A DNA stretch of 64,000 nucleotides from Kofleriaceae bacterium (GTDB lineage: Bacteria; Myxococcota_A; Polyangia; Haliangiales; Haliangiaceae). Where the stretch lies: NCBI GenBank assembly GCA_046597055.1, contig JBKJLC010000037.1, positions 1-64,000 of the forward strand, in the 5' to 3' direction. Shown in pieces: positions 1 through 64,000 of the stretch. A model generated the notes under the pieces. It saw only the letters and a list, made by a program, of their open reading frames with translations. It was not told where the DNA came from and did not search any database. Every line of letters starts with the position of its first letter. Position 1 is the first letter of the stretch. Made by a program: the position numbers and the translations under genes.

Positions 1-291
1 GCCGAGCGCGACGACGCGATCGCCCTCTTGACCGAGCTGGTCCGCCACCACGACCGCGAGGGCCTGGTCGTCACCGCCGTCCACCAGCTGATCAGCCTCG
101 AGGCCCGCGACGCGCTCGCCGCCCTGATGCCGCGCGTCGCCGCGCCGCCGCTCCTGACCTGGACCGTCCACGCCGGCCTCCTCGAGGCCGCCCACCGCCT
201 GGGCCTGCCCGCCCCCGACACCGAGCACCTCGTCGACCTCGACGACCTCGAGGTCCAGCTCCAGCTCGCGGCCCTGTCGGTCTTGACCTGA
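1..291 (+). CDS. 3' part of a hypothetical protein, probably starting before the window
   Basis: Open frame with strong GC3 codon bias ending TGA 291; no recognisable motif. Confidence 0.55.
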   Translation, partial: AERDDAIALLTELVRHHDREGLVVTAVHQLISLEARDALAALMPRVAAPPLLTWTVHAGLLEAAHRLGLPAPDTEHLVDLDDLEVQLQLAALSVLT

Positions 292-400
292 CGCTCGAGG
301 GCCGGACCCGCTGAGCGCACGGCGCACTCACACCGTCGTGTGCGCCGGCGTCGTACGCAAGGCGCGCCGGTGGCCGCTGCTGACCGTGCAGGGCTGATGC

Positions 401-1312
401 TCAGTACGTGTAGTCGGTCCGGATCGCCATGGTGCCGGTCGACGGCACGGCCATGTCGACGCGGAACGGCCCGCGCATCTCGCCGGTGAGCGTTCGCCCG
501 GTCGCGCGATCGACGCGCTGCGTGCCTCTCATCACGACCGCCATCGTGCCCTCCGGGATCTTCATGTTCATCCCGACCCGAACGCCGAAGGTGGCGACCT
601 GCGGGTCCGCCTGCTGAAGCGTGCACGCCATCGCGGTCACCTCCGTCCGGGTCGCAAGGTGCCCGAGCTGGCCATTGAGCTCGGCCAGCTGCGCGGCGGT
701 CAGGGCGACCGTCGTGCCGAGCTTCCAGCGCTGATCGGCCAGGATGCGCTCCATGGCGCTGTCACGACCCACCTCGGCGTTGTCGGCGAGGACCGCCATC
801 AGCTCGCGGGTCGGAGGTACCGTGCCATCGGCGCGTGCCGCCGCCAGGGCGCCGCCCTCACGCCACACCAGGTAGCTCTTGCCGGCCAGCGGTGACACCG
901 TCTCCCTGCGCCGGTCGCCCGCGGCCGTGACCTCGTACTTGGCCCGGTAGGTGATCTTGTGGCTGGTCACGAGACCGCCGTCGACGGCCACGACCTCCAC
1001 CACCGTCTCGCTGTGCTGGGTCGTCACGACCTCGTCGTTCAGGCCGCGCCGGGCCGCGATCGTCATCGTCGACACGTCGACCTCGGTCGTCCGGTCGCCG
1101 ACCCTGGGCACTCGGGTCGGCCACGTGAGCTCGTCCGTCGCCCTCAGCGCGTCCGGCGCGGGCTCCGCTGGCCAGGCGGACCCCGGCAAGGCCAGGTCGG
1201 CCTCGGTGTCCTGGGCCGGCGGCGCGCTGCGCGTACTGGCCACGTGCTTCTTCGTGCAGCTCGGGGCGAGCATCAGACATGCAACCAGGGCGAGCCAGGA
1301 GGAGGACTTCAT
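401..1312 (-). CDS. Hypothetical lipoprotein
   Basis: MKSSSWLALVACLMLAPS-C signal/lipobox-like N-terminus, Pro/Ala linker, beta-rich body. Confidence 0.7.
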   Translation of the reverse strand: MKSSSWLALVACLMLAPSCTKKHVASTRSAPPAQDTEADLALPGSAWPAEPAPDALRATDELTWPTRVPRVGDRTTEVDVSTMTIAARRGLNDEVVTTQHSETVVEVVAVDGGLVTSHKITYRAKYEVTAAGDRRRETVSPLAGKSYLVWREGGALAAARADGTVPPTRELMAVLADNAEVGRDSAMERILADQRWKLGTTVALTAAQLAELNGQLGHLATRTEVTAMACTLQQADPQVATFGVRVGMNMKIPEGTMAVVMRGTQRVDRATGRTLTGEMRGPFRVDMAVPSTGTMAIRTDYTY

Positions 1313-1438
1313 GAGCGGCACTATCGCGAAGATGCCTGAACGGTTGCGTGGTCGCGCACGACCCAGGGCCAGGATGTTTCGGAGAAGTCGGAATGAATGG
1401 GCGTCGCGCTCGGCACCCGATCAGTGGCCTGCCGCCGC

Positions 1439-2236
1439 TCAACGGCCCAGGCAGGCGTCGTCCAGGTGAATGATGTAGTTGCCCCAGCCGGGAGCGGCGC
1501 TGTTGACGAACACGTGCAGCGTGAGCCCGCGATCGAACGCGATCGTCAGGTCGCCGGTGACGTCCGCGGCCGCGACGTGCTGCACCCTGGCGCCCGTGAG
1601 CTGGCCGAGGCCGCGCAGCATGAGGCCATCGAGCCCGTCGTCATCGCGCGAGCCACACACGATCCCCGCGGGGGAGTCGAGCCGCCACGCGCAGAGAAGC
1701 GTCAGGCACACCTCGCCAGAGTACTCGCGCTGTTCGGGCGTGATATGAGGGTTTTGCAGCGGCCGGTCCCGCAGGCGCCGGGCGCCGAAGTCGAGCGCCA
1801 CGACTGAGCCGGCGATCGTCCCCCAGCAGACGATCCCGGTCAGGCGTTCGATGGCAGCGTCGAGACCAGGGCGGGCAGCATCGGGGTCGTAGTGCTTGTA
1901 CTCCTCCGCGAGCCGCGGACCAAACAGTCTCCGGATCGCCGGGGAGCTAGGGTCTCCTGGCTCGAGGTTCTCGAGAAACGAGACGGACACGAGTTCCTGT
2001 AGGCGTGGATCCGGGCTGTCCATGCCGTGCTCCAGCAGCAGCATGGCTTGCTTCAGAGCCTCGCCCTCCGCACCGTGCAACGCGACGTCGTTCTCCAGGA
2101 AGCGCACGAGGTCGCCGAAGAGGACGTGCGGCAACACATCGTCATAGTCAGCTACGTGTTCGTCGTAAACGCGATCGAACCCGGGCACGTCAGTGCGGAG
2201 CCGAATGCAGAAGTTGTCATAGGTAAGGCTCGTCAT
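1439..2236 (-). CDS. Two-domain hypothetical protein, probably polymorphic-toxin immunity-like
   Basis: N-domain EH..DY..VLPHVLFGDL...LVSVSFLENL is typical of small immunity-type proteins; second domain LDFG..CAWRLD; ATGA overlap with an upstream truncated ORF. Confidence 0.5.
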   Translation of the reverse strand: MTSLTYDNFCIRLRTDVPGFDRVYDEHVADYDDVLPHVLFGDLVRFLENDVALHGAEGEALKQAMLLLEHGMDSPDPRLQELVSVSFLENLEPGDPSSPAIRRLFGPRLAEEYKHYDPDAARPGLDAAIERLTGIVCWGTIAGSVVALDFGARRLRDRPLQNPHITPEQREYSGEVCLTLLCAWRLDSPAGIVCGSRDDDGLDGLMLRGLGQLTGARVQHVAAADVTGDLTIAFDRGLTLHVFVNSAAPGWGNYIIHLDDACLGR

Positions 2237-2271
2237 CTGCCCGCCAGTGCGCTCTCAAGGTCATTTAGCAT
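2233..2271 (-). pseudogene. C-terminal tail (..MLNDLESALAGR*) of a gene truncated by the IS, putative toxin
   Basis: Stop overlaps the downstream ATG (ATGA); frame cut exactly at the IS left end 2272. Confidence 0.4.
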
Positions 2272-3963
2272 GGGTGTGGATCTTTCTGCGACAGCATGAA
2301 GCCGCATGATTTCGCGAGCTTCTTGCCGGCGACGCTTTCCGGATCGGTCGGTGGTGGGTAGCGTTCGCCGATCCATGAGCCGCAGCAGCCACGAGACGAT
2401 CGCCAGCGACAGCCTCTTCTGCGAGGCTGACGCGCCGATGGACCGGATCAAGAAGCGCCTGCTGGCACGCGAGGCCCTCACCCTCGAGCACAGCGCCATC
2501 GAGCGGCTGCTGCAGACGGAGGGCAACGAGCTGATCCGTATGCTGCTGCAGAGCCACCTCGACCTGCGCGCGATGCTGGAGAAGCCCGTCGAGGTGGTCG
2601 GCGCCGACGGCGTCGAGCGGACGCAGGCCCGGGCGAGCGCGCGACAGCTGGAGACCGTGTTCGGCGAGGTGCGCGTGCCGCGACAGCTGTATCAGGCCCC
2701 GGGGGTCGAGGGGCTGGCGCCGATCGATGCGTCGCTCAACCTGCCGTCGGAGCTGTACTCGCACGAAGTGAGACGGCTCGTCGCGGAGGAGAGCTCGCGC
2801 GGGTCGTACGAGGAGGTGGTGGAGCTGATCGGGAAGCGGACGGGCGCCCACGTCGCCAAGCGCCAGGTCGAGGAGCTGGCGGTCCGGGCGGCGCGGGACT
2901 TCGACGGCTTCTATCGCGAGCGGGCGGTCACGGCAGAGGCCACAACCGACCTGCTGATCTTGAGCTTCGACGGCAAGGGCATCGCGATGCGGCATGAGGA
3001 TCTGCGCGAGGCGACGCGCAAGGCGGCGGAGAAGACGCCGCACAAGCTGCAGACCCGACTGGCGTCGGGGGAGAAGCCGAACCGCAAGCGGATGGCACAG
3101 GTCGCGGCGATCTACACGATCGCGCCGTGGGTGCGGACCGTCGCCGACGTCCTGCACACCCTGCGCCCCGACGACATCGAGGCCCGTCGGCCGCGGCCTG
3201 TCCAGAAGCGAGTCTGGGCGAGCGTCGCGCACACCTCGCAGCGCGTGATCGAGGATGCATTCGCCGAGGCGCTCCGCCGCGATCCGGAACGTCGCCGCCG
3301 GTGGGTCGTGCTGGTGGATGGCCATCCCGATCAGCTGCGGCGGATCCAGCAGGCGATCCGCGCGGCGAAGGTCAAAGCCACGATCGTCCTCGACATCGTC
3401 CACGTGCTCGAATACCTGTGGGCCGCCGCCTACGCCTTCCATCCCGCCGGTTCCGTCGACGCCGAGACGTGGGTGAGGCACCGGCTGCTCGCGGTGCTGA
3501 CCACGCGCAGCGTGCGCACCGTCGCCCGAAGCATCTGCCTGATGATCAACCGCCACAACCTGTCCGGCGCGAAGGCCTCGGCGGTCCACGACTGTGCGGC
3601 CTACTTGATCGCGACCGCGAAATGGCAGCGCTATGCCGTGGCCCTCGCCGACGGCCTGCCGATCGCGACCGGCGTGATCGAAGGCGCGTGTCGTTACCTC
3701 GTCCAGGACCGCATGGGACGCACGGGCGCGCGCTGGTCCCTCGCGGGCGCCGAGGCGATCCTTCGCCTTCGCGCGCTTCGCGCCAACGGCGACTTCGACG
3801 CCTACTGGGCCTTCCACCTCGCCAAGGAGCGTGGTCGCAACCATGGCTCGCACTACGCGAACGCCGCTCCCCCCAACCCGCTCCCCCGCCCGAGACCCGC
3901 CCTGAAGTTGGTCAAGTGATCGGAATCTCTCCCGTCGAGCCGCGACCCAATGGAGCCACACCC
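2272..3963 (+). mobile_element. ISKra4-family insertion sequence
   Basis: Imperfect terminal inverted repeats GGGTGTGGATCTTT (2272) and AATGGAGCCACACCC (ends 3963) around a transposase; no target duplication seen. Confidence 0.85.
2375..3919 (+). CDS. ISKra4-family DDE transposase
   Basis: [24 protein letters not shown] and [23 protein letters not shown] motifs; start uncertain (2306/2375/2438). Confidence 0.9.
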
Positions 3964-4140
3964 AACTCGCACCTCAGCACTGGCTCGCGAACCGCGCGCG
4001 GATCGATCCGAGCGAGCTCCTCCGCTGTCCCACGTCACGGTCCCGCCGCCGTTCCCCGCGTCGTCGACCTCCGCAGGCGGAATACCGACGCTACGAAGGC
4101 CGCCCCGGCTGCCGCTACGTGGGGTTCACACATCGCATAC
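3964..4140 (+). mobile_element. IS66-family right-end remnant
   Basis: Encodes LAPQHWLANRARIDPSEL../HVTVPPP (frameshifted), resembling myxobacterial IS66 TnpC C-termini; ends GGTTCACACATCGCATAC (reverse GTATGCG.., IS66-like end). Confidence 0.55.
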
Positions 4141-4273
4141 TGATCTCCGCGGGCACCGCGACCAGAATCAGCTCTCGAATGTCCTTGGCGCCAAACGATA
4201 ATTCCCGATCCAGGCGACGTCGATCTACGCTCGTCAAGCAAGCTTCATTTTCCTCATTTTCAGGAACCTCGAC

Positions 4274-5029
4274 ATGAGCGATCGGACGACTGCGACCGAA
4301 GTGATTTTACGCTCTGAAAGCTCCACGGCTCGGGTGGTGTGGTGTGGCGACAACTGGCGTAGTGGTCACTCGCTGCTCGCGACCGACCGCGAAGCGGCGC
4401 GTCACGTTCGCGGTCGCCTCGGCATTGGCGCCTCGATGCCGCATGACCGCCGTAACGTGATCGTCACGAGTTGCTTTGGGACCGGTACCGTAACCTCACG
4501 TGGGTATCCACCATGGCAGTGGTCGTACGTTCATGGTCGCGAGCTCGTGCCGGAACAGTCCGTCGCACGGACGCTCACTGACGGGGCATCGCTTGGATCC
4601 CTCGATTCCACGATCGAACGTTGCTTGGCTCGCGTGCGCTACCTTGCACATCAAGTCGTCAAGCCGGCAACCTGGCAGGGCGCTCCTTTACCGCGGGCTC
4701 TACACATCGACTATCTCGACCGCGAGCGCAATGCATGGAGTCAGCTTGCCCAGGCGACGCTCTGCGAGCGGATGGATGCCGTGTTCAACCCCCGCGAGAT
4801 CTGCGACGCACTGATCTGGGAGCTGCACGAGCTGGGTCACTCGTTCGGTTATTTCGACGAGAATGGGTCGACATGGATCACCTACCTGCAGCCTGGCAGG
4901 TCCATCACGATGTACTTCCCCGATGTCCCGGAGATCTATGCCGGGCGCTTTGTCGACGTCGACGAAGGCAGCGCGCTGCTCGGGCATTGCGCCGTCGGGA
5001 TCGACATCGCTGGGCCTGACGTGCGGTAG
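4274..5029 (+). CDS. Hypothetical protein, visibly lower GC
   Basis: 251-aa ORF after an AT-rich stretch and AGGA; no motif recognised. Confidence 0.5.
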   Translation: MSDRTTATEVILRSESSTARVVWCGDNWRSGHSLLATDREAARHVRGRLGIGASMPHDRRNVIVTSCFGTGTVTSRGYPPWQWSYVHGRELVPEQSVARTLTDGASLGSLDSTIERCLARVRYLAHQVVKPATWQGAPLPRALHIDYLDRERNAWSQLAQATLCERMDAVFNPREICDALIWELHELGHSFGYFDENGSTWITYLQPGRSITMYFPDVPEIYAGRFVDVDEGSALLGHCAVGIDIAGPDVR

Positions 5030-5183
5030 TTGTCGTTCGGGTCGTTCGGGTTGGTTGGCCGCTTCCACGGCGGTGGGATCGGTGTCGGGGTGGTCCTCTG
5101 GTAGTTGTCGTTCGGTGCGGTGGTGGAACGTCGTTATCTGCGATCGGCGTACCCATGGCATGCTCCTGGTGTCGAGGGGGCGA

Positions 5184-5906
5184 CTACTCGCCGCGCTTGA
5201 TCGGGATCCAGAGGACTGGACAGCCGGCGTCGCGCACCACGTGCTCGGTGCGGCTCCCGAGCAACCCATCGGCAAGCCCGTCGTGGCCGCGGGTCACCAT
5301 CACGATCGCGCAGGCATGGCGCTTGCGAGCCTCGTCGAGGATGGCCTCGGCGATCCGGCCGTGCGTGACGCGCACGACTTCGAGCTCGGCGCGCGCTCCG
5401 GCGAGCGCGACCAGCGCCCGCGCCGCGGTGAGCCCGCGCTCCGCCTCAGCTTCGTCGCCGGCGGGGAACATCACCCGCTGCAGGTCGATCGCGCCGGTCG
5501 CCAGGTCGACGAAACCGCGCACGTGATTGGGCACGATCAGCATCGGCACCGTGACGTTGCGTGCGACCGCCTCGGCGACGCTATCGACCAGCAACGCGGC
5601 GAGCCCGTGGCGCGCGTGGGTTCCGGCGACGATCAGCTGCGGCGCCACCGTGCGGACTGCGTCGATCACCGTGTCGGCGACCTCGTCGCAACACTCGTGG
5701 CAGATCCGCTGTTGATGGATCGGGCGGCCCCACCGTGCGGCCAGCGGCGCCGCGTCGGGCAGGCGGGTCACGTCGACCGCGGCGGCGTTGCCGTGGATGG
5801 TGACCAGCCGCGCCCCGCTGGCGGCGGCGAGCGCGGCGGCGTGGTGGAACGCGGCGAGATCGTCACCGGTGAGGTCGGTGGTGTGGGCAATCGTGATCGT
5901 CGCCAT
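5184..5906 (-). CDS. Universal stress protein, two USP domains
   Basis: IAHTTDL, LIVAGTHARHGLAALLVDSVAE, VMVTRG..LLGSRTEHVVRDAGCPVL. Confidence 0.85.
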   Translation of the reverse strand: MATITIAHTTDLTGDDLAAFHHAAALAAASGARLVTIHGNAAAVDVTRLPDAAPLAARWGRPIHQQRICHECCDEVADTVIDAVRTVAPQLIVAGTHARHGLAALLVDSVAEAVARNVTVPMLIVPNHVRGFVDLATGAIDLQRVMFPAGDEAEAERGLTAARALVALAGARAELEVVRVTHGRIAEAILDEARKRHACAIVMVTRGHDGLADGLLGSRTEHVVRDAGCPVLWIPIKRGE

Positions 5907-5928
5907 GTCAGCGCTCCTCACCGCGGAT

Positions 5929-6366
5929 CTAGCAGCCCATCCGGTCGGAGGCCACGTCCATGCCCTCGACCATCTCGTCCATCACCCCGGCGTGGCGAGT
6001 CACCTCGTCGGACGCCGTGTCGAGATCCGTCGACCGATCCATCACCGCGCCGTGCTGGTCCATCTCCCCGTTCATGTCGCCGTGCATGTCGCGGAGATCC
6101 TGCATGCCGGACCCCGTGCAGTGCGTCATCCCGTCCATCCCGTTCCCCATCGTTCCCATCATGTCGTCCATCGTGGCCTCGTGCCGGTCCATCTCGTCGC
6201 GCACCTGCGCGAGGGAGCCGGCGGCGTCGATCGCGGCGCGGTGGGCGTCGTTCTCCTGCCGCGCATCGTCGACCATCGACCTGATCCAGTCGCGGTCCGA
6301 CATCATCGAGCCGCCACAACCAGCCGCGCCGAGCGCAGCCGCGACCATCCAGATTGCTGTCTTCAT
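5929..6366 (-). CDS. Met/His/Asp-rich lipoprotein, putative metal (copper) binding
   Basis: Lipobox LGAAG-C; repeats such as MDRHEATMDDMMGTM, MHGDMNGEMDQHGAVM, HAGVMDEMVEGM. Confidence 0.7.
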   Translation of the reverse strand: MKTAIWMVAAALGAAGCGGSMMSDRDWIRSMVDDARQENDAHRAAIDAAGSLAQVRDEMDRHEATMDDMMGTMGNGMDGMTHCTGSGMQDLRDMHGDMNGEMDQHGAVMDRSTDLDTASDEVTRHAGVMDEMVEGMDVASDRMGC

Positions 6367-6394
6367 GAGTGAACCTCTTGGACTTGGTGCAATT

Positions 6395-6409
6395 GCAAGG
6401 GCCGAGCCG
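6395..6409 (-). promoter_or_regulatory. sigma54-type promoter of the Met-rich lipoprotein gene
   Basis: CGGCTC-GGCCC-TTGC on the minus strand (GG-N10-GC). Confidence 0.55.
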
Positions 6410-6448
6410 GCTGTCAGGTCGACAGCTTGCGACGGCACCGGGTCGGGA

Positions 6449-7330
6449 TCAGAAGGACAGCGAGAGCCCGGCCTGGGCGATCGTCGCATCGACCACGTTG
6501 TGTCCGTAGACGGTGCGGAAGTAGGCCGCCCACACCGTCAGGCCGCTGCGTACACGGAACGCCACGTTGAGCCCTGGTGCCAGCGTGTCCTTGGCCAGGC
6601 CGTGGCCGAAGGCGATGCCGCCCGTGAACGACGCGGTCGCCGTCCACGCCGCGGTCAGGCGCACCGGCACGACGATCGAGGGTGTGATCTCGTCCTTGAT
6701 GCCACCGAGACGGAGCTTGTATCCAACGCCGACGACGATGGCAACGCGCGGGCTCCCCACCTCGTGCACGGCGAGCACGACCTTGGTCTCCTGGTCCAGC
6801 TGCTTGGTGCCGGTCGCCTCGCTCTCCGGGTAGGTCCCCGGGATCTTGACCGACGCGATCAGCGAGGCTGAACCCCAGCTCACCGGGTGCGTGAAGCGGC
6901 CGGCGACGGAGCTATCGGTGAGGCTCCACACCCTGTCCCCTTCCGTCACGCCGGTCACGCCGTCGATCAAGAGGAGCTGGCCACCCGTGGAAGCCGACAG
7001 CGCCCACCGAGTGGCAGCCTGGTACTCGACGTAGGCCGTGAGCGAGTAGCCCTGGATGCCGCCGGCGGCCGCTCGCGGCGCCCGCTCGCCCGCATCGTCG
7101 AACATGCCGTCGGCGGTGAGGAACGCGGCCAGCGTGCGCACGTCCCAGCGATCACGGCGGGGGTTCGCGAGACTGTCCATTCCGGCCGGCGACGCCTGGC
7201 CTGGGTTGCTTCCCGTATGGTGCGAGGGCTCGCCGGCGGCATCTCGCGCCGGTGCGGAAAGCGCCATCGCTGCGACGGCCATGGTGGTTGCCCATCGGCA
7301 CGCGGTACGTGGTCGTTCCGGCATGCTCAT
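6449..7330 (-). CDS. Putative outer-membrane beta-barrel protein
   Basis: Signal peptide (..AAMALSAPARDAA), alternating amphipathic strands, C-terminal AGLSLSF. Confidence 0.6.
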   Translation of the reverse strand: MSMPERPRTACRWATTMAVAAMALSAPARDAAGEPSHHTGSNPGQASPAGMDSLANPRRDRWDVRTLAAFLTADGMFDDAGERAPRAAAGGIQGYSLTAYVEYQAATRWALSASTGGQLLLIDGVTGVTEGDRVWSLTDSSVAGRFTHPVSWGSASLIASVKIPGTYPESEATGTKQLDQETKVVLAVHEVGSPRVAIVVGVGYKLRLGGIKDEITPSIVVPVRLTAAWTATASFTGGIAFGHGLAKDTLAPGLNVAFRVRSGLTVWAAYFRTVYGHNVVDATIAQAGLSLSF

Positions 7331-7365
7331 CTCCCCGTGCTTCTGTGCGGCATGCTCCCGAGAGA

Positions 7366-7380
7366 GCAAGCACCACGCCG
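7366..7380 (-). promoter_or_regulatory. sigma54-type promoter
   Basis: CGGCGT-GGTGC-TTGC on the minus strand upstream of the beta-barrel gene. Confidence 0.6.
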
Positions 7381-7484
7381 GGCAACGTGACGTTGGCGGT
7401 CACACGTGCGAGAAACGAAGTCGCCGGTTTCTCCTCGTGCGTACGGTGGACGCCCGAAAATAATGCGCGGACACCGAGTCAGGT

Positions 7485-7499
7485 GCGCAAGGGCTGCGC
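7485..7499. promoter_or_regulatory. GCGCA-N5-TGCGC palindrome, putative activator (NmpR-like) site
   Basis: GCGCA AGGGC TGCGC about 105 bp upstream of the sigma54 motif at 7380. Confidence 0.6.
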
Positions 7500-7657
7500 G
7501 CTGCAGCAATCGAGGTCGACTGGACGCGGCGCTTGACCAGCGTGGTCACGAGCGCCTTGTCGGCCACCCGGGGCCCCCGCCGATCTCGCCAGCTGCGTCT
7601 TCGACGAGCGGGATCTGGGCTTGATCCACTCCCGTGGACGGTTTGGTTACGTCGCCA

Positions 7658-7930
7658 TCACTTCGCCGACCGACGCGTGCGACGGCGCGTCGGTGGGGAT
7701 CCGGGTGCTCCGGCAGGCTTCCTCAAGGCCTCCGGCTTCGATTTGGGGAGTGCGCTGGTGCGTGCGACGTGGGCGGCGGCCCACTCGTCGACGCACCGGC
7801 GGATCGCCTCGGAGAGGCCCGTGGCTTCTCGACGCGACCGCTGTTCAAGAACGCGAACCTGTCGCGCCGACAGGCGGACGGCGACAAGCGTGCCCTTCGG
7901 GTCGTTGGTTGGCCGTCCACCTACCTGCAC
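7658..7930 (-). CDS. Small ribbon-helix-helix (CopG-like) DNA-binding protein
   Basis: GRP..PKGTLVAVRLS..LEQRSRREATGLSEAIRRCVDEW; TATAAC 7 nt upstream of the GTG. Confidence 0.5.
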   Translation of the reverse strand: MQVGGRPTNDPKGTLVAVRLSARQVRVLEQRSRREATGLSEAIRRCVDEWAAAHVARTSALPKSKPEALRKPAGAPGSPPTRRRTRRSAK

Positions 7931-7979
7931 AGGTTTTGTTATACACAAGGTCGACGCCGTCGGCAAGGCACTGCGGCGT

Positions 7980-8278
7980 CCGGAGCGCAGACCTTCCGCA
8001 TGACCAAGCAGGGTGCGCTCGCGTACTTTGTCGGCGGCGATTCGAGCTACCCCGACGATATCGGCTTCGCGCTTAAAGGGTGGGTCAAGTGCGAGCCAGT
8101 GATCGCGGGCGTGGTCGCGCACGGTGACATCGCCATCGCGATGGGCAACGTACGCTTCGAGGACGCGAAGGGGAACGTGGCGACGGTCGACAAGACCTCC
8201 GGCTACCTTCGTCGCGCCGCCGGCGACCTGCGAATCGTCCTTCATCACTCGTCACTGCCTTATGCGCCGGCCGAATGA
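7980..8278 (+). pseudogene. 5'-truncated COG4337 / iota-type carbonic anhydrase-like gene
   Basis: GALAYFVGGD..YPDDIGFALKGW..AMGNVRF..VDKTSGY..LRIVLHHSSLPY; N-terminal part missing. Confidence 0.6.
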
Positions 8279-8520
8279 TCGCCTCACGGCGACATCCTCG
8301 GCATGATCACCACCTTCGGTCGGTGTTGATCTGCTGCGGAGTACCTGGTGCGGAGGCAAGGAGGGTCATCTCCAGGGGATGGCGCCGATCTTGCGACGCC
8401 AGGGTGGCGTCCGGCTTGCGCGACGCCGCTCTCGGCTTGCGCCCGTGTTTCGCAGAGCGTCCACCGAGCGCACGCCCCAATGTGCATCGTGTGAACCGTC
8501 GCGACCGCAAGCGCGGACGG

Positions 8521-9276
8521 CTACTGCGGGATGTCCTCGACGTGCGGGATCTGGTTCAGCTTGACGATCTTGGTCTTGCGCGTGGTCCTGATGTTGATCA
8601 TCTCGACGAACACGCTGAAGCCCATCGCGCCGTAGATGTAGCCCTTCGGGATGTGCGCGCCGGATCCCTCGGCGACCAGGACGAGACCGATCATCAGCAA
8701 GAACGACAACGCGAGCACCTTGACCGATGGGTGGCGCTCGACAAACGTGCTGATAGTCTTGCCGAGCAGCAACATTACGATCAGCGCGATCACGTTCGCG
8801 GCGATCATCACGCTGATGTAGTCGGTCATCCCGACCGCAGTGATCACGCTGTCGATCGAGAACACCATGTCGAGCACCATGATCTGGAGAATCACGGCGC
8901 CGAACGTGGTCGTCGCCTTCGCCAGCGCGTCCTCGTCCGCCGCCTCGAGCTTGTGGTGAATCTCTTTGGTCGCCTTGTAGAGCAGGAACAGGCCGCCCGC
9001 GAGCAGGATCAACGCCTTGCCAGAGAAGCCTTTGCCGGCGAACTCGAACAGTGGCTGGTCGAGCTTCACGATCCACGAGATCGTGGCGAGCAAGCCGAGA
9101 CGCGAGATGAACGCGCCTGCGAGCCCGAGCTTGCGTGCGCGCTCGCGCTGAGATGCGGGTAACCGACCTGACAGGATCGCGATGAAGATGAGGTTGTCGA
9201 CGCCGAGGACGATCTCGAGTGCGGTGAGCGTCGCGAGGCTCAGCCACACCTCGGGAGATGACAGGAGATCGACCAT
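8521..9276 (-). CDS. TerC family integral membrane protein
   Basis: LEIVLGVDN and DMVFSIDSVITAVGM motifs. Confidence 0.92.
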   Translation of the reverse strand: MVDLLSSPEVWLSLATLTALEIVLGVDNLIFIAILSGRLPASQRERARKLGLAGAFISRLGLLATISWIVKLDQPLFEFAGKGFSGKALILLAGGLFLLYKATKEIHHKLEAADEDALAKATTTFGAVILQIMVLDMVFSIDSVITAVGMTDYISVMIAANVIALIVMLLLGKTISTFVERHPSVKVLALSFLLMIGLVLVAEGSGAHIPKGYIYGAMGFSVFVEMINIRTTRKTKIVKLNQIPHVEDIPQ

Positions 9277-9680
9277 GGCCGGACTATGACTTGCTCGGCC
9301 CGCAATAGCGACGGCAGGAGCCCGGCGGATGCTCGTCGCGCTCGTGCTCAGGGCTCGCGCGACCGCGCGGGTTCAGATTCAGCATGGACGATGAGCGCGG
9401 AGGCCGCGCATCAGGTCGTCACTCGGGACCTCCGGCGCGCAACCACAGGCCCGGCCGCGACTCCGCTCGCCATCAGTCAGCGGGATGCGCGAGCCGAGGC
9501 GCGACGGACCTGCACCAGCCGGCAATCGCAGTAGTTGGGCATCGCGCGGACGCACTCGTTCAGGCATGGGCGAACAAGCCCCGCAAGCCGGAGCCCAGCC
9601 GGAGCCCAGCCGGATCGTCGTGTGGTGGCGACGCTGGTAGGCGGTAGGCGGGCCCCGAACCAGCATGAAGGCGCGGTTTC

Positions 9681-9760
9681 ATCGACCAGTCGGACGTTAC
9701 GTCCCAATACGTTGGAGAATCGTACGTATGTCGACTCCGCTTGAATGGCTGAACTATCAG
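9681..9760 (+). pseudogene. Duplicated promoter plus first about 10 codons of the NhaR-like regulator
   Basis: cgtcccaatacgttggagaatcgtacgtATGtcgactccgcttgaatggctgaactatca matches 11781-11840; MSTPLEWLNY versus MSTPMEWLNY. Confidence 0.8.
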
Positions 9761-9763
9761 GAG

Positions 9764-10180
9764 CTACGAGTAGAGCATCAGTAGGACGAAGCTGAAGGCG
9801 AGCAGGATCGACGCCACCGTGCCCGCGGCGAAGACAAGTCCGACGATGCTAGCGAGGCGGGTGATCCCCTGCATCAGGTGGGCGATGTCGTTGCCGTCCG
9901 TGTGGATCAGCGCCGAGAATGCCGTGGTCGCTCGGATGAGCAGGAAGCCGGTCACCACACCGATGAACGAGAGTAGAAACCAGACCGCGTAGTCGACGTA
10001 GGTCACCATCGCTGACCCGCTGGCGCCGAGCGACAGGCCGAAGTAGTCGACGAAGTGGTAGAGGAGCAGGATGATGCTGGCGATGACGACGACGAATCCC
10101 GAGCGCGACAGGTTGCGGACCAACCCCCGGAAGGTCGCATTCTCTGCCGCGGTGAACTCGTAACCGGCGCCGTTGGTCAT
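9764..10180 (-). CDS. Hypothetical membrane protein, about 3 TM
   Basis: GAGGAGG RBS; YEFT..EN..F and LIHTDGNDIAHLM..L patterns; hydrophobic helices. Confidence 0.75.
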   Translation of the reverse strand: MTNGAGYEFTAAENATFRGLVRNLSRSGFVVVIASIILLLYHFVDYFGLSLGASGSAMVTYVDYAVWFLLSFIGVVTGFLLIRATTAFSALIHTDGNDIAHLMQGITRLASIVGLVFAAGTVASILLAFSFVLLMLYS

Positions 10181-10257
10181 GTCAGTCCTCCTCAAAATGC
10201 CAACGTAGGCGATCCCCGGGGTTAAATCAAAGCCCGTGCGAGACGGCGAGACGCCGG

Positions 10258-11358
10258 CTACACTCCGCGATGGCCCGTGGGCCTCGTTGCCTTATCGTCA
10301 TCTCGCTGGTGCTCCTGGTGATCGTCATCGCCGATCTCGGCAAGATCGGCGCCGGCGTTCTCGAGCGCGACCGCGGAGAGTTGTACCGCATGTGCGCCGA
10401 CGACCGGATGCGCTGACTCGAGGCGGGCTGCCGACCGTTCGCGTCGGCCGGAGACGATCCACGACCAGGTGATCGACACGGCGAGGATGGTGCCGATCAC
10501 GCCGAGCGAGAGCCCGGTCGGGACCTTGTAGACCTCGACGATCAGCATCTTGGACCCGACGAACACCAGGATCGCCGCGAGCCCGACCTTGAGGTAGGCG
10601 AACCGCTGGTACGCGCCGGCCAGGAGGAAGAAGAGTGCGCGTAGGCCGAGGATTGCGAAGACATTGGACGTAAAGACGATGAACGGGTCGCGGGTGATCC
10701 CGAAGATCGCGGGGATCGAATCGAGCGCGAAGACCACGTCGGTGACCTCGACGAGCAGCAGCGTGAGAAACAGCGGCGTGGCCACTCGGCGCCCGTTCTC
10801 GCGCGTGAAGAAGCGTTGTCCATCGAGGCGCGTGGTCGACGGGATCAAACGGCGGAACACGCGCATCGTTCGACTCTCTCCCGGGCTGTCAGCGTGGCTG
10901 CGCGAGAGATACATCTTGATCCCGGTGACCACCAGCAGGCCGCCGAAGACGTAGATCATCCAGTGGAAGGCCTCGAGCAGCGCGACCCCACCAAGGATCA
11001 TCGCGGCCCGCAGGACGAGCGCGGTGAGGATGCCCCAGAACAGGATGCGATGCTGATAGATCGCTGGGATCTTGAACGCCGCGAAGATGATGACGAAGAC
11101 GAAGATGTTGTCGACGGAGAGTGACTTCTCGATCAGATAGCCGGTCAAGAACTCGGTCGCGGCCTGGCCGCCGAACTGGTGCCAGATCCACAGGTTGAAC
11201 AGGAGCGAGGTCGAGATCCATACGATCGACCAGGTTAGGGCCTCCTTGAACCGAACCTCGTGCGCCTTGCGGTTGAAGATGCCGAGGTCGACGGCGAGGA
11301 AGCCGAGGACCAAGCCGACGAACCCGAACCAGAGCAGCGGTGTACCGATGGTCTCCAT
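10258..11358 (-). CDS. alx: TerC/Alx family membrane protein
   Basis: EFLTGYLIEKSLSVDN, YQHRILFWG, EVTDVVFALDSIPAIF, SNVFAILGLR. Confidence 0.9.
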   Translation of the reverse strand: METIGTPLLWFGFVGLVLGFLAVDLGIFNRKAHEVRFKEALTWSIVWISTSLLFNLWIWHQFGGQAATEFLTGYLIEKSLSVDNIFVFVIIFAAFKIPAIYQHRILFWGILTALVLRAAMILGGVALLEAFHWMIYVFGGLLVVTGIKMYLSRSHADSPGESRTMRVFRRLIPSTTRLDGQRFFTRENGRRVATPLFLTLLLVEVTDVVFALDSIPAIFGITRDPFIVFTSNVFAILGLRALFFLLAGAYQRFAYLKVGLAAILVFVGSKMLIVEVYKVPTGLSLGVIGTILAVSITWSWIVSGRRERSAARLESAHPVVGAHAVQLSAVALENAGADLAEIGDDDHQEHQRDDDKATRPTGHRGV

Positions 11359-11364
11359 GGCTCG

Positions 11365-11646
11365 TCAGTGACCCTGTAGCCCGGGCCGGCGGCCATCGAC
11401 CATGCGCGACATCGCCGAGACGACGTGCGCGACCGCGCGACCAACAGCTATGGTGGCCGCGGCGGGGCCTTTGTTGAATCGGATCTGCCAGGATCGGCCC
11501 GTGATGACGACCAGCCAGCTGCCCGGGGCGCCTGATCGCGTCCAACTGGGCATCGCGCGGAAGGCAATGCTCGACAACCGCTGCACGAGATGAAACGGGT
11601 CGAAGGGGCGATTCACGGGGGTGGTGTCGGGCTCACCGGGCGGCAT
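11365..11646 (-). CDS. Small hypothetical protein upstream of alx
   Basis: GGAGG RBS before ATG 11646; stop 6 nt before the alx start. Confidence 0.35.
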   Translation of the reverse strand: MPPGEPDTTPVNRPFDPFHLVQRLSSIAFRAMPSWTRSGAPGSWLVVITGRSWQIRFNKGPAAATIAVGRAVAHVVSAMSRMVDGRRPGLQGH

Positions 11647-11808
11647 GGGTCCTCCAAGATGTCGTGCTCTACGACGCACGGCACGTCCACGACCGGAGGA
11701 GGTCCCGCGGAAAGGAAGCGCGTCGTGGTGTGACGAGCCCATCATGGGGTCGCATGATAGCGTCGACAATTCGCAAAGTTCGTCCGAACACGTTGGAGAA
11801 ACGTACGC

Positions 11809-12717
11809 ATGTCGACGCCCATGGAATGGCTGAACTATCATCATCTCCACTACTTCTGGATGGTCGCTCGGGAAGGCACGATCGCTCGGGCCAGCGAGAA
11901 GCTTCACCTGACGCATCCCACGATCTCGACCCAGATCAAGGTGCTCGAGGACGCCATGGGCGAGAAGTTGTTTGAGCGCCAGGGTCGGCGGCTCGTGCTC
12001 ACCGAGGTCGGGCGGGTTGTGTATCGCTATGCGGAAGAGATTTTTTCCCTTGGTCGCGAGATGATCGACACCGTCAAGGGCCGCCCCACCGGCAAGCCGC
12101 AGCGGCTCGTCGTTGGCGTCGCTGACTCGGTGCCCAAGTTGCTGGTCGGCAAGCTTCTCGAGCCGCTTCGTCGGTCGAGTGATCCGATCCACGTGGTGTG
12201 CCGCGAGGACCGGCCAGAGCGGCTAATCGTCGACCTGGCGACGCACGTGATCGACGTGATTGTCTCGGACGTTCCGCTGCCCGCAGGCAGCGGGGTCAAG
12301 GCGTGGAGTCACCTTCTTGGCGAGTGCGGAGTCACGTTCTTCGCGGCGGCCGCGCTCGGCATCGGCCGGCGCGGGTTCCCGCAGAACCTGGACTGCGCGC
12401 CCATGGTGCTGCCTACCTGGGACTCCATGTCGCGCCGGGCCCTTGAGGAGTGGTTCGAGCGGTCGAAGATTCGCCCGAAGGTGGTAGCCGAGATCGAGGA
12501 CAGCGCGCTGCTCAAGACGCTAGGGGAGGCCGGGTGGGGCGTGTTCCCGGTACCGTCCGCCCTGGCCGCCGACGTGCGATCCCACTACAATGTCGCAGCC
12601 GTGGGCTCGACCGATGACATCCGCGAGCGGTGCTATGTCATCAGCACCGAGCGGCGGATCAAGAACCCAGCGGTTGTCGCTATCCAGGAAGCGGCGCGCC
12701 TCAAGCTATACGATTGA
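11809..12717 (+). CDS. nhaR: LysR family regulator, NhaR-like
   Basis: LNYHHLHYFWMVAREGTIARASEKLHLTHPTISTQIKVLE HTH; LVVGVADSVPK. Confidence 0.88.
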   Translation: MSTPMEWLNYHHLHYFWMVAREGTIARASEKLHLTHPTISTQIKVLEDAMGEKLFERQGRRLVLTEVGRVVYRYAEEIFSLGREMIDTVKGRPTGKPQRLVVGVADSVPKLLVGKLLEPLRRSSDPIHVVCREDRPERLIVDLATHVIDVIVSDVPLPAGSGVKAWSHLLGECGVTFFAAAALGIGRRGFPQNLDCAPMVLPTWDSMSRRALEEWFERSKIRPKVVAEIEDSALLKTLGEAGWGVFPVPSALAADVRSHYNVAAVGSTDDIRERCYVISTERRIKNPAVVAIQEAARLKLYD

Positions 12718-13240
12718 CGGACTCGGGCGCTTCCGACCCCGGCCGCTCAATCGAAGAGGTCGCTGAACGCGTGGTACCAGCGTCGCCTGCGCCCCCCAGG
12801 GCCTTGCTCGTCGTCGTCGGCACGCCGGTTCGGCGGCTGCGGGCGGTGGTCGCCGCGGGGCGCGTCGCGACGGTCGTGGTCGCGCTCATCGGTGTTGCGG
12901 CCCCCGCCGTGACGGTGCGGTCACGCCGGCGGTCGACATCCCGCCATCGTTCGCTCGCACGCACCACGGCTCGGCGGGCCTTCTCGAACGCCCGGTGAAC
13001 CGCCGCAAAGGCGTTGACGTCCCGTTCTTCGAACACCTGCGTGCCGAGTGGACCGCCGGCGACCTCGACGGTGCACCGCTTGTCGACGCCCCCGCGCGGC
13101 CCGTTGAAGTCTTCGACGAGCACGTGAACTCGGCGGAGATCGGTGTCGACTCGCCCCAGCGCGACGGCGATCCTCCGGCGAATATGCCCCTGTAACTTCT
13201 TGGTCAACTCGACGCTCCTGGTGCGAATCGTGACCTGCAT
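12701..13240 (-). CDS. HPF/RaiA family ribosome-associated protein with low-complexity C-tail
   Basis: GGAGG RBS; MQVTIR..RRI..AL.R..EDFNGPRGGVDKRCTVEV. Confidence 0.8.
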   Translation of the reverse strand: MQVTIRTRSVELTKKLQGHIRRRIAVALGRVDTDLRRVHVLVEDFNGPRGGVDKRCTVEVAGGPLGTQVFEERDVNAFAAVHRAFEKARRAVVRASERWRDVDRRRDRTVTAGAATPMSATTTVATRPAATTARSRRTGVPTTTSKALGGAGDAGTTRSATSSIERPGSEAPESVNRIA

Positions 13241-13352
13241 CTCGTACCTCCTGGCCGAGAACGTACGGCTCGCAGCCACGTCAGACGATGACGAAGTATC
13301 TCCGACACCCGTTGAGAGAGTCTTCGTGTTCGCGGCCAAACCCAGAGAAGCG

Positions 13353-13388
13353 ATCCAGCGCATCCAGCGCATCCAGCGCATCCGGCGC
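13353..13388. repeat. 9-bp tandem repeat (ATCCAGCGC)x4
   Basis: atccagcgc three times plus atccggcgc. Confidence 0.85.
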
Positions 13389-13826
13389 GGCTGCTACGGC
13401 GTACTGAGCGTCGGCGTGCCGACCGCGTGCCGCACCGCCGCTGGTGCGGGCGTTCGAGAGCGCTGCGAGAGGTCGAGAGGTTTCCAGGTCGACGAACGAA
13501 GGGAGCGGGAGTGCCGGTCGCGACGGGTCTCCGCAAATTCCTCCGCCAACGTCACCATCGCGAGCCAGATGGGCAGTGGCACTCTGCCTCGTCGTGCTGC
13601 GCCGGCCCGGCCCTCGGGCAAGGTTTTCTCGACGCATAGAGTTGATACTTACAAATGGACGACGCTGCCACGATGAATCACCTTGCGAGGCAGATGCTGG
13701 ACGAGGCACTCCGCGTCAGGAGGAACCCATGACCGCGAGCCTCCCTCGGGATGCCGGGCGGCGTACTCGGTGGGAGTGGCTGAGCGACTCAACCGCGTTC
13801 GTATACGAAGCGAATAGGAGGGGAGC

Positions 13827-14969
13827 ATGGACATCGAGAAGCTGCGAGTGCACATCCGCGCGCTGATCATGCTCGAGGAGACCGCGGCGCCAGTCCTGAG
13901 CTGTTACCTCGACCTGGAGGCCGGATACCGCGAATTCCTCGACGCGCGCGTGCGGGTGCTGCGAAAGGGGCTCCGGTGGGCCGCGCGGCCTGCCTTCGAG
14001 GAGGCGCTGTCGCGAGTCGAGATCTTCCTCGCGTCGGAGCGTTGGCCCGGCGCGAAGGGCGCCGCCGTGTTCGCGCGCGGCGGCGAGCGCCACTTCCTGC
14101 TCCCGCTTCAGTTCCAGGTGCCGCTGCCCAACCGCCTCTCGGTGGACTACGTGCCCAACGTATACGAGCTGGTGGAACTCAAGGACACCTACCACCGTTA
14201 CGTGGTGCTGATCGCGATGGCCGACTCGGCGCGCATTCTGGAGGTGAACCTCGGCGAAGTGACCCTGGACCTATGGACGGTGCACCCCGAGCTCCGCGAG
14301 CGCGTAGGCTCCGGGTGGACGCGCGAGCACTATCAGGTCCGCCGCCGGGACCGCGCCGACCGATTCTTCAAGGAGAAGATCGCCGTCCTCGACCGGCTGA
14401 TGTCACAGGGCGGTCATACGCATCTGATCCTCGCGGGCAACCCTCGAATCGTTGCGCGGGTGAGGGAATCCCTGCCGAGGCATCTCGCGGAGAAGCTCGT
14501 CGATGTCGTCCCGGCCCCGGCGAATGCGCGGACCGCAGACATCGTGGCGGCGACGTTGTCGACGTTCGTCGAGCACGAGGCACAGGAGTCTCTCGAGACG
14601 GTGGCCCTGCTCCTCCGGGAGATCCGGCGAGACGGCCTCGCCGTCTGCGGGACGGCGCCCAGCCTGGAGGCGCTAGCGCGCGGACAGGCCGATCTCCTCG
14701 TGATGGCAGGCACCTACCTGCCGCCGGCCGGATGGGGCTGCAGGGCCTGCAACGCGCTGGACGTGGGGGCGGCGCCCGCTGCCTGTCCACAATGTGGCGA
14801 GCGGCAAACCCGCGCCGCGGATCTCAAGGAGCAGATGGTCAAGCTCGCCGAGCGGAATGCCTGCAACGTCGAGATCGTCCGCCACAGCGACCCACTCATG
14901 GAGCTCGGAGGCGTTGGCTGCTTGTTGCGCTATCACATCCTTGGTAAGGAAACCGTTGCAGGAGGATGA
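13827..14969 (+). CDS. Bacterial aeRF1-like release-factor homologue (baeRF/Balon-like) with Zn ribbon
   Basis: VLSCYLD, GAAVFARG, YHRYVVL..ARILEVNLG, LILAG, GGVGCLLRY; CRAC..CPQC; GSGWT in place of GGQ. Confidence 0.8.
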   Translation: MDIEKLRVHIRALIMLEETAAPVLSCYLDLEAGYREFLDARVRVLRKGLRWAARPAFEEALSRVEIFLASERWPGAKGAAVFARGGERHFLLPLQFQVPLPNRLSVDYVPNVYELVELKDTYHRYVVLIAMADSARILEVNLGEVTLDLWTVHPELRERVGSGWTREHYQVRRRDRADRFFKEKIAVLDRLMSQGGHTHLILAGNPRIVARVRESLPRHLAEKLVDVVPAPANARTADIVAATLSTFVEHEAQESLETVALLLREIRRDGLAVCGTAPSLEALARGQADLLVMAGTYLPPAGWGCRACNALDVGAAPAACPQCGERQTRAADLKEQMVKLAERNACNVEIVRHSDPLMELGGVGCLLRYHILGKETVAGG

Positions 14970-15257
14970 GGACATGCGCTTGAGCGAGATCGCGAGTACG
15001 GCGCGCCGCGGCCTATCCTGGCTCGCCGAGCTTCCCGGGCTGATGGCGGACTACACGCTCGGCACCGCCATCGTATTACTTCACGTACTGGTTGACGCGC
15101 GTGGTCAGCGTTCGGCACACCACCAGGGATTGGGTGGACTTGGTTTACCGAGCAGATGCGCACCGCCATGTTCGAAGCCGGCTGGACGATCCGCGCGCCT
15201 GCGGCCATGACCGTCGCGGGGCGGAATTCGCCTGAAACGGAGAGCACGGAAGGCAAC

Positions 15258-15458
15258 ATGAAGCTTTATGCAACCATCGCTGTCTATGTCAGCGGCGAAA
15301 AGATCCTGTGCCGGCCAGGCTGGCGCGATCGCGTCCGCCAAGTATTCGGCGGCGAGCCCGAGCTGCGCGCAGAGCGGATGCGAGCGAGCCTGGAGGCCAC
15401 GGCGGTGGTCGACGCGTTCCCCGCCGCCTCGGCAACCCTCGCTGGAGCAACGTCATGA
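15258..15458 (+). pseudogene. Probable truncated hypothetical gene
   Basis: GAAGG RBS plus MKLYATIAVYVSGEK..; short, stop overlaps the next start. Confidence 0.3.
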
Positions 15459-16186
15459 GAGTTCCAAGCACTGCTCGACCGATCGAAGCCGCTGTCGCCA
15501 CTCTGGGCGTCAGCGACCGCGTCTTGTTCTTGCGCAAGACGTACGCGCACCTCGGCATCGCGCTGATCGCCTTCGCGATGATCGCCGGGGGCATGGTGCG
15601 CTTCATGCCGGAGACCAGCTGGGGGTTCTCGAAGTGGGCGCTCACGGGCCGCTGGAACTGGCTGCTGGTACTCGGCATGTTCATGCTGGTTGGCCATGTC
15701 GCCGAACGGCTGGCCCGGTCGGAGACGTCCCGAGGGTTGCAGTATGCCGGCCTCGGGATCGCCGTCGCCGCGCAGGGCCTGCTGCTACAACCGTTGCTGT
15801 GGGTGTTGATGATGAAGTTCGGCGGGGCCAGCGCAGCCGCGATCCTGACGCAAGCCATCGTCATCACCCTGGCGGTCTTCGTCGGGCTGACGCTCACAGT
15901 CTTTCTGACCAAGAAGGACTTCTCGTTCCTGCGGGGCGCGCTCGTCGTCGCGAGCTTCGGCGCACTCGGCGTGATCGTCGCGGCGATCGTCTTCGGGTTC
16001 AGCCTCGGTGCCGTCTTCTGCGGTGCGATGATCCTGCTGATGGCCGGGTACATTCTCTACCAGACCAGCCTCGTGATGAGCCACTTCCCACCGACGGCTC
16101 ATGTGGCCGCGTCGTTGATGCTGTTCTCGACGGTCGCGACCCTGTTCTGGTACGTGCTCCAGCTTCTGATGTCGCTCCGCCGTTAG
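15455..16186 (+). CDS. Bax inhibitor-1/YccA family membrane protein
   Basis: FLRKTYAHL, TKKDFSFLRG, GYILYQTS, about 7 TM helices. Confidence 0.9.
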   Translation: MRVPSTARPIEAAVATLGVSDRVLFLRKTYAHLGIALIAFAMIAGGMVRFMPETSWGFSKWALTGRWNWLLVLGMFMLVGHVAERLARSETSRGLQYAGLGIAVAAQGLLLQPLLWVLMMKFGGASAAAILTQAIVITLAVFVGLTLTVFLTKKDFSFLRGALVVASFGALGVIVAAIVFGFSLGAVFCGAMILLMAGYILYQTSLVMSHFPPTAHVAASLMLFSTVATLFWYVLQLLMSLRR

Positions 16187-16216
16187 GTATTCCATGAACA
16201 CGATCTGTCCAGGAGG

Positions 16217-17497
16217 ATGTCGATGACCGAACCAATCGTCGTGTGTGCCACGGACTTCTCCGACAGCGCTCGCCACGCCAGCGAAGTTGCCGCGGAGCTG
16301 GCGGCGCGAATCGGGGGGAGCGTCCATCTCGTCCGCGTCGTCGATGGGCCCGCCGAAGGGGGGGGCGGGGTCCTCCAGGAGGAGGCGCGCCGGCTGGCAA
16401 GCCAACACGCGATCCGCGTCGAGGCGACCCTGCTCAAGGGGCGGCCCGAGGTCGTCGTCCCACAGCTCGCGGAGCGGCTCGGTGCGATACTGGTGGTGGT
16501 CGGGGCTACCGGCGAGGTTCGCTCGATGTTCCGCGTCGGAGGCGTCACCGAGCGCATCATCGTGGCAACCGGACGGCCCGTGCTCGTGGTCCGCGACCCG
16601 GCGCCGCTGATCGGATGGTCGCGCGGCGAACCACTCGCGGTGGCGGCGCTCGTGACCGACGACGCGGCATCCGCGCGCGCGCTGGGGTGGGTCAGGTTCC
16701 TGCGCGCGCACGGCACCTGCGACGTGGCCCTGCTGCATGCCTACTACGTCGATCAAATCACGGCGCGGCATGGCCTCGCGCCCCGGCCGCTCACGGTTAC
16801 CGACCCCGAGATCACCGCGATCGTGGCGCGCGACCTGGCGCGTCTCGTCGGTGAGATCGACGGGGGCGGGCAAGTCTCGTACCACCCTGTGCTCGCGGTC
16901 GGACGGCTCGCCGACCATCTGGCGGCCGACCCCGCATTCGCCAGCGCGAAGCTCGTCGTCATCGGCAACCATCGCCATCGCGGCCTGTCCCGGCTGTCGT
17001 CCGTGGCCGCTGGGATCCTGCACCTGAGCGAGGCGTCCGCGGTGCTGGTCGTGCCCCCGGAGTCCCCGGCCGTCGGCCTCGAACCTTGGCCACGCCTGCG
17101 TCGCCTGGTGGTGCCCATCGATTTCTCGCCCTTCTCCGCGGTCGCGATCCGTCACGCCTACGGACTCCTCGACGGTCGCGGCGGCTCGGTCCATCTGTTC
17201 CACGCGATGACCGGCGCACCGGCCGAGGCTTCACGCCAGAGCGTCTGTGCTCGGCTCGAAGCGATGGTGCCGACCGGGGTACCTGGCGAGGTGAGCACGT
17301 TCACCGAGGCGCTCTGGCACGGCGATCCGGCCGATGCGGTCATCGAGTTCGCCGAGCAGGTGGGGGCCGACGGCATCGTGCTCTCGTCCCACGGTTCAGG
17401 AGGGGTGAAGCGCGCCGTCCTCGGCTCGGTCAGCGATGCAGTCGTTCGTCGCAGTCGGCGGCCGGTCCTCATCGTCCGACCGCCCTACGACACCTGA
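16217..17497 (+). CDS. Universal stress protein, three USP domains
   Basis: VCATDFSD, VVPIDFS, SSHGSGGVKRAVLGSVSDAVVRRSRRPVL. Confidence 0.92.
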   Translation: MSMTEPIVVCATDFSDSARHASEVAAELAARIGGSVHLVRVVDGPAEGGGGVLQEEARRLASQHAIRVEATLLKGRPEVVVPQLAERLGAILVVVGATGEVRSMFRVGGVTERIIVATGRPVLVVRDPAPLIGWSRGEPLAVAALVTDDAASARALGWVRFLRAHGTCDVALLHAYYVDQITARHGLAPRPLTVTDPEITAIVARDLARLVGEIDGGGQVSYHPVLAVGRLADHLAADPAFASAKLVVIGNHRHRGLSRLSSVAAGILHLSEASAVLVVPPESPAVGLEPWPRLRRLVVPIDFSPFSAVAIRHAYGLLDGRGGSVHLFHAMTGAPAEASRQSVCARLEAMVPTGVPGEVSTFTEALWHGDPADAVIEFAEQVGADGIVLSSHGSGGVKRAVLGSVSDAVVRRSRRPVLIVRPPYDT

Positions 17498-17506
17498 GCC
17501 TCGGCT

Positions 17507-18103
17507 TCAACGGAGCTGGGCTACGATGCGCTCGAGAGCAGCCAGCCCTAACAGGATCTTCTTCACGAACGACGGGTTATGCGGCACGACGACGAAGCGC
17601 GGATGCCGTGCCCACAGCGCCCGGAGTCGGCCGTCCAGGACCAGCGCCTCGTTGTTCGACTCGATGCGAGTCGGGTTGCCGCCCTCGATCGAGATGCCAC
17701 CGACGGCCGCGCTCTCAAAGAAGATGACCGCGTCGTAGCGAGCCCTCTCGCCCTCCTCGGTACTGCCCACCGCCTCAAAGAAGCCCGCCGAATCGTCCGG
17801 CCAGTACGCGGCGCCGTCGACGGTGCCGCGGTCGCACAGCAGGATGCGCTCCGGGTAGAGCGCCGACTGGACGTCCTCGAGGTTTCGCTGCACGTGGTAG
17901 ATGGCGCATTGGGCCGACTTGCGCGCGTGGACCTCCGCGGACCGCGGAAAGCCACCGGAGAACAGCAGGGTCGCGGCCTCAGGCACCACGACCACGCGCT
18001 CGCCGATTTCTCTCCGGAACAGATCCGCCGCGGTGGTCTTGCCGCCGCCGGGCCCGCCGGTGAGCACGATCCGACACCGCGCAGTTGCTTCGTTCTCCAG
18101 CAT
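17507..18103 (-). CDS. AAA_28 / NadR-like P-loop ATPase-kinase
   Basis: IVLTGGPGGGKTT Walker A, VVPEAAT, LCDRGTVDG, RYDAVIF. Confidence 0.85.
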   Translation of the reverse strand: MLENEATARCRIVLTGGPGGGKTTAADLFRREIGERVVVVPEAATLLFSGGFPRSAEVHARKSAQCAIYHVQRNLEDVQSALYPERILLCDRGTVDGAAYWPDDSAGFFEAVGSTEEGERARYDAVIFFESAAVGGISIEGGNPTRIESNNEALVLDGRLRALWARHPRFVVVPHNPSFVKKILLGLAALERIVAQLR

Positions 18104-18226
18104 GAGTCCGGGCAGCCTAGCAGGCGCGGCGCGGCAAGCCCGCGTCGCGGGCTCCTTGTGCCGGGTGCGCGGCCGTGATGGGGTGCAGCCCATGACGCAA
18201 CTCCGTCCACAACGCGGTCGTGCTTC

Positions 18227-19624
18227 GTGCGCCTGACCTTCCACGGCGCCGCCCAGGAGGTGACGGGCTCGATGTTCCTGCTCGAGTTGGACGCGGGCAC
18301 GATCCTCATCGACTGCGGGATGTTCCAGGGCCGGCGCGCCGAGTCCCGCCAGCGCAATCGCGACCTGCCCGCGGAGGTGGTCGCGGCCGACGCCGCGATC
18401 CTCACCCACTCCCACATCGACCACTCCGGCAACCTGCCCACCCTGGTCAAGGCGGGGTTCGAAGGGACCATCTACTCGACGCTGGCGGCCTACGACCTGT
18501 GCGCGTACATGCTGCGCGACTCGGCCCGGATCCAGGAGGGCGACGCGGCGTACCTCAACCGGAAGTTCGCCGATGACCCCGAGTTCGCGCCGGTGGTGCC
18601 GCTCTACGACGAGGCGGACGCGGTCCGGGCGCTCGAGCGCTTCGTCGCAGTGCCGTACCACCGGCCCTTCACGCCGATCCCGGGCGTGACCGCCACCTTG
18701 CTCAACGCCGGCCACATCCTCGGCTCGGCCGAGATCGTCCTCGACGTCCTCGACGGCGGGCAGCCCCGGCGGCTGGTGTTCTCCGGCGACCTCGGGCGCG
18801 CCGGGCTGCCTATCATCCGCGATCCCGAGTACCCGCCCCGGCCGGTTGACTACGTCGTGATGGAGAGCACCTATGGCGATCGCCTTCACGGCACGGTCGC
18901 GCAGATGCACGACGATCTCGAGCGCATCGTCCGCGACACGGTGGCCCGGGGCGGCAAGATCATCGTTCCGGCCTTCGCCGTCGGGCGAACCCAGGAGATC
19001 CTCTACGTTCTGCACGAGCTGAGGCGGAGCGGCCGGCTGCCACCCATCCCGATCTTCATCGACTCCCCGCTCGCGGCCAACGTGACCGAGGTATTCCGTA
19101 TGCACCCCGAGTGCTTCGACGCCGAGACCCGGGCCTTCCTCGACGAGCGCGGCGACATCTTCGCCTTCGACGGCGTTCGCTTCGTGCGGAGCCGGGAAGA
19201 GTCGATGGCCCTCAACGGGCTAGCCGGGCCGGCGATCATCATCTCCGCGTCAGGGATGGCCGAGGCCGGTCGCATCCTGCATCACCTCCGCAACGGCGTG
19301 GAGGACGAGCGCAATACGATCGTCATCGTCGGGTTCATGGCCCAGCACACCCTCGGCCGCCGGCTGGTCGAGCGACGTCCGCGGGTGAAGATCTGGGGGA
19401 TGGAACGAGAGCTCCGGGCGCGGGTCGAGGTCCTCAACTCTTTCAGCGCCCACGCCGATCGAAACGATCTTCTGGCCTTCGCCGATGCCTGCGGTGTCGA
19501 CACCCGACGATTCTTCCTCGTCCACGGCGAGCCGGCGCCCCAGACCGCGTTGCGGGAAGCAATGACCGCGCGCGGCCTGACGGTCGACGTCCCTTCTCGG
19601 GGAGAGGTCGTCACGCTGGCGTGA
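18227..19624 (+). CDS. MBL-fold beta-CASP ribonuclease
   Basis: LTHSHIDHSG, AGHILG, FSGDLGR, MESTYGDR, PAFAVGRTQE, FSAHAD, LVHGE. Confidence 0.93.
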   Translation: MRLTFHGAAQEVTGSMFLLELDAGTILIDCGMFQGRRAESRQRNRDLPAEVVAADAAILTHSHIDHSGNLPTLVKAGFEGTIYSTLAAYDLCAYMLRDSARIQEGDAAYLNRKFADDPEFAPVVPLYDEADAVRALERFVAVPYHRPFTPIPGVTATLLNAGHILGSAEIVLDVLDGGQPRRLVFSGDLGRAGLPIIRDPEYPPRPVDYVVMESTYGDRLHGTVAQMHDDLERIVRDTVARGGKIIVPAFAVGRTQEILYVLHELRRSGRLPPIPIFIDSPLAANVTEVFRMHPECFDAETRAFLDERGDIFAFDGVRFVRSREESMALNGLAGPAIIISASGMAEAGRILHHLRNGVEDERNTIVIVGFMAQHTLGRRLVERRPRVKIWGMERELRARVEVLNSFSAHADRNDLLAFADACGVDTRRFFLVHGEPAPQTALREAMTARGLTVDVPSRGEVVTLA

Positions 19625-19627
19625 GGC

Positions 19628-20068
19628 TCACGGTGCGACGGCCCGCAGGAGATCGAACGTCGTCAGGACTCCAGCCAGACGCTGACCGTCACCGACGAGC
19701 ACGTGATGAATTCCGGCCGTGCGCATGATGTCCGCCACGCGGGAGGCGGGCGTGTCGGGTGAGACCCAGATCGGGTCGCGCGTGGCGACGTCGAGCGCCT
19801 TCAGCGCACCGAGCCGCTCGGGCAACTCCGTGCACCCTGCCGCTCCCCCATCTGATGGACCAGGATCGATCTCGTCGTCGCAGGCCTGATCGACCGCGCG
19901 GAGCAGATCACTGCTGGAGATCACGCCGAGCACCGTTCCGCGATCGTCGACGACGGGAGCGCTGCCGATCCCGGCGACGACAAAGAGGTGTTGAATCTGC
20001 AGGAAGGGCGTGTCGGGCGAGATCGTGACCGCATCGGTCTGCATCAGCTCGCGTGCAAGGATCGACAT
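19628..20068 (-). CDS. CBS-domain protein
   Basis: ARELMQTDAVTISPDT..APVVD..GVISSSDLL; second CBS GVLTTFDLL. Confidence 0.88.
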   Translation of the reverse strand: MSILARELMQTDAVTISPDTPFLQIQHLFVVAGIGSAPVVDDRGTVLGVISSSDLLRAVDQACDDEIDPGPSDGGAAGCTELPERLGALKALDVATRDPIWVSPDTPASRVADIMRTAGIHHVLVGDGQRLAGVLTTFDLLRAVAP

Positions 20069-20219
20069 GAGTGGTTCCTGTGGGGCAGGGGCGGCTGCGC
20101 CCGCGGTGGAAGCAGCGTACGCTGGGGCGCCCGGTCCCCTGCGGACAGCATACCAACCGACGAGCCGAGCGAGCCGGCGGAAAACGACCGCACCTCGGAG
20201 GCGACACGGACGCAGGCCA

Positions 20220-20860
20220 CTGCTGATGGGCTCGAGCGCGTGCTCGTCGCCATCGACCAGTCGGAGGCAGCCCGCGTCGTGATCGACCGTGCCGTCCAGC
20301 TGCCGACCGCGAGCGAAGCCGTGATCACGATCGTGCACCTTATGCGGTGGGGCCTCGGCAATTCATCGGTCGCCCGACGCGCTCCTCGAGCAGCACGCCA
20401 CGACCGCGCTCGCCACGGCCGCAGCGCATGAGGCAAGCGGTCGTAGCGGTTCCCGGCCGAGTGACCAGGATCGAGACCGCGCTGCTGGTGGGCGGGCCCT
20501 TCGTCGAGATCATCCAGAAAGCCCGCGCCGAGGCGGCCGAGCTCGTCGTCGTCGGCCGGCATGGCGAACGCCGGTTCCTGGATGCGCTCATCGGCTCGAC
20601 GGCCGAGTGGGTGTTCCGCAAGGGCACGACGCCGGTGCTCATCGTGGCCCGCACCGCGCTGGGGCCCTACCGTCGAGCCTTGGTCGCGGTCGATGGTTCC
20701 GAGACCTGCCGGCGCGCCCTCGATCTCGCGCTCCGGGTGCTGGCGGCCGACGCGGTCATCGACCTCGTCCACGCCTGGGACCAGCCGGACGACGAACCGG
20801 GCGCGCGCGGCCGTGAACGGGCTCGTGGCCAGCTACCGAGCTCGCGCCGCGCCCTGGACT
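20220..20860 (+). pseudogene. Frameshifted, truncated universal stress protein
   Basis: RVLVAIDQSEAA in one frame; LVVVGRHG..LIGSTAEWV..RRALVAVDGS in another; no start codon, second domain cut. Confidence 0.7.
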
Positions 20861-20990
20861 ATCGTAGTCCGACAATCTCGCCGAGAAGGTCGCCCGGTTC
20901 AATCGGGAGCGTATTTCCGAATTCTACTTTCCGAGCCGTGCCTGCACGGCCGCCGACGGGGCTGAGCGTCGCCGAAGGCGACGAGATCCG

Positions 20991-21005
20991 CGGCACGCGC
21001 CATGC
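20991..21005 (+). promoter_or_regulatory. sigma54-type promoter
   Basis: CGGCAC-GCGCC-ATGC, 14 nt before ATG 21019. Confidence 0.55.
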
Positions 21006-21018
21006 ATCGCGCACCTGC

Positions 21019-21423
21019 ATGCTGATGCCTCCGATTTCCCGTTACATGACCCAGCAACCGTGGACGATTCGCAGGGATGCCAAGATGACGCAGGCGCATC
21101 AGATCATGCGCGAGCACCGCGTCCGGCACCTTCCCGTGCTCGAGGCCGGGAAGCTGGTGGGGATCGTGAGCGAGCGCGACCTGCACCTGATCGAAACCTT
21201 GCCGGATAGTGATCCGGACGAGGTCACCGTCGAAGAGGCGATGAGCCAGGACGTCTACGTCGTGGATCCGGACGATCCGGTGGAGGCCGTCGTCGAGCAG
21301 ATGGCGAGCCGCAAGTACGGCTCCGCGATCGTGATGGACCCCCGTGGGGGCGTCGCGGGGATCTTCACCACCATCGACGCGCTTCAGGTTCTCGCCGACG
21401 TGCTGCGTCGCGCGGCCGCGTGA
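21019..21423 (+). CDS. CBS-domain protein
   Basis: YMTQQP..MREHRVRHLPVL..LVGIVSERDL; GIFTTIDAL. Confidence 0.9.
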   Translation: MLMPPISRYMTQQPWTIRRDAKMTQAHQIMREHRVRHLPVLEAGKLVGIVSERDLHLIETLPDSDPDEVTVEEAMSQDVYVVDPDDPVEAVVEQMASRKYGSAIVMDPRGGVAGIFTTIDALQVLADVLRRAAA

Positions 21424-21460
21424 GCTGCAGCGGCCTCACGTGGTCAGCCCCGGACTCGTC

Positions 21461-21475
21461 GCGCAAGACCTGCGC
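21461..21475. promoter_or_regulatory. GCGCA-N5-TGCGC palindrome
   Basis: GCGCA AGACC TGCGC, intergenic; no clear sigma54 motif left downstream. Confidence 0.55.
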
Positions 21476-21557
21476 CCAGCCCCGTCCCAAGTCCGGCACG
21501 TGGCGGAACTCCCGTACCCGGGCGGTTCCAAGCATCACAACCCACAACCGCCGGTAG

Positions 21558-21670
21558 GTGGTGAACGGCGACGCGCTGGCCAACGTCGTCGATGCGCTGA
21601 AGACCGACGGCTTCGGCGTGCTCACCGAGATCGACGTCCGCGAGACGCTGCAGCAGAAGCTGGGCGTGCT
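21558..21670 (+). pseudogene. DUF302 family fragment
   Basis: VVDALKTDGFGVLTEIDVRETLQQKLGV, then similarity stops. Confidence 0.7.
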
Positions 21671-21710
21671 CTTCGGACTGGCGGCGTCGGGCGACGTCTC
21701 TTGGCCCGTG

Positions 21711-21821
21711 CCGCAGATCGTGCGCGCCTTCCAGGGCTCGCGCAGATTGTGCGGACGTTCGTGGAGCCTACGTGTGGCGCGGCCACACCTTGCCCCTGGG
21801 TGGGACCGGCCCGGTTCGTGC
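21711..21821 (+). promoter_or_regulatory. Two near-consensus palindromes plus sigma54-type promoter of the downstream operon
   Basis: CCGCA-GATCG-TGCGC (21711), GCGCA-GATTG-TGCGG (21740), CGGCCC-GGTTC-GTGC (21807-21821). Confidence 0.55.
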
Positions 21822-21860
21822 TCGTGGGTGCGTCACATGCCCCCTCTCCGAGGAGCCGAT

Positions 21861-22019
21861 ATGGCGCTGCAGATGTGGTTCGTCCAGACCCTGGCCGACG
21901 TGGGTGCCGAGAACAGCGCGACGATCGTGTGCCCGCTCCCGTTCGATCTTCTCGCTTTGCTGCTCAGGTCCGGAGCCGCGACAGCCAGGCCGGACGCTCG
22001 GCTCAAGGCGCTGCCGTGA
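21861..22019 (+). pseudogene. SPFH/stomatin (slipin) gene reduced to start plus C-terminus
   Basis: GAGGAG RBS plus MALQMWFVQTLADVGAENSATIVCPLPFDLL, matching the slipin C-terminal ALQLRYLQTL..N.TIVFPLP motif. Confidence 0.6.
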
Positions 22020-23023
22020 GCTCGGAGCTGTGGGCGATCGTGCTGGCAGCGGGTGACGGCACCCGGCTCGCCCCGCTGACCCGCGCCCTCTACGGACAGG
22101 AGGTCCCCAAGCAGTTCGCCGCGCTCGCGGGCGAGTCGTCGCTGCTCCAGGCCACGATCGAGCGCATCTCGCCGCTGGTGCCGTACCGGCGGATCGTGGT
22201 GGTCGTCGGCGTCGCGCACCAGGCGCGCGCGCGGGCGCAACTGGCGCGGTACCCGGGACTGGACCTAGTGTTCCAGCCGCGCAACCTCGAGACCGCCCCC
22301 GGCATCCTGCTGCCCTTGACCCGGATCCTGGTCCGCGCGCCCGAAGCCCGGGTGGCGATCTTCCCCGCGGATCATCACGTCCCTGATCCGGCGGCGCTGC
22401 TCGATGCGGTCGAGCTCGCCGATAGGACCACCCGCAGGTCGCCGTCGACCATCACCCTGATCGGCGCCGTGCCCGACGCGCCCGAGAGTGAGTACGGGTG
22501 GATCGTGCCCGGGCCCCAGCTCGACCGCGGGCCGATCGGGGTCCGGGCGGTGGCGCAGTTCGTGGAGAAGCCACCGGCGGACGTCGCGCAGCAGCTGATG
22601 GCGCGTGGTGGCCTGTGGAACACGTTCATCTCGATCGGACAGGCCGCCACGTTCTGGGCGCTGGCGAAGCGATTGCTTCCCGTGCACGTCGCGCTGTTCG
22701 AGGAGTACGCCGCGTGGTTCGGTGCGACCGGTGACGACCCTGGCGCGGGGGAACGGTTGCACGAGCTCTACGCAAAGATGCCGCCGGCCAGCTTCAGTCG
22801 GGCGGTTCTCGAGCATGCGGGCAACCTCGCGGTGGTGCCGATGGCGGCGTCGGGGTGGTGCGACTGGGGATCTCCGGAGCGGGTGTTCCAGAGCCTGCAC
22901 GGCACACCTGCAGTGGACCGCCTCCTCCAGCGCATCGCCGACCAGGCAGGGTGGTTGCTCGTGCGTGGCGCCGCGGAGGTCGATGGCACGACCCATGGTC
23001 CCACGACCCAGGTGACCCCATGA
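22016..23023 (+). CDS. Mannose-1-phosphate guanylyltransferase-like nucleotidyltransferase
   Basis: WAIVLAAGDGTRL.PL, PKQF, QPRNLETAPG, FPADH, EYGWI, FVEKP, LWNTF, GWCDWG. Confidence 0.88.
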   Translation: MSSELWAIVLAAGDGTRLAPLTRALYGQEVPKQFAALAGESSLLQATIERISPLVPYRRIVVVVGVAHQARARAQLARYPGLDLVFQPRNLETAPGILLPLTRILVRAPEARVAIFPADHHVPDPAALLDAVELADRTTRRSPSTITLIGAVPDAPESEYGWIVPGPQLDRGPIGVRAVAQFVEKPPADVAQQLMARGGLWNTFISIGQAATFWALAKRLLPVHVALFEEYAAWFGATGDDPGAGERLHELYAKMPPASFSRAVLEHAGNLAVVPMAASGWCDWGSPERVFQSLHGTPAVDRLLQRIADQAGWLLVRGAAEVDGTTHGPTTQVTP

Positions 23024-23235
23024 TCTCCCCCCTGTACACGCGCCGGTTCGATGAGCGCGGCCTCGACGAGGTCGCCCTCGTCGGCGGCAAGACCGCCTCG
23101 CTGGGTGAGATGTTTCGCGTCCTGGTTCCCCTCTGCGTGCCGATGCCCGATGGCACCCGCGTCCACGTGGCGGAGGTCGAGCGCAGGATGGCACTGGAGC
23201 TGGCCCCCCGACCCCAACAGGAGCACACGCGATGA
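23020..23235 (+). pseudogene. ppsA: PEP synthase gene with a large internal deletion
   Basis: GLDEVALVGGKTASLGEM....P..V..PDG (PpsA N-terminus) joined to a short TRVHVAEVERR tail. Confidence 0.7.
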
Positions 23236-24545
23236 CGATCGTCTGCGGAACCGACTTCTCCGATGATGCGTTCCAGGCCTCAGAGATCGCCGCGGCGCTC
23301 GCGCGCAAGCTGCGGGTGCCGCTCAAGCTGGTCCACGTCATCGACGAGCTGGGCGTCGAGGTCGCGGTGGCGAGCGATGGTGACGCCGTCTACGACCCGC
23401 TCCGGGCCCGGCTGCGCGCGCGGGCGGCGCACCTGCGCGATGTCTTCGGCATCGACGTGGAGCCCGTCGTCGTGCCCGGCCTCGTCGTGGACAAGCTCGC
23501 CGAGCTCGCCGAGCTCGCCCACGCCAGCGTGCTGATCGTGGGAGCGGGCGGGCGCGAGCGGCGAAACCGCTGGCTGCTCGGCAGCGTGGCCGAGCGAGTC
23601 GCGCAGACCGCGCGCGTGCCGGTGCTGGTCATCCGGGACGGTGCGGCCATCGGCGCCTGGGCGCGCGAAGAGCGCCCGCTCCGCGTCCTGGTGGGCGTCG
23701 AGCCGACCGCGACCGCCCGCGCGGCGCTGCGCTGGGCGGCCGGCCTCCGGCAGATTGCCGCGTGCGACCTGACGGTCACCCAGGTGGCCTGGCCGCTCGG
23801 CGAGCACCAGCGCCTGGGCATCCCGGCGCCGATGCCGCTCGATCGCCTGCGCCCCGAAATCGAAGAACCGCTGCTGCGCGATCTCGAGCGCTGGGCGGGC
23901 GTGCTGCCCGGACCCGGCGAGACTTCCTTCGTCGTCCGCCCCGGCTGGGGCCGCGTCGACTCCCACCTGTCGCAGCTCGCCACGGAATTCGATGCGGACC
24001 TGATCGTCGTCGGGACCCACCAGCGCTCCGGCGTCGCGCGGCTGTGGCAAGGCTCGGTCTCGCGCGGGGTCCTCCATGGCGCTTCGATGACCGTCGCGTG
24101 TGTCCCTCGCGACGAGACCGTCGCGGAGGAGGCCTCGTTGCCGCAGTTTCGCCGCGTCCTAGCCCCGACCGACTTCTCGCCGATAGCCAACCGCGCGATC
24201 CGGTTCGCCTACGGCCTGGTGGGGCGAGGGGGGACCGTCCACCTGCTCCACGTCGTGACCCGGGAGGTGGGCGAGGACGATCCGGACCCGCAGGCGCGGC
24301 TGCGGGCGCTCGTTCCGGCGAGCGCCGCGGAGCGCGGCATCGAGACCACCGTCGAGGTCGTGACCGTGAAGGACGCTGGCGACGCCATCTGGCAAGCGGC
24401 TGGGCGGCTCGGCGTCGACGCCATCTGCATGGCCACCCACGGCCGTACGGGCGTCGCCCGGCTGGTCCTGGGATCTCAGGCCCAGGAGGTGGTGCAGCAC
24501 AGCCGCCAGCCGGTGGTGCTGGTGCCCGCGGAGCGCGACGCGTGA
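23232..24545 (+). CDS. Universal stress protein, three USP domains
   Basis: IVCGTDFS, LLGSVAERV, VLAPTDFS, MATHGRTGVARLVLGS. Confidence 0.93.
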   Translation: MTIVCGTDFSDDAFQASEIAAALARKLRVPLKLVHVIDELGVEVAVASDGDAVYDPLRARLRARAAHLRDVFGIDVEPVVVPGLVVDKLAELAELAHASVLIVGAGGRERRNRWLLGSVAERVAQTARVPVLVIRDGAAIGAWAREERPLRVLVGVEPTATARAALRWAAGLRQIAACDLTVTQVAWPLGEHQRLGIPAPMPLDRLRPEIEEPLLRDLERWAGVLPGPGETSFVVRPGWGRVDSHLSQLATEFDADLIVVGTHQRSGVARLWQGSVSRGVLHGASMTVACVPRDETVAEEASLPQFRRVLAPTDFSPIANRAIRFAYGLVGRGGTVHLLHVVTREVGEDDPDPQARLRALVPASAAERGIETTVEVVTVKDAGDAIWQAAGRLGVDAICMATHGRTGVARLVLGSQAQEVVQHSRQPVVLVPAERDA

Positions 24546-25705
24546 GGGAGACGCCTGCCCAGCAGCGGCCGATCCCGTGGTCATGGCGGCTGGGGCGCGT
24601 CTTCGGCATCGACGTCTTCGTCCATGCGACCTTCGTCCTCCTGCTCACGTGGATCGCCTGGGGCTACTACGCGCGCACCGGCGAGCTGGGCGCGGTGGTC
24701 CTCGGCGTCGGGTTCATCCTGGCGGTCTTCGGCGTCGTGGTCCTCCACGAGCTCGGGCACGCGCTGACCGCGAGGCGGTTCGGCATCCGGACCCGAGACA
24801 TCACGCTGCTTCCCATCGGCGGAGTCGCCCGCCTCGAGCGGATGCCCGAGAACCCCCGGCACGAGCTCCTGGTCGCGCTCGCCGGTCCCGCCGTCAACGT
24901 CGCGATCGCGGGCGCGCTCTATGTCGGGTTGCGCGCGACTGGCTCGACGGTCGCCCTCGATGATCCGAGTTTGTTCGGCAGCGGCCCGTTCCTGACCCGG
25001 CTGCTCTGGGTCAACGTCATGCTCGCGGGCTTCAACCTTTTGCCCGCGTTTCCGATGGATGGCGGGCGCGCCTTGCGCGCGCTCCTCGCCATGCGCGGGG
25101 ACTACGTGGCCGCGACCCTGACCGCGGCGCGCCTCGGTCAGGCGATCGCGGTCATGCTAGGGATCGTCGGGCTGCTGGGGAACCCGCTGCTGGTCCTCAT
25201 CGCGGTGTTCGTCTGGATCGGGGCCGCGGCCGAGGCGTCCGCGGTCGAGACCAAGGCGACGCTCGAGGGGATTCCTGTCCAGGCGGCGATGATCACAGAC
25301 TTCCGCGCGCTGACCGAGCTCGACACGCTGGCGACCGCGGCACAGATGCTCCTCGCCGGATCGCAGATTGACTTCCCCGTGCTCGACCCGGCCGGCGAGT
25401 TGATCGGCGTGCTGACTCGCACGGACCTGGTCCGTGGACTCACCGAGCATGGTGCGGACGCCGCGGTCGCGACCCTGATGGCGAGGCACGTCGCAACCGC
25501 CGAGCCAGACGAGCTGCTCAGCGGGGCGCTCACCCGCATGCGGCAGAGCGAGCACAGCCTCATGCCTAGCCTCATGCCAGTGGTCCGCGGCGGCCGGGTG
25601 ATCGGGATCGTCACGCTGGAGAATATCGCCGAGTTGATGATGGTCAATGGGGCGCTACGGACCTCGCCGCGCGCCGATCGGCCGCGCGGGCGGACGAGGA
25701 CGTGA
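24542..25705 (+). CDS. Site-2 (M50) metalloprotease with CBS domains
   Basis: LHELGH, LLPIGGVA, ALAGPAVN, FNLLPAFPMDGGR; C-terminal CBS pair. Confidence 0.93.
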   Translation: MRETPAQQRPIPWSWRLGRVFGIDVFVHATFVLLLTWIAWGYYARTGELGAVVLGVGFILAVFGVVVLHELGHALTARRFGIRTRDITLLPIGGVARLERMPENPRHELLVALAGPAVNVAIAGALYVGLRATGSTVALDDPSLFGSGPFLTRLLWVNVMLAGFNLLPAFPMDGGRALRALLAMRGDYVAATLTAARLGQAIAVMLGIVGLLGNPLLVLIAVFVWIGAAAEASAVETKATLEGIPVQAAMITDFRALTELDTLATAAQMLLAGSQIDFPVLDPAGELIGVLTRTDLVRGLTEHGADAAVATLMARHVATAEPDELLSGALTRMRQSEHSLMPSLMPVVRGGRVIGIVTLENIAELMMVNGALRTSPRADRPRGRTRT

Positions 25706-25724
25706 ACGTGCTCCGTGAGTCCAC

Positions 25725-26747
25725 ATGAAGATCGCGATGTACAGCACGAAGGCCCACGACCGCCGGTTCTTCGAGATCGCCAACTCGTCACACCAACACG
25801 GGCTCGTGTTCCTCGAGCCACGGTTGAGCGTCGAGACCGCGCCGCTGGCTGCCGGGTTCGAGGCGGTGTGCGCCTTCGTCAACGACTCGCTCGACGCGAC
25901 GGTCCTGGGTGTACTCGCGCGGGGCGGCACGACGCTGATCGCGCTGCGCTCAGCGGGCTACAACCACATCGATCTGCGGGCGGCCGCAGCGCTCGGCATG
26001 AGGGTCGTTCGCGTGCCCGCCTATTCGCCTTATGCGGTGGCCGAGCATGCGGTCGGCATGATCTTGACGCTCAACCGCAAGCTGCATCGGGCCTACAACC
26101 GCGTGCGCGAGGGGAACTTCGCGCTCGATGGGCTGTTGGGCTTCGACGTGCATGGCAAGACCGTCGGCATCGTTGGGACCGGCGCGATCGGCGGTGTCTT
26201 CGTCAGGATCATGAGCGGGTTCGGTTGCGAGCTGCTGGCCTTCGACCCAAAGCCAAACCTGGCGTTGGAGTCGCTCGGCGTCCGGTACACCACGCTCGAG
26301 GAGCTGCTGCGGCGTGCCGACATCGTCAGCCTGCACTGCCCGCTCACCCCAAAGACCCACCACTTGATCGACGCCGAAACGCTCGGGTTGATGAAGCCCG
26401 GCATGATGCTGATCAACACCAGTCGTGGAGCGTTGGTTGACACCCGGGCGGTGATCGAGGCGCTCAAGACCGGCCAGATCGGGCTGCTCGGCCTGGACGT
26501 GTACGAGGAAGAGGCCGATCTGTTCTTCGAGAATCTCTCCGATCAGGTGATCCAGGACGACGTGTTCAGTCGGCTCTTGACCTTCCCCAACGTGCTGATC
26601 ACCGGTCATCAGGGCTTTTACACGGCCGAGGCACTGGCGAACATCGCCGAGACGACGCTCACCAATGTCAGCAGTGTTGCAAGGGGGCGAGGCGCGCTGC
26701 ACGAGGTCACGCTCCAGCGGAACCCAGGCAGTTCCTCCGAGGCATGA
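25725..26747 (+). CDS. ldhA: NAD-dependent D-lactate dehydrogenase
   Basis: [52 protein letters not shown]. Confidence 0.92.
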
Positions 26748-26982
26748 TGAGCTCAGTCCGAAGGACCCTTCGTCGGGGATGCGTCGGCTGCGTCGGGTGG
26801 TTCCGGAGGGGTGACCGCCGGGACGGCGCTGGTGACCGCGCGCGAGGAACGCGAGCGGGCGGCGAGGCGCAGAACCAGCGGGCCCAGGCGCAAACGTGCG
26901 GGCTGTGGGAACTGGTCTCGCGCCACGCCAGGGAAGTGGGATTTACATCCTCGCTTGCGGCATGGTTCACCCGAACGACCCC

Positions 26983-27558
26983 ATGACAACTCACCCGCGC
27001 TACCGTGTCGAGAACGACGAACACTGCATCGACGTGCGGCTCGCCACGCTCGACCAGCTCTTCGACAACCGAGATCCCGCGCCGTTTCGGGAGCGAGACC
27101 TCGATCCTGCGCTCGTCGAGTACCTGGTCGCCGCCGCCGAGGATCTCTCACCCCATGGGCCGTTCCGGGTGAGCTTCTGGTTCACGACACCGGTGACGAT
27201 CGAGCGGGTCGAAGGGGCCTACCGTGCCCACTTCGAGTACGAGCTCCAACGGGCCGACCGATGCCGCACGCGAGAACGCCGCACGGGTCAGCTCTCGTTC
27301 CTGATCGGGGTGATCCTGCTTGCCGTGCTGGTCTCGCTCGCGCAACTCGCGACACCAGTTCCACGCATCGGGCCGGCGCTCAAGGAGGGCCTCACGATCT
27401 CGAGCTGGGTCGTGATGTGGCGGCCGATCCAGACGTTGATCTACGACTGGATCCCATCACGCCGCCACCGCAAGCTCATGACCCGCTTGCTCGTGGCGCC
27501 GGTCGGGGTTCGTGAGGGCTGTCCACCCGGGACCGTGACGAAGCTCGAGGCGGCATGA
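26983..27558 (+). CDS. Hypothetical membrane protein
   Basis: QLFDNRDPAPFRERDLDP; EGLTISSWVVMWRP; two TM helices. Confidence 0.75.
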   Translation: MTTHPRYRVENDEHCIDVRLATLDQLFDNRDPAPFRERDLDPALVEYLVAAAEDLSPHGPFRVSFWFTTPVTIERVEGAYRAHFEYELQRADRCRTRERRTGQLSFLIGVILLAVLVSLAQLATPVPRIGPALKEGLTISSWVVMWRPIQTLIYDWIPSRRHRKLMTRLLVAPVGVREGCPPGTVTKLEAA

Positions 27559-27673
27559 CTGGGGTGGCACCCTGGGCGCGTGCCTCGCGCGCGATCACCA
27601 GCGACTCCCCCACGGACCAAATGATTTGGCCGACGGTTGCGTTCGCTGCACCCGATGCCGAGGATGTTCGAGC

Positions 27674-30184
27674 ATGAGCAGCCCAGCCGTACCGGAGCAA
27701 GGGCTTGAGGAGACCGAGGCTCGGCGTCGGTTGCTCGAGCACGGTCCGAACGCGCTTCCCGAGACCGCCGCCGTGCCGTTGTGGCGCCGCTTCTTGCGGC
27801 AGTTCAAGAGCGCGCTCATCTACGTCCTGCTCTTCGCCCTGGCGTTCGACCTGGGCGTGTGGGTCCACGAGGGCGCCCCCGGGGTACCCTTCGAGGCGCT
27901 GCTGATCGCGCTGGTGCTGCTGCTCAACTCGGGCCTGGGCACCTTCCAGGAGTATCGCTCCGAGCAGGCCATCGCCCGGCTGGCGAAGCTTTCCGCACCG
28001 CTGGTCTGGGTGCTGCGCGACGGCCGGCTGGTCCATCGCCCGACGGCGGACCTGGTGCCGGGCGACGCGGTCCGGGTGGAGGCCGGCGATCGACTCGCGG
28101 CCGACGGCACGCTCGTCGAAGCGCATGGGTTCATGGTCGACGAGTCGGTGTTGACCGGCGAGTCCGTGCCGGTCGAAAAGCAGGACGGAGACGACGCGCT
28201 GAGCGGCACGCTCGCGGTGAGGGGCAAGGCGTTCCTCCAGGTCAACCGGACCGGCGCGCGCAGCAACATGGGCAAGCTGGCCACGATGCTGGGCCGGATC
28301 CAGACTGACAAGACACCGCTCGAGCGCCGCATGGACGCCTTGGGCCACCAGATCGCGCGCTGGGTGGGCGCGCTCTCGGCGGTCCTGCTGGTCGGTGGGA
28401 TAGCTACCCAGGGCCTCGGGCGCATCGACGAGATCCTGCTCTTCACGGTGGCGCTGGCGGTCGCTGCGGTCCCGGAGGGGATGCCCGCCATCGTCACGCT
28501 GACCCTCAGCATGGGGGTCCAGCGGATGGCCCGCCGGAACGCGATGGTCCGCCGGCTGGCCGCCGTCGAGGCGCTGGGCTCGGTCACGGTCATCGCCACC
28601 GACAAGACCGGCACCCTGACCGAGAACCACATGACCGTGGCGGGCCTCGACAGCGATGACGCCGCGGAGGCGATCGCGGCCATGGTGATCGCCAGCGACG
28701 CGGACACCGACGGCGCGGCCGGCGATCCCCTGGAGCTCGGCATGCTCGCGTACGCGCGTGCGCAGGGCGTGGATCCTGCCGACCTCCGGCTCCAGCGGCC
28801 ACGACGGTCCGCGCGACCGTTCGACAGCGCGTGGAAGTTCATGCGCGTCACCGTCGAGCACGATGGACGGCGGATCAGCTACCTCAAGGGCGCCTCCGAG
28901 GTCGTCCTCGCCCGTGCGACGCTCACCACCGAGGAGCGGGATCGCTGGTCGCGACGCACGGAGGAGGAGGCCGCGCGAGGCCACCGGGTGCTCGGGCTGG
29001 CGGTCGGCGACGAGGAAAGCGAGGAGGGGCTGCGGTTCCTTGGCCTGGTCATGCTCTGGGATCCGCCGCGTCCCGAGGTCCCCGCCGCGGTGCGCGCGGT
29101 CCAGGATGCCGGCGTGCGTGTCCTGATGATCACCGGCGATCACCCGTCCACCGCGCAGGCGATCGCGACCAAGGTCGGCATCGATGGCGCTGCCGCGGGC
29201 GTGCTCACTGGCGCCGACCTCGACCGGCTCACGCCCGAGGAGCGCCGCGCCGCGATTCGACGCATCAGCGTGTTCGCGCGGGTGACGCCCGAGCACAAGC
29301 TGGCGATCGTCGACGCGCTCAAGGCCGATGGCGAGGTGGTCGCGGTGACCGGCGATGGCGTCAACGATGCGCCCGCGCTCAAGCGGGCCGACGTCGGCGT
29401 GGCGATGGGGCAGCGCGGCTCCGACGTCGCGCGCGAGGTCGCGGATCTGGTGCTTCTCGACGACAACTTCGCGTCGATCGTGGGTGCGATCGAGGAGGGC
29501 AGGGGGATTTACGCCAACATCCAGAAGGTCATCCGTTTCTTGTTCTCCACCAACGTTGCGCTGGTGCTGCTGGTGGTCGCTGGCGCGGCGGGCTCGGTCG
29601 CACTCGGCCTGCGGACAGACGAGGGCGCCCTGCTGCTGCCGCTGACCGCGGTCCAGTTGCTGTGGATCAACTTCCTCGCCGACGGCCCGCCGGCGCTGGC
29701 GCTCGGCATCGATCGCAGCCACGGGCTCCTGAGCCAGGCGCCGCGACCGCGAGACAGCGCGCTCCTCGACGGGCCGGCCCTGCGCTTCGTCCTCATTACC
29801 GGCGCCTTCAAGGCCGCACTCGGCGCGGCCTTGCTGGTCGGGTTGCCGTGGGCCGGCTACGGTGTGGTGGCGACGATCACGGCGGTGTTTCTCTACGAGT
29901 CGATCGCTCAGCTCTTGTTCGCGTTCCCGGCACGCCGGCTCGGGGCGCCGCCGCTGCACAACCTGGCCCTGTACGTATCGATCATCCTCGGGACCCTGCT
30001 CCAGATCGCCACGATCGCGATCCCGGGATTGCGGCGCGCGCTGGGGCTGGTGCCGCTCGATGTCGCGGCGCTCGCGGCGGTTGGGGGCGCGATCGTCGCC
30101 ACGTGGGTTGTCGCCGAGGCGACCAACCATTTGCTGCGACAGCGTACGGCGGCGGCCCCGACAACGAGGCACGTATCGGCATGA
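27674..30184 (+). CDS. Type II cation-transporting P-type ATPase (Ca2+/CtpF-like)
   Basis: [42 protein letters not shown]. Confidence 0.95.
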
Positions 30185-30330
30185 CCCTCGCGGTGGTGCT
30201 CGCGGTCTTCGCCGCCGCCGGCTTGATGCTGATGACTGGTCGTCGTCGGCAACGCGCTGGCGCGTGCCGCCGACGCGATCGCAGAGACGACCGGCATCGG
30301 CCGGGTGTGGATCAGGATCGTGGTACGGGC
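30181..30330 (+). pseudogene. Sodium:calcium antiporter (CaCA) N-terminal fragment, frameshifted
   Basis: [15 protein letters not shown] then shifted-frame GNALARAADAIAETTGIGRVWI; ATGA overlap with the ATPase stop. Confidence 0.6.
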
Positions 30331-30619
30331 CGATCCGGGACCCGTGTGGCTGCCCGCCGAGCGTGACCTGCGGCGGGTGAGGCTCGGGTGCGGCGGACGA
30401 GGCGATGTACGGTCGGGCCGTGCGCGACACCGACCCTGCCGATCTACGTGGTCGGCCTCGGGCCAACCGGCGCCAACCCGTGGCGACCGTCGACACGCGC
30501 ATGGTGTCGCAGCCGCCACGAGCCGAAAGCGGCCGCGTGAGCCAGCTCCTGCCATGGTCCGGCTGTGCTGCCTCCGCGCCTGGTACCGTCGCCCACGAAA
30601 TGGTCGGAGCCCCACGACG

Positions 30620-31306
30620 ATGAGCACGCGCTCCCGCGCGTTCGCGATCGACAATGCTATCCCTGCGCAGGTGATGGCGGCGCTCAGGTCGGAGATTGTC
30701 AATGCCACGTCTCGCGATAGTCGCACTCATTGGTACCCGCTCGAGGCGCCGCCGCGGCTGCTGTTCGAGCAGGTAGTTCAGCAGCTCCGCCGTTACGTGC
30801 TGCAGCGGGAGGAGTTCGCGGGCGCCGAGTGGTGGTTCCGCACCACGGCCTCGGACGCGGACTTCCCGTTTCACTTCGATCGCGACGAGGCGATCCGCGG
30901 CTCGGTCGTATCGCCTGATCTGGCGTCGATCCTCTATCTGAGCAACGTGGGCGGACCGACGTTGATTCTGGAGGCCACCCCGACGCGACACGCGGCGCCG
31001 AGGGTCGGGACGGCGGTCCACCCGCGCGTCGGTCGGTTCGTCATGTTCCCCGGCGCCTTCCTCCACGGCGTGCTGCCGGGGCGGCCGAACCGGTGGCCAC
31101 GGGTCACGATGCTCGTGAACTGGTGGCGATCCGTGCCGCGGCTCGAACGTGCGGCCAGGCTCGACAGCCCGCCGGCCTCGAGGCGCTGGCGGCTCGACGT
31201 GAAGGGCCGGCGACCCATCGCGGCACTCGAGTCCGTCGATCCGTCCCGGTTGCTGTCGAAGGCCGCGTGGTTGGCTGTCATCGACGAGCAGAGCAGGTAT
31301 CGCTAA
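30620..31306 (+). CDS. 2OG-Fe(II) oxygenase-like protein
   Basis: GAEWW, HFDRDE (HxD), SILYL..GGPT, FPG..LHGV, RVTMLVNWW. Confidence 0.7.
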   Translation: MSTRSRAFAIDNAIPAQVMAALRSEIVNATSRDSRTHWYPLEAPPRLLFEQVVQQLRRYVLQREEFAGAEWWFRTTASDADFPFHFDRDEAIRGSVVSPDLASILYLSNVGGPTLILEATPTRHAAPRVGTAVHPRVGRFVMFPGAFLHGVLPGRPNRWPRVTMLVNWWRSVPRLERAARLDSPPASRRWRLDVKGRRPIAALESVDPSRLLSKAAWLAVIDEQSRYR

Positions 31307-31519
31307 CCGTGAATCGAAGCGGCCGCGGCGCCACGTCATCCTTGCTACGAAGCGGCGCCGGCCCAGGCGTCGGCGGGCGCCTGGCCCAGCTGGCCGCCGC
31401 GCGGCGCGCGGTGGTCGTGCTCGTCGAGGAATGCGCCGGGCCGGACCTGCACGTCGTGCCGCGAGGTGACGGCACCGAGGTGGTCGAGGCAGCAGCCGGG
31501 CGCGCAGCCGGCGCCGCGT

Positions 31520-32190
31520 TCGACTTGATCGGTCAGCTCAATCTCGTAGAACTTCAACGAGCTGCGCCCAAGGAGGCCGCGGCGCTGCCGTCGACAACGA
31601 TGAGAGGTGGGGCACCTGTAGATCCCGAGCGGCGAGGTGGCGGTCGAGTCCTCTATTGTCCGGGCGATGTCACCGACTTGAAGGTTGGTAGCCCACCGCC
31701 AGATGTTGAACTGTATCGTGTCCTCGCCCCCCGCACGGCGACGTTCCGCCGCGAGGGTCCGGCGCTGCCGCCCTGTGAGTCGCCGTACTACCCCGTGCTC
31801 CTCGGTGGCGGCGGATACAACGACGCGTTGTCGCGAGCGGCCGAATCTTTGGGCCCACTGCTCGAAGCATCGGGTGTCGCACCCCCACTGGGGAGTGAAT
31901 TCGACGATCGACCACGCCAGCGTGTGCTTGGCTATGGCGATCCGCTCCAGAGCAGCCCGAACGTCAACTGCGAAGGCTATTCAAGCGGAAGGGCTCCCGA
32001 GAAATGGGCCGACACCTCCGACTTCTGGAATCGGGCGGCAGACTGGCAGCTGCTGTTCCAGGCCGATTCGGAGTACGGCGAACCGGACGTGATGTTCGGC
32101 GATGGCGGTCTGCTGTACTTCATGATTCGGCCCGCAGCTCTTGTTGCGCGTCGATTCGAGGCTGCGTGGACGGATTGGCAATCGGATTGA
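31520..32190 (+). pseudogene. DUF1963/YwqG family gene, 5'-truncated
   Basis: LIGQLNLVEL, RVLGYGDPLQ, WQLLFQADS, MFGDGGLLYFMI, WTDWQ; no credible start. Confidence 0.65.
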
Positions 32191-32390
32191 GATCACGCCA
32201 AGTCGGGATGAGGTGGCGGCGAATGCGTCGGGGGGCCATCTCCCGGCGCTCGGCGCTTCGAGCGACGGGGACCGCGACGACGACGGGATCGACCGGCTCG
32301 AGGCACCGTAGCGCCTCCAGCGCGGCGACTGAATCAACCAAGCCGCGCCGCCCATGGCGCTCGGCGACGATCTGTTACCTTGCCGTCCTC

Positions 32391-32537
32391 ATGAGCAACC
32401 CCCAGACCAGCAGCCGCACGGCGGCCACGCCCGATCTCGACCCCGCCAAGCTCGCCCAGCAGAGCAGGGCCGCGCACCTACGCCGGCAGGCCCAGATGAG
32501 ACTCCTCAAGAAGCGCCGGAAGAAATCCGGCCAGTAG
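32391..32537 (+). CDS. Small basic protein, 48 aa
   Basis: Host-like codon usage; RRQAQMRLLKKRRKK tail. Confidence 0.4.
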   Translation: MSNPQTSSRTAATPDLDPAKLAQQSRAAHLRRQAQMRLLKKRRKKSGQ

Positions 32538-32680
32538 CCGCGAGGCCAAGGCCTGCGCCGCGCGCTTGCTCGTCGGCGATGCCGTCGCGACCTGGTGGAC
32601 GGGCGACGGGGACCTCGACCTGGAAGACGGCAGCGAGGCGGGCCCGCGCCGCGTCGAGGCGAACGCTCTGGTGGCGCGCG

Positions 32681-34021
32681 TCAGCGGTCGTCGTTCCGGC
32701 GGCGCAGCCGCTCGAGCCCCTCGGCGATCGGCCGCACGATCGTGCCACCCCACGGGCGGATCGCGACCGTCCAGACGCGCATGCCCACATCGACGGGCAG
32801 GCGCGCGAGCGTCACCGGCAGCCCGCGCACCAGCAGCACCACCGCGGCGAGCCGCGCCACCGCTGATAGCAGGAACACCGCGGCGTAGCCCTGGTAGTCG
32901 GTGCCCATCGCGCCGAGCAGGGCGCCGCCGATGAACGACGCGCTCGCCGTGCCGATCGCCTGCAGCGCGCTGAGCGCCGACTGCATCGTGGTGCGCTCCG
33001 CGTCGTCTTCGCCATCGAACAGCACGATCAGCACGCCGAGCTCGAACCCGGCCCACGCGACCCCGGCGTAGACCTGGAGGGCGAGCAGCACCGCGAGCTC
33101 GCTCGTCGCGATCCACACCGCCGGGATCGGCGCGATCGCGACCGCGCTGATCGTCAGGACCCGGCGCACGCCCACGCGGTGGATGAGGCGGCCGATCAGC
33201 GGCAACGCGACGATCTTCGCGACCACGATCGTCGCGGTGAACACGGCGTACGCGCCGTGCCCGAGCTGCTGGTGTACCAGCAGGTACGGCGTGAGGAACG
33301 GGCCCGAGATCGCGGCGGCGGCCATCGCCGCGACGATGTAGACGAGCAGCGGTGCGCGCGAGTTGCCCCGCAGCCGCGGCGGGATGCTGCGGAACCGCAT
33401 CCGCCGGCGCGGCGTCCCGTCCACGCCGGCGCCCATCTGGGACACCATCAGCGCCGAGCCGAGCCGCGCGATCATCGCCAGCCCGAACATCGCGGCGTAC
33501 ACCGCGAGCACGTGCGTGGTCCCGGCGGCCGCGTGCAGCGCGAACCCCGCGCCCAGCAACCCGGCGAGCATCGTCACCTGGCCGACGCCCTGCCGCCGGC
33601 CGAAGAACTTGCTGCGCACCGCGCGCGGCACGACCCGCGCCATCCAGGGATTCCACGCCGCCGCCGCGGCCATGCCGGCCGCCCAGTACACCGCCGCCGC
33701 GCCGAACACCACGGCGGTCGCCGGCGCGCCGGCGAGGGCGACCGCGATCAGTGGCACGAACGCCAGCCCTTGCACCACCATGCATCCGACGACGAACCCA
33801 CGCAGGCTGCGCACGCGCGCGATCGCGCGCGGGGCGAGCAGCTGCAGCAGCCCGCCGGCGAGCATCGGCGCCGAGGCGATCAGCCCGGCGGTGACCGGCG
33901 ACAGCCCCAGGGCGAGCGCGAACGCCGGCAGGTACACCTCGGCGACCCCCGCCATCACGCCGTAGCCCGACGCGTCGCCGAGACTCAGCCGCAGGTCACG
34001 GCGCACGCGGCGAGGACGCAT
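32681..34021 (-). CDS. MFS transporter
   Basis: About 12 TM helices; GRLIHRVGVRR motif A-like loop. Confidence 0.85.
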   Translation of the reverse strand: MRPRRVRRDLRLSLGDASGYGVMAGVAEVYLPAFALALGLSPVTAGLIASAPMLAGGLLQLLAPRAIARVRSLRGFVVGCMVVQGLAFVPLIAVALAGAPATAVVFGAAAVYWAAGMAAAAAWNPWMARVVPRAVRSKFFGRRQGVGQVTMLAGLLGAGFALHAAAGTTHVLAVYAAMFGLAMIARLGSALMVSQMGAGVDGTPRRRMRFRSIPPRLRGNSRAPLLVYIVAAMAAAAISGPFLTPYLLVHQQLGHGAYAVFTATIVVAKIVALPLIGRLIHRVGVRRVLTISAVAIAPIPAVWIATSELAVLLALQVYAGVAWAGFELGVLIVLFDGEDDAERTTMQSALSALQAIGTASASFIGGALLGAMGTDYQGYAAVFLLSAVARLAAVVLLVRGLPVTLARLPVDVGMRVWTVAIRPWGGTIVRPIAEGLERLRRRNDDR

Positions 34022-34163
34022 CGTTGGACGGCGTATCACGCGCGCGTCCCGAGGGCACGACGCTGGTTCCCGGGTGACGGACGCCCGGCTCGTAAGTGCG
34101 TGACAGTCGACGGCCACCGCGGGCGCTGGACCAACCGGCGTGGCGTGGCGTCACCATCGACGG

Positions 34164-34718
34164 GTGAAGCGACTCCCCTCCGTCCTGCTCGCGATCGCGG
34201 CCGCCGTCACCGTCACGTTCCTCGCGCCGCCGCGTGCGACCGGCGAGGCGTCAGCCGTGCCCGCGGCGCCCACCATGTTCGGCGGCCAGCTGGTCCGGGG
34301 CACGACGCTCGACGGCGCGGCGGCGATGGACGTGGGCGGTGGCGGCGCGCTCTACGTCCGCGATACCGCGCTGTACTGGGGCGGCGGCGGCGGCCATGTG
34401 TTCCAGGTCGGCGACACCGACGGTCGGCAGACGATCCATCTGTTCCACGGCGAGCTGCTGCTCGGGCTCGACCTGCTGCGCGCCCGGCACGCGATCGTCA
34501 GCGCGATGGGCATGGCCGGCGTCGGCATGACCAAGGACGAGCGCGGGCTCTTCGGGATGGCCGAGGCCCGGTTGGCGCTGCGGCGCCCGCTCACGCGCTG
34601 GTTCATGCTCGGCGGTCACGTGGCCTACCGGCGAGCCTTCCGCAGCGGCCTCGAGCGCACCACCGACGCCGGCCTGAGCGGTCCCATCGTCGGGCTCGAG
34701 CTCTACTTCACGCACTGA
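34164..34718 (+). CDS. Small secreted or outer-membrane beta-strand protein
   Basis: Signal peptide, alternating strands, C-terminal GLELYF. Confidence 0.5.
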   Translation: MKRLPSVLLAIAAAVTVTFLAPPRATGEASAVPAAPTMFGGQLVRGTTLDGAAAMDVGGGGALYVRDTALYWGGGGGHVFQVGDTDGRQTIHLFHGELLLGLDLLRARHAIVSAMGMAGVGMTKDERGLFGMAEARLALRRPLTRWFMLGGHVAYRRAFRSGLERTTDAGLSGPIVGLELYFTH

Positions 34719-34755
34719 GCTGGCTCGGCCAGCCCGCGCCGCGCACCGCGGGCGG

Positions 34756-35610
34756 TCACGGAGCGGTGATGGCGTTGTTGTCGATGGCGACCAGGGACTG
34801 CGCCAGCGCTCGCCCGTTCATGGTGGCGCGCGTCTGGAGCGTGATCCCGGTCTGCGACAGGATGATGCCCTCGAAGTGTGCGTCGGCGTGGATGGTGGCC
34901 TTGCCGGCCACCTGCCAGAAGACGTTGCGAGCCTGAGCGCCGCCGCTGAGGATCACCCGCTTGGCGCTGCTGACGTCGAGGTCGTCCGAGATCTGGAAGA
35001 TCCAGACGTCGGTGGCGGAGCCCGCGATCGTCACATCGGTCGGGACCGTCACGCCGGTGCCCCAGGTGTAGAGGCCGGGGGCGAGGGTCAGGCCGCCGAG
35101 GTTGCCGCTGCCCAGGTTGAGGAAGTCGGGGTTGGTTCGTCCGGCCGCATCGGTGTAGGCCGCCTGCATGGCGAGCACGGCGGTGGTCAGGTTGGTCGGG
35201 GTCGGCACCGCGTAGTCGCTCGCGTAGATCCGTCCCGGCGCGACGACCGAGGCTGACGTCGCGAAGACGTTGGTGGCGTCGGCGGTGAGCGCGAAGCCGG
35301 TGATGAAGCTGGCCGCCGCGGGGCTCAGGCCGAGATGGCCGCCCGTGATCGAGGATCCGGTGACGTTGGTGATGCCGGTCTTGGCGAGCAGGACGTAGCT
35401 GCCGGCCGCCGTGAGGTCGGTGGTCGAGCCGAGCGCGACCGGCGCCGGACCGAGACCGGCCGGATTGGGCGGGTTGTTCTGGGGCCGGGCGTCGGTCGTG
35501 CCGTCGTCGTCGCCAGCGTTTCCGTTGTCGCCGCACGCCATGGCCGAGACGGCGACGGAGAGAAGCGTGAGTGCCGTGCGTAGCTCAGGGACAAGATAGG
35601 ATCGCAACAT
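34756..35610 (-). CDS. DUF3494 ice-binding-like lipoprotein
   Basis: Lipobox AMA-C; YVLLAKTGIT, AYTDAAGR, GLTLAPGLYTW, WIFQI, NVFWQVAG, FEGIILSQTGITL, GRALAQ. Confidence 0.9.
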   Translation of the reverse strand: MLRSYLVPELRTALTLLSVAVSAMACGDNGNAGDDDGTTDARPQNNPPNPAGLGPAPVALGSTTDLTAAGSYVLLAKTGITNVTGSSITGGHLGLSPAAASFITGFALTADATNVFATSASVVAPGRIYASDYAVPTPTNLTTAVLAMQAAYTDAAGRTNPDFLNLGSGNLGGLTLAPGLYTWGTGVTVPTDVTIAGSATDVWIFQISDDLDVSSAKRVILSGGAQARNVFWQVAGKATIHADAHFEGIILSQTGITLQTRATMNGRALAQSLVAIDNNAITAP

Positions 35611-36074
35611 ATGGCTCCTGTTCGAGCGCCGCGTGGATCACGCGTTGGGCGCCGCCAGAAGCGGACGCCGACGTCTCGGTCCTCCCATCAAGCACGATCA
35701 GGGCCATGCACTCGATCGCGCAGTTTCGAGCGCTTGAGTCACCTTCGGGCGGAAGCAGACGCTGATAACGAGCGATCGTGCGCACGATTTCTGATGTCGG
35801 TGTTCGCGGCAGCATCGTCAGGACAGGCCGGCGCGTCGGGGCGCGTGCTTACCGAGCCTACCTGTTCGTACCCGGAGCGGTCGCCATCGGCGATGCAGCG
35901 GACCACGCGCCGCCACGCGCACGTGGGCGGCGATCGGGAGGCCGGGATCGTCGAGTAGCTCGCGAGATCTGACCCGCGCGCCACCAGGGGGGCGTGGCCA
36001 GGTTTCGCCGCGACCGTCCCCAACTCGATGTTTCGGCCCAGCTCGGATCGGAAGGGAGATCGCCCAGTATCGCG

Positions 36075-36145
36075 GCCTGAGCCGCTGGCCGACGAGCGTC
36101 TTGCATGCCGCCTCGACGACCCCGGAGCCGATCATCAAGCCTTGC
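36075..36145 (-). mobile_element. ISKra4-family transposase fragment
   Basis: MIGSGVVEAACKTLVGQRL, the segment around the catalytic E. Confidence 0.65.
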
Positions 36146-36209
36146 GCGTTACGGCGATCAGGCCTCGTTCACTTGACGTTCGCGGACACCGCGACGTCGA
36201 ACGCGCTCG

Positions 36210-36340
36210 AGGTCAGCAGCTGCAAGACCGCCGCGACCAAATGCAGCGGCAAGAACGGCTGCAAGGGCCAGGGCTGCACCGACTCGACCGAGGCAGCGTG
36301 CGAGGAGAACGGCGGCACGGTCCGGGCGGCAGGGCGCTGA
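36210..36340 (+). pseudogene. Cys-rich metallo-peptide precursor fragment, bufferin BufA2-like
   Basis: SSCKTAATKCSGKNGCKGQGCTDSTEAACEENGGTV; no signal peptide or start. Confidence 0.5.
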
Positions 36341-36384
36341 GCCGTCACCCGGCCGGGTGTCCGCCACGCCCGGTCCTCGGGGCG

Positions 36385-36480
36385 GCAGCGCACGTCGGGC
36401 GCGCGCTCGTCGAGATAGCGCAGCACCGACGGCAGGCGGACCCGCAGCGAGTTGACGTTCCAGGTGGCGATCGTGAACCC
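36385..36480 (-). pseudogene. xthA: Exodeoxyribonuclease III N-terminal fragment
   Basis: TIATWNVNSLRVRLPSVLRYLDERAPDV. Confidence 0.7.
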
Positions 36481-37137
36481 GCCTGGTTGTAGCCGCCCGC
36501 CGATCGCGCGACCGCCTCGGTTGCGCGACGGGGGCACGACGATGACCACGACCGGTACGCCGCGCGGTTTCCCGCCGGCACCTGCGCGCGGATCGTGACC
36601 CGCAAGCCGCTGCGCGATGGCGACGAGCTCGTGATCGGCGAGCCCCGCCTGGTGTTCAAGTCCGTGGCTGACGCCGCCACGCCCCGCGCGAGGCCGGCCG
36701 AATCGGTGTTCGCCGAGCATGACCGCGGACGACTTTAGCGCGTAGATACCCGCATGCCCTCCAAGTACACCCTGACGCTGTCGACGACCGGGGCCTCGCG
36801 ATTGGCGACGCCCTCCACCACCTGGACGCTCACCAACAGCAGCGAGGCCGGCTTGGTCGCCCGGGGCGGTACCGCGAACGACCCGCACGGAGACCATGCC
36901 CGGGTCGAGGGACGGGCTGCCGCGCGCAAGCACGCGGCCGGCCTGGGCCACGCCATCAGGGATCGTGATGTCCAGGTCGTCTACGGAGAGCGCCCGCCCG
37001 CGGTCTGCCTGTAAGCAACCCCAAGCACTGTCGCCAGAGGGCGGAGTCGAGGGTGTGGACGACCACGCCGCCAGACGTCTACAGGCGTGTGTAGCGCCGC
37101 CGTAACTGCTCGCGACGAAGCCCCCCAGGAGAACGAC

Positions 37138-37653
37138 ATGGAACACGAAGTCAGGCTCATCGTCCGCCGGCTCCCGCTCCGGGGCACGGTCGCGGTCGCG
37201 GCGCGCTGTGCGAGCATCGCCCTCGCGCGGTTGCGTCAGAGCGCGGTGAGGAAGGATCGCGCTCTGCTCCAGGCGGGCGTCGCGACCTGCGTTCGGGTTG
37301 CCGAGAGGGACGAGCACGGCGAGGAGGGTGAGTTGCACGGAGTCGGCGGGAGAGCGGTGGACCTCGCGCAGACGCGATCGCTGCCGGCCGACGACGCGAG
37401 GCTGCTCGAATGCGTCGCAGGCGCGTGTTACGCGGCCGCGACCTACTCCGAGTGGCTCGCGGGGTCACCGCAGCGGCGCGCTCTGCTCGGCGAGCGCGTC
37501 GTCGACAACGCGCTTCGAGCGTGTCGCGGCGTGCTTGGTCACGACGCGACTGTCGACGCGGAGACCCTGAGCCTGTGTCACCGCGTCGAGACCGCTGCGC
37601 GATCGGAGCAGTGGAAAGACGAGACGCCAGTCGTCCTCGCGGATCTCGGATAG
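37138..37653 (+). CDS. Hypothetical helical protein
   Basis: AGGAG RBS; 171-aa ORF. Confidence 0.5.
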   Translation: MEHEVRLIVRRLPLRGTVAVAARCASIALARLRQSAVRKDRALLQAGVATCVRVAERDEHGEEGELHGVGGRAVDLAQTRSLPADDARLLECVAGACYAAATYSEWLAGSPQRRALLGERVVDNALRACRGVLGHDATVDAETLSLCHRVETAARSEQWKDETPVVLADLG

Positions 37654-37812
37654 CTCAGCTGCGCGCGCAGCGGCCCGTTCTTGTGCGGCCGCGCCGCCCT
37701 ATTGCCAGCTGTTGCCTCGGTAAAACCATGACAGTCCGAGCCCGCCTCTGGATAGTCCCGCGGGCGCTCGAGATGCTCGCCACCGCGAGCACGCGCAGCG
37801 CAAGGAGGGCCC

Positions 37813-39498
37813 ATGGCGAGAACGTTTGTGTCGAGTTCGAGGTCGTTGCGGCGGCGGGTTGCGCTTGGCGGCGCCGCGTTGGTGCTGGCGGCGCTGGCGC
37901 CGGCGTGCCTGGTGGAGGAGGACGCCGAGACCGCCGAGACCAGCTGGGAGGAGCAAGACGTGGTCGGCGGCACCACCACCACCGCGCGTCCCGAGATCGG
38001 CCAGTTCATCAATGGCGGCGGCGGCGCGTGTACCGCGACGCTGGTCGCGCGTCGGTACGTCCTCACTGCGTCGCACTGCCTGTCGCCCGGGTTCACCGGC
38101 ACCACGCCCCTGGCCGGGTCGTCGTTCGATTTCACCGATGCCGGCGGCACCGCGCGGAGCTACGGCATCGATCGGATCCACAGCTTCGCCACCGCGCGGG
38201 TGTGGAACGAGGCGCGCGAGTGGTTGCCCGGTAATGTCTTCACCACCGACCTGGCGCTGCTGCGGCTGACCGCCAACGTGCCGTCGTCGCAGGCGACCCC
38301 GGCGAACCTGGCGGCGAGCAACCCGGTGACCGGCAATCGCTCGACCATGTTTGGCTTCGGCTGCAACGATCGCACCCCCGAGTCGGGCGCCGGCACCAAG
38401 CGCGCCTTCAGCTACGACTACGGGCCCGCGACGACCCGGCTGTGCTGGGGCGACTCGGGCGGCCCCGAGGTGTACGGCAACGTGAACGATCGCGGCGCGG
38501 TCTGGGGGATCGGCAGCACGTTCAACTTCGTCGGCGAGACCGACGCCTGGACCGACATCTTCAGCTCGGTGGCGTTCTTCAAGCCGTCGATCGAGTCGAT
38601 CCTGCGCACCACCGAGGGCGATTTCGAGGTCGGCTTCGATCGCCCGGGTATGGACCTGACCAGCCTCGTCACCGCCAACGCGACGGCCTGCGCGACGGCG
38701 TGTCGGGACGACGGCCGGTGCCGCGCCTTCACCTGGGTGCCGAGCGTGCCAGACGGGACCTGCTTCCTGAAGAGCGGCGTGCCCGATCTGGTCGCGGCGC
38801 CGGGCCTCACCTCGGGGCTGGGGCCGGTCTACGAGATCGGCCGCGATCGCGCCGGCATGGACTACAGCAACACGGCGCTGGCCGAGGCCCGCCCCGAGTT
38901 GTGTCATGCGACGTGCGCGCGCGACGCCGGCTGCCGGGCCTGGACCTACGTCGCGCCCGGCTGGCAAGGGCCGCAGGCGCGGTGCTACCTGAAGAGCGGC
39001 GTCCCGACCAGCAACGCGCACTCGGGCTGCACGTCGGGCGTCATGGACCGCTCGCTCGAGGTCGGATGGAATCGCGGCGGTCGCGATCTCGCCGGCCCGT
39101 CGTCGGCGTCGAGCGCGCGCCAGTGCGCCAGCCTGTGCGCGCGCAACGCCGGGTGCCGCGCGTACACGTACACCGGCGGCAGCAGCAGCAACTGCTGGCT
39201 GAAGGACGGGGTGCCGGCCCCGGGCGCGCACGGCAGCATGACCTCCGCGGTCCGCCGTGGTGTCGAGGTCAACGTCAATCGGCCTGGCCGCGACTACCGC
39301 AACTTCAACACGTCGCGCCACCACCCTTACGACTGCCAGGCCACCTGTGCGGCCGAGTCGCAGTGTCAGGCGTGGACCTATGTCCAGCCCGGCATCCAGG
39401 GCAACACCGGCGTGTGCTGGCTCAAGGACGGCATCCCGAGCAAGTCAGTCGGCACCGGGATGATCTCGGGCATCAAGGGCGCCGAGTTCCTGCCCTGA
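37813..39498 (+). CDS. Trypsin-like (S1) serine protease lipoprotein with four PAN/apple domains
   Basis: Lipobox LAPA-C; VVGG, LTASHC, TDLALL, CWGDSGGP; four DRPG.D..C...C....C.A.T..C.LK repeats. Confidence 0.9.
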   Translation: MARTFVSSSRSLRRRVALGGAALVLAALAPACLVEEDAETAETSWEEQDVVGGTTTTARPEIGQFINGGGGACTATLVARRYVLTASHCLSPGFTGTTPLAGSSFDFTDAGGTARSYGIDRIHSFATARVWNEAREWLPGNVFTTDLALLRLTANVPSSQATPANLAASNPVTGNRSTMFGFGCNDRTPESGAGTKRAFSYDYGPATTRLCWGDSGGPEVYGNVNDRGAVWGIGSTFNFVGETDAWTDIFSSVAFFKPSIESILRTTEGDFEVGFDRPGMDLTSLVTANATACATACRDDGRCRAFTWVPSVPDGTCFLKSGVPDLVAAPGLTSGLGPVYEIGRDRAGMDYSNTALAEARPELCHATCARDAGCRAWTYVAPGWQGPQARCYLKSGVPTSNAHSGCTSGVMDRSLEVGWNRGGRDLAGPSSASSARQCASLCARNAGCRAYTYTGGSSSNCWLKDGVPAPGAHGSMTSAVRRGVEVNVNRPGRDYRNFNTSRHHPYDCQATCAAESQCQAWTYVQPGIQGNTGVCWLKDGIPSKSVGTGMISGIKGAEFLP

Positions 39499-39510
39499 GC
39501 CACGCGGATT

Positions 39511-39609
39511 GCGCACGGTTTGCGCCTGCGCCGACCGCGACGCAGGTTCCGCGCAACTCCGGGCGTGATGGCGGGCGTCGACGGCGGCTCACCCGGGCAC
39601 GCGCCTTGC
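39511..39609 (+). promoter_or_regulatory. Palindrome pair plus sigma54-type promoter
   Basis: GCGCA-CGGTT-TGCGC (39511), ACGCA-GGTTC-CGCGC (39540), GGGCAC-GCGCC-TTGC (39595-39609). Confidence 0.7.
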
Positions 39610-39623
39610 GACGTCCTGGCCTC

Positions 39624-40217
39624 ATGGAGGAAGCGATGAAGCCGAACCGCGATCAGGGGAGACCGGGCCTGGTGACGACCTGGGGGCGCCGCGTCATGGA
39701 CGAGCATGGCGCGACCGAGGATCAGCCCACCGAGTACCGCACGTCGGCGGTGGCGACGGTGGCGACGATCATGACCCGCACGCCGTACTGCGTGCGCCCC
39801 GAGGTCACCGTCGAGGCGGTGACCGCGCTGCTGCTCGAGCGGCGGATGAGCGGCGTCCCCGTGGTCGACGCCGATGGCCGCCCCCTCGGGGTCGTGACCA
39901 AGACGGATCTGCTCCAGCACCTCCACGAGAGCGGCGACAGCGTCGAGGCGGTGGACGATGCCACCCGTCGCGTCGACGGAGCGCTCGGGTCCGGGTTCCA
40001 TCCGACCGGCGTCCACGGCACCTCGGTCCGCGACATCATGATGCCGGTGGTCTTCGCGATCGATCAGGACTCGACGATCGCCCTGGCCTCGGCGCTGATG
40101 GCGGGCGAGGGGATCCACCGGGTGCCGGTGCTCGCGGCCGATGGCACCGTGGTCGGGATTCTGTCGTCTCTCGACATCGTGAGGTGGGTCGCCGAGGGCG
40201 ACGGCTACGTGGTCTAG
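39624..40217 (+). CDS. CBS-domain protein
   Basis: IMTRTP..MSGVPVVD..GVVTKTDLL; GIHRVPV..GILSSLDI; start 39624 or 39636. Confidence 0.88.
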   Translation: MEEAMKPNRDQGRPGLVTTWGRRVMDEHGATEDQPTEYRTSAVATVATIMTRTPYCVRPEVTVEAVTALLLERRMSGVPVVDADGRPLGVVTKTDLLQHLHESGDSVEAVDDATRRVDGALGSGFHPTGVHGTSVRDIMMPVVFAIDQDSTIALASALMAGEGIHRVPVLAADGTVVGILSSLDIVRWVAEGDGYVV

Positions 40218-40261
40218 CGGGAGCGGACGCCTCCGGCGCGACCCGTGCAAGAAGGTGGCGC

Positions 40262-41050
40262 ATGAGCTTCAACCAGCCTGTGGCCGAGTACATGACGCAC
40301 GAGGTGGAGACGGTGGAGCGCTCGACGCCGCTGTCGCAGGTCGCGCGGATCCTCGAGCGCTGGAACATCTCCGCGGTGCCGGTGATCGGTCCCAGCGGCG
40401 CCGTGGTCGGCGTGGTGTCGCGCACCGACCTGCTGCGGGTCGGCCGGGTCGAGGCCGAGCGCGGGCTGCGCCGCACCGCCCTGCAGGTGCCCGAGCGCCA
40501 CGCGTCGGAGGTGATGACGGTGGGCGCGCATGTCGTGGGTTCCCACACCCGGCTGGCCGCAGCCGCCCACATGATGTGCAAGCAGCGTGTCCACCGGGTG
40601 TTCGTCGTCGACGGGGGCCGTCTGGTCGGCGTGCTGAGCACCGCCGACGTCACCGCGGCGGTGCGCGACGCGCGCGGGGAGGACGAGATCCAGACGATCA
40701 TGTCGACCCCGATCCACACGGTCGCCACCACCGACCCGCTGACGGTCGCGCTCGCGAGGCTCGAGCACGCCCACGTCACCGGCCTGGTCGTGGTCGAGGA
40801 GGCGTGGCCGGTCGGCGTGTTCACCCAGGTCGAGGCGCTCGCCGCCCGCGACCTGCCGCGCGATACGCCGGTCGACAGCGTGTTCGATCAGGCGATGATC
40901 TGCTTGCCGGCGACCGCGCGAATCCACCGCGTGGCCGCCCAGGTGGCGCGGCTCGACGTCCGGCGCGTGATCGTGTGCCGCGACCGCGAGCCGGTCGGGA
41001 TCGTCAGCGGGCTCGACTTCGCGCGGGTGGCGGCGGCCGGCGAGTCGTAG
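40262..41050 (+). CDS. CBS-domain protein, four CBS domains
   Basis: [37 protein letters not shown]. Confidence 0.88.
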
Positions 41051-41228
41051 CGCTGACCGGCGGCGCGCCGATGGGCGGACGCGCCGGGGCGACGTCGTCG
41101 AACAGCAGCCGGCGGGGCGGGGTGTCGAGATCGTCGAGCTGGCCCGCGCTGACCGACCAGACGAACGCGGCAACCGCGCCGCCGGCGATCAAGAGGGCCA
41201 GCGGCAGGACCACGTAGAGGGCGATCAT
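41004..41228 (-). CDS. ccoS: cbb3 oxidase maturation protein CcoS/FixS
   Basis: [33 protein letters not shown]. Confidence 0.88.
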
Positions 41229-43669
41229 GGGGCCTCCGGGCCGCGGAAGCCGCGGCTCCGCGACGAGCTGACCAGCACGGTCAGCGAGCTGAGCGGCATC
41301 ATCACGGCCGCGACCAGCGGGTGGATGAGGCCGGTCACTGCCAGGGTGCCGCCGATCAGGTTGTAGATGAGCGAGACGCGCAGGTTGCGCCGGATCACCC
41401 GCAGGGTCGCCCGGGCGCCGTCGAGCAGCTCGGCGACCGGTGCCAGCCCGGGCCGGCGCACGAACACGTCGGCGGCGTCGACCGAGGCCTCGGTGGCGCC
41501 ATGGACCGCGATCCCGCAGGTGGCGGCGGCCAGCGCGGCGGCGTCGTTGACGCCATCGCCGACCATCACCACCGGCCCCGCGGCGCGCGCGGCGCGCACC
41601 GCCTCGACCTTGCCTTCGGGCGAGACGCCGCCGCGGACATCGTCGGCGCCGATGCCGAGCGTGACCGCGACCGCGGCGACGATGCGCGGGTCGTCGCCCG
41701 ACAGGATGCCGACCCGCCAGCCGCCCGCGCGGACCCGCGCGATCACGGCGGCGGCGTCGGGCCGGATGGTGTCGGCGAACCCCGCGACCGCCACCGCCCG
41801 GCCGTCGACCGCGATCACGACCGGGGTGCGGGTGGCGGCGGCGATCGCATCGACCGCGGCCCGGATGCCGGCCGGGATCTGGGCGTGGCCGCCGATCCAG
41901 GACGCCGAGCCGACCGCGACCGCGTGGCCGGCGACCCGGCCGCGGATGCCGCGGCCGAGCTCCTCGCCGATCTCGGTGACCGCCAGCGTGGGGTCGTGCT
42001 CGATCGCCGCGACCAGCGCGCGCGCCAGGGGATGGGCGCTCGCCCGCTCGAGCGCGGCCGCCAGCGGCCGGGCGCCGACGTCGCCACGCCACTCGACCAG
42101 CCGCAGCTGGCCCTCGGTGATCGTGCCGGTCTTGTCGAGCAGCAGCAGGCCGGGCGTGGCCAGGCGCTCGAGGGCGTCGCCGCCCTTGACCAGCATGCCG
42201 CGGCGGGCGGCGCGGCCGAGCGCGACCGTCATCGCCAGCGGGGTGGCCAGCCCCAGCGCGCACGGGCAGGTGACGATCAGCAGCGCCATCGCGTGCTCGA
42301 GGCCGGTCCGGGGTCCGGCCGGCGATAGCGACCAGCCCAGCGCGGTCAGCGCGGCCACCACCAGCACGACCGTGACAAACCGGCCGGTGATGCGGTCGGC
42401 GAAGCGCTGGATCGGGGCCCGCCGGCGCGCCTCGTCGTCGATGCGCGCGATCAGCCGGCCGACCCGGGTGTCCTCGCCGGTGGCGGTGGCGCGGATCGTC
42501 AGCGGCGCGCCCAGGTTGACGGTGCCGGCGTGGACCGGGTCGCCGGCGTGGACCGCGACCGGCCGCGACTCGCCGGTGAGCAGCCCGGCGTCGACGGTCG
42601 AGCGGCCGGTCACGACCGTGCCGTCGACCGGGATGGTATCGCCGGCGCGGGCCTCGATCCGATCGCCGATCCCGATCGCCTCGACCGGGACGTCCTGGGC
42701 CACGCCCGCGGCGTCGAGCCGGCGCGCGACCCGTGGCGTGAGCGCGTGGAGCAGCTCGGCCGCGCTGGCCGCGCGCCGGTGATGCCGGCTCTGGACCCAG
42801 CGGGCCACCAGCAGCAGGAACACCAGCATCGCCAGCGAGTCGAAGTAGATCTCGCCGACGCCGCGCACCGTGTTGAGCGCGCCCCAGGCCAGGCCGACCG
42901 CGATGCCGAGCGCGAGCGGCAGGTCGAGATGGAGGCGCCCCGAGCGGACCGCGCCGATCGCGCCCCGGAAGAACGGGGACGCGGCGAAGCCGAGGGCCGG
43001 CACCGCGACCAGCATCGACGCCCACCGGAAGAAGCTGGTGTCGCCCGCGCCCATCCCGCCGAACAGGCCGGCGTAGAGCGCGATCGCGAGCAGCATGATG
43101 TTGCCGGCGGCGGCGCCGGCGACGCCGATCTTGACCAGGAGCGCGCGGTCCTCGCGCCGGCGCAGCGCCTCGCGATCGGCGCCGCGGTAGGGATGGACCG
43201 GGTGCCCGAGCCGGTCGAGCAGCCGCGCGATCGCCGACAGGTGCACCCGCCGCGGATCGAAGATCACGTCGGCGCGGCCCCGGCCGAAGTCGAGCCGGAG
43301 CTCGACCACGCCGTCGAGCAGCGCCGGGAGCCGCTCGACCAGCCACACGCACGCGGTGCAGCGCACGTCCTCGAGGTAGAGCGCGGTCGCGACCAGGCCA
43401 TCGGCGCGCGCGCGCACGTGCAGCTGGTGGAAGCCGAGGTCGTCGAGCTCGCGGTAGCTCTTGCTGGTGGTGCGCGCGGGTGCGAGCGCGTCGCCGGCCA
43501 CGCGGTAGTAGCCGTCGAGGCCGTGCTCGGCGAGGGCGTCGAACACGACCTCGCAGCCGGCGCAGCAGAACTGGCGGGCGGGGTCGGGACCGCGCAGGCC
43601 GGGCGGGACCGTCAGGCCGCAGTGGGCGCACACGACCGCGGGCGCCGCGGCGCGGGCGAGCGCGCTCAT
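41225..43669 (-). CDS. ccoI: Copper-translocating P1B ATPase CcoI/FixI
   Basis: CAHC, FCCAGC, CTACVW, YFDS, TGES, CPCAL, DKTGT, GDGVND. Confidence 0.93.
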
Positions 43670-44397
43670 GGCTGCACCGGGTGGCAGGCCGGGCCGGTCG
43701 GGGCGGCGTGGGTCGCGTCGACCGCGTCGGTGGCGACGCCGGCCCGGAGCACCGGGACCCGGGCGGTGAGCGCGACCACGCCGAGGCCGATCAGCACGGT
43801 CGCGGTCACCAGTGGCAGCCGCGCGCCGAGCCGGCGGACCAGGCTGCCGGCGATCGCGCCGAGGCCGACCATCATCGGCACCGTTCCCAGCCAGAAGGTC
43901 GCCATCACCACCGCGCCGCCGACGAGCGAGCCGGTGCCGGCGGCGACCAGCACGAACGCCCACAGCCAGCCGCACGGCAAGGCGGCGCTGAGCAGCCCGA
44001 GCAGCGCCGCCCGGGTCCGCGGCCGCCGCCGGCGCAGCTGCACGACGGCGCGGTTCCAGGTGCGCGGGCGCAAGCGTGGCACCGGCACGCCGAGCGCGGC
44101 GGCGAGGGCGAGGGTGCCCCACGCGATCACCGCGAGGCCGGCGACGACCATCGCGGCCCGCTGGATGGCCGCCAGCCGGCCGGCGAGATCGACCACCGCG
44201 CCGACCCCACCGGCGATCGTGCCAAGCGTGATGTACGCGACCAGGCGGCCGCCAGCGTGGGTGAGCGCGCCGGCCCAGCGCGCCCCGCGCCGGTGGCCGG
44301 GATCGAGGTACAGCGCCTGCAACGGTCCGCACATGGCGGCGCAGTGCAGGCTGCCGACCACGCTGGCGGCGAGCACCGAGCCGAGCAACCCGATCAC
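43666..44397 (-). CDS. DsbD_2 / TauE-like membrane protein of cco clusters
   Basis: [25 protein letters not shown]. Confidence 0.88.
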
Positions 44398-44861
44398 GGC
44401 CGGCCAGTCCCGGCGAGCTCGACCAGCCGGTCGGCGACCCAGCGGTCGGGGCCGCGCTCGACGAGGATCGCGAGGTCGTGCAGGCCGGCGCGATCGCCGG
44501 GCAGGGTGGCGCGGTAGACGCCGGGGCCGGCCGCGACCAGGGTCGCCGAGGTCGGCCGATCGGTGTGGCCGCGCGGCACGCCGTGGACCGTCACCGCCGC
44601 GCCGGCCACGGGCGCGCCGGCGGGGTCGCGCACGGTCAGCTCGATCACCCGCCCGCGCGCCGCGACCGCGCCGGTCCAGCCCAGCCGCACGCTGGCCTCG
44701 GCCTCGGCCATGGTCTGGTCCCAGCCGATCGCGCGCTGGTAGTAGTCGGGCAGCACTCGACCCCGGGTGCTGCCGGCCGCGCCGATCAGCACCGCGACCG
44801 CGACCGCGTTGCCGACCAGCAGGCCGACGATGATTCCGATCCAGCGGGCTCCAGGGCTCAT
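44394..44861 (-). CDS. ccoH: FixH/CcoH family protein
   Basis: N-terminal TM, PDYYQRAIGWD, LGW, Ig-like tail; position in the operon. Confidence 0.8.
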   Translation of the reverse strand: MSPGARWIGIIVGLLVGNAVAVAVLIGAAGSTRGRVLPDYYQRAIGWDQTMAEAEASVRLGWTGAVAARGRVIELTVRDPAGAPVAGAAVTVHGVPRGHTDRPTSATLVAAGPGVYRATLPGDRAGLHDLAILVERGPDRWVADRLVELAGTGRP

Positions 44862-46330
44862 GGCGTGGGCTCCGGACCCAGGAGCGTGAGCTCGAGGGTC
44901 GTGTGCCAGCCGAGGTCGTCGGCGACGACGACCCGGGCCGGGTGGCGGCCGTGCGCGAACCGCGCGCGCGGCGACAGGACGAACAGCGGCACCACGGTGG
45001 CGGCGCCGGCGGCGAGCGGGTAGCTGCCGCGCGGATCGATCACCCGGGCGTCGGGCACGTCGAGCACGCGCACGGTGTAGGTCCGGGCCGCGCCGGCCCG
45101 GTTCTCGATCTTGATCCGGACCGGGGTCGACACCGTGCCGTCGGCGAGCAGCGTGAACGGGTCGCCGTCGGAGCGGAGCAGCCACACGTCGGCCTCGGTG
45201 CGCGCGCGCACCTGGCCGACGAACAGCACCGCCACCACCAGCAGCAGCGCCGGGTAGATCACGGTGCGCGCGCGCCACACCTCGCGCACGCGCCCGGCGA
45301 GCTCCGCCTTGGACGTGTAGCGGATCAAGCCGCGGGGCCGCTCGAGCCGGTCCATGATCGGGTCGCAGGCGTCGATGCACTGGGCGCAGCCGATACATTC
45401 CATCTGCAAGCCCTGGCGGATGTCGATGCCGGTCGGGCAGGTGGTGACGCACGCGCGGCAGTCGACACAGTCGCCGGCCGGCTGCGCGGGCGCGGCCGGC
45501 GCGGGCATGGGGGCGGCGCCCGAGAGCACGACCAGGCTGCGCGCGCGCTTGCCGCCGGGCGCCTTGCCGCGCGGCTCGCCGCGGCGCTCGTCGTAGCCGA
45601 CGATCAGCGAGTGTTCGTCGAGCATCACGCTCTGCAGGCGTCCATACGGGCAGGCCACCACGCAGGTCTGTTCGCGGAAGTACGCGAAGTCGCCGAACAT
45701 GAGCGCGGTCACCGTCAGCACGACGCCGAACCCGACCGGATGGACCGCCGGCGACGATCGCACCCACGAGGCGACCGTCGACGCTCCGACGAAGTACGAC
45801 AGGAAGGTATGGGCCAGCGCGAACGCGAGCACGGCGTAGACCAGCCACTTCGCGACCCGGCGCCACGACCGGCCGCCGCGGGCGTCGAGGTGGCGTGACG
45901 CCGACGGGCTGCCCTCGAACAGGCGCTCGATCGGACGGAACACCCACTCCAGATAGATCGTCTGCGGGCAGCCCCAGCCGCACCACACCCGGCCCGCGAG
46001 CGTGGTCACCAGGACCACCGCGAGCGCGACAGTGAGGCCGAACAGCATCAGGATGTAGCCGTCGGCGGGGCGGAAGGTCGCGCCGAAGAAGGTGAACTCG
46101 CGCCGCAGCAGGTCAAGCAGGATCGCCGGCTTGCCGCCGAGCTCGAGGTACGGCAGCGACACGAACAGCGCGATCAGCGCGTAGCCGACCGCCCGCCGCG
46201 CGGCATGGAACCGTCCCGGCGAGACCCGGGGATGCAGCGTGCACCGCGAGCCATCGCGGTTGAGCGTGGACAGCACCGGCGCCGGGGCCTGGACGATCCC
46301 CGGGATCGAGGCGGCGCGCGGGGCCGACAT
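44858..46330 (-). CDS. ccoG: CcoG/FixG 4Fe-4S accessory protein
   Basis: GRVWCGWGCPQT, REQTCVVACPY, CVDCRACVTTCP, CIGCAQCIDAC. Confidence 0.95.
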   Translation of the reverse strand: MSAPRAASIPGIVQAPAPVLSTLNRDGSRCTLHPRVSPGRFHAARRAVGYALIALFVSLPYLELGGKPAILLDLLRREFTFFGATFRPADGYILMLFGLTVALAVVLVTTLAGRVWCGWGCPQTIYLEWVFRPIERLFEGSPSASRHLDARGGRSWRRVAKWLVYAVLAFALAHTFLSYFVGASTVASWVRSSPAVHPVGFGVVLTVTALMFGDFAYFREQTCVVACPYGRLQSVMLDEHSLIVGYDERRGEPRGKAPGGKRARSLVVLSGAAPMPAPAAPAQPAGDCVDCRACVTTCPTGIDIRQGLQMECIGCAQCIDACDPIMDRLERPRGLIRYTSKAELAGRVREVWRARTVIYPALLLVVAVLFVGQVRARTEADVWLLRSDGDPFTLLADGTVSTPVRIKIENRAGAARTYTVRVLDVPDARVIDPRGSYPLAAGAATVVPLFVLSPRARFAHGRHPARVVVADDLGWHTTLELTLLGPEPTP

Positions 46331-46968
46331 CAGAAAATCTCGACGCGCCGGCCCTCGGCGGCCTTGCCGGCCGGTGCGTCGGTGCCGCGCAGGCGGATCA
46401 CCCACACCGTCGCGGCGTTGACCTCGGCTGGCGGCAGCACCGCGCCCCACGCGAGCATGCCCTTCTCGGGGACGCCGGCGCTGATCGTGTGGTGGAGATC
46501 GAGCCGGGTGGCCCCGTGGATCTGGAAGCGGTCGGTGAGGTTGGGGCCGACCAGGCCGCGGCCGTCGTCAGCGTGACAGCTCACGCAGTGCTTGACGAAC
46601 ACCGCCTGGCCGGTGGCGACCACCGCCGGATCCTTGGCCAGCGCGGTCAGCGCGGCCTCGTCGAGCACGACCTCCTCTTGGGCGGCGCCGGCGCGCACGG
46701 CCTCGAGCTCGCGCAGGTCGGCGGCGTACACCTCGTGGTCCGACCGACCGGGCCCACCGCCGTGATACCAGTACAGGTAGCCCACCGAGTACGCGATGGT
46801 CAGCGCGAAGAGGCCCTTCCACCAGAACGGCATCGGGTTGTCGTACTCGCGAATGCCGTCGTACTCGTGATGCAGCAGCAGGGCCTCGTCGGTGGCGTCG
46901 CGGCCCGCGGTGGCGCCGTCGTCGCCATCGTCGTGGTCGCGATCCGGGAGCTCGAGCGCGGTCATCAT
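46330..46968 (-). CDS. ccoP: cbb3 oxidase subunit III, monoheme CcoP
   Basis: HEYDGIREYDNPMPFWW, CVSCH, GPNLTD, KGMLAW. Confidence 0.92.
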   Translation of the reverse strand: MMTALELPDRDHDDGDDGATAGRDATDEALLLHHEYDGIREYDNPMPFWWKGLFALTIAYSVGYLYWYHGGGPGRSDHEVYAADLRELEAVRAGAAQEEVVLDEAALTALAKDPAVVATGQAVFVKHCVSCHADDGRGLVGPNLTDRFQIHGATRLDLHHTISAGVPEKGMLAWGAVLPPAEVNAATVWVIRLRGTDAPAGKAAEGRRVEIF

Positions 46969-47153
46969 CGACCTCCGGTGCGCGGGTCGGGGGCGCCGTC
47001 GTCGAACGGCAGCGCGGCGGCCAGATCGTGCTCGGCGCGCGACCGCACCAGCGCACGGATGCTGACCGCGATGAACACGGCGAAGAAGAGGAGCATCGCG
47101 ACCTCGGTGAGCTGACCGGGGGTCAGCCGCGAGACCAGCTCGGATAGACGCAT
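46965..47153 (-). CDS. ccoQ: cbb3 oxidase subunit CcoQ
   Basis: Single TM then AALPFDD; between ccoO and ccoP. Confidence 0.8.
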   Translation of the reverse strand: MRLSELVSRLTPGQLTEVAMLLFFAVFIAVSIRALVRSRAEHDLAAALPFDDGAPDPRTGGR

Positions 47154-47154
47154 G

Positions 47155-49368
47155 TCAGTTGCCTCCGGTGGCGACGGTGGCCGCCGCCGCCTTCTTGATG
47201 TCGGTGCCCAGCCGCTGCATGTACGCGATCAGCGCGATCACCTCGCGATCGGCGACCCCGGTGGGACCGCCCTGCGCGGCGAGCTCGGCGGCGAGCTGCT
47301 CGGCCTGGAGCCGGGCCAGCCCGCCGGCGTCGTCGAGCGCGGCCCGGCTGTACGGGGTGCCGAGCATCGCCAGCGCGTCGACCCGGTCCTGGACGTCGCC
47401 GAACGGGATGCGGTCCGCGAACAGGTGCGGGTAGCTCGGCATGAGCGAGCCCTTCGAGGTCGCCCGTGGATCCTCGAAGTGGCGCCAGTGCCAGACGTGG
47501 TTGCGCTTGCCGCCCTCGCGGTGCAGATCGGGGCCGATCCGGCGGCTGCCCCACTGGAACGGACGGTCGTAGATGAACTCGCCGGGCTTGGAGTACTCGC
47601 CGTACCGCACCGTCTCGTCGACGAACGGCCGGATCATCTGCGAGTGGCAGTTGTAGCAACCCTCGCGGATGTAGATGTCACGGCCGTAGACCTCGAGCGG
47701 CGTGTACGGCTTGACCGCGGCGATGCGCGGCACGTTGTCGCCGATCAGGAACGCCGGCAGGATCTCGAACAGCGACGCGACGATCACCGCGATCGTGACG
47801 AGCACGGTGAACACCGCCGGCATGCCCTCCCAGCGGCGGTGCCAGTAGGTCGAGGCCGCCTCGGGCCGCAGCGCGCGCGGGTCGGCGGCCACCGGCGTGC
47901 GCCAGGTCGGCACCGGCACGGTGACGTCGAGGTCGGCGTACACGGCGGGCCGGGCCAGCCAGGTCCGGTAGACGTTGTAGATGCCGATCAGCGTCCCGGC
48001 GATGTAGAGCGAGCCGCCGATCATGCGCACCCAGTACATCGGGACCAGCCGCACGGTGGTCTCGACGAAGTCGGGGAACTGCAGGCGGCCGGTGTCGTCG
48101 AACGCGCGCCACATGAGGCCCTCGGTGATGCCGGCGGCCCACAGCGCGATCACGTAGAGGACGATGCCCACGGTCGACACCCAGAAGTGGGCCGACGCCA
48201 GCTGCTTGGAGTACAGCGGCGTCTGGAACAGCCGCGGGACCAGCCAGTACACCATCCCGAAGATCATGAAGCCGACCCAGCCGAGCGCACCGCCGTGGAC
48301 GTGGGCGATGTTCCAGTTGGTGTAGTGCGACAGCGCGTTGATGCTCTTCACCGACATCATCGGGCCCTCGAACGTCGCCATCCCGTAGAACGTGATCGCG
48401 ACGACGAAGAACTTGAGCACCGGGTCCTCGGCGACCTTGTTCCAGGCGCCGCGCAGCGTGAGCAGGCCGTTGATCATGCCGCCCCACGACGGCATCCACA
48501 GCATCACCGAGAAGATCATCCCCAGCGTCGACGCCCACGCCGGCAGCGCCGTGTAGTGGAGGTGGTGGGGCCCGGCCCAGATGTAGATGAACACCAGGCT
48601 CCAGAAGTGGAGGATCGACAGCCGGTAGCTGAAGACCGGCCGCTCGGCCGCCTTGGGCAGGAAGTAGTACATGAGCCCGAGGAAGGGCGTGGTCAGGAAG
48701 AACGCGACCGCGTTGTGCCCGTACCACCACTGCATGAAGGCGTCCTGGACGCCGGCGTAGATCGAGTAGCTCTTGAGCGGCCCGGCCGGGATCACGAGGT
48801 TGTTGAAGATGTGGAGGATGGCGACGGTGATGATCGTCGCGATGTAGAACCACAGCGCCACGTAGAGGTGGCGCTCGCGGCGGCGCGCGATCGTGCCGAA
48901 GAAGTTGACCGCGAAGACCACCCACACGACGGTGATCGCGAGATCGATCGGCCACTCGAGCTCGGCGTACTCCTTGCCCTGGGTGTAGCCGAGCGGCAGC
49001 GTGATCGCCGCGGCCACGATGATGAGCTGCCAGCCCCAGAAGTGGATGGCCGACAGCGTGTCGCTGAACATGCGGGCCTTGAGCAGCCGCTGCGACGAGT
49101 AGTAGATCGCCGCGAACATGCCGTTGCCGGCGAACGCGAAGATCACGGCGTTGGTGTGGAGCGGCCGCAGCCGGCCGAACGTGAAGTACGGCGCGAAGTT
49201 CAGGCTGGGCCACACCAGCTGCGCCGCGATCCACAGCCCGACCAGCATGCCTACCGCGCCCCACACCAGGGTGGCGGTGACGAACTTGCGGACGATCGCG
49301 TCGTCGTAGCGGAAGGTCTCGGTGCGGCGCGGCGTCGCATCGGACGGGGAGTCGACGTCAGTGCTCAT
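47155..49368 (-). CDS. ccoNO: Fused cbb3 oxidase subunits I/II
   Basis: RLRPLHTN, WWYGHNAV, WAGPHHL, AHVH; CcoO part EGCYNCHSQMIRP, GSRRIGPDL. Confidence 0.96.
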   Translation of the reverse strand: MSTDVDSPSDATPRRTETFRYDDAIVRKFVTATLVWGAVGMLVGLWIAAQLVWPSLNFAPYFTFGRLRPLHTNAVIFAFAGNGMFAAIYYSSQRLLKARMFSDTLSAIHFWGWQLIIVAAAITLPLGYTQGKEYAELEWPIDLAITVVWVVFAVNFFGTIARRRERHLYVALWFYIATIITVAILHIFNNLVIPAGPLKSYSIYAGVQDAFMQWWYGHNAVAFFLTTPFLGLMYYFLPKAAERPVFSYRLSILHFWSLVFIYIWAGPHHLHYTALPAWASTLGMIFSVMLWMPSWGGMINGLLTLRGAWNKVAEDPVLKFFVVAITFYGMATFEGPMMSVKSINALSHYTNWNIAHVHGGALGWVGFMIFGMVYWLVPRLFQTPLYSKQLASAHFWVSTVGIVLYVIALWAAGITEGLMWRAFDDTGRLQFPDFVETTVRLVPMYWVRMIGGSLYIAGTLIGIYNVYRTWLARPAVYADLDVTVPVPTWRTPVAADPRALRPEAASTYWHRRWEGMPAVFTVLVTIAVIVASLFEILPAFLIGDNVPRIAAVKPYTPLEVYGRDIYIREGCYNCHSQMIRPFVDETVRYGEYSKPGEFIYDRPFQWGSRRIGPDLHREGGKRNHVWHWRHFEDPRATSKGSLMPSYPHLFADRIPFGDVQDRVDALAMLGTPYSRAALDDAGGLARLQAEQLAAELAAQGGPTGVADREVIALIAYMQRLGTDIKKAAAATVATGGN

Positions 49369-49384
49369 CGTGTGCTGGTACTCA

Positions 49385-49528
49385 GCAACCGGTGTGCCCG
49401 CAGGACCGGCGCGGTCCGCGCAAGGTTTTCGTGGGCCCCGGTCGTGGCGTGCTTCGGGCGCAGGTCCTGCGCGGCAGGTTCCGGCTGCGCGGCGTCGTGC
49501 GGGCCGACCCGGGTGGCGCATCGCGTGC
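49385..49528. promoter_or_regulatory. Divergent sigma54-type promoters sharing a central palindrome
   Basis: Minus GGGCAC-ACCGG-TTGC (49399-49385, ccoNO); GCGCA-GGTCC-TGCGC (49458-49472); plus TGGCGC-ATCGC-GTGC (49514-49528). Confidence 0.7.
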
Positions 49529-49543
49529 AGTCGAGTCCCGGTC

Positions 49544-50048
49544 ATGACCGAGGTGGTCCGCGCTGCGGGTGCCCCTGACGCGATCGATGGCCGGTGGATC
49601 GTGACGTTCGTCGTGGCCGAGCTGGTGGGACTCGGTGGCATCGTGCTGGTCGGCGCCCACCTCGGCGACCTGGTCGAGCGGTCGCCGCTCGGCTCGATCG
49701 CGCTGGGCGCGGCGGTCGGCGTGCTCGGGGGCGGGTTGGTGGCTGGGCTGCTCGGGCGCCGACTCCGAGCCCGGCATGCCCCGCTCGAGCGACGGCGGTG
49801 GGCCTGCGGCACGGTCGCGGGAGGCGTGCTGGCCTGCGGCGTGGCCGCGGTGGTGCTGTTCCTGCGGGTCGTCGACCCCGGCGTGACCGCCGGGCCCGGG
49901 CCGATCCGCCAGCCGAGGCGGCCGGCCGGGGGCGGTGCTCGTCGGCGTCGTGGGGGCGCTGGTCGGCATCGCGACCGGATTCACCGTTTGGCACGAGGCG
50001 CATTGTGACGAGCAAGCGCAGGGCGCGCTGGTCGCCGAGCGGGCGTGA
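49544..50048 (+). pseudogene. Membrane protein with a probable frameshift near 49920
   Basis: Three TM helices in one frame; a fourth (AVLVGVVGALVGIATGF) in another frame after a G run; may be a sequencing error. Confidence 0.5.
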
Positions 50049-50083
50049 CGGCCACGAACCAGGCCGCAAGGGTGCAGCAGCGG

Positions 50084-50545
50084 TCAGCGCGGCTGGCTGC
50101 GCCGGAGCGAGGCCAGCGGGTACACTGGCTCGCCGCGGCACACCTCGGCCCGGCCGCAGCGTGGATTGACGAAGACCAGGTCGGCGTACACCGAGGCGAA
50201 CGCGGCGGCCAGGCGTCGCTCGAGCGCGCCGCGCGCGGGCGGGGCCGGACCGGCCAGGTCGGCAGCCGCGACCGCAAACATGGCTGGCAGCCCGTGCGGG
50301 TCGAGGTCCTTCCACTCGCACGACTCGCCGGCCGGCCCCGGCGCGGTGGGCCACAGGGGCTCCTGGGGCGCGCAGTCGGGGTGGGTGCCGCACGCCTCGG
50401 TCTTGCGGACGCGGGCGCGGAACGCGAGCTCCACCAGGTCCTGGCAGGCGGCGCGATCGAGCGTGGGCGCGACCGCGCAGGCGCGGGCCGTGATCGCCTC
50501 GACCACGCCGGCGAACGTCTGGTCTCCGAGGAAGAGCTGATACAC
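50084..50545 (-). CDS. Hypothetical Cys-containing protein
   Basis: GAGG RBS; follows the small TM peptide gene. Confidence 0.55.
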   Translation of the reverse strand: MYQLFLGDQTFAGVVEAITARACAVAPTLDRAACQDLVELAFRARVRKTEACGTHPDCAPQEPLWPTAPGPAGESCEWKDLDPHGLPAMFAVAAADLAGPAPPARGALERRLAAAFASVYADLVFVNPRCGRAEVCRGEPVYPLASLRRSQPR

Positions 50546-50556
50546 GGGAGACCTCG

Positions 50557-50673
50557 TCAGGTGATCATGAAGACGACCATCACCGCGACCAGCCCGCAGA
50601 CCAGGGCGGTCCAGATCAGGATCTCGAGGACGAGGTGCATGCCGCTCGGCGGGCTCGTGGGCGCGATAGCCAT
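50557..50673 (-). CDS. 38-aa single-TM peptide
   Basis: MAIAPTSPPSGMHLVLEILIWTALVCGLVAVMVVFMIT, directly after a sigma54 motif. Confidence 0.55.
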   Translation of the reverse strand: MAIAPTSPPSGMHLVLEILIWTALVCGLVAVMVVFMIT

Positions 50674-50687
50674 GGTGAGCCTGCCGA

Positions 50688-50777
50688 GCACGGCGCGTGC
50701 CGGGGACCGACGCGACCGAACGCGAAAAGCCTGCGCCGCGCGGCGCCCGACCTCACGGGTGCGCGCACGGGTTGCGC
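50688..50777 (-). promoter_or_regulatory. sigma54-type promoter plus palindrome pair
   Basis: CGGCAC-GCGCC-GTGC (50702-50688); GCGAA-AAGCC-TGCGC (50722); GCGCA-CGGGT-TGCGC (50763). Confidence 0.65.
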
Positions 50778-50789
50778 AGCCGTCGTGGC

Positions 50790-51566
50790 TCAGGCGGCCA
50801 CGAGCCGCGCGAGGTCGAGGCCGCTGGCCACGCCGGTGATCTCGGGCCCGACGAACGCGACCACCCGCCAGACCGCGAGCGCCGCGGCCTGCGCGGCGGC
50901 GTCGTGCAGGAAGGTCCGCGCCGGCAGACACAGGATCGCGCGCTCGCAGGCATCTTCGACCGCGGTCGTCGGCGGCAGGTCGCGGGCGACCAGGGCATCG
51001 AGCGGCGTGAACACGCCGATCGGCCACTGGTCCCGCATCACGACCACGTCGGTCGAGCCCTGGGCGAGCGCGGCCGCGGCGGTCGCGACCGTCGCCGAGG
51101 CGCGCACCGTGGTCACCGGCCCGCGGGTCACCTCCGACAGCGGGAGCTGGACCCGGGCGTCGCGCACCGCGGCGGTCAGGTCGAGGGTGGTGATGACGCC
51201 GACCGCGCGGCCACCCGCGACGACGAACAGCCGGTGGACCCGGGCGGCGACCATCTGCCGGGCCGCGTCGCGCAGCGAGGTCTCCGGCGTGCACACCAGC
51301 GGCGTGTGGGTGACCAGCGCGGCGACCCGCAGCTCGGGCACCACCAGCACGTGCTGGCCGCGGTGGCGACCGGGCTCGATCCGACCGGCGTGCAGCAGGT
51401 CGGTCCGCGAGATCACGCCGGCGAAGGTGCCGTCGTCATCGGCGACGGGCAGCGCCGAGATGCGCTGGTCGTCGAGGAGCCGGGCGACCGCGGACAGCAG
51501 GGTGTCGCTGGTGACCACGACCAGGTCGGTGGACATGTACGACGAGACGGGCTGGCGGAAAGGCAT
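50790..51566 (-). CDS. CBS-domain protein, paralogue of 40262-41050
   Basis: ISALPV..GVISRTDLL, WPIGVFT..ARDLP, SGLDLAR; upstream TGGCCG-AGAAC-CTGC at 51594-51580. Confidence 0.88.
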   Translation of the reverse strand: MPFRQPVSSYMSTDLVVVTSDTLLSAVARLLDDQRISALPVADDDGTFAGVISRTDLLHAGRIEPGRHRGQHVLVVPELRVAALVTHTPLVCTPETSLRDAARQMVAARVHRLFVVAGGRAVGVITTLDLTAAVRDARVQLPLSEVTRGPVTTVRASATVATAAAALAQGSTDVVVMRDQWPIGVFTPLDALVARDLPPTTAVEDACERAILCLPARTFLHDAAAQAAALAVWRVVAFVGPEITGVASGLDLARLVAA

Positions 51567-51612
51567 GGCGGGTCCGACTGCAGGTTCTCGGCCAGCGCCG
51601 CCGGCGCGCAGG

Positions 51613-52392
51613 TCACAGGCGCGCTGCGAGGACGAGCCAGCCGCCGGTGAGCAGGGAGGCGATCACGAGCCCCCACCCGATCTGGCGCAGGCGCCGGGGC
51701 GAGGCCGGCACCACCGCCAGGGCGACCGCGATCGCGATCAGCGGCGCGCCGGCCAGGACCTGGCGGTCGACCCAGGTCGCGAGCACGCCGGCGGTGGCGA
51801 CCACCGCGGCGAGCCCGATGGGCCCGGCCGGGCGTCGGGGCCGCTTGCCGCGCGCGATCACGTCGCGCACCGCGACGGTGACCGCGGCGAAGCCGAGCGA
51901 CCACGTCGCCCAGGCCCAGGCGGCAGTGGCCGGGTCGAGGCCACCCGCGACCGCGACCGGCACCGCGGCACCCGCCAGCGCACAGGCCGCGATCACCTCG
52001 CCGGGCAGGGTCTTCTCCTGGCCGCGCCAGACCAGGACCGCCGCCAGCGACGCGGGCACCAGCGCCGCGCCTGCCGCGAGCGCCACCGTCGCGTCGCCGA
52101 CCACGAGGCCGAGCCCCCCCGCGACCGCGGCCACGCCGGTCAGCTGGGCGAGCCGGCGCCGGGCGCGATCGCCGTGGTCGCGCTGCACGCGCGCGCCGCG
52201 ATGCCCGGCCAGCACCAGCGCCGGCTCGTGCGCGAGGAACGTCGTCACCGCGGCGATCGCCAGCGCCACCGCAGCCAGGCCGGGGCACCCCGACGCCAGC
52301 CCGACCACCAGCGGCACGCCGAGCTGGCCGTAGGCGCCGTGCTCGCGCGGCGCGAGCGAGCGGGCGCGGGGCGGCGCTGCGGTGGTCATCAT
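51613..52392 (-). CDS. YwiC-like membrane protein
   Basis: LAPREHGAYGQL, FLAHEP, LRQIGW. Confidence 0.8.
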   Translation of the reverse strand: MMTTAAPPRARSLAPREHGAYGQLGVPLVVGLASGCPGLAAVALAIAAVTTFLAHEPALVLAGHRGARVQRDHGDRARRRLAQLTGVAAVAGGLGLVVGDATVALAAGAALVPASLAAVLVWRGQEKTLPGEVIAACALAGAAVPVAVAGGLDPATAAWAWATWSLGFAAVTVAVRDVIARGKRPRRPAGPIGLAAVVATAGVLATWVDRQVLAGAPLIAIAVALAVVPASPRRLRQIGWGLVIASLLTGGWLVLAARL

Positions 52393-53051
52393 GGGGTCGC
52401 GAGCGCGGTCACGGCGTCGGCCCGGCTCGCCTGCCGCCGACCGATGACCAGGTGCAGCACGGTCAGGGCGAACACACCCATCACGAAGACGCCCATCAGG
52501 TACGTGCCGAGCTGCGGCCAGCTCATGGTCTGGAAGTTGGCGATCTGCTTGGTGCCCACGATCGCCGGCGTGAACGGCTCGATCTTGATCGGCGCGGTCG
52601 GGTCGAGGGTGTGCCCGTACACGTGGAGCTTGTAGATGAAGCGCCCGAACGCGAAGCCCGAGACGTAGCCCGTGAGCACGAGCAGGTCGATCAGCGTCCG
52701 GACGTTGCCGATCGCCGCGCACCGGAGGGCCAGGATGGCGAGCAGCCCGAGCGCGAACGGGATCCAGTCGAGGTCCTTCAGCTCGGCGCGGTCGATCGTC
52801 TTCATGCCGATGTAGTGGTTGAGATTGTTGATCTCCTTGATGTCCTTACCATCGTGGCCACCGACGACCTTGTGACCGTAGATGTCCATCGAGAGGCCCT
52901 TGGGATACTGGGGCGCCTTCATCGAGATCCGCCAGAGCGGCTGGGTGAACACCAGGACCAGCGGAATCACCAGCGCCGCGAGCACGAGCCGCGCGATCGG
53001 AAACAGCGGGCGGTCGAGGAAGACGTAGAACCGGGCGACTGCATCCTTCAT
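52389..53051 (-). CDS. nosB: Clade II nos-associated membrane protein, NosB-like
   Basis: PLWRISMKAPQYPKGL, EINNLNHYIGM, YGHTLDPTAPI. Confidence 0.75.
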   Translation of the reverse strand: MKDAVARFYVFLDRPLFPIARLVLAALVIPLVLVFTQPLWRISMKAPQYPKGLSMDIYGHKVVGGHDGKDIKEINNLNHYIGMKTIDRAELKDLDWIPFALGLLAILALRCAAIGNVRTLIDLLVLTGYVSGFAFGRFIYKLHVYGHTLDPTAPIKIEPFTPAIVGTKQIANFQTMSWPQLGTYLMGVFVMGVFALTVLHLVIGRRQASRADAVTALATP

Positions 53052-53064
53052 CGGGAAGCTCCTG

Positions 53065-53904
53065 TCAGACGAGATCGCCGCGCCGAAAGGCGAGGTAGGC
53101 GCCGGTCCAGGTGCCGACTCCCACCGCGACCGGCCAGGCGATGCCCAGCGCCAGCAGCGCGGTCGAGCCGAAGCGGTGGGCGAGATAGAACCCGACCGGG
53201 CCGAGCGTGGCGAGGTCGGTCTCGAGCCCGCTGAGCAGCGCCATGCGAGCGTCCTGGACCGGGTTGAGGGCGGCCAGCGTGAACACCGCGTGGGCGTCGA
53301 GCCGCCAGCGCAGCATCACGCCGATGAGCCCGAAGTCGAGCAGCGCGACGCCGAGGGCCCAGCTCAGGATCACCCAGGTGGTGGCCCGGGCCGGGTTGCG
53401 GACCAGCGTCGAGATCAGGATCCCGACGCCGGAGAACGCCGCCAGGAGCGCGGTGGCGATCACGAGCGAGCGCACCACGAACGGCCACGGCACCGCCTGG
53501 CCCAGCGCGACCTGTCCGTACAGGCCGAGGCCGACCATCAGCACCACCAGCGGCACCACCAGCACCGCGTAGCGGGTCAGCGAGACCCCGAGGAACCACG
53601 CGCTCCGGCGCAGCGGCTGGCTGAACAGCAACTCGAGCGTGCCGTCGTCGCGCGCGCGCCCGACCACCGGGCTGAACATGGTGAGCGCGAGCAGCGGCAA
53701 CAAGAGCAGCAGCGCGTGGCACATCGAGAGGAGCACGCGGCCGATGCCGGTGAACCCGAGCACGGTCGACTCGCGCATGCCGACCAGGACGAAGATCACG
53801 GCGAGCAGGAAGTACGCGCCGGCGCAGAACAGCAGCCAGCGCGAGCGGAGCACCTCGGCGAGGTCGAGACGGGCGGCGACCAGGACCTGACGGACGAAGC
53901 TCAC
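53065..53904 (-). CDS. nosY: ABC permease NosY
   Basis: LRSRW, GTLELLFSQP, LNP..ARMALL; nos context. Confidence 0.85.
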   Translation of the reverse strand: MSFVRQVLVAARLDLAEVLRSRWLLFCAGAYFLLAVIFVLVGMRESTVLGFTGIGRVLLSMCHALLLLLPLLALTMFSPVVGRARDDGTLELLFSQPLRRSAWFLGVSLTRYAVLVVPLVVLMVGLGLYGQVALGQAVPWPFVVRSLVIATALLAAFSGVGILISTLVRNPARATTWVILSWALGVALLDFGLIGVMLRWRLDAHAVFTLAALNPVQDARMALLSGLETDLATLGPVGFYLAHRFGSTALLALGIAWPVAVGVGTWTGAYLAFRRGDLV

Positions 53905-54374
53905 GGGTGGCCTCCGGACGGTGAGGGGGCGACCGGTCCCGCCAGCACCCGGAGCCGGGCGGTGGCCAGGTCGATCGCGCCGGGCGTGGCCCGCGGCACC
54001 GCGGCCAGGCCGAAGCCCATCGGCGTGGTCGCGCCGCTGACGAAGCCGACCTCCGTGCTGGACAGCCAGCCGGCGCTGGTGCTGTCGTGGAACCAGATCC
54101 GGTGCACGTCGGGCGCGCGGTCGTCGAGGTACTGCAGCAAGCAGCCGGGGTCGTCGAAGAACGCGGCCTCGCCGGTGCGGTCGACCAGCTGGGCGGCGTG
54201 GGCGGGCTCGCCGACCAGCATGCGGCAGTGCGCGCAGGGCTGATGGTTCCAGGCCACCGGCATCGGCCCGTCGGGCACGCGGGAGCCCCGCGCGACAACG
54301 ACGATCACGGTGAGGACCCCGGCGACCAGCGCCGCCAGGCTCGCCCACCGGAGCCAGCGATGGTCACGAGGCAC
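53901..54374 (-). CDS. nosL: Copper chaperone NosL
   Basis: CAHCRM, FFDDPGCL, TPMGFG. Confidence 0.85.
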   Translation of the reverse strand: MPRDHRWLRWASLAALVAGVLTVIVVVARGSRVPDGPMPVAWNHQPCAHCRMLVGEPAHAAQLVDRTGEAAFFDDPGCLLQYLDDRAPDVHRIWFHDSTSAGWLSSTEVGFVSGATTPMGFGLAAVPRATPGAIDLATARLRVLAGPVAPSPSGGHP

Positions 54375-55239
54375 CGGGCGCCTCCAGCTCGAGGTGGTCG
54401 GTGTCGCGCACGACGAGATCGTCGACGGCGCCCCCGAGCCGGGTCAGCACGGCCGGCACGAGCCGCAGCTTGTCGGCGTGCGAGACCGCCTGGGTCCACC
54501 AGCCGCCGGCCCCGGCCGCGAAGCCCTGGCTGGCCAGCCACGCCACGTCGGCCCCCCGGTAGCGCACCTCCACCACCGCCGCCTGGTGGGCCGCCAGGTA
54601 GGCGGTCGCGGGACCGTCATGCGTGATCCGGCCGTCGGCGAGGGCGACCACGTGATCGACCAGCGCGCGGAGCTCGTCGAGCCGGTGCGAGCACAGGATG
54701 AGGGTGGCGTGGGGGGTGGCGCGCGCGACGTGGGCGAGCAGCCGGGCGCGAGCCTGGGCGTCGAGGCTGGCGGTCGGCTCGTCGAGGACCAGCAGGTCGG
54801 CCGGGCTGGCCAGCGCCAGCGCGAGGAGCAGCTTCTGCCGCATCCCGCCCGACAGCGACCGGACCGGCCGGTCGCGGACCCGGTCGAGGTCGAGCCCCAG
54901 CATGGTGGCCAGGTCGACCACCGTGGTCCGCGCCACGCCGCGCAGGCCGGTGATCGCGCGCACCACCTCGTCGACCGGCGCCGCCAGCTGCGGCGCGATC
55001 TGCGGGACGTACGCGAGCCGCGCCGCCACCGCCATCCGGTCGGTGAGCGGACGGCCGTCGATCAGGATCTCCCCCTGGTGGTGGAGCAGGCCCATGATCG
55101 TTCGGGTCAGCGTGGTCTTGCCGGAGCCGTTGGGGCCGAGCAGCGCGACCCGCGCGCCGCTCGCGATCGTGAGATCGATGCTGGCGAGGGCGGTGCTGGT
55201 CCCGAACCGCTTCGACACGTTGCGCAGCTCGATCCGCAT
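54364..55239 (-). CDS. nosF: ABC ATPase NosF
   Basis: GPNGSGKTT, LSGGMRQK, LDEPT. Confidence 0.88.
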   Translation of the reverse strand: MRIELRNVSKRFGTSTALASIDLTIASGARVALLGPNGSGKTTLTRTIMGLLHHQGEILIDGRPLTDRMAVAARLAYVPQIAPQLAAPVDEVVRAITGLRGVARTTVVDLATMLGLDLDRVRDRPVRSLSGGMRQKLLLALALASPADLLVLDEPTASLDAQARARLLAHVARATPHATLILCSHRLDELRALVDHVVALADGRITHDGPATAYLAAHQAAVVEVRYRGADVAWLASQGFAAGAGGWWTQAVSHADKLRLVPAVLTRLGGAVDDLVVRDTDHLELEAPGAS

Positions 55240-56558
55240 CAGCGAGGTCCTCCGGCGCCAGCGACCGGCGCCATGCGGGGGCGGGGATCTTCGAGCACCG
55301 TCCGGGGCTGGAACAGCGGGTCGAGGTGGGCGGCGGCGTCGGCCAGCGCCAGCGCCGGGGTGCCCGTGAAGAAGCCGAGCGCGGGCTGATGGGCGACCAG
55401 CTCGCCCGAGAACGAGCGCAGCTGGTAGGGCAGGTCGCCGGTCCCGTTGCCGTCGAGGTCGTAGCCGGCGTAGTCGTCGAACCAGTTGCCGTCCCATCCG
55501 ACCTGCCGTGCGTCGTTGCCGCCGTCGACCCGGACCTGGATGTCGTTGCCACCGAAGTCGTTGCCGCGGACGGTGACGCCGTGGGTCGAGGCGTGGAAGG
55601 CGAGGGCGGTGCCGCACAGCCGCAGCTGGTTGCCGGTGATCTCGACCGTCTCGTCGCGCCGCTGCGGGGTGGCGTCGAGGTAGATCCCGACGTGGTCGCG
55701 GACCAGCACGTTGTCGGCGATCCGCACCGTCCCCGAATCCTTGAGGCCGATCGCGATGCCGGCGGCGCCGGCCGCGTTCGCGATCAGGTTCCCGGTCAGG
55801 GCGACCTCCTTCGAGTACATGACGAAGATCCCGACGGTGACGTCGACGTAGCGGTTGCCCGAGGCGACGGTGTGGTGGCTGTACATGAAGTGGGTGCCGT
55901 AGCGCGCCCGCAGGATGCGGTTGTTGCGGACGGTGGCGCCGCGCGAGTACCAGATGACGACGTCGCGGCCGTCCTCGACCTGGTTGTCCTCGACCACCGC
56001 GTCGTCGGTCTCCCACAGCCGGACCGGATCGCCGCGCTGGCCGATCGCGTCGTCGGTCGACCCGTACACGTGATTGCCTGCGACCCGCACGCCGCGGGCG
56101 CGTTCGACCACGATGCCGTAGCCGGCGCCGACCACGGTGACGCCCGCGATGACGACGTCGGCGGCGGTCGCGTGCACCGCGGCCTCGTGCTCGTTGGCGC
56201 CGCGGTTCGCGCCATCGATGGTGACGCCGCGCAGCTGGGCGCCGGCGCCGCGGAGGTGGACGGTCGCGCCGCCGCCGGTCGCGACCACCACCGCCTGGGG
56301 TGGGCCCCACACCGTCACGCCGGCGTCGACCACGATCGGGCCCGGGTAGCGGCCCGGATCGAGGCAGAGCGCCTGGCCCGGCGTCGCCGCCGCCACCACC
56401 GCGGCCAGCGCGTCGCTGGCGAGCACCCGCCGGCATGGCGCCGGCCGCGGCCCATCAGCCGCGTGGCCCGGCGGCCGACCCGCGACCGGCGGCGTCGCGC
56501 AGGCCGCGATCGCCGACGCGGCCAGCGTGATCAGCGCGGCGAGGGCCGGGGCCATCAT
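55239..56558 (-). CDS. nosD: Periplasmic maturation protein NosD
   Basis: RYGTHFMYS, GIFVMYS, GNWFDDYAGYDLDGNGTGDLPY, DPRP. Confidence 0.92.
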   Translation of the reverse strand: MMAPALAALITLAASAIAACATPPVAGRPPGHAADGPRPAPCRRVLASDALAAVVAAATPGQALCLDPGRYPGPIVVDAGVTVWGPPQAVVVATGGGATVHLRGAGAQLRGVTIDGANRGANEHEAAVHATAADVVIAGVTVVGAGYGIVVERARGVRVAGNHVYGSTDDAIGQRGDPVRLWETDDAVVEDNQVEDGRDVVIWYSRGATVRNNRILRARYGTHFMYSHHTVASGNRYVDVTVGIFVMYSKEVALTGNLIANAAGAAGIAIGLKDSGTVRIADNVLVRDHVGIYLDATPQRRDETVEITGNQLRLCGTALAFHASTHGVTVRGNDFGGNDIQVRVDGGNDARQVGWDGNWFDDYAGYDLDGNGTGDLPYQLRSFSGELVAHQPALGFFTGTPALALADAAAHLDPLFQPRTVLEDPRPRMAPVAGAGGPR

Positions 56559-56571
56559 CGCCGCCGCCCGG

Positions 56572-58530
56572 TCACTTGGGCTCCACCAGGAAGTACCCCG
56601 CCATCTCGAGGTGCAGCGCCGAGCAGAACTCGGTGCAGTACATCGGGAACACGCCCGCGCGGTCGGCGACGAACGTGACGTCGGAGTGCTCGCCGGGCTC
56701 GAGCGACAGGTTGATGTTGTACGCGCTGAGCGCGAAGCCGTGGGTGGCGTCGTAGGCTTGCTCGAGGCTGGTGATGTGGACGTGGACGGTGTCGCCGACC
56801 TTCACGCGGACCACGTCGGGCGTGAAGTGGCTGCGGATCGCGGTCATGTAGACGTGGACCTGGTCACCCTGACGCTCGACCCGCTCCTTGCCGCCCGCGA
56901 CCGCGTGCGGCGAGATCTCGCCGGTGATCGGATCCTCGCCAGGCGGGTAGATCTCGATCGGCTTCAGCTTGTCGGCCTTGATCATCTGGGCGTAGTGCGG
57001 CTCGCCGAGCGGCAGCGGCAGGTCGTAGAGCACGGTCATCTTGGGCGTGGTCAGATCGACCAGCTGGAAGTTCTGCGGCAACAGCGGGCCGACCTTGTTG
57101 AACCGGTCGAGCGCCCACTTGTTCATCGCGATCAGGTACTTGCCGTCGGGCGACACGGTGTCGCCCTCGGCCGCGACCAGGTGGCCGATGTTGTAGTGAG
57201 TCGAGACCTTGTCGACGACCTTCAGGTCCGCGAGCGACCACTTGGCGACCACGGTCTCGAGGAACAGCGACGTGTACGCGAAGCCCTGGCCGTCGAACTG
57301 GGTGTGGAGCGGGCCGAGCCCGAGCTCGACCTGACCTCGGATCGCATCCTTGAAGGCGAGGATCGGTACCCCATAGCGATCCTTGCTCTCGAACTGCTTG
57401 TTCTCGATGAGCGTCTTGATCTTCTCGAAGCTGTAGACCGTGCCGTGGGTGTCGAGTTTGCCGCCGACCACGATGTCCTTGCCATCGGGGGTCACGTCGA
57501 CGCCGTGCGGGCTCTTGGGCTCGGGCACCAAGGTCAACACGCCCTCGGCGGCGGCGGTCGCCAGCCGGATCGTGCGCATCCCGGCGATCGTCTCGAACTT
57601 GCCGGCGGCGATCAGCGCCTCGGCCTTCTTCCAGTTGACGACGTGCATGTAGTCCATGTCGTTCTGCGACATGCCCGACTCCATCGGCGGGTTGCCCTCG
57701 GCGTTGCCGCCCCACGCCAGCTCGGTGTTGATCGAGTTGAAGAAGGCCCAGCCGTTGGAACCCAGCTTGCCGGCGTCGGCGAGGTCCTGCACGTAGGGCG
57801 GGAACTCGATCGCGAACGAGGCGGTCGGGTCGAGGCGACCCTTGCTGCGGTCGAACTTCCAGAACAGCGCGGCGCCGCGATACTTGCTCTCGTAGTCGGT
57901 CTTGGGGTCGGCGTAGACCCCGCCGAGCGGCGCGGCGTACTGGGTCGTCTCGATCACGTACTCGGTGTCGGGCGTGACGAAGGCGGCGCCGTGGTCGGAG
58001 CCGATCAGCTCGCTGGTGACGATCTGCTTGGTCGCGAAGTCCCCGAGGTCGATCACCGCGAGGCGGGCGTTGGCCTTGTCCCCGATGAAGAGGAACTGGC
58101 CGTCGTAGTCGCCGCCGGTCTCCGACAGCGCCGGGTGGTGGGTGTCGGCCCACGTGAGATCCTTGCCGCCGCGCTTGCCGCCGGCGAGGACCGCCTTGGT
58201 CTGATCGTCGAAGCCATAGCCCTGCCACGGCTCGGGCGTGAACACGGCGATGTACTTGAGGATGCGCATGCTGGGCACCCCGATCACGATCACCTGGCCG
58301 GACTGGCCACCCGAGGCGAACGCGAAGTACTCGTCGTGCTTGCCGGTGGGGGTGTAGGTCTTGAGCGCGGCCTGGACGTCGGCCTCGTTGAGGCCGCGCG
58401 CCTTCATCAGCTCGCCGAGCGAGCTGGCGGCGCCGCCGGTGGGCCCACCGGGCGAGGAGGTCTTGCCGCTGCCGCAGGCGAGCCCGGCGACGAGGACGCC
58501 GACACAGGCCAGATTCTGGGAGATGTGCAT
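56572..58530 (-). CDS. nosZ: Clade II (Sec-type) nitrous oxide reductase
   Basis: FASGGQSG, DTHHP, SDHG, KSPHG, GPLHTQ, NIGHL, EPHY; CuA THGF and CTEFCSALHLEM; lipobox LAC, no Tat motif. Confidence 0.97.
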   Translation of the reverse strand: MHISQNLACVGVLVAGLACGSGKTSSPGGPTGGAASSLGELMKARGLNEADVQAALKTYTPTGKHDEYFAFASGGQSGQVIVIGVPSMRILKYIAVFTPEPWQGYGFDDQTKAVLAGGKRGGKDLTWADTHHPALSETGGDYDGQFLFIGDKANARLAVIDLGDFATKQIVTSELIGSDHGAAFVTPDTEYVIETTQYAAPLGGVYADPKTDYESKYRGAALFWKFDRSKGRLDPTASFAIEFPPYVQDLADAGKLGSNGWAFFNSINTELAWGGNAEGNPPMESGMSQNDMDYMHVVNWKKAEALIAAGKFETIAGMRTIRLATAAAEGVLTLVPEPKSPHGVDVTPDGKDIVVGGKLDTHGTVYSFEKIKTLIENKQFESKDRYGVPILAFKDAIRGQVELGLGPLHTQFDGQGFAYTSLFLETVVAKWSLADLKVVDKVSTHYNIGHLVAAEGDTVSPDGKYLIAMNKWALDRFNKVGPLLPQNFQLVDLTTPKMTVLYDLPLPLGEPHYAQMIKADKLKPIEIYPPGEDPITGEISPHAVAGGKERVERQGDQVHVYMTAIRSHFTPDVVRVKVGDTVHVHITSLEQAYDATHGFALSAYNINLSLEPGEHSDVTFVADRAGVFPMYCTEFCSALHLEMAGYFLVEPK

Positions 58531-58546
58531 GATGGCTTGCTCCGGT

Positions 58547-58966
58547 TCAGTGCTTGAAGCTGCGCACGACCGCGCGGAGCTCCGCGACGATCGCTGGATC
58601 GGTCAGGTCGGGATTGCCGGGCATCGCCGGGCTCTTGCCGACCGCGACGCCACCGAACTTGATGATCTTCTCGACGTAGGCGTCGTCGATCGACTGCTGC
58701 CAGGCCGCGTCCCCGAAGTTGCGGGGCTTGGGGGTGAGCCCGGCCGAGGCGGGGCCATCGCCCATGCCCTGGGGACCATGACAGGGCGTGCAGCGGGTCG
58801 CGAAGATGTGGCGGGCGGTGGCGGCGGCCGGGCTGCTGGCGGCCGCGGGCTGACTGGGAGCTCCAGCGACCACCGGCTCGGCTTGATCGCCGTCGGCCGG
58901 CGTGGGCTTGCTGCACGCGGCGGCGACGAGGAGGGTGGCGGCAGAGACGAGCACGACGATTCGCAT
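58547..58966 (-). CDS. Monoheme cytochrome c lipoprotein
   Basis: Lipobox AAAC, CTPCH, GDGP..PKPRNF, SPAMP. Confidence 0.9.
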   Translation of the reverse strand: MRIVVLVSAATLLVAAACSKPTPADGDQAEPVVAGAPSQPAAASSPAAATARHIFATRCTPCHGPQGMGDGPASAGLTPKPRNFGDAAWQQSIDDAYVEKIIKFGGVAVGKSPAMPGNPDLTDPAIVAELRAVVRSFKH

Positions 58967-58997
58967 CGATGCACCTCGGGGTTTGTGGGTTCTGGCA

Positions 58998-59085
58998 GCA
59001 AGCCACGTGCCCGGTGTGCGGCCGCGATGCGCGCAATCGGTGCGAAGTCGGGCGCGTCCGCCGCAAAGACCCGCAGGACCTTCGC
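58998..59085 (-). promoter_or_regulatory. sigma54-type promoter of the nos operon plus degenerate palindromes
   Basis: GGGCAC-GTGGC-TTGC (59012-58998); GCGCA-ATCGG-TGCGA (59031); CCGCA-GGACC-TTCGC (59071). Confidence 0.65.
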
Positions 59086-59094
59086 GGTCGCGGC

Positions 59095-60492
59095 TCAGAT
59101 CGTGGGCGACCCGGTGCCGGTGCGGGCGTAGCGATCGAACACGCTGCACACGTTGCGGATCAGGTGATGGCCGAGCGGCGTCGCGGTGATGGTGCCGCCG
59201 GCGCGGTCGACCACCGCGAGGTCGGCGAGCTCGCGCTCGAGCACGGCGAGCTCGCGGGCGAAGGTGGTGGCGAAGTCGAGCAGGTGTCGATCCTGGACGT
59301 CCGCGAACGCGAGCCGGCCGTCGCACATGAGGCGCATGATCACCGCGCGCCGGAGCTCGTCGTCGCGGTCGAGCTGGACGCCGCGGGTGACCGGCAGCCG
59401 GCCGGCCCGGACCGCATCCGACCACGCATCGACGTCGACCAGGTTCTGCCAGTAGGCGTGGCCGGCGTCGGAGATCGCGCTGGCCCCGCACCCGATCAGG
59501 CGCGCGGCGCGCGCGATCACGTAGCCCTGGAAGTTCCGTCCCAGGGTGCCGCTCGCGCTGGCCGCGATCAGCGGATCGCCGGGGCGCGCGAAGTGGTCGA
59601 GGCCGATGCGGACGTAGCCGGCGTCGGCGAGGCGATCCATCACGGTCCGCAGCAGCTCGACCCGCTCGCGGATCGTCGGGACCGGCGCCGCGCGCTCGAC
59701 CAGGCGCTGGTGCGGCCGCAGGTGCGGCATGTGCGCGTAGCCGAACACGGCGATGCGGTCGGGCGCGAGCTCGACCACGCGGTCGAGGGTGAGGCCGAGG
59801 GTCTCGGGGCTCTGTCCGGGCAGGCCGTAGACCAGGTCGACGTTGACGCTGTGAAAGCCGGCCGTGCGTGCGCGCTCGATGACGGCGCGGGTCTGCGCCA
59901 GCGTCTGGGTCCGGTGGATCACCTCCTGGACCGTGGGATCGAAGTCCTGGACGCCGACCGAGACGCGGGTGAAGCCGAGCGCAGCCAGCGCGTCGATCTG
60001 TTCGGCGGTGGTGTCGCGGGGATCGAGCTCGATGCCGAGGTGTGCGTCAGGCGCCACCGAGAAGTGGCCGCGGATCGCCACCATCAAGCGCGTGAGGTCG
60101 TCGATGTCGAGGAAGTTGGGCGAGCCGCCGCCCAGCGCGAGCTCGACCAGTGGGGGCGCGCCGCCGATCGCGGCCACCACCAGGCCGAGCTCCCGGATCA
60201 GGAGATCGATGTAGCCCGTGCCCTGGCTGCGATCGCGGGTCGCGCGCACGTTGCACCCGCAGTACCAGCACAGCTGCGAGCAGAACGGGATGTGCACGTA
60301 GAGCGAGAGGGGCTCGCCGGCGCCGATCGCCGCGAGCTCGCGCGCGGCGTCGACGGGACCGAACTGACGCGTGAACTCGGTGGCCGGCGGGTAGCTGGTG
60401 TAGCGAGGACCGGCCTGGGCGCGCGCCACCAGCGCGTCGCTGGACTGCTCGATCCGGGGCGGAAACGTCGGGAGGAGGCGGATGGCGGCCAT
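59095..60492 (-). CDS. hemN: Oxygen-independent coproporphyrinogen III oxidase
   Basis: GPRYTSYP, SLYVHIPFCSQLCWYCGC, GVQDF, IGLDHFA, RNFQGY. Confidence 0.95.
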   Translation of the reverse strand: MAAIRLLPTFPPRIEQSSDALVARAQAGPRYTSYPPATEFTRQFGPVDAARELAAIGAGEPLSLYVHIPFCSQLCWYCGCNVRATRDRSQGTGYIDLLIRELGLVVAAIGGAPPLVELALGGGSPNFLDIDDLTRLMVAIRGHFSVAPDAHLGIELDPRDTTAEQIDALAALGFTRVSVGVQDFDPTVQEVIHRTQTLAQTRAVIERARTAGFHSVNVDLVYGLPGQSPETLGLTLDRVVELAPDRIAVFGYAHMPHLRPHQRLVERAAPVPTIRERVELLRTVMDRLADAGYVRIGLDHFARPGDPLIAASASGTLGRNFQGYVIARAARLIGCGASAISDAGHAYWQNLVDVDAWSDAVRAGRLPVTRGVQLDRDDELRRAVIMRLMCDGRLAFADVQDRHLLDFATTFARELAVLERELADLAVVDRAGGTITATPLGHHLIRNVCSVFDRYARTGTGSPTI

Positions 60493-60506
60493 GCGCCACT
60501 CGGCGA

Positions 60507-60666
60507 GCACGGCGTATGCCATGGGAGCTTCCGGCCGAGCGGCGACCTTCGACGAGAACCAGGCACGATGAAAGTGCGCGGGCGGCGCGGCCCTGCGCAG
60601 GGTTTGCGCGATCGCCGGATGGCGCGTGAGCCAGAGCAGGCGTCCCCGCCGTGGCATGAGTCTTGG
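60507..60666. promoter_or_regulatory. Divergent hemN / mtrC sigma54-type promoters with a central palindrome
   Basis: Minus TGGCAT-ACGCC-GTGC (60521-60507); GCGCA-GGGTT-TGCGC (60595-60609); plus TGGCAT-GAGTC-TTGG (60652-60666, variant -12). Confidence 0.65.
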
Positions 60667-60683
60667 AATTGCGGCAGTCCACC

Positions 60684-62879
60684 ATGCGCGCATGCCTGCT
60701 ACCGATCTTGTTACTGACAATCACGGCATGCGAAGGCCCGGCCGGCCCACCCGGGCCGACCGGCCCCGGCGGTCCGATCGGCGACGATGGCGCCGTGGGG
60801 CCGGGCGGAGGTTCAGGTGATCCCGGGCCGAGCGGAACCTCGCCCTGGTTCACGGCCCCCGGCATCGATATCGAGGTCACCGAGCTCGCGGTGACGGCCA
60901 CGGCGGCCACCGTGAGCTTCACGCTCGACGACCAGGCCGGCGCCGGCGGGGTCGCGCTCGATCGTGAGGGTCGGCTGACCCAGAGCCCGGTGACGGTGAG
61001 CTTTGTGCTGAGCCAGCTCGCGGTCGACGGCGCCGGTCAGCCTGGCGGCTACACCGCGTACACGACCCGGCTGGTCGCGGGCGCGACCCAGGGCACGACC
61101 GAGGCGGTGGCGGCCAACTTCGAGACCGTGGCGGTCGCGCAGGGTAGCTACCGATACACGTTCGCGGCACCGCTGACCGGCTTCGACCCCACCCGCACCC
61201 AGACCGTCATTGCGATCGCCAGTCGCGCGGTGAATGGGGTGACTGGCTTCGACCGCGCGGTGCGATCGGTGCGGCCCGACGCCGGGACCATGGTCACCCG
61301 CGCCGTCGCCGATGATGCGAAGTGCGACGCGTGCCACGGCGGCTTCGCGGCCCACGGGGGGCGCTACGACGCGGTCGATCAGTGCGTGCTCTGCCACAAC
61401 CCGAGCACGAGCGACCCCGACACCGGCCAGACCGTCGACTTCCGCGTCATGATCCACAAAATCCACCGCGGCGCCGACCTGCCGAGCGTGATCGCCGGTG
61501 GCAGCTACCGGATCATCGGGTTCGGCGGCCGTACGTACGATTTCTCGACGGTGCAGTTCCCGCAGTCGATCGAGCGCTGCGACGCCTGCCACGGTGGTGC
61601 GCAGGGCGACTACTGGAAGACCAAGCCCGACATCGCGTCGTGCGCGTCATGTCACGACGACGTGAGCTTCGTCGATCCGGCCCCGGCCGGGATGGTCCGG
61701 CACGGCTACGGCGTGACCCCCGCGTCGCCTTGCAACGTCTGCCACGGCGCGACCACCGGCGTGGCGCCGCTGGTCGGCAGCCACAGCGACCCATCGTTCG
61801 ACACCAGCCGCGCGCTGGCCGTCACGATCGATCCGATGGCCACGTTCGCGCCCGGCAGCGCCCCGAGCTTCACCTTCCGGGTCACGCTCGATGGTCAGCC
61901 CCGCAACATCCTCGACCCGACCACGCCGCTGGCGCGCCTGTCCGCGATCATGGCCGGCCCCAACGGTGACTTCGCGAAGTACTGGACGGTCGGCACCAGC
62001 ACCAACCCGTACGTCCTGGGCCCGATCTTGCCCCGGCCGGCCACCGCCGACGGCAGCACGTTGACCGCGGTCGACGGCCCTGGCGGCGTGTTCTTGTACA
62101 CGTTTCCGCCCACGATCACGGTGCCGGCCGGCGCCACCGGCAGCTACACCATCGCGCTCGAGGGTGCGCTCAACGCCACCAACCCGCGCTTCGCGTTCAC
62201 CGCGCCCATGCGCGCGTTCGCGGTGACCGACGCGGTGGCGCAGCCGCGGCGCCAGATCATCGCCGCGGCGAAGTGCAACGGCTGCCACTTCGATCTGACC
62301 TTCCACGGTGGCAACCGCCGCGGCGGCGCCTACTGCGTGATGTGTCACAACCCCGAGAACGCCAACAACGATCGGGTGTCGCGCATCGAGGGCACCACCA
62401 TCCTCGCCGAGAGCGTCGACTTCCGCGTGATGATGCACAAGATCCACGCGGGCGAGGACCTGTCGCAGCCGTACCTGCTCGGCACCAGCCCCACCATCAA
62501 TCCCACCACCGGCGTCAGCGCCATGCGCGACTTCGGCGAGACCCGGTATCCGCGGTCGATCGCGACCTGCGAGGCGTGCCACCTGCCGGGCACGTTCACG
62601 CTGCCCGCGTCGGCCGGTCGCACGCCCAGCATCCTGCAGGAGCTCACCTGCACCGAGTCGGCCGACACCGACCCCAACACCTACTGCAACAGCCCGTTCT
62701 GGAACGTGACCCAGACCTTCCGGCTCGCGCCCGAGACGGCGACCTGCACCAGCTGTCACGACCAGCCGTACGTGGCAGTCCACGCGCAGCTCAACACCCT
62801 GCTCGGTGGTGCCGAGGCGTGTGCGACCTGCCACGGTCCCGGCTCGGCGCTCGACGTCGCGGTCGTTCACGCCCGCTGA
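60684..62879 (+). CDS. OmcA/MtrC family decaheme c-type cytochrome lipoprotein
   Basis: Lipobox ITA-C, Gly-Pro repeat linker, ten CxxCH in 5+5 arrangement, two VDFRVM.HKIH.G motifs. Confidence 0.92.
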   Translation: MRACLLPILLLTITACEGPAGPPGPTGPGGPIGDDGAVGPGGGSGDPGPSGTSPWFTAPGIDIEVTELAVTATAATVSFTLDDQAGAGGVALDREGRLTQSPVTVSFVLSQLAVDGAGQPGGYTAYTTRLVAGATQGTTEAVAANFETVAVAQGSYRYTFAAPLTGFDPTRTQTVIAIASRAVNGVTGFDRAVRSVRPDAGTMVTRAVADDAKCDACHGGFAAHGGRYDAVDQCVLCHNPSTSDPDTGQTVDFRVMIHKIHRGADLPSVIAGGSYRIIGFGGRTYDFSTVQFPQSIERCDACHGGAQGDYWKTKPDIASCASCHDDVSFVDPAPAGMVRHGYGVTPASPCNVCHGATTGVAPLVGSHSDPSFDTSRALAVTIDPMATFAPGSAPSFTFRVTLDGQPRNILDPTTPLARLSAIMAGPNGDFAKYWTVGTSTNPYVLGPILPRPATADGSTLTAVDGPGGVFLYTFPPTITVPAGATGSYTIALEGALNATNPRFAFTAPMRAFAVTDAVAQPRRQIIAAAKCNGCHFDLTFHGGNRRGGAYCVMCHNPENANNDRVSRIEGTTILAESVDFRVMMHKIHAGEDLSQPYLLGTSPTINPTTGVSAMRDFGETRYPRSIATCEACHLPGTFTLPASAGRTPSILQELTCTESADTDPNTYCNSPFWNVTQTFRLAPETATCTSCHDQPYVAVHAQLNTLLGGAEACATCHGPGSALDVAVVHAR

Positions 62880-64000
62880 TGTGGCACGCGGCGGCCATAG
62901 CGGCGGTGGTCGGCGCCGCGGCCGGCTGCGCCGACGAGCGCCGGCTCGCGGACGCCTGTCCCACCTGGCAGGCGGCGGTGGCCCCCGCGCTCGCCGGCTG
63001 CGCGAGCTGCCATGGCGGCGCCGCGCCCGCCGCGGGCTACGATCTCGGCGGCTACCTGGGCGCGCTCGGGCCTGGCACCGACGGAATCGCGAACGCGATC
63101 GCGGGCGACCCGGCCTCGGCGCTGATCGTGCGCGTGGATCCGGCGGTGGCTGGCGACGCCGCCCATGGCGGGCAGGGCACCCTCCACGGCCTGCTCCGCC
63201 GGTGGGTGGTCGAGTGCGAGCTCGGCTACCTCGACTCGACGATCCATCCTGCGGGCGTGCTCGATCCGGCCAGCCCGGACTTCCACGGCGCCGAGTTGCA
63301 GGCACGCGGCTGGGATCTCGGCCTGTGTGCCCAGTGCCACGGCGACGACTTCGCCGGTGGCGCGGCCGGCGCGTCCTGCACCAGCTGCCACACCGGTGGC
63401 CCCGACGCGTGCGACACCTGCCACGAGGCGGTGCCCACCACCGGCGCGCACGCCGCGCACGTCGGCACCGGCGCGGCCGACGTCGCGTGCGCCGGCTGTC
63501 ACCGGGTCCCGGCCCGGTGGGACGACGAAGGCCACATCCGTCGCGACGACGCCGGCGATCCGGCACCCGCCGAGGTCGAGCTGACCGGGCTGGCCACGGT
63601 CACCGTCAAGCCCGCCGACCGCGCCGGGCCGCCGGTCTTCGCGGGCGGCACCTGCCACAACGTCTATTGCCACGGAGCGGTGCTGGGCGCGGCCGGTGGC
63701 ACCACGCCCGAGCCGGCGTGGGCCCGCGATGCGCCGGGGCCGGCGTCGTGCGACAGCTGCCACGGCGCGCCGCCGCCGCGCCACGCCTCGCGTGACGCGT
63801 GCGCGGCCTGTCACCCGCCCGGCTTGCACCTCGACGGCATCACCCAGGTCGGTTCGGGTCCCGGCGACTGCAGCGGCTGTCACGGCAGCGCGGGATCGCC
63901 GGCGCCCCCTCGCGATCTGTCCGGCAACCTGTACACCACCGCGCTCGGGGTCGGTGCCCACCAGGCCCACCTGCAGGCGCCGAGCGGCCTGTCGGGGCCG
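62879..64000 (+). CDS. Multiheme c-type cytochrome lipoprotein with a CxxxxCH motif, truncated by the window end
   Basis: Absent from the ORF track (no stop); ATG overlaps the decaheme stop; AAAG-C lipobox; CASCH, CAQCH, CTSCH, CDTCH, CAGCH, CHNVYCH, CDSCH, CAACH, CSGCH. Confidence 0.88.
   Translation, partial: MWHAAAIAAVVGAAAGCADERRLADACPTWQAAVAPALAGCASCHGGAAPAAGYDLGGYLGALGPGTDGIANAIAGDPASALIVRVDPAVAGDAAHGGQGTLHGLLRRWVVECELGYLDSTIHPAGVLDPASPDFHGAELQARGWDLGLCAQCHGDDFAGGAAGASCTSCHTGGPDACDTCHEAVPTTGAHAAHVGTGAADVACAGCHRVPARWDDEGHIRRDDAGDPAPAEVELTGLATVTVKPADRAGPPVFAGGTCHNVYCHGAVLGAAGGTTPEPAWARDAPGPASCDSCHGAPPPRHASRDACAACHPPGLHLDGITQVGSGPGDCSGCHGSAGSPAPPRDLSGNLYTTALGVGAHQAHLQAPSGLSGP

Follow-up and report, generated by a model that had tools for sequence, protein, structure and literature searches.

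Palindromes and promoter elements in the window

The window, the whole 64,000-nucleotide stretch analysed here, holds six perfect GCGCA-N5-TGCGC palindromes, starting at 7485, 21461, 39511, 49458, 50763 and 60595, exactly as the first-pass annotation had listed them; 0.71 are expected (sd 0.86), and six or more occurred in 0 of 100 shuffles. The one-mismatch class as a whole shows no enrichment in the window (21 vs 17.1 expected; at least 21 in 21 of 100 shuffles). The near-perfect partners assigned to the palindromes are real: the sites at 21711, 21740, 50722 and 59031 carry one mismatch, and those at 39540 and 59071 carry two. Codon-usage gene calls bear out the intergenic location of all six perfect sites, with gene starts chosen from coding potential, Pfam/NCBIfam coverage and the start of alignments with relatives; a longer open frame of the adjoining gene overlaps the sites at 39511, 49458, 50763 and 60595, as is usual at 70% GC.

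The annotation had also paired the palindromes with sigma54 promoters through the motif GG-N10-GC. Because that motif alone is uninformative at 70% GC, and so no evidence of pairing, we instead scored a weighted 16-mer, TGGCACG-N4-TTGCW (maximum 23). Strong gene-facing −24/−12 elements, scoring 20–21, lie 58–73 bp from the sites at 39511, 49458, 50763 and 60595 (hemN side). Genome-wide, elements scoring at least 21 number 179 intergenic vs 44 coding, whereas those scoring at least 19, a class that the elements at 7365 and 21807 reach with no point to spare, are mostly coding (770 intergenic vs 2154 coding).

The first palindrome, GCGCAAGGGCTGCGC (7485–7499), lies 104 bp from a weak sigma54-like element, CGGCGTGGTGCTTGCT (7365–7380, minus strand; score 19/23), and its likely target encodes a 293-aa protein (6449–7330, minus strand). 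This had been named a beta-barrel; it has no Pfam or NCBIfam match, and only its C-terminus (...GLSLSF) is barrel-like, whereas Pfam and NCBIfam agree with the other target names. The perfect palindrome at 21461–21475 has no promoter of its own, as previously remarked, and may act from a distance on the promoter at 21807. Upstream of that promoter, two one-mismatch sites (21711–21725 and 21740–21754; together 21711–21754) stand 29 bp apart, start to start, and are overlapped by an open frame (21558–22019) with a poor coding score (22.7) and no Pfam match. The element itself, CGGCCCGGTTCGTGCT (21807–21822, plus strand), is sigma54-like and scores 19 by hand count. Its likely target operon (21861–26747, plus strand) consists of overlapping or abutting genes for a 52-aa ORF, a nucleotidyl transferase, a 71-aa ORF, a triple-USP protein, an M50 protease with CBS domains and a D-lactate dehydrogenase-type enzyme.

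The perfect site at 39511–39525 and its two-mismatch partner at 39540–39554 are likewise 29 bp apart, so that the spacing reported for two pairs holds. They precede sigma54 element GGGCACGCGCCTTGCG (39595–39610, plus strand; score 21) and two genes for CBS-pair proteins recognised by family search (39636–40217 and 40262–41050, plus strand). The palindrome upstream of ccoNO (49458–49472), which is kept in relatives, accompanies GGGCACACCGGTTGCT (49384–49399, minus strand; score 21) and a cbb3 oxidase operon assigned by Pfam/NCBIfam (41225–49368, minus strand), comprising a fused ccoNO, a small ORF, ccoP, ccoG, FixH, DsbD_2 and a copper P-type ATPase. The perfect site at 50763–50777 and a one-mismatch site at 50722–50736, 41 bp apart, accompany CGGCACGCGCCGTGCT (50687–50702, minus strand; score 21), which faces two target genes (50084–50673, minus strand), one for a small hydrophobic protein (∼38 aa from ATG 50673) and the other for a 153-aa protein outside any known family.

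A one-mismatch site (59031–59045) and a two-mismatch site (59071–59085), 40 bp apart, accompany GGGCACGTGGCTTGCT (58997–59012, minus strand), which scores 22 and lies 18 bp from the nearer site. The target is a clade II nos cluster (50790–58966, minus strand; TIGR04246 848.6 bits vs a cut-off of 625) encoding a cytochrome c, a Sec-type NosZ, NosD, an ABC ATPase and permease, a YwiC-like protein, a CBS protein and unnamed ORFs.

The last palindrome (60595–60609) is common to the divergent hemN and decaheme promoters. On the hemN side stands TGGCATACGCCGTGCT (60506–60521, minus strand; score 20), and we reassigned the start of hemN (59095–60492, minus strand; TIGR00538 446.5 bits vs a cut-off of 325) to ATG 60492 because ATG 60522 falls within the promoter element. 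The decaheme-side element, TGGCATGAGTCTTGGA (60652–60667, plus strand), reads TGGCATG-N4-TTGGA, so its −12 is GG instead of GC, and it is sigma54-like but non-canonical. Its target is the gene for a decaheme lipoprotein of the OmcA/MtrC family, with multihaem cytochromes encoded behind it (60684–64000, plus strand; TIGR03507 380.6 bits vs a cut-off of 209.3), in a cluster that extends beyond the window to ∼C101:69310.

The 20 distances measured between sites and promoters show helical phasing, with a Rayleigh R of 0.63 at a period of 10.25 bp (p = 3e-4; 25 periods scanned, S1/S2 pairs non-independent). No FNR box was found in the promoter regions of palindrome-linked genes, and neither a sigma70 consensus promoter nor a terminator-like site in the stretch scanned (49300–61000). 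Overall, the original observation of palindromes accompanied by sigma54 promoters is confirmed.

Genome-wide distribution and conservation in relatives

Of the 104 perfect sites in the genome, 30 fall between genes, compared with 11.3% of the genome (binomial p = 1e-6) and with 8.8% (222/2511) for 29 pooled composition-matched palindromes. Intergenic counts at spacers of 2 to 9 nt were 11, 10, 9, 30, 17, 11, 13 and 14; only at spacer 5 does the motif show its intergenic excess, a density ∼3-fold that of coding DNA. Ten of the 30 intergenic sites lie on the contig of the window. A sigma54 element scoring at least 20, within 150 bp and pointing away, accompanies 10 of the 30 intergenic sites vs 2 of 74 coding sites; the same pairing occurs at 4.9% of 20000 random intergenic positions (p = 9e-7). 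The other 20 intergenic sites have no strong sigma54 partner, and those in coding DNA, 74 in all, seem to be there by chance.

The motif is also conserved in orthologous promoters (regulator, ccoNO, nos and decaheme), although the relatives are not independent and the counts that follow therefore overstate support. Upstream of the candidate regulator described below, a site with at most one mismatch and a sigma54 element occur in 62 of 75 Kofleriaceae relatives with enough upstream DNA, and a footprint over 68 promoters retains only CGCA-N5-TGC and the −24/−12 element: the arms stay put within the promoter, and variation is confined to the N5 spacer and the flanks. Sites precede ccoNO in 21 of 25 relatives (sigma54 element of at least 20 in 23 of 25) and the nos operon in 18 of 28 (element of at least 20 in the corresponding position in 26 of 28), against a background of 0.047 sites per 150 bp; for the decaheme gene, the figure is 19 of 28 in a wider window (−250 to +40; background ∼0.09 per locus). 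The hemN promoter recurs as TGGTAC[GA]-N4-[CT]GTGCT at −25 to −29 in five relatives, and the decaheme element as TGGCAC[GA]-N4-CTTGGA in 7 of 7 closest relatives. Outside Kofleriaceae, nos-linked sites were found at 6 of 12 loci in one sister family and, among 17 loci sampled from nine further families of Myxococcota, at 1.

A candidate regulator on the same contig

The first-pass annotation had postulated an activator encoded elsewhere. A candidate is encoded on this contig, 26 kb past the end of the window: a single-copy gene for an NtrC-like response regulator (C101:88837-90213; REC, Sigma54_activat and HTH_8 domains), which shares 48% identity with its closest paralogue in the genome. Its own promoter has GCGCA-N5-TGCGC sites, and pairs spaced like 21711/21740 and 39511/39540 recur beyond the window (90307/90338, 101775/101805 and 103861/103891). 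The adjoining gene, in one operon with it, encodes a protoglobin histidine kinase whose globin domain is similar to that of AfGcHK (structure 5ohe; E = 4e-36). A receiver-kinase hybrid resembling NmpS (C101:109663-110754) lies 20 kb from the regulator beside a PAS kinase, and an NmpT-like protein carries a single receiver domain instead of two. An NnrS gene (C101:90653-91906) is divergently oriented to the regulator operon, with which it has the intergenic region in common. The search for rpoN was positive, and the genome has 87 Sigma54_activat matches. A distant family has, in two of its genomes, a 55%-identical regulator that adjoins a protoglobin kinase and has a one-mismatch site in its promoter; in family f36, the regulator's best genomic match is at paralogue level (E ∼1e-122). 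We judged likeness to NmpR by site, regulon and gene kit.

A predicted low-oxygen regulon

We conclude, with a probability of about 0.78, that the palindromes are enhancer sites of this NmpR-like NtrC-family regulator, which is predicted to activate the adjacent sigma54 promoters at low oxygen. The position of the palindromes before sigma54-type promoters, together with their match to the NmpR site, makes a joint low-oxygen switch of the targets likely, and the annotation's interpretation is supported overall; we infer from sequence and from the M. xanthus system that the regulator binds the sites, where transcripts would begin and that oxygen is the signal. The sole RNA run found contained 5% of sampled words, as contigs only.

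In the proposed mechanism, regulator dimers would bind the palindromes and then assemble into an oligomer that activates the adjacent promoters. By analogy with M. xanthus as described by McAllister et al. 2025 (PMC11841059), the NmpU-like globin kinase would be active with oxygen bound and keep the NmpS-like hybrid off; a drop in oxygen would lead to phosphorylation of the regulator by the hybrid kinase. Once phosphorylated, the regulator would switch on its own operon, the cbb3 oxidase, hemN, CBS and USP proteins and hemerythrin, and as lineage-specific extra targets the clade II nos operon, the OmcA/MtrC decaheme cluster, the lactate-dehydrogenase operon and an RND efflux operon. The annotation had proposed an extension of the regulon to N2O reduction and extracellular electron transfer: the former fits the phylogeny of nos-linked sites (own and sister family), and the latter is a putative role that the decaheme cluster takes from family names only. 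Under oxygen shortage, such a soil myxobacterium likely induces its low-oxygen oxidase together with N2O reductase and a cluster of outer-membrane cytochromes.

The same architecture could serve another signal, with the globin kinase sensing NO, CO or redox state and the sites defining a nitrosative or denitrification regulon, not a hypoxia regulon. Haem globins bind NO and CO besides O2, NnrS shares the intergenic region of the regulator operon, and the nos operon is among the targets; the cbb3 oxidase, hemN, hemerythrin, USP and CBS genes are, however, classic low-oxygen genes, and the proteins scanned on the contig gave no nitrite- or NO-reductase family match. As McAllister et al. present it, oxygen sensing by NmpU is itself deduced from haem dependence and an Anaeromyxobacter homologue, yet hypoxia induction of M. 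xanthus mxan_4236 depends on NmpR and the homologous AfGcHK kinase is active with oxygen bound (PMC11841059). We consider a signal other than oxygen unlikely.

Less probable still is binding by another factor, either one of ∼80 other sigma54 activators or a non-enhancer-binding regulator, with the NmpR-like gene under its control. The many Sigma54_activat matches and the 20 intergenic sites without a sigma54 partner leave room for this, against which stand the letter identity with the EMSA-proven NmpR site and the shared core regulon (PMC11841059), the retention of sites before the regulator in Kofleriaceae relatives and before the 55%-identical regulator of the distant family, and the location of the regulator, both kinases and a third of the intergenic sites on one contig. 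That the palindromes are chance GC-rich sequence or structural elements (terminator stems, repeats) with no regulatory role is very improbable and disfavoured: the genome total of 104 is ordinary for such a composition and the one-mismatch class is not enriched in the window, but the intergenic excess is limited to one spacer, sites pair with sigma54 elements, arms are fixed while spacers vary, and 49300–61000 lacks terminator-like sites.

Comparison with known systems

The closest known system is the NmpRSTU/NmpR oxygen-utilisation regulon of M. xanthus (Bretl et al. 2018, PMC6211767; McAllister et al. 2025, PMC11841059). The NmpR motif that the annotation had named is right to the letter: EMSA gave GCGCA-N5-TGCGC, with a preferred S1/S2 gap of 14–15 nt, that is 29–30 bp start to start, and the regulon described includes a CBS gene, a USP, a P-type ATPase with cbb3, hemN with hemerythrin, and the nmp genes (PMC11841059). 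Relative to that description, the Kofleriaceae system has the identical site, sites paired at 14–15 nt upstream of sigma54 promoters and mostly intergenic, nmp-type genes predicted to be autoregulated (here, sites in their own promoter), the same CBS, USP, cbb3 with copper ATPase, hemN and hemerythrin targets, and the same kit of NtrC-like regulator, protoglobin kinase and receiver-kinase hybrid. It differs in that the host belongs to another Myxococcota class (family Kofleriaceae), a single operon contains the regulator and the globin kinase, whereas the hybrid kinase lies 20 kb off, the NmpT-like protein has one receiver domain, and most of the regulon lies within ∼105 kb of one contig. Its additional targets are the clade II nos operon, the OmcA/MtrC decaheme cluster and the NTP-transferase/USP/M50/lactate-dehydrogenase, RND efflux and acyltransferase/epimerase operons.

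AfGcHK of Anaeromyxobacter sp. Fw109-5 (PDB 5ohe) is likewise a protoglobin, HisKA and HATPase kinase, whose own regulon McAllister et al. state to be unknown (PMC11841059); unlike AfGcHK, the kinase gene here shares an operon with a sigma54 activator. The Kofleriaceae system also resembles Proteobacterial circuits in logic, in that low oxygen brings on N2O reduction, a high-affinity oxidase and haem synthesis independent of oxygen, but employs a sigma54 enhancer-binding protein and a 15-bp GC-rich dyad. In Proteobacteria, cbb3, hemN and nos are controlled by FixLJ-FixK and FNR/Anr. The DosR/DevR dormancy regulon of Mycobacterium is a hypoxia regulon with many USP and CBS proteins and a haem-based sensor kinase; DosR itself, however, is of the NarL type, works at promoters of the sigma70 type and has an unrelated DNA motif. 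McAllister et al. draw the USP parallel with DosR/DevR too (PMC11841059). The system described here adds a member with a wider regulon to the known NmpR type.

Palindromic sites in the window

Six perfect GCGCA-N5-TGCGC palindromes are present in the window (starting at 7485, 21461, 39511, 49458, 50763, and 60595), against 0.71 expected from dinucleotide-preserving shuffles, and six were reached in none of 100 shuffles. All six fall between genes called by codon usage, in agreement with the first-pass annotation, and at four of them the longer open frame of a neighboring gene crosses the site. When one mismatch was allowed, 21 sites were found versus 17.1 expected in the window, which is no excess; thus only perfect sites, or degenerate ones beside them, carry weight. 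The one-mismatch class as a whole was dropped as evidence and kept only beside promoters or perfect sites.

Because the DNA has a G+C content of ∼70% and is full of spurious open frames, genes were called by a codon-usage method whose training set was 1166 long ORFs from this genome, and Pfam and NCBIfam were used for annotation. This method cuts some N-termini short and drew wrong gene boundaries in at least one region (107–109 kb of C101, the contig whose start forms the window), and the gene starts used here rest on coding potential, domain coverage, and the points where alignments of relatives begin.

The GCGCA-N5-TGCGC repeat is bound by the NtrC-like regulator NmpR of M. xanthus, as established by EMSA and lacZ fusions (McAllister et al. 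2025, PMC11841059). According to that paper, the GCA-N5-TGC core is invariant among bound sites, which are paired at a preferred gap of 14–15 nt (accepted range 5–50 nt). The link to NmpR and to control of hemN and cbb3, made in the first-pass annotation, is therefore borne out for both site and targets. The 29-bp start-to-start spacing noted for two pairs in the window (21711/21740 and 39511/39540) equals a 14-nt gap, within that preferred range, and the pairs 59031/59071 and 50722/50763 are separated by 25–26 nt. The core is intact in partner sites 21711, 21740, and 59031 and broken in 39540, 50722, and 59071; no partner within one mismatch of the consensus accompanies sites 7485, 49458, or 60595.

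Sigma54 promoters paired with the sites

A bare GG-N10-GC motif is far too frequent at 70% GC to serve as promoter evidence and was discarded in favor of a weighted 16-mer score (TGGCACG-N4-TTGCW, maximum 23, with both GG and GC required). Genome-wide, 371 intergenic versus 301 coding elements scored ≥ 20, and 179 versus 44 scored ≥ 21. Intergenic DNA makes up just 11.3% of the genome, so high-scoring elements are mostly real promoters, which fits the 87 matches to Sigma54_activat and the presence of one rpoN gene (Sigma54_DBD match at C253:4153–4629, on another contig of the genome; E = 3e-65).

Five strong elements (scores 20–22) lie 18–73 bp from a palindrome, each facing the next gene: 39595–39610 (+, score 21) for the CBS genes, 49384–49399 (−, 21) for ccoNO, 50687–50702 (−, 21) for a small ORF, 58997–59012 (−, 22) for cytochrome c–nosZ, and 60506–60521 (−, 20) for hemN. 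Weaker sigma54-like elements (score 19) occur at 7365–7380 and 21807–21822, and the decaheme element at 60652–60667 (TGGCATG-N4-TTGGA) has a non-canonical GG at −12. The proposal of sigma54 promoters beside the sites stands at five places, but the GG-N10-GC pattern on which it was built is uninformative, and the decaheme promoter departs from the canonical −12.

In PMC11841059, expression of NmpR targets requires a sigma54 site, which should lie within 500 bp, in the orientation of the next gene and < 400 bp from its start. An element so placed accompanies sites 39511, 49458, 50763, 59031, and 60595 (scores 20–22) and, more weakly, 7485 and 21740 (score 19). Site 21461 has no sigma54 promoter by the weighted score, just as it lacked one in the first-pass annotation, and falls outside this published definition. 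The open frame that follows (21558–21690) starts with a stretch resembling a DUF302 N-terminus, beyond which coding character is lost, and may be a gene remnant; Pfam gave no match for the 153-aa frame after the site.

Across the genome, perfect sites total 104, ordinary for such a composition, yet 30 are intergenic (binomial p = 1e-6) compared with 8.8% (222/2511) for 29 pooled palindromes of the same letters, so the motif is commoner between genes than in coding DNA, as a regulatory role would predict. Intergenic counts for spacers 2 to 9 were 11, 10, 9, 30, 17, 11, 13, and 14; the excess is specific to N5, since spacer 5 gives 30 versus 9–17 at the others. A sigma54 element (score ≥ 20, within 150 bp, pointing away) accompanies 10 of the 30 intergenic sites versus 2 of 74 coding sites and 4.9% of 20 000 random intergenic positions, which the intergenic sites exceed (p = 9e-7). 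Eight of these 10 paired sites are on C101; 20 of the 30 genome-wide have no strong sigma54 partner.

FNR-type control was considered and rejected: TTGAT-N4-ATCAA (≤ 2 mismatches) has no match in any promoter carrying an NmpR-type site. This motif occurs 17 times in the window versus 3.5 expected, with 15 copies inside genes and two intergenic (13642 and 30223), an excess that is probably a codon or composition effect. Consensus sigma70 promoters and terminators were absent from 49300–61000, the sole stretch scanned for them.

With the 16-mer assumed to begin at −26, site centers fall at −52/−53, −62 to −64, −74/−76, −84/−86, −92 to −95, −103/−107, −114/−115, and −138. For 20 such distances, the Rayleigh test peaked at 10.25 bp (R = 0.63, p = 3e-4; p = 3e-3 at 10.5 bp), which is only suggestive of placement on one helical face because 25 periods were scanned and S1/S2 pairs are not independent. 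At hemN (60490–60521) and the small hydrophobic ORF (50671–50702), the first usable ATG comes ∼3–5 nt past the predicted transcription start, so their mRNAs would be leaderless or nearly so. The originally called starts of both genes lay inside the promoter elements.

Genes downstream of the sites

The cbb3 oxidase operon (41225–49368, −) encodes fused ccoNO, ccoP, ccoG, FixH, DsbD_2, and a copper P-type ATPase. On the same strand are the small hydrophobic ORF with a 153-aa ORF (50084–50673) and the nos cluster (50790–58966), comprising cytochrome c, Sec-type NosZ, NosD, ABC parts, a YwiC-like protein, and a CBS protein. NosZ belongs to clade II (Sec-dependent), with 848.6 bits to TIGR04246 (cut-off 625) versus 386.3 bits to the Tat-type TIGR04244, under its cut-off of 625.

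Also on the minus strand is hemN (TIGR00538; start ATG 60492). Predicted plus-strand targets are an OmcA/MtrC-family decaheme lipoprotein gene (TIGR03507, 380.6 bits versus a cut-off of 209.3; lipoprotein-type N-terminus MRACLLPILLLTITAC) followed by more multihaem cytochromes, two CBS proteins (39636–41050), and an operon at 21861–26747 encoding a nucleotidyl transferase, a triple-USP protein, an M50/CBS protease, and a D-lactate-dehydrogenase-type enzyme.

Other genes in the window encode a bacterial eRF1-like (baeRF) protein, an ice-binding-like protein, and a trypsin with four PAN domains. Three genes for TerC-family membrane proteins occur on C101, two of them in the window (8521–11358) beside a LysR regulator and the third at C101:93110–94216.

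The regulator, its kinases, and the rest of the contig

The likely activator, which the first-pass annotation had placed elsewhere, lies past the window on the same contig. The gene at C101:88837–90213 (−) encodes a protein of NtrC-like architecture (receiver, Sigma54_activat AAA+ domain, and Fis-type HTH_8), claimed by no NCBIfam model; it is single-copy, and the activator closest to it within the genome is 48% identical. Directly downstream, C101:87674–88831 encodes a protoglobin–HisKA–HATPase kinase whose globin domain matches the solved AfGcHK globin (E = 4e-36). The promoter of this operon carries the same type of sites, a perfect one at 90307 with a one-mismatch partner 31 bp away, together with a sigma54 element. 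An NnrS gene is divergent from the operon and shares the intergenic region C101:90213–90653 and its sites, an arrangement that bears on whether NO is a signal.

A further set of signaling genes lies ∼20 kb past this operon: a PAS–HisKA–HATPase kinase (C101:108126–109226, +), a 147-aa NmpT-like protein with one receiver domain (C101:109223–109666), and a hybrid kinase (receiver plus HisKA–HATPase, C101:109663–110754) that is NmpS-like by architecture only. The PAS kinase, just upstream of the other two, may feed the same phosphorelay; in the gene calls it was masked by an over-long minus-strand ORF. The two-receiver NmpT architecture was not found, the protein at C101:109223–109666 having a single receiver. 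Past the hybrid kinase, one perfect site precedes a hemerythrin gene and another a USP gene. Paired sites at 101775/101805, with a sigma54 score of 22, stand ahead of an OEP/HlyD/AcrB RND efflux operon (C101:100504–101805), and those at 103861/103891, with a sigma54 element, ahead of an acyltransferase/epimerase operon (C101:102895–103905).

Of the 30 intergenic perfect sites in the genome, 10 fall in ∼105 kb of C101 (7485–111463), along with the regulator and both kinases, which gives this stretch the look of a regulon "island". The assembly totals 8.4 Mb in 303 contigs (an estimated 94% complete, 7.6% contamination); C101 accounts for 146 kb of it, and the window is the first 64 kb of that contig. 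Four very large genes (C101:74146–86381; 1119, 950, 1420, and 585 aa) separate the cytochrome cluster from the nmp operon, the first carrying DUF6603 and the other three without a family.

A second protoglobin, fused to a STAS domain, is encoded on another contig of the genome (C88:1–5564) in a cluster with a GAF–kinase–receiver hybrid, a STAS protein, and an anti-sigma-type kinase. At C88:4776 there is a perfect palindrome, accompanied by a sigma54 element of score 20 that faces an unnamed 139-aa ORF. The same regulon may thus have another globin-based sensor here.

Conservation in relatives

A scan of species-representative genomes for the regulator yielded 80 loci at 70–88% identity. Five were dropped from the own-promoter count (four with < 260 bp upstream and one partial match); among the remaining 75, a sigma54 element is present in 67, mostly −49 to −67 from the start, and an element plus a site (≤ 1 mismatch) in 62, with sites typically at about −96 and −125. 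Alignment of 68 promoters at their sigma54 element left CGCA-N5-TGC and the −24/−12 positions as the sole conserved columns.

Comparisons for nos, ccoNO, decaheme, and hemN leave out loci of one unpublished genome (G081). A sigma54 element precedes the cytochrome c gene of the nos cluster in 26 of 28 relatives, with a site (≤ 1 mismatch) within 150 bp of it in 18 of 28. For ccoNO the counts are 23 of 25 for the element and 21 of 25 for the site, with two loci excluded because too little DNA lay upstream and a contig-edge locus left out of the table. The decaheme gene has a site between −250 and +40 in 19 of 28 relatives. Its element, TGGCAC[GA]-N4-CTTGGA, is kept in the seven closest; across loci L118–L129 of these relatives, the −12 TTGG is kept in the seven closest and replaced by TTGT in three others, making it a conserved non-canonical sigma54 −12. 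In five relatives hemN is divergent from the decaheme gene, and TGGTAC[GA]-N4-[CT]GTGCT sits at −25 to −29 from that ATG in all five, which is why the hemN start was moved to this codon (60492).

The background is 0.047 sites per 150 bp over 1.31 Mb of relatives' loci, real sites included. Because relatives share ancestry, these counts are footprints rather than independent trials; read in this way, the sites are conserved in orthologous promoters (own promoter 62/75, ccoNO 21/25, nos 18/28), as expected of functional elements.

Among 29 nosZ loci outside the family, a site is present at the equivalent place (−666 to −736) in 6 of 12 from one family of the same class, versus 1 of 17 from nine other Myxococcota families. 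The nos link is thus lineage-specific, and the first-pass description of a regulon extended to N2O reduction is a fair one. Identity to the regulator falls from 76% in the genus to 54–59% in other families, versus 48% for the closest paralogue within the genome. A 55%-identical regulator from a distant family, seen in two genomes, still stands beside a protoglobin kinase with a one-mismatch site upstream.

Eight genomes from two families were searched with the globin kinase and for Protoglobin domains, and four of the resulting loci were read. In two of these (L183 and L186), the order globin kinase, receiver, hybrid kinase resembles the published nmpUTS of M. xanthus. Neither has a sigma54 activator within the stretch read; L183 has no site, and L186 has three one-mismatch sites only, none tied to the nmpUTS-like genes. 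Among public sequencing runs, matching contigs came from soil and sediment metagenomes, and one metatranscriptome contained 5% of the sampled words.

Regulatory model and comparison with known systems

The six-palindrome observation and its NmpR-like reading are supported at the level of sequence. By analogy with M. xanthus, the globin kinase with bound oxygen would hold the hybrid kinase off; as oxygen falls, the hybrid kinase would phosphorylate the regulator, which would then bind the dyads, oligomerize, and remodel sigma54 holoenzyme at adjacent promoters, its own included. We put at about even odds a broader proposal for soil Kofleriaceae and one sister family: that clade II N2O reduction and an outer-membrane cytochrome conduit of the OmcA/MtrC type share one master switch, an oxygen-sensing globin-kinase cascade acting through NmpR and sigma54. 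Hypoxia would thereby turn these nominally aerobic predators into N2O sinks and metal reducers, with a ∼105-kb regulon island that includes the sensor genes. The wiring would have arisen as new promoters were captured, since almost no nos cluster from other Myxococcota families has the sites (1/17 carry one).

What controls when clade II nosZ organisms consume N2O is poorly understood, and we know of no clade II nos cluster with the NosR-type regulators of clade I. A full-text literature search, with subscription journals outside its coverage, returned no paper tying clade II nos to an NmpR-type regulator and none on Kofleriaceae with nosZ; for clade II nosZ with sigma-54 it found only an unrelated Accumulibacter study. 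NmpR is unmentioned in the best-ranked papers on nosZ, nitrous oxide, multiheme, or Anaeromyxobacter.

The motif, regulator type, and core regulon are already known from M. xanthus, where the regulon comprises the CBS gene heading the nmpR operon, nmpUTS, USP, pilR, a P-type ATPase with cbb3 oxidase, and hemN with hemerythrin (PMC11841059). The same text treats the Nmp regulon of Anaeromyxobacter as unknown and predicts species-specific members, to which the window gives concrete form with a named regulator gene, sites, and promoters. NmpT of M. xanthus has two receiver domains and its counterpart on C101 has one, and the efflux and acyltransferase/epimerase operons are predicted targets here that the published M. 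xanthus regulon does not include. The predicted arrangement is conserved across dozens of uncultured soil genomes and testable with existing M. xanthus tools (an NmpR variant that is constitutively active, EMSA, and lacZ fusions). New relative to M. xanthus is the predicted membership of the clade II nos operon, the cluster of OmcA/MtrC cytochromes, and several further operons; this membership is kept throughout Kofleriaceae, and the genes lie together with those for the sensors on one DNA stretch. The regulon would thus clearly exemplify growth through the capture of promoters, with most of its members and its sensors side by side.
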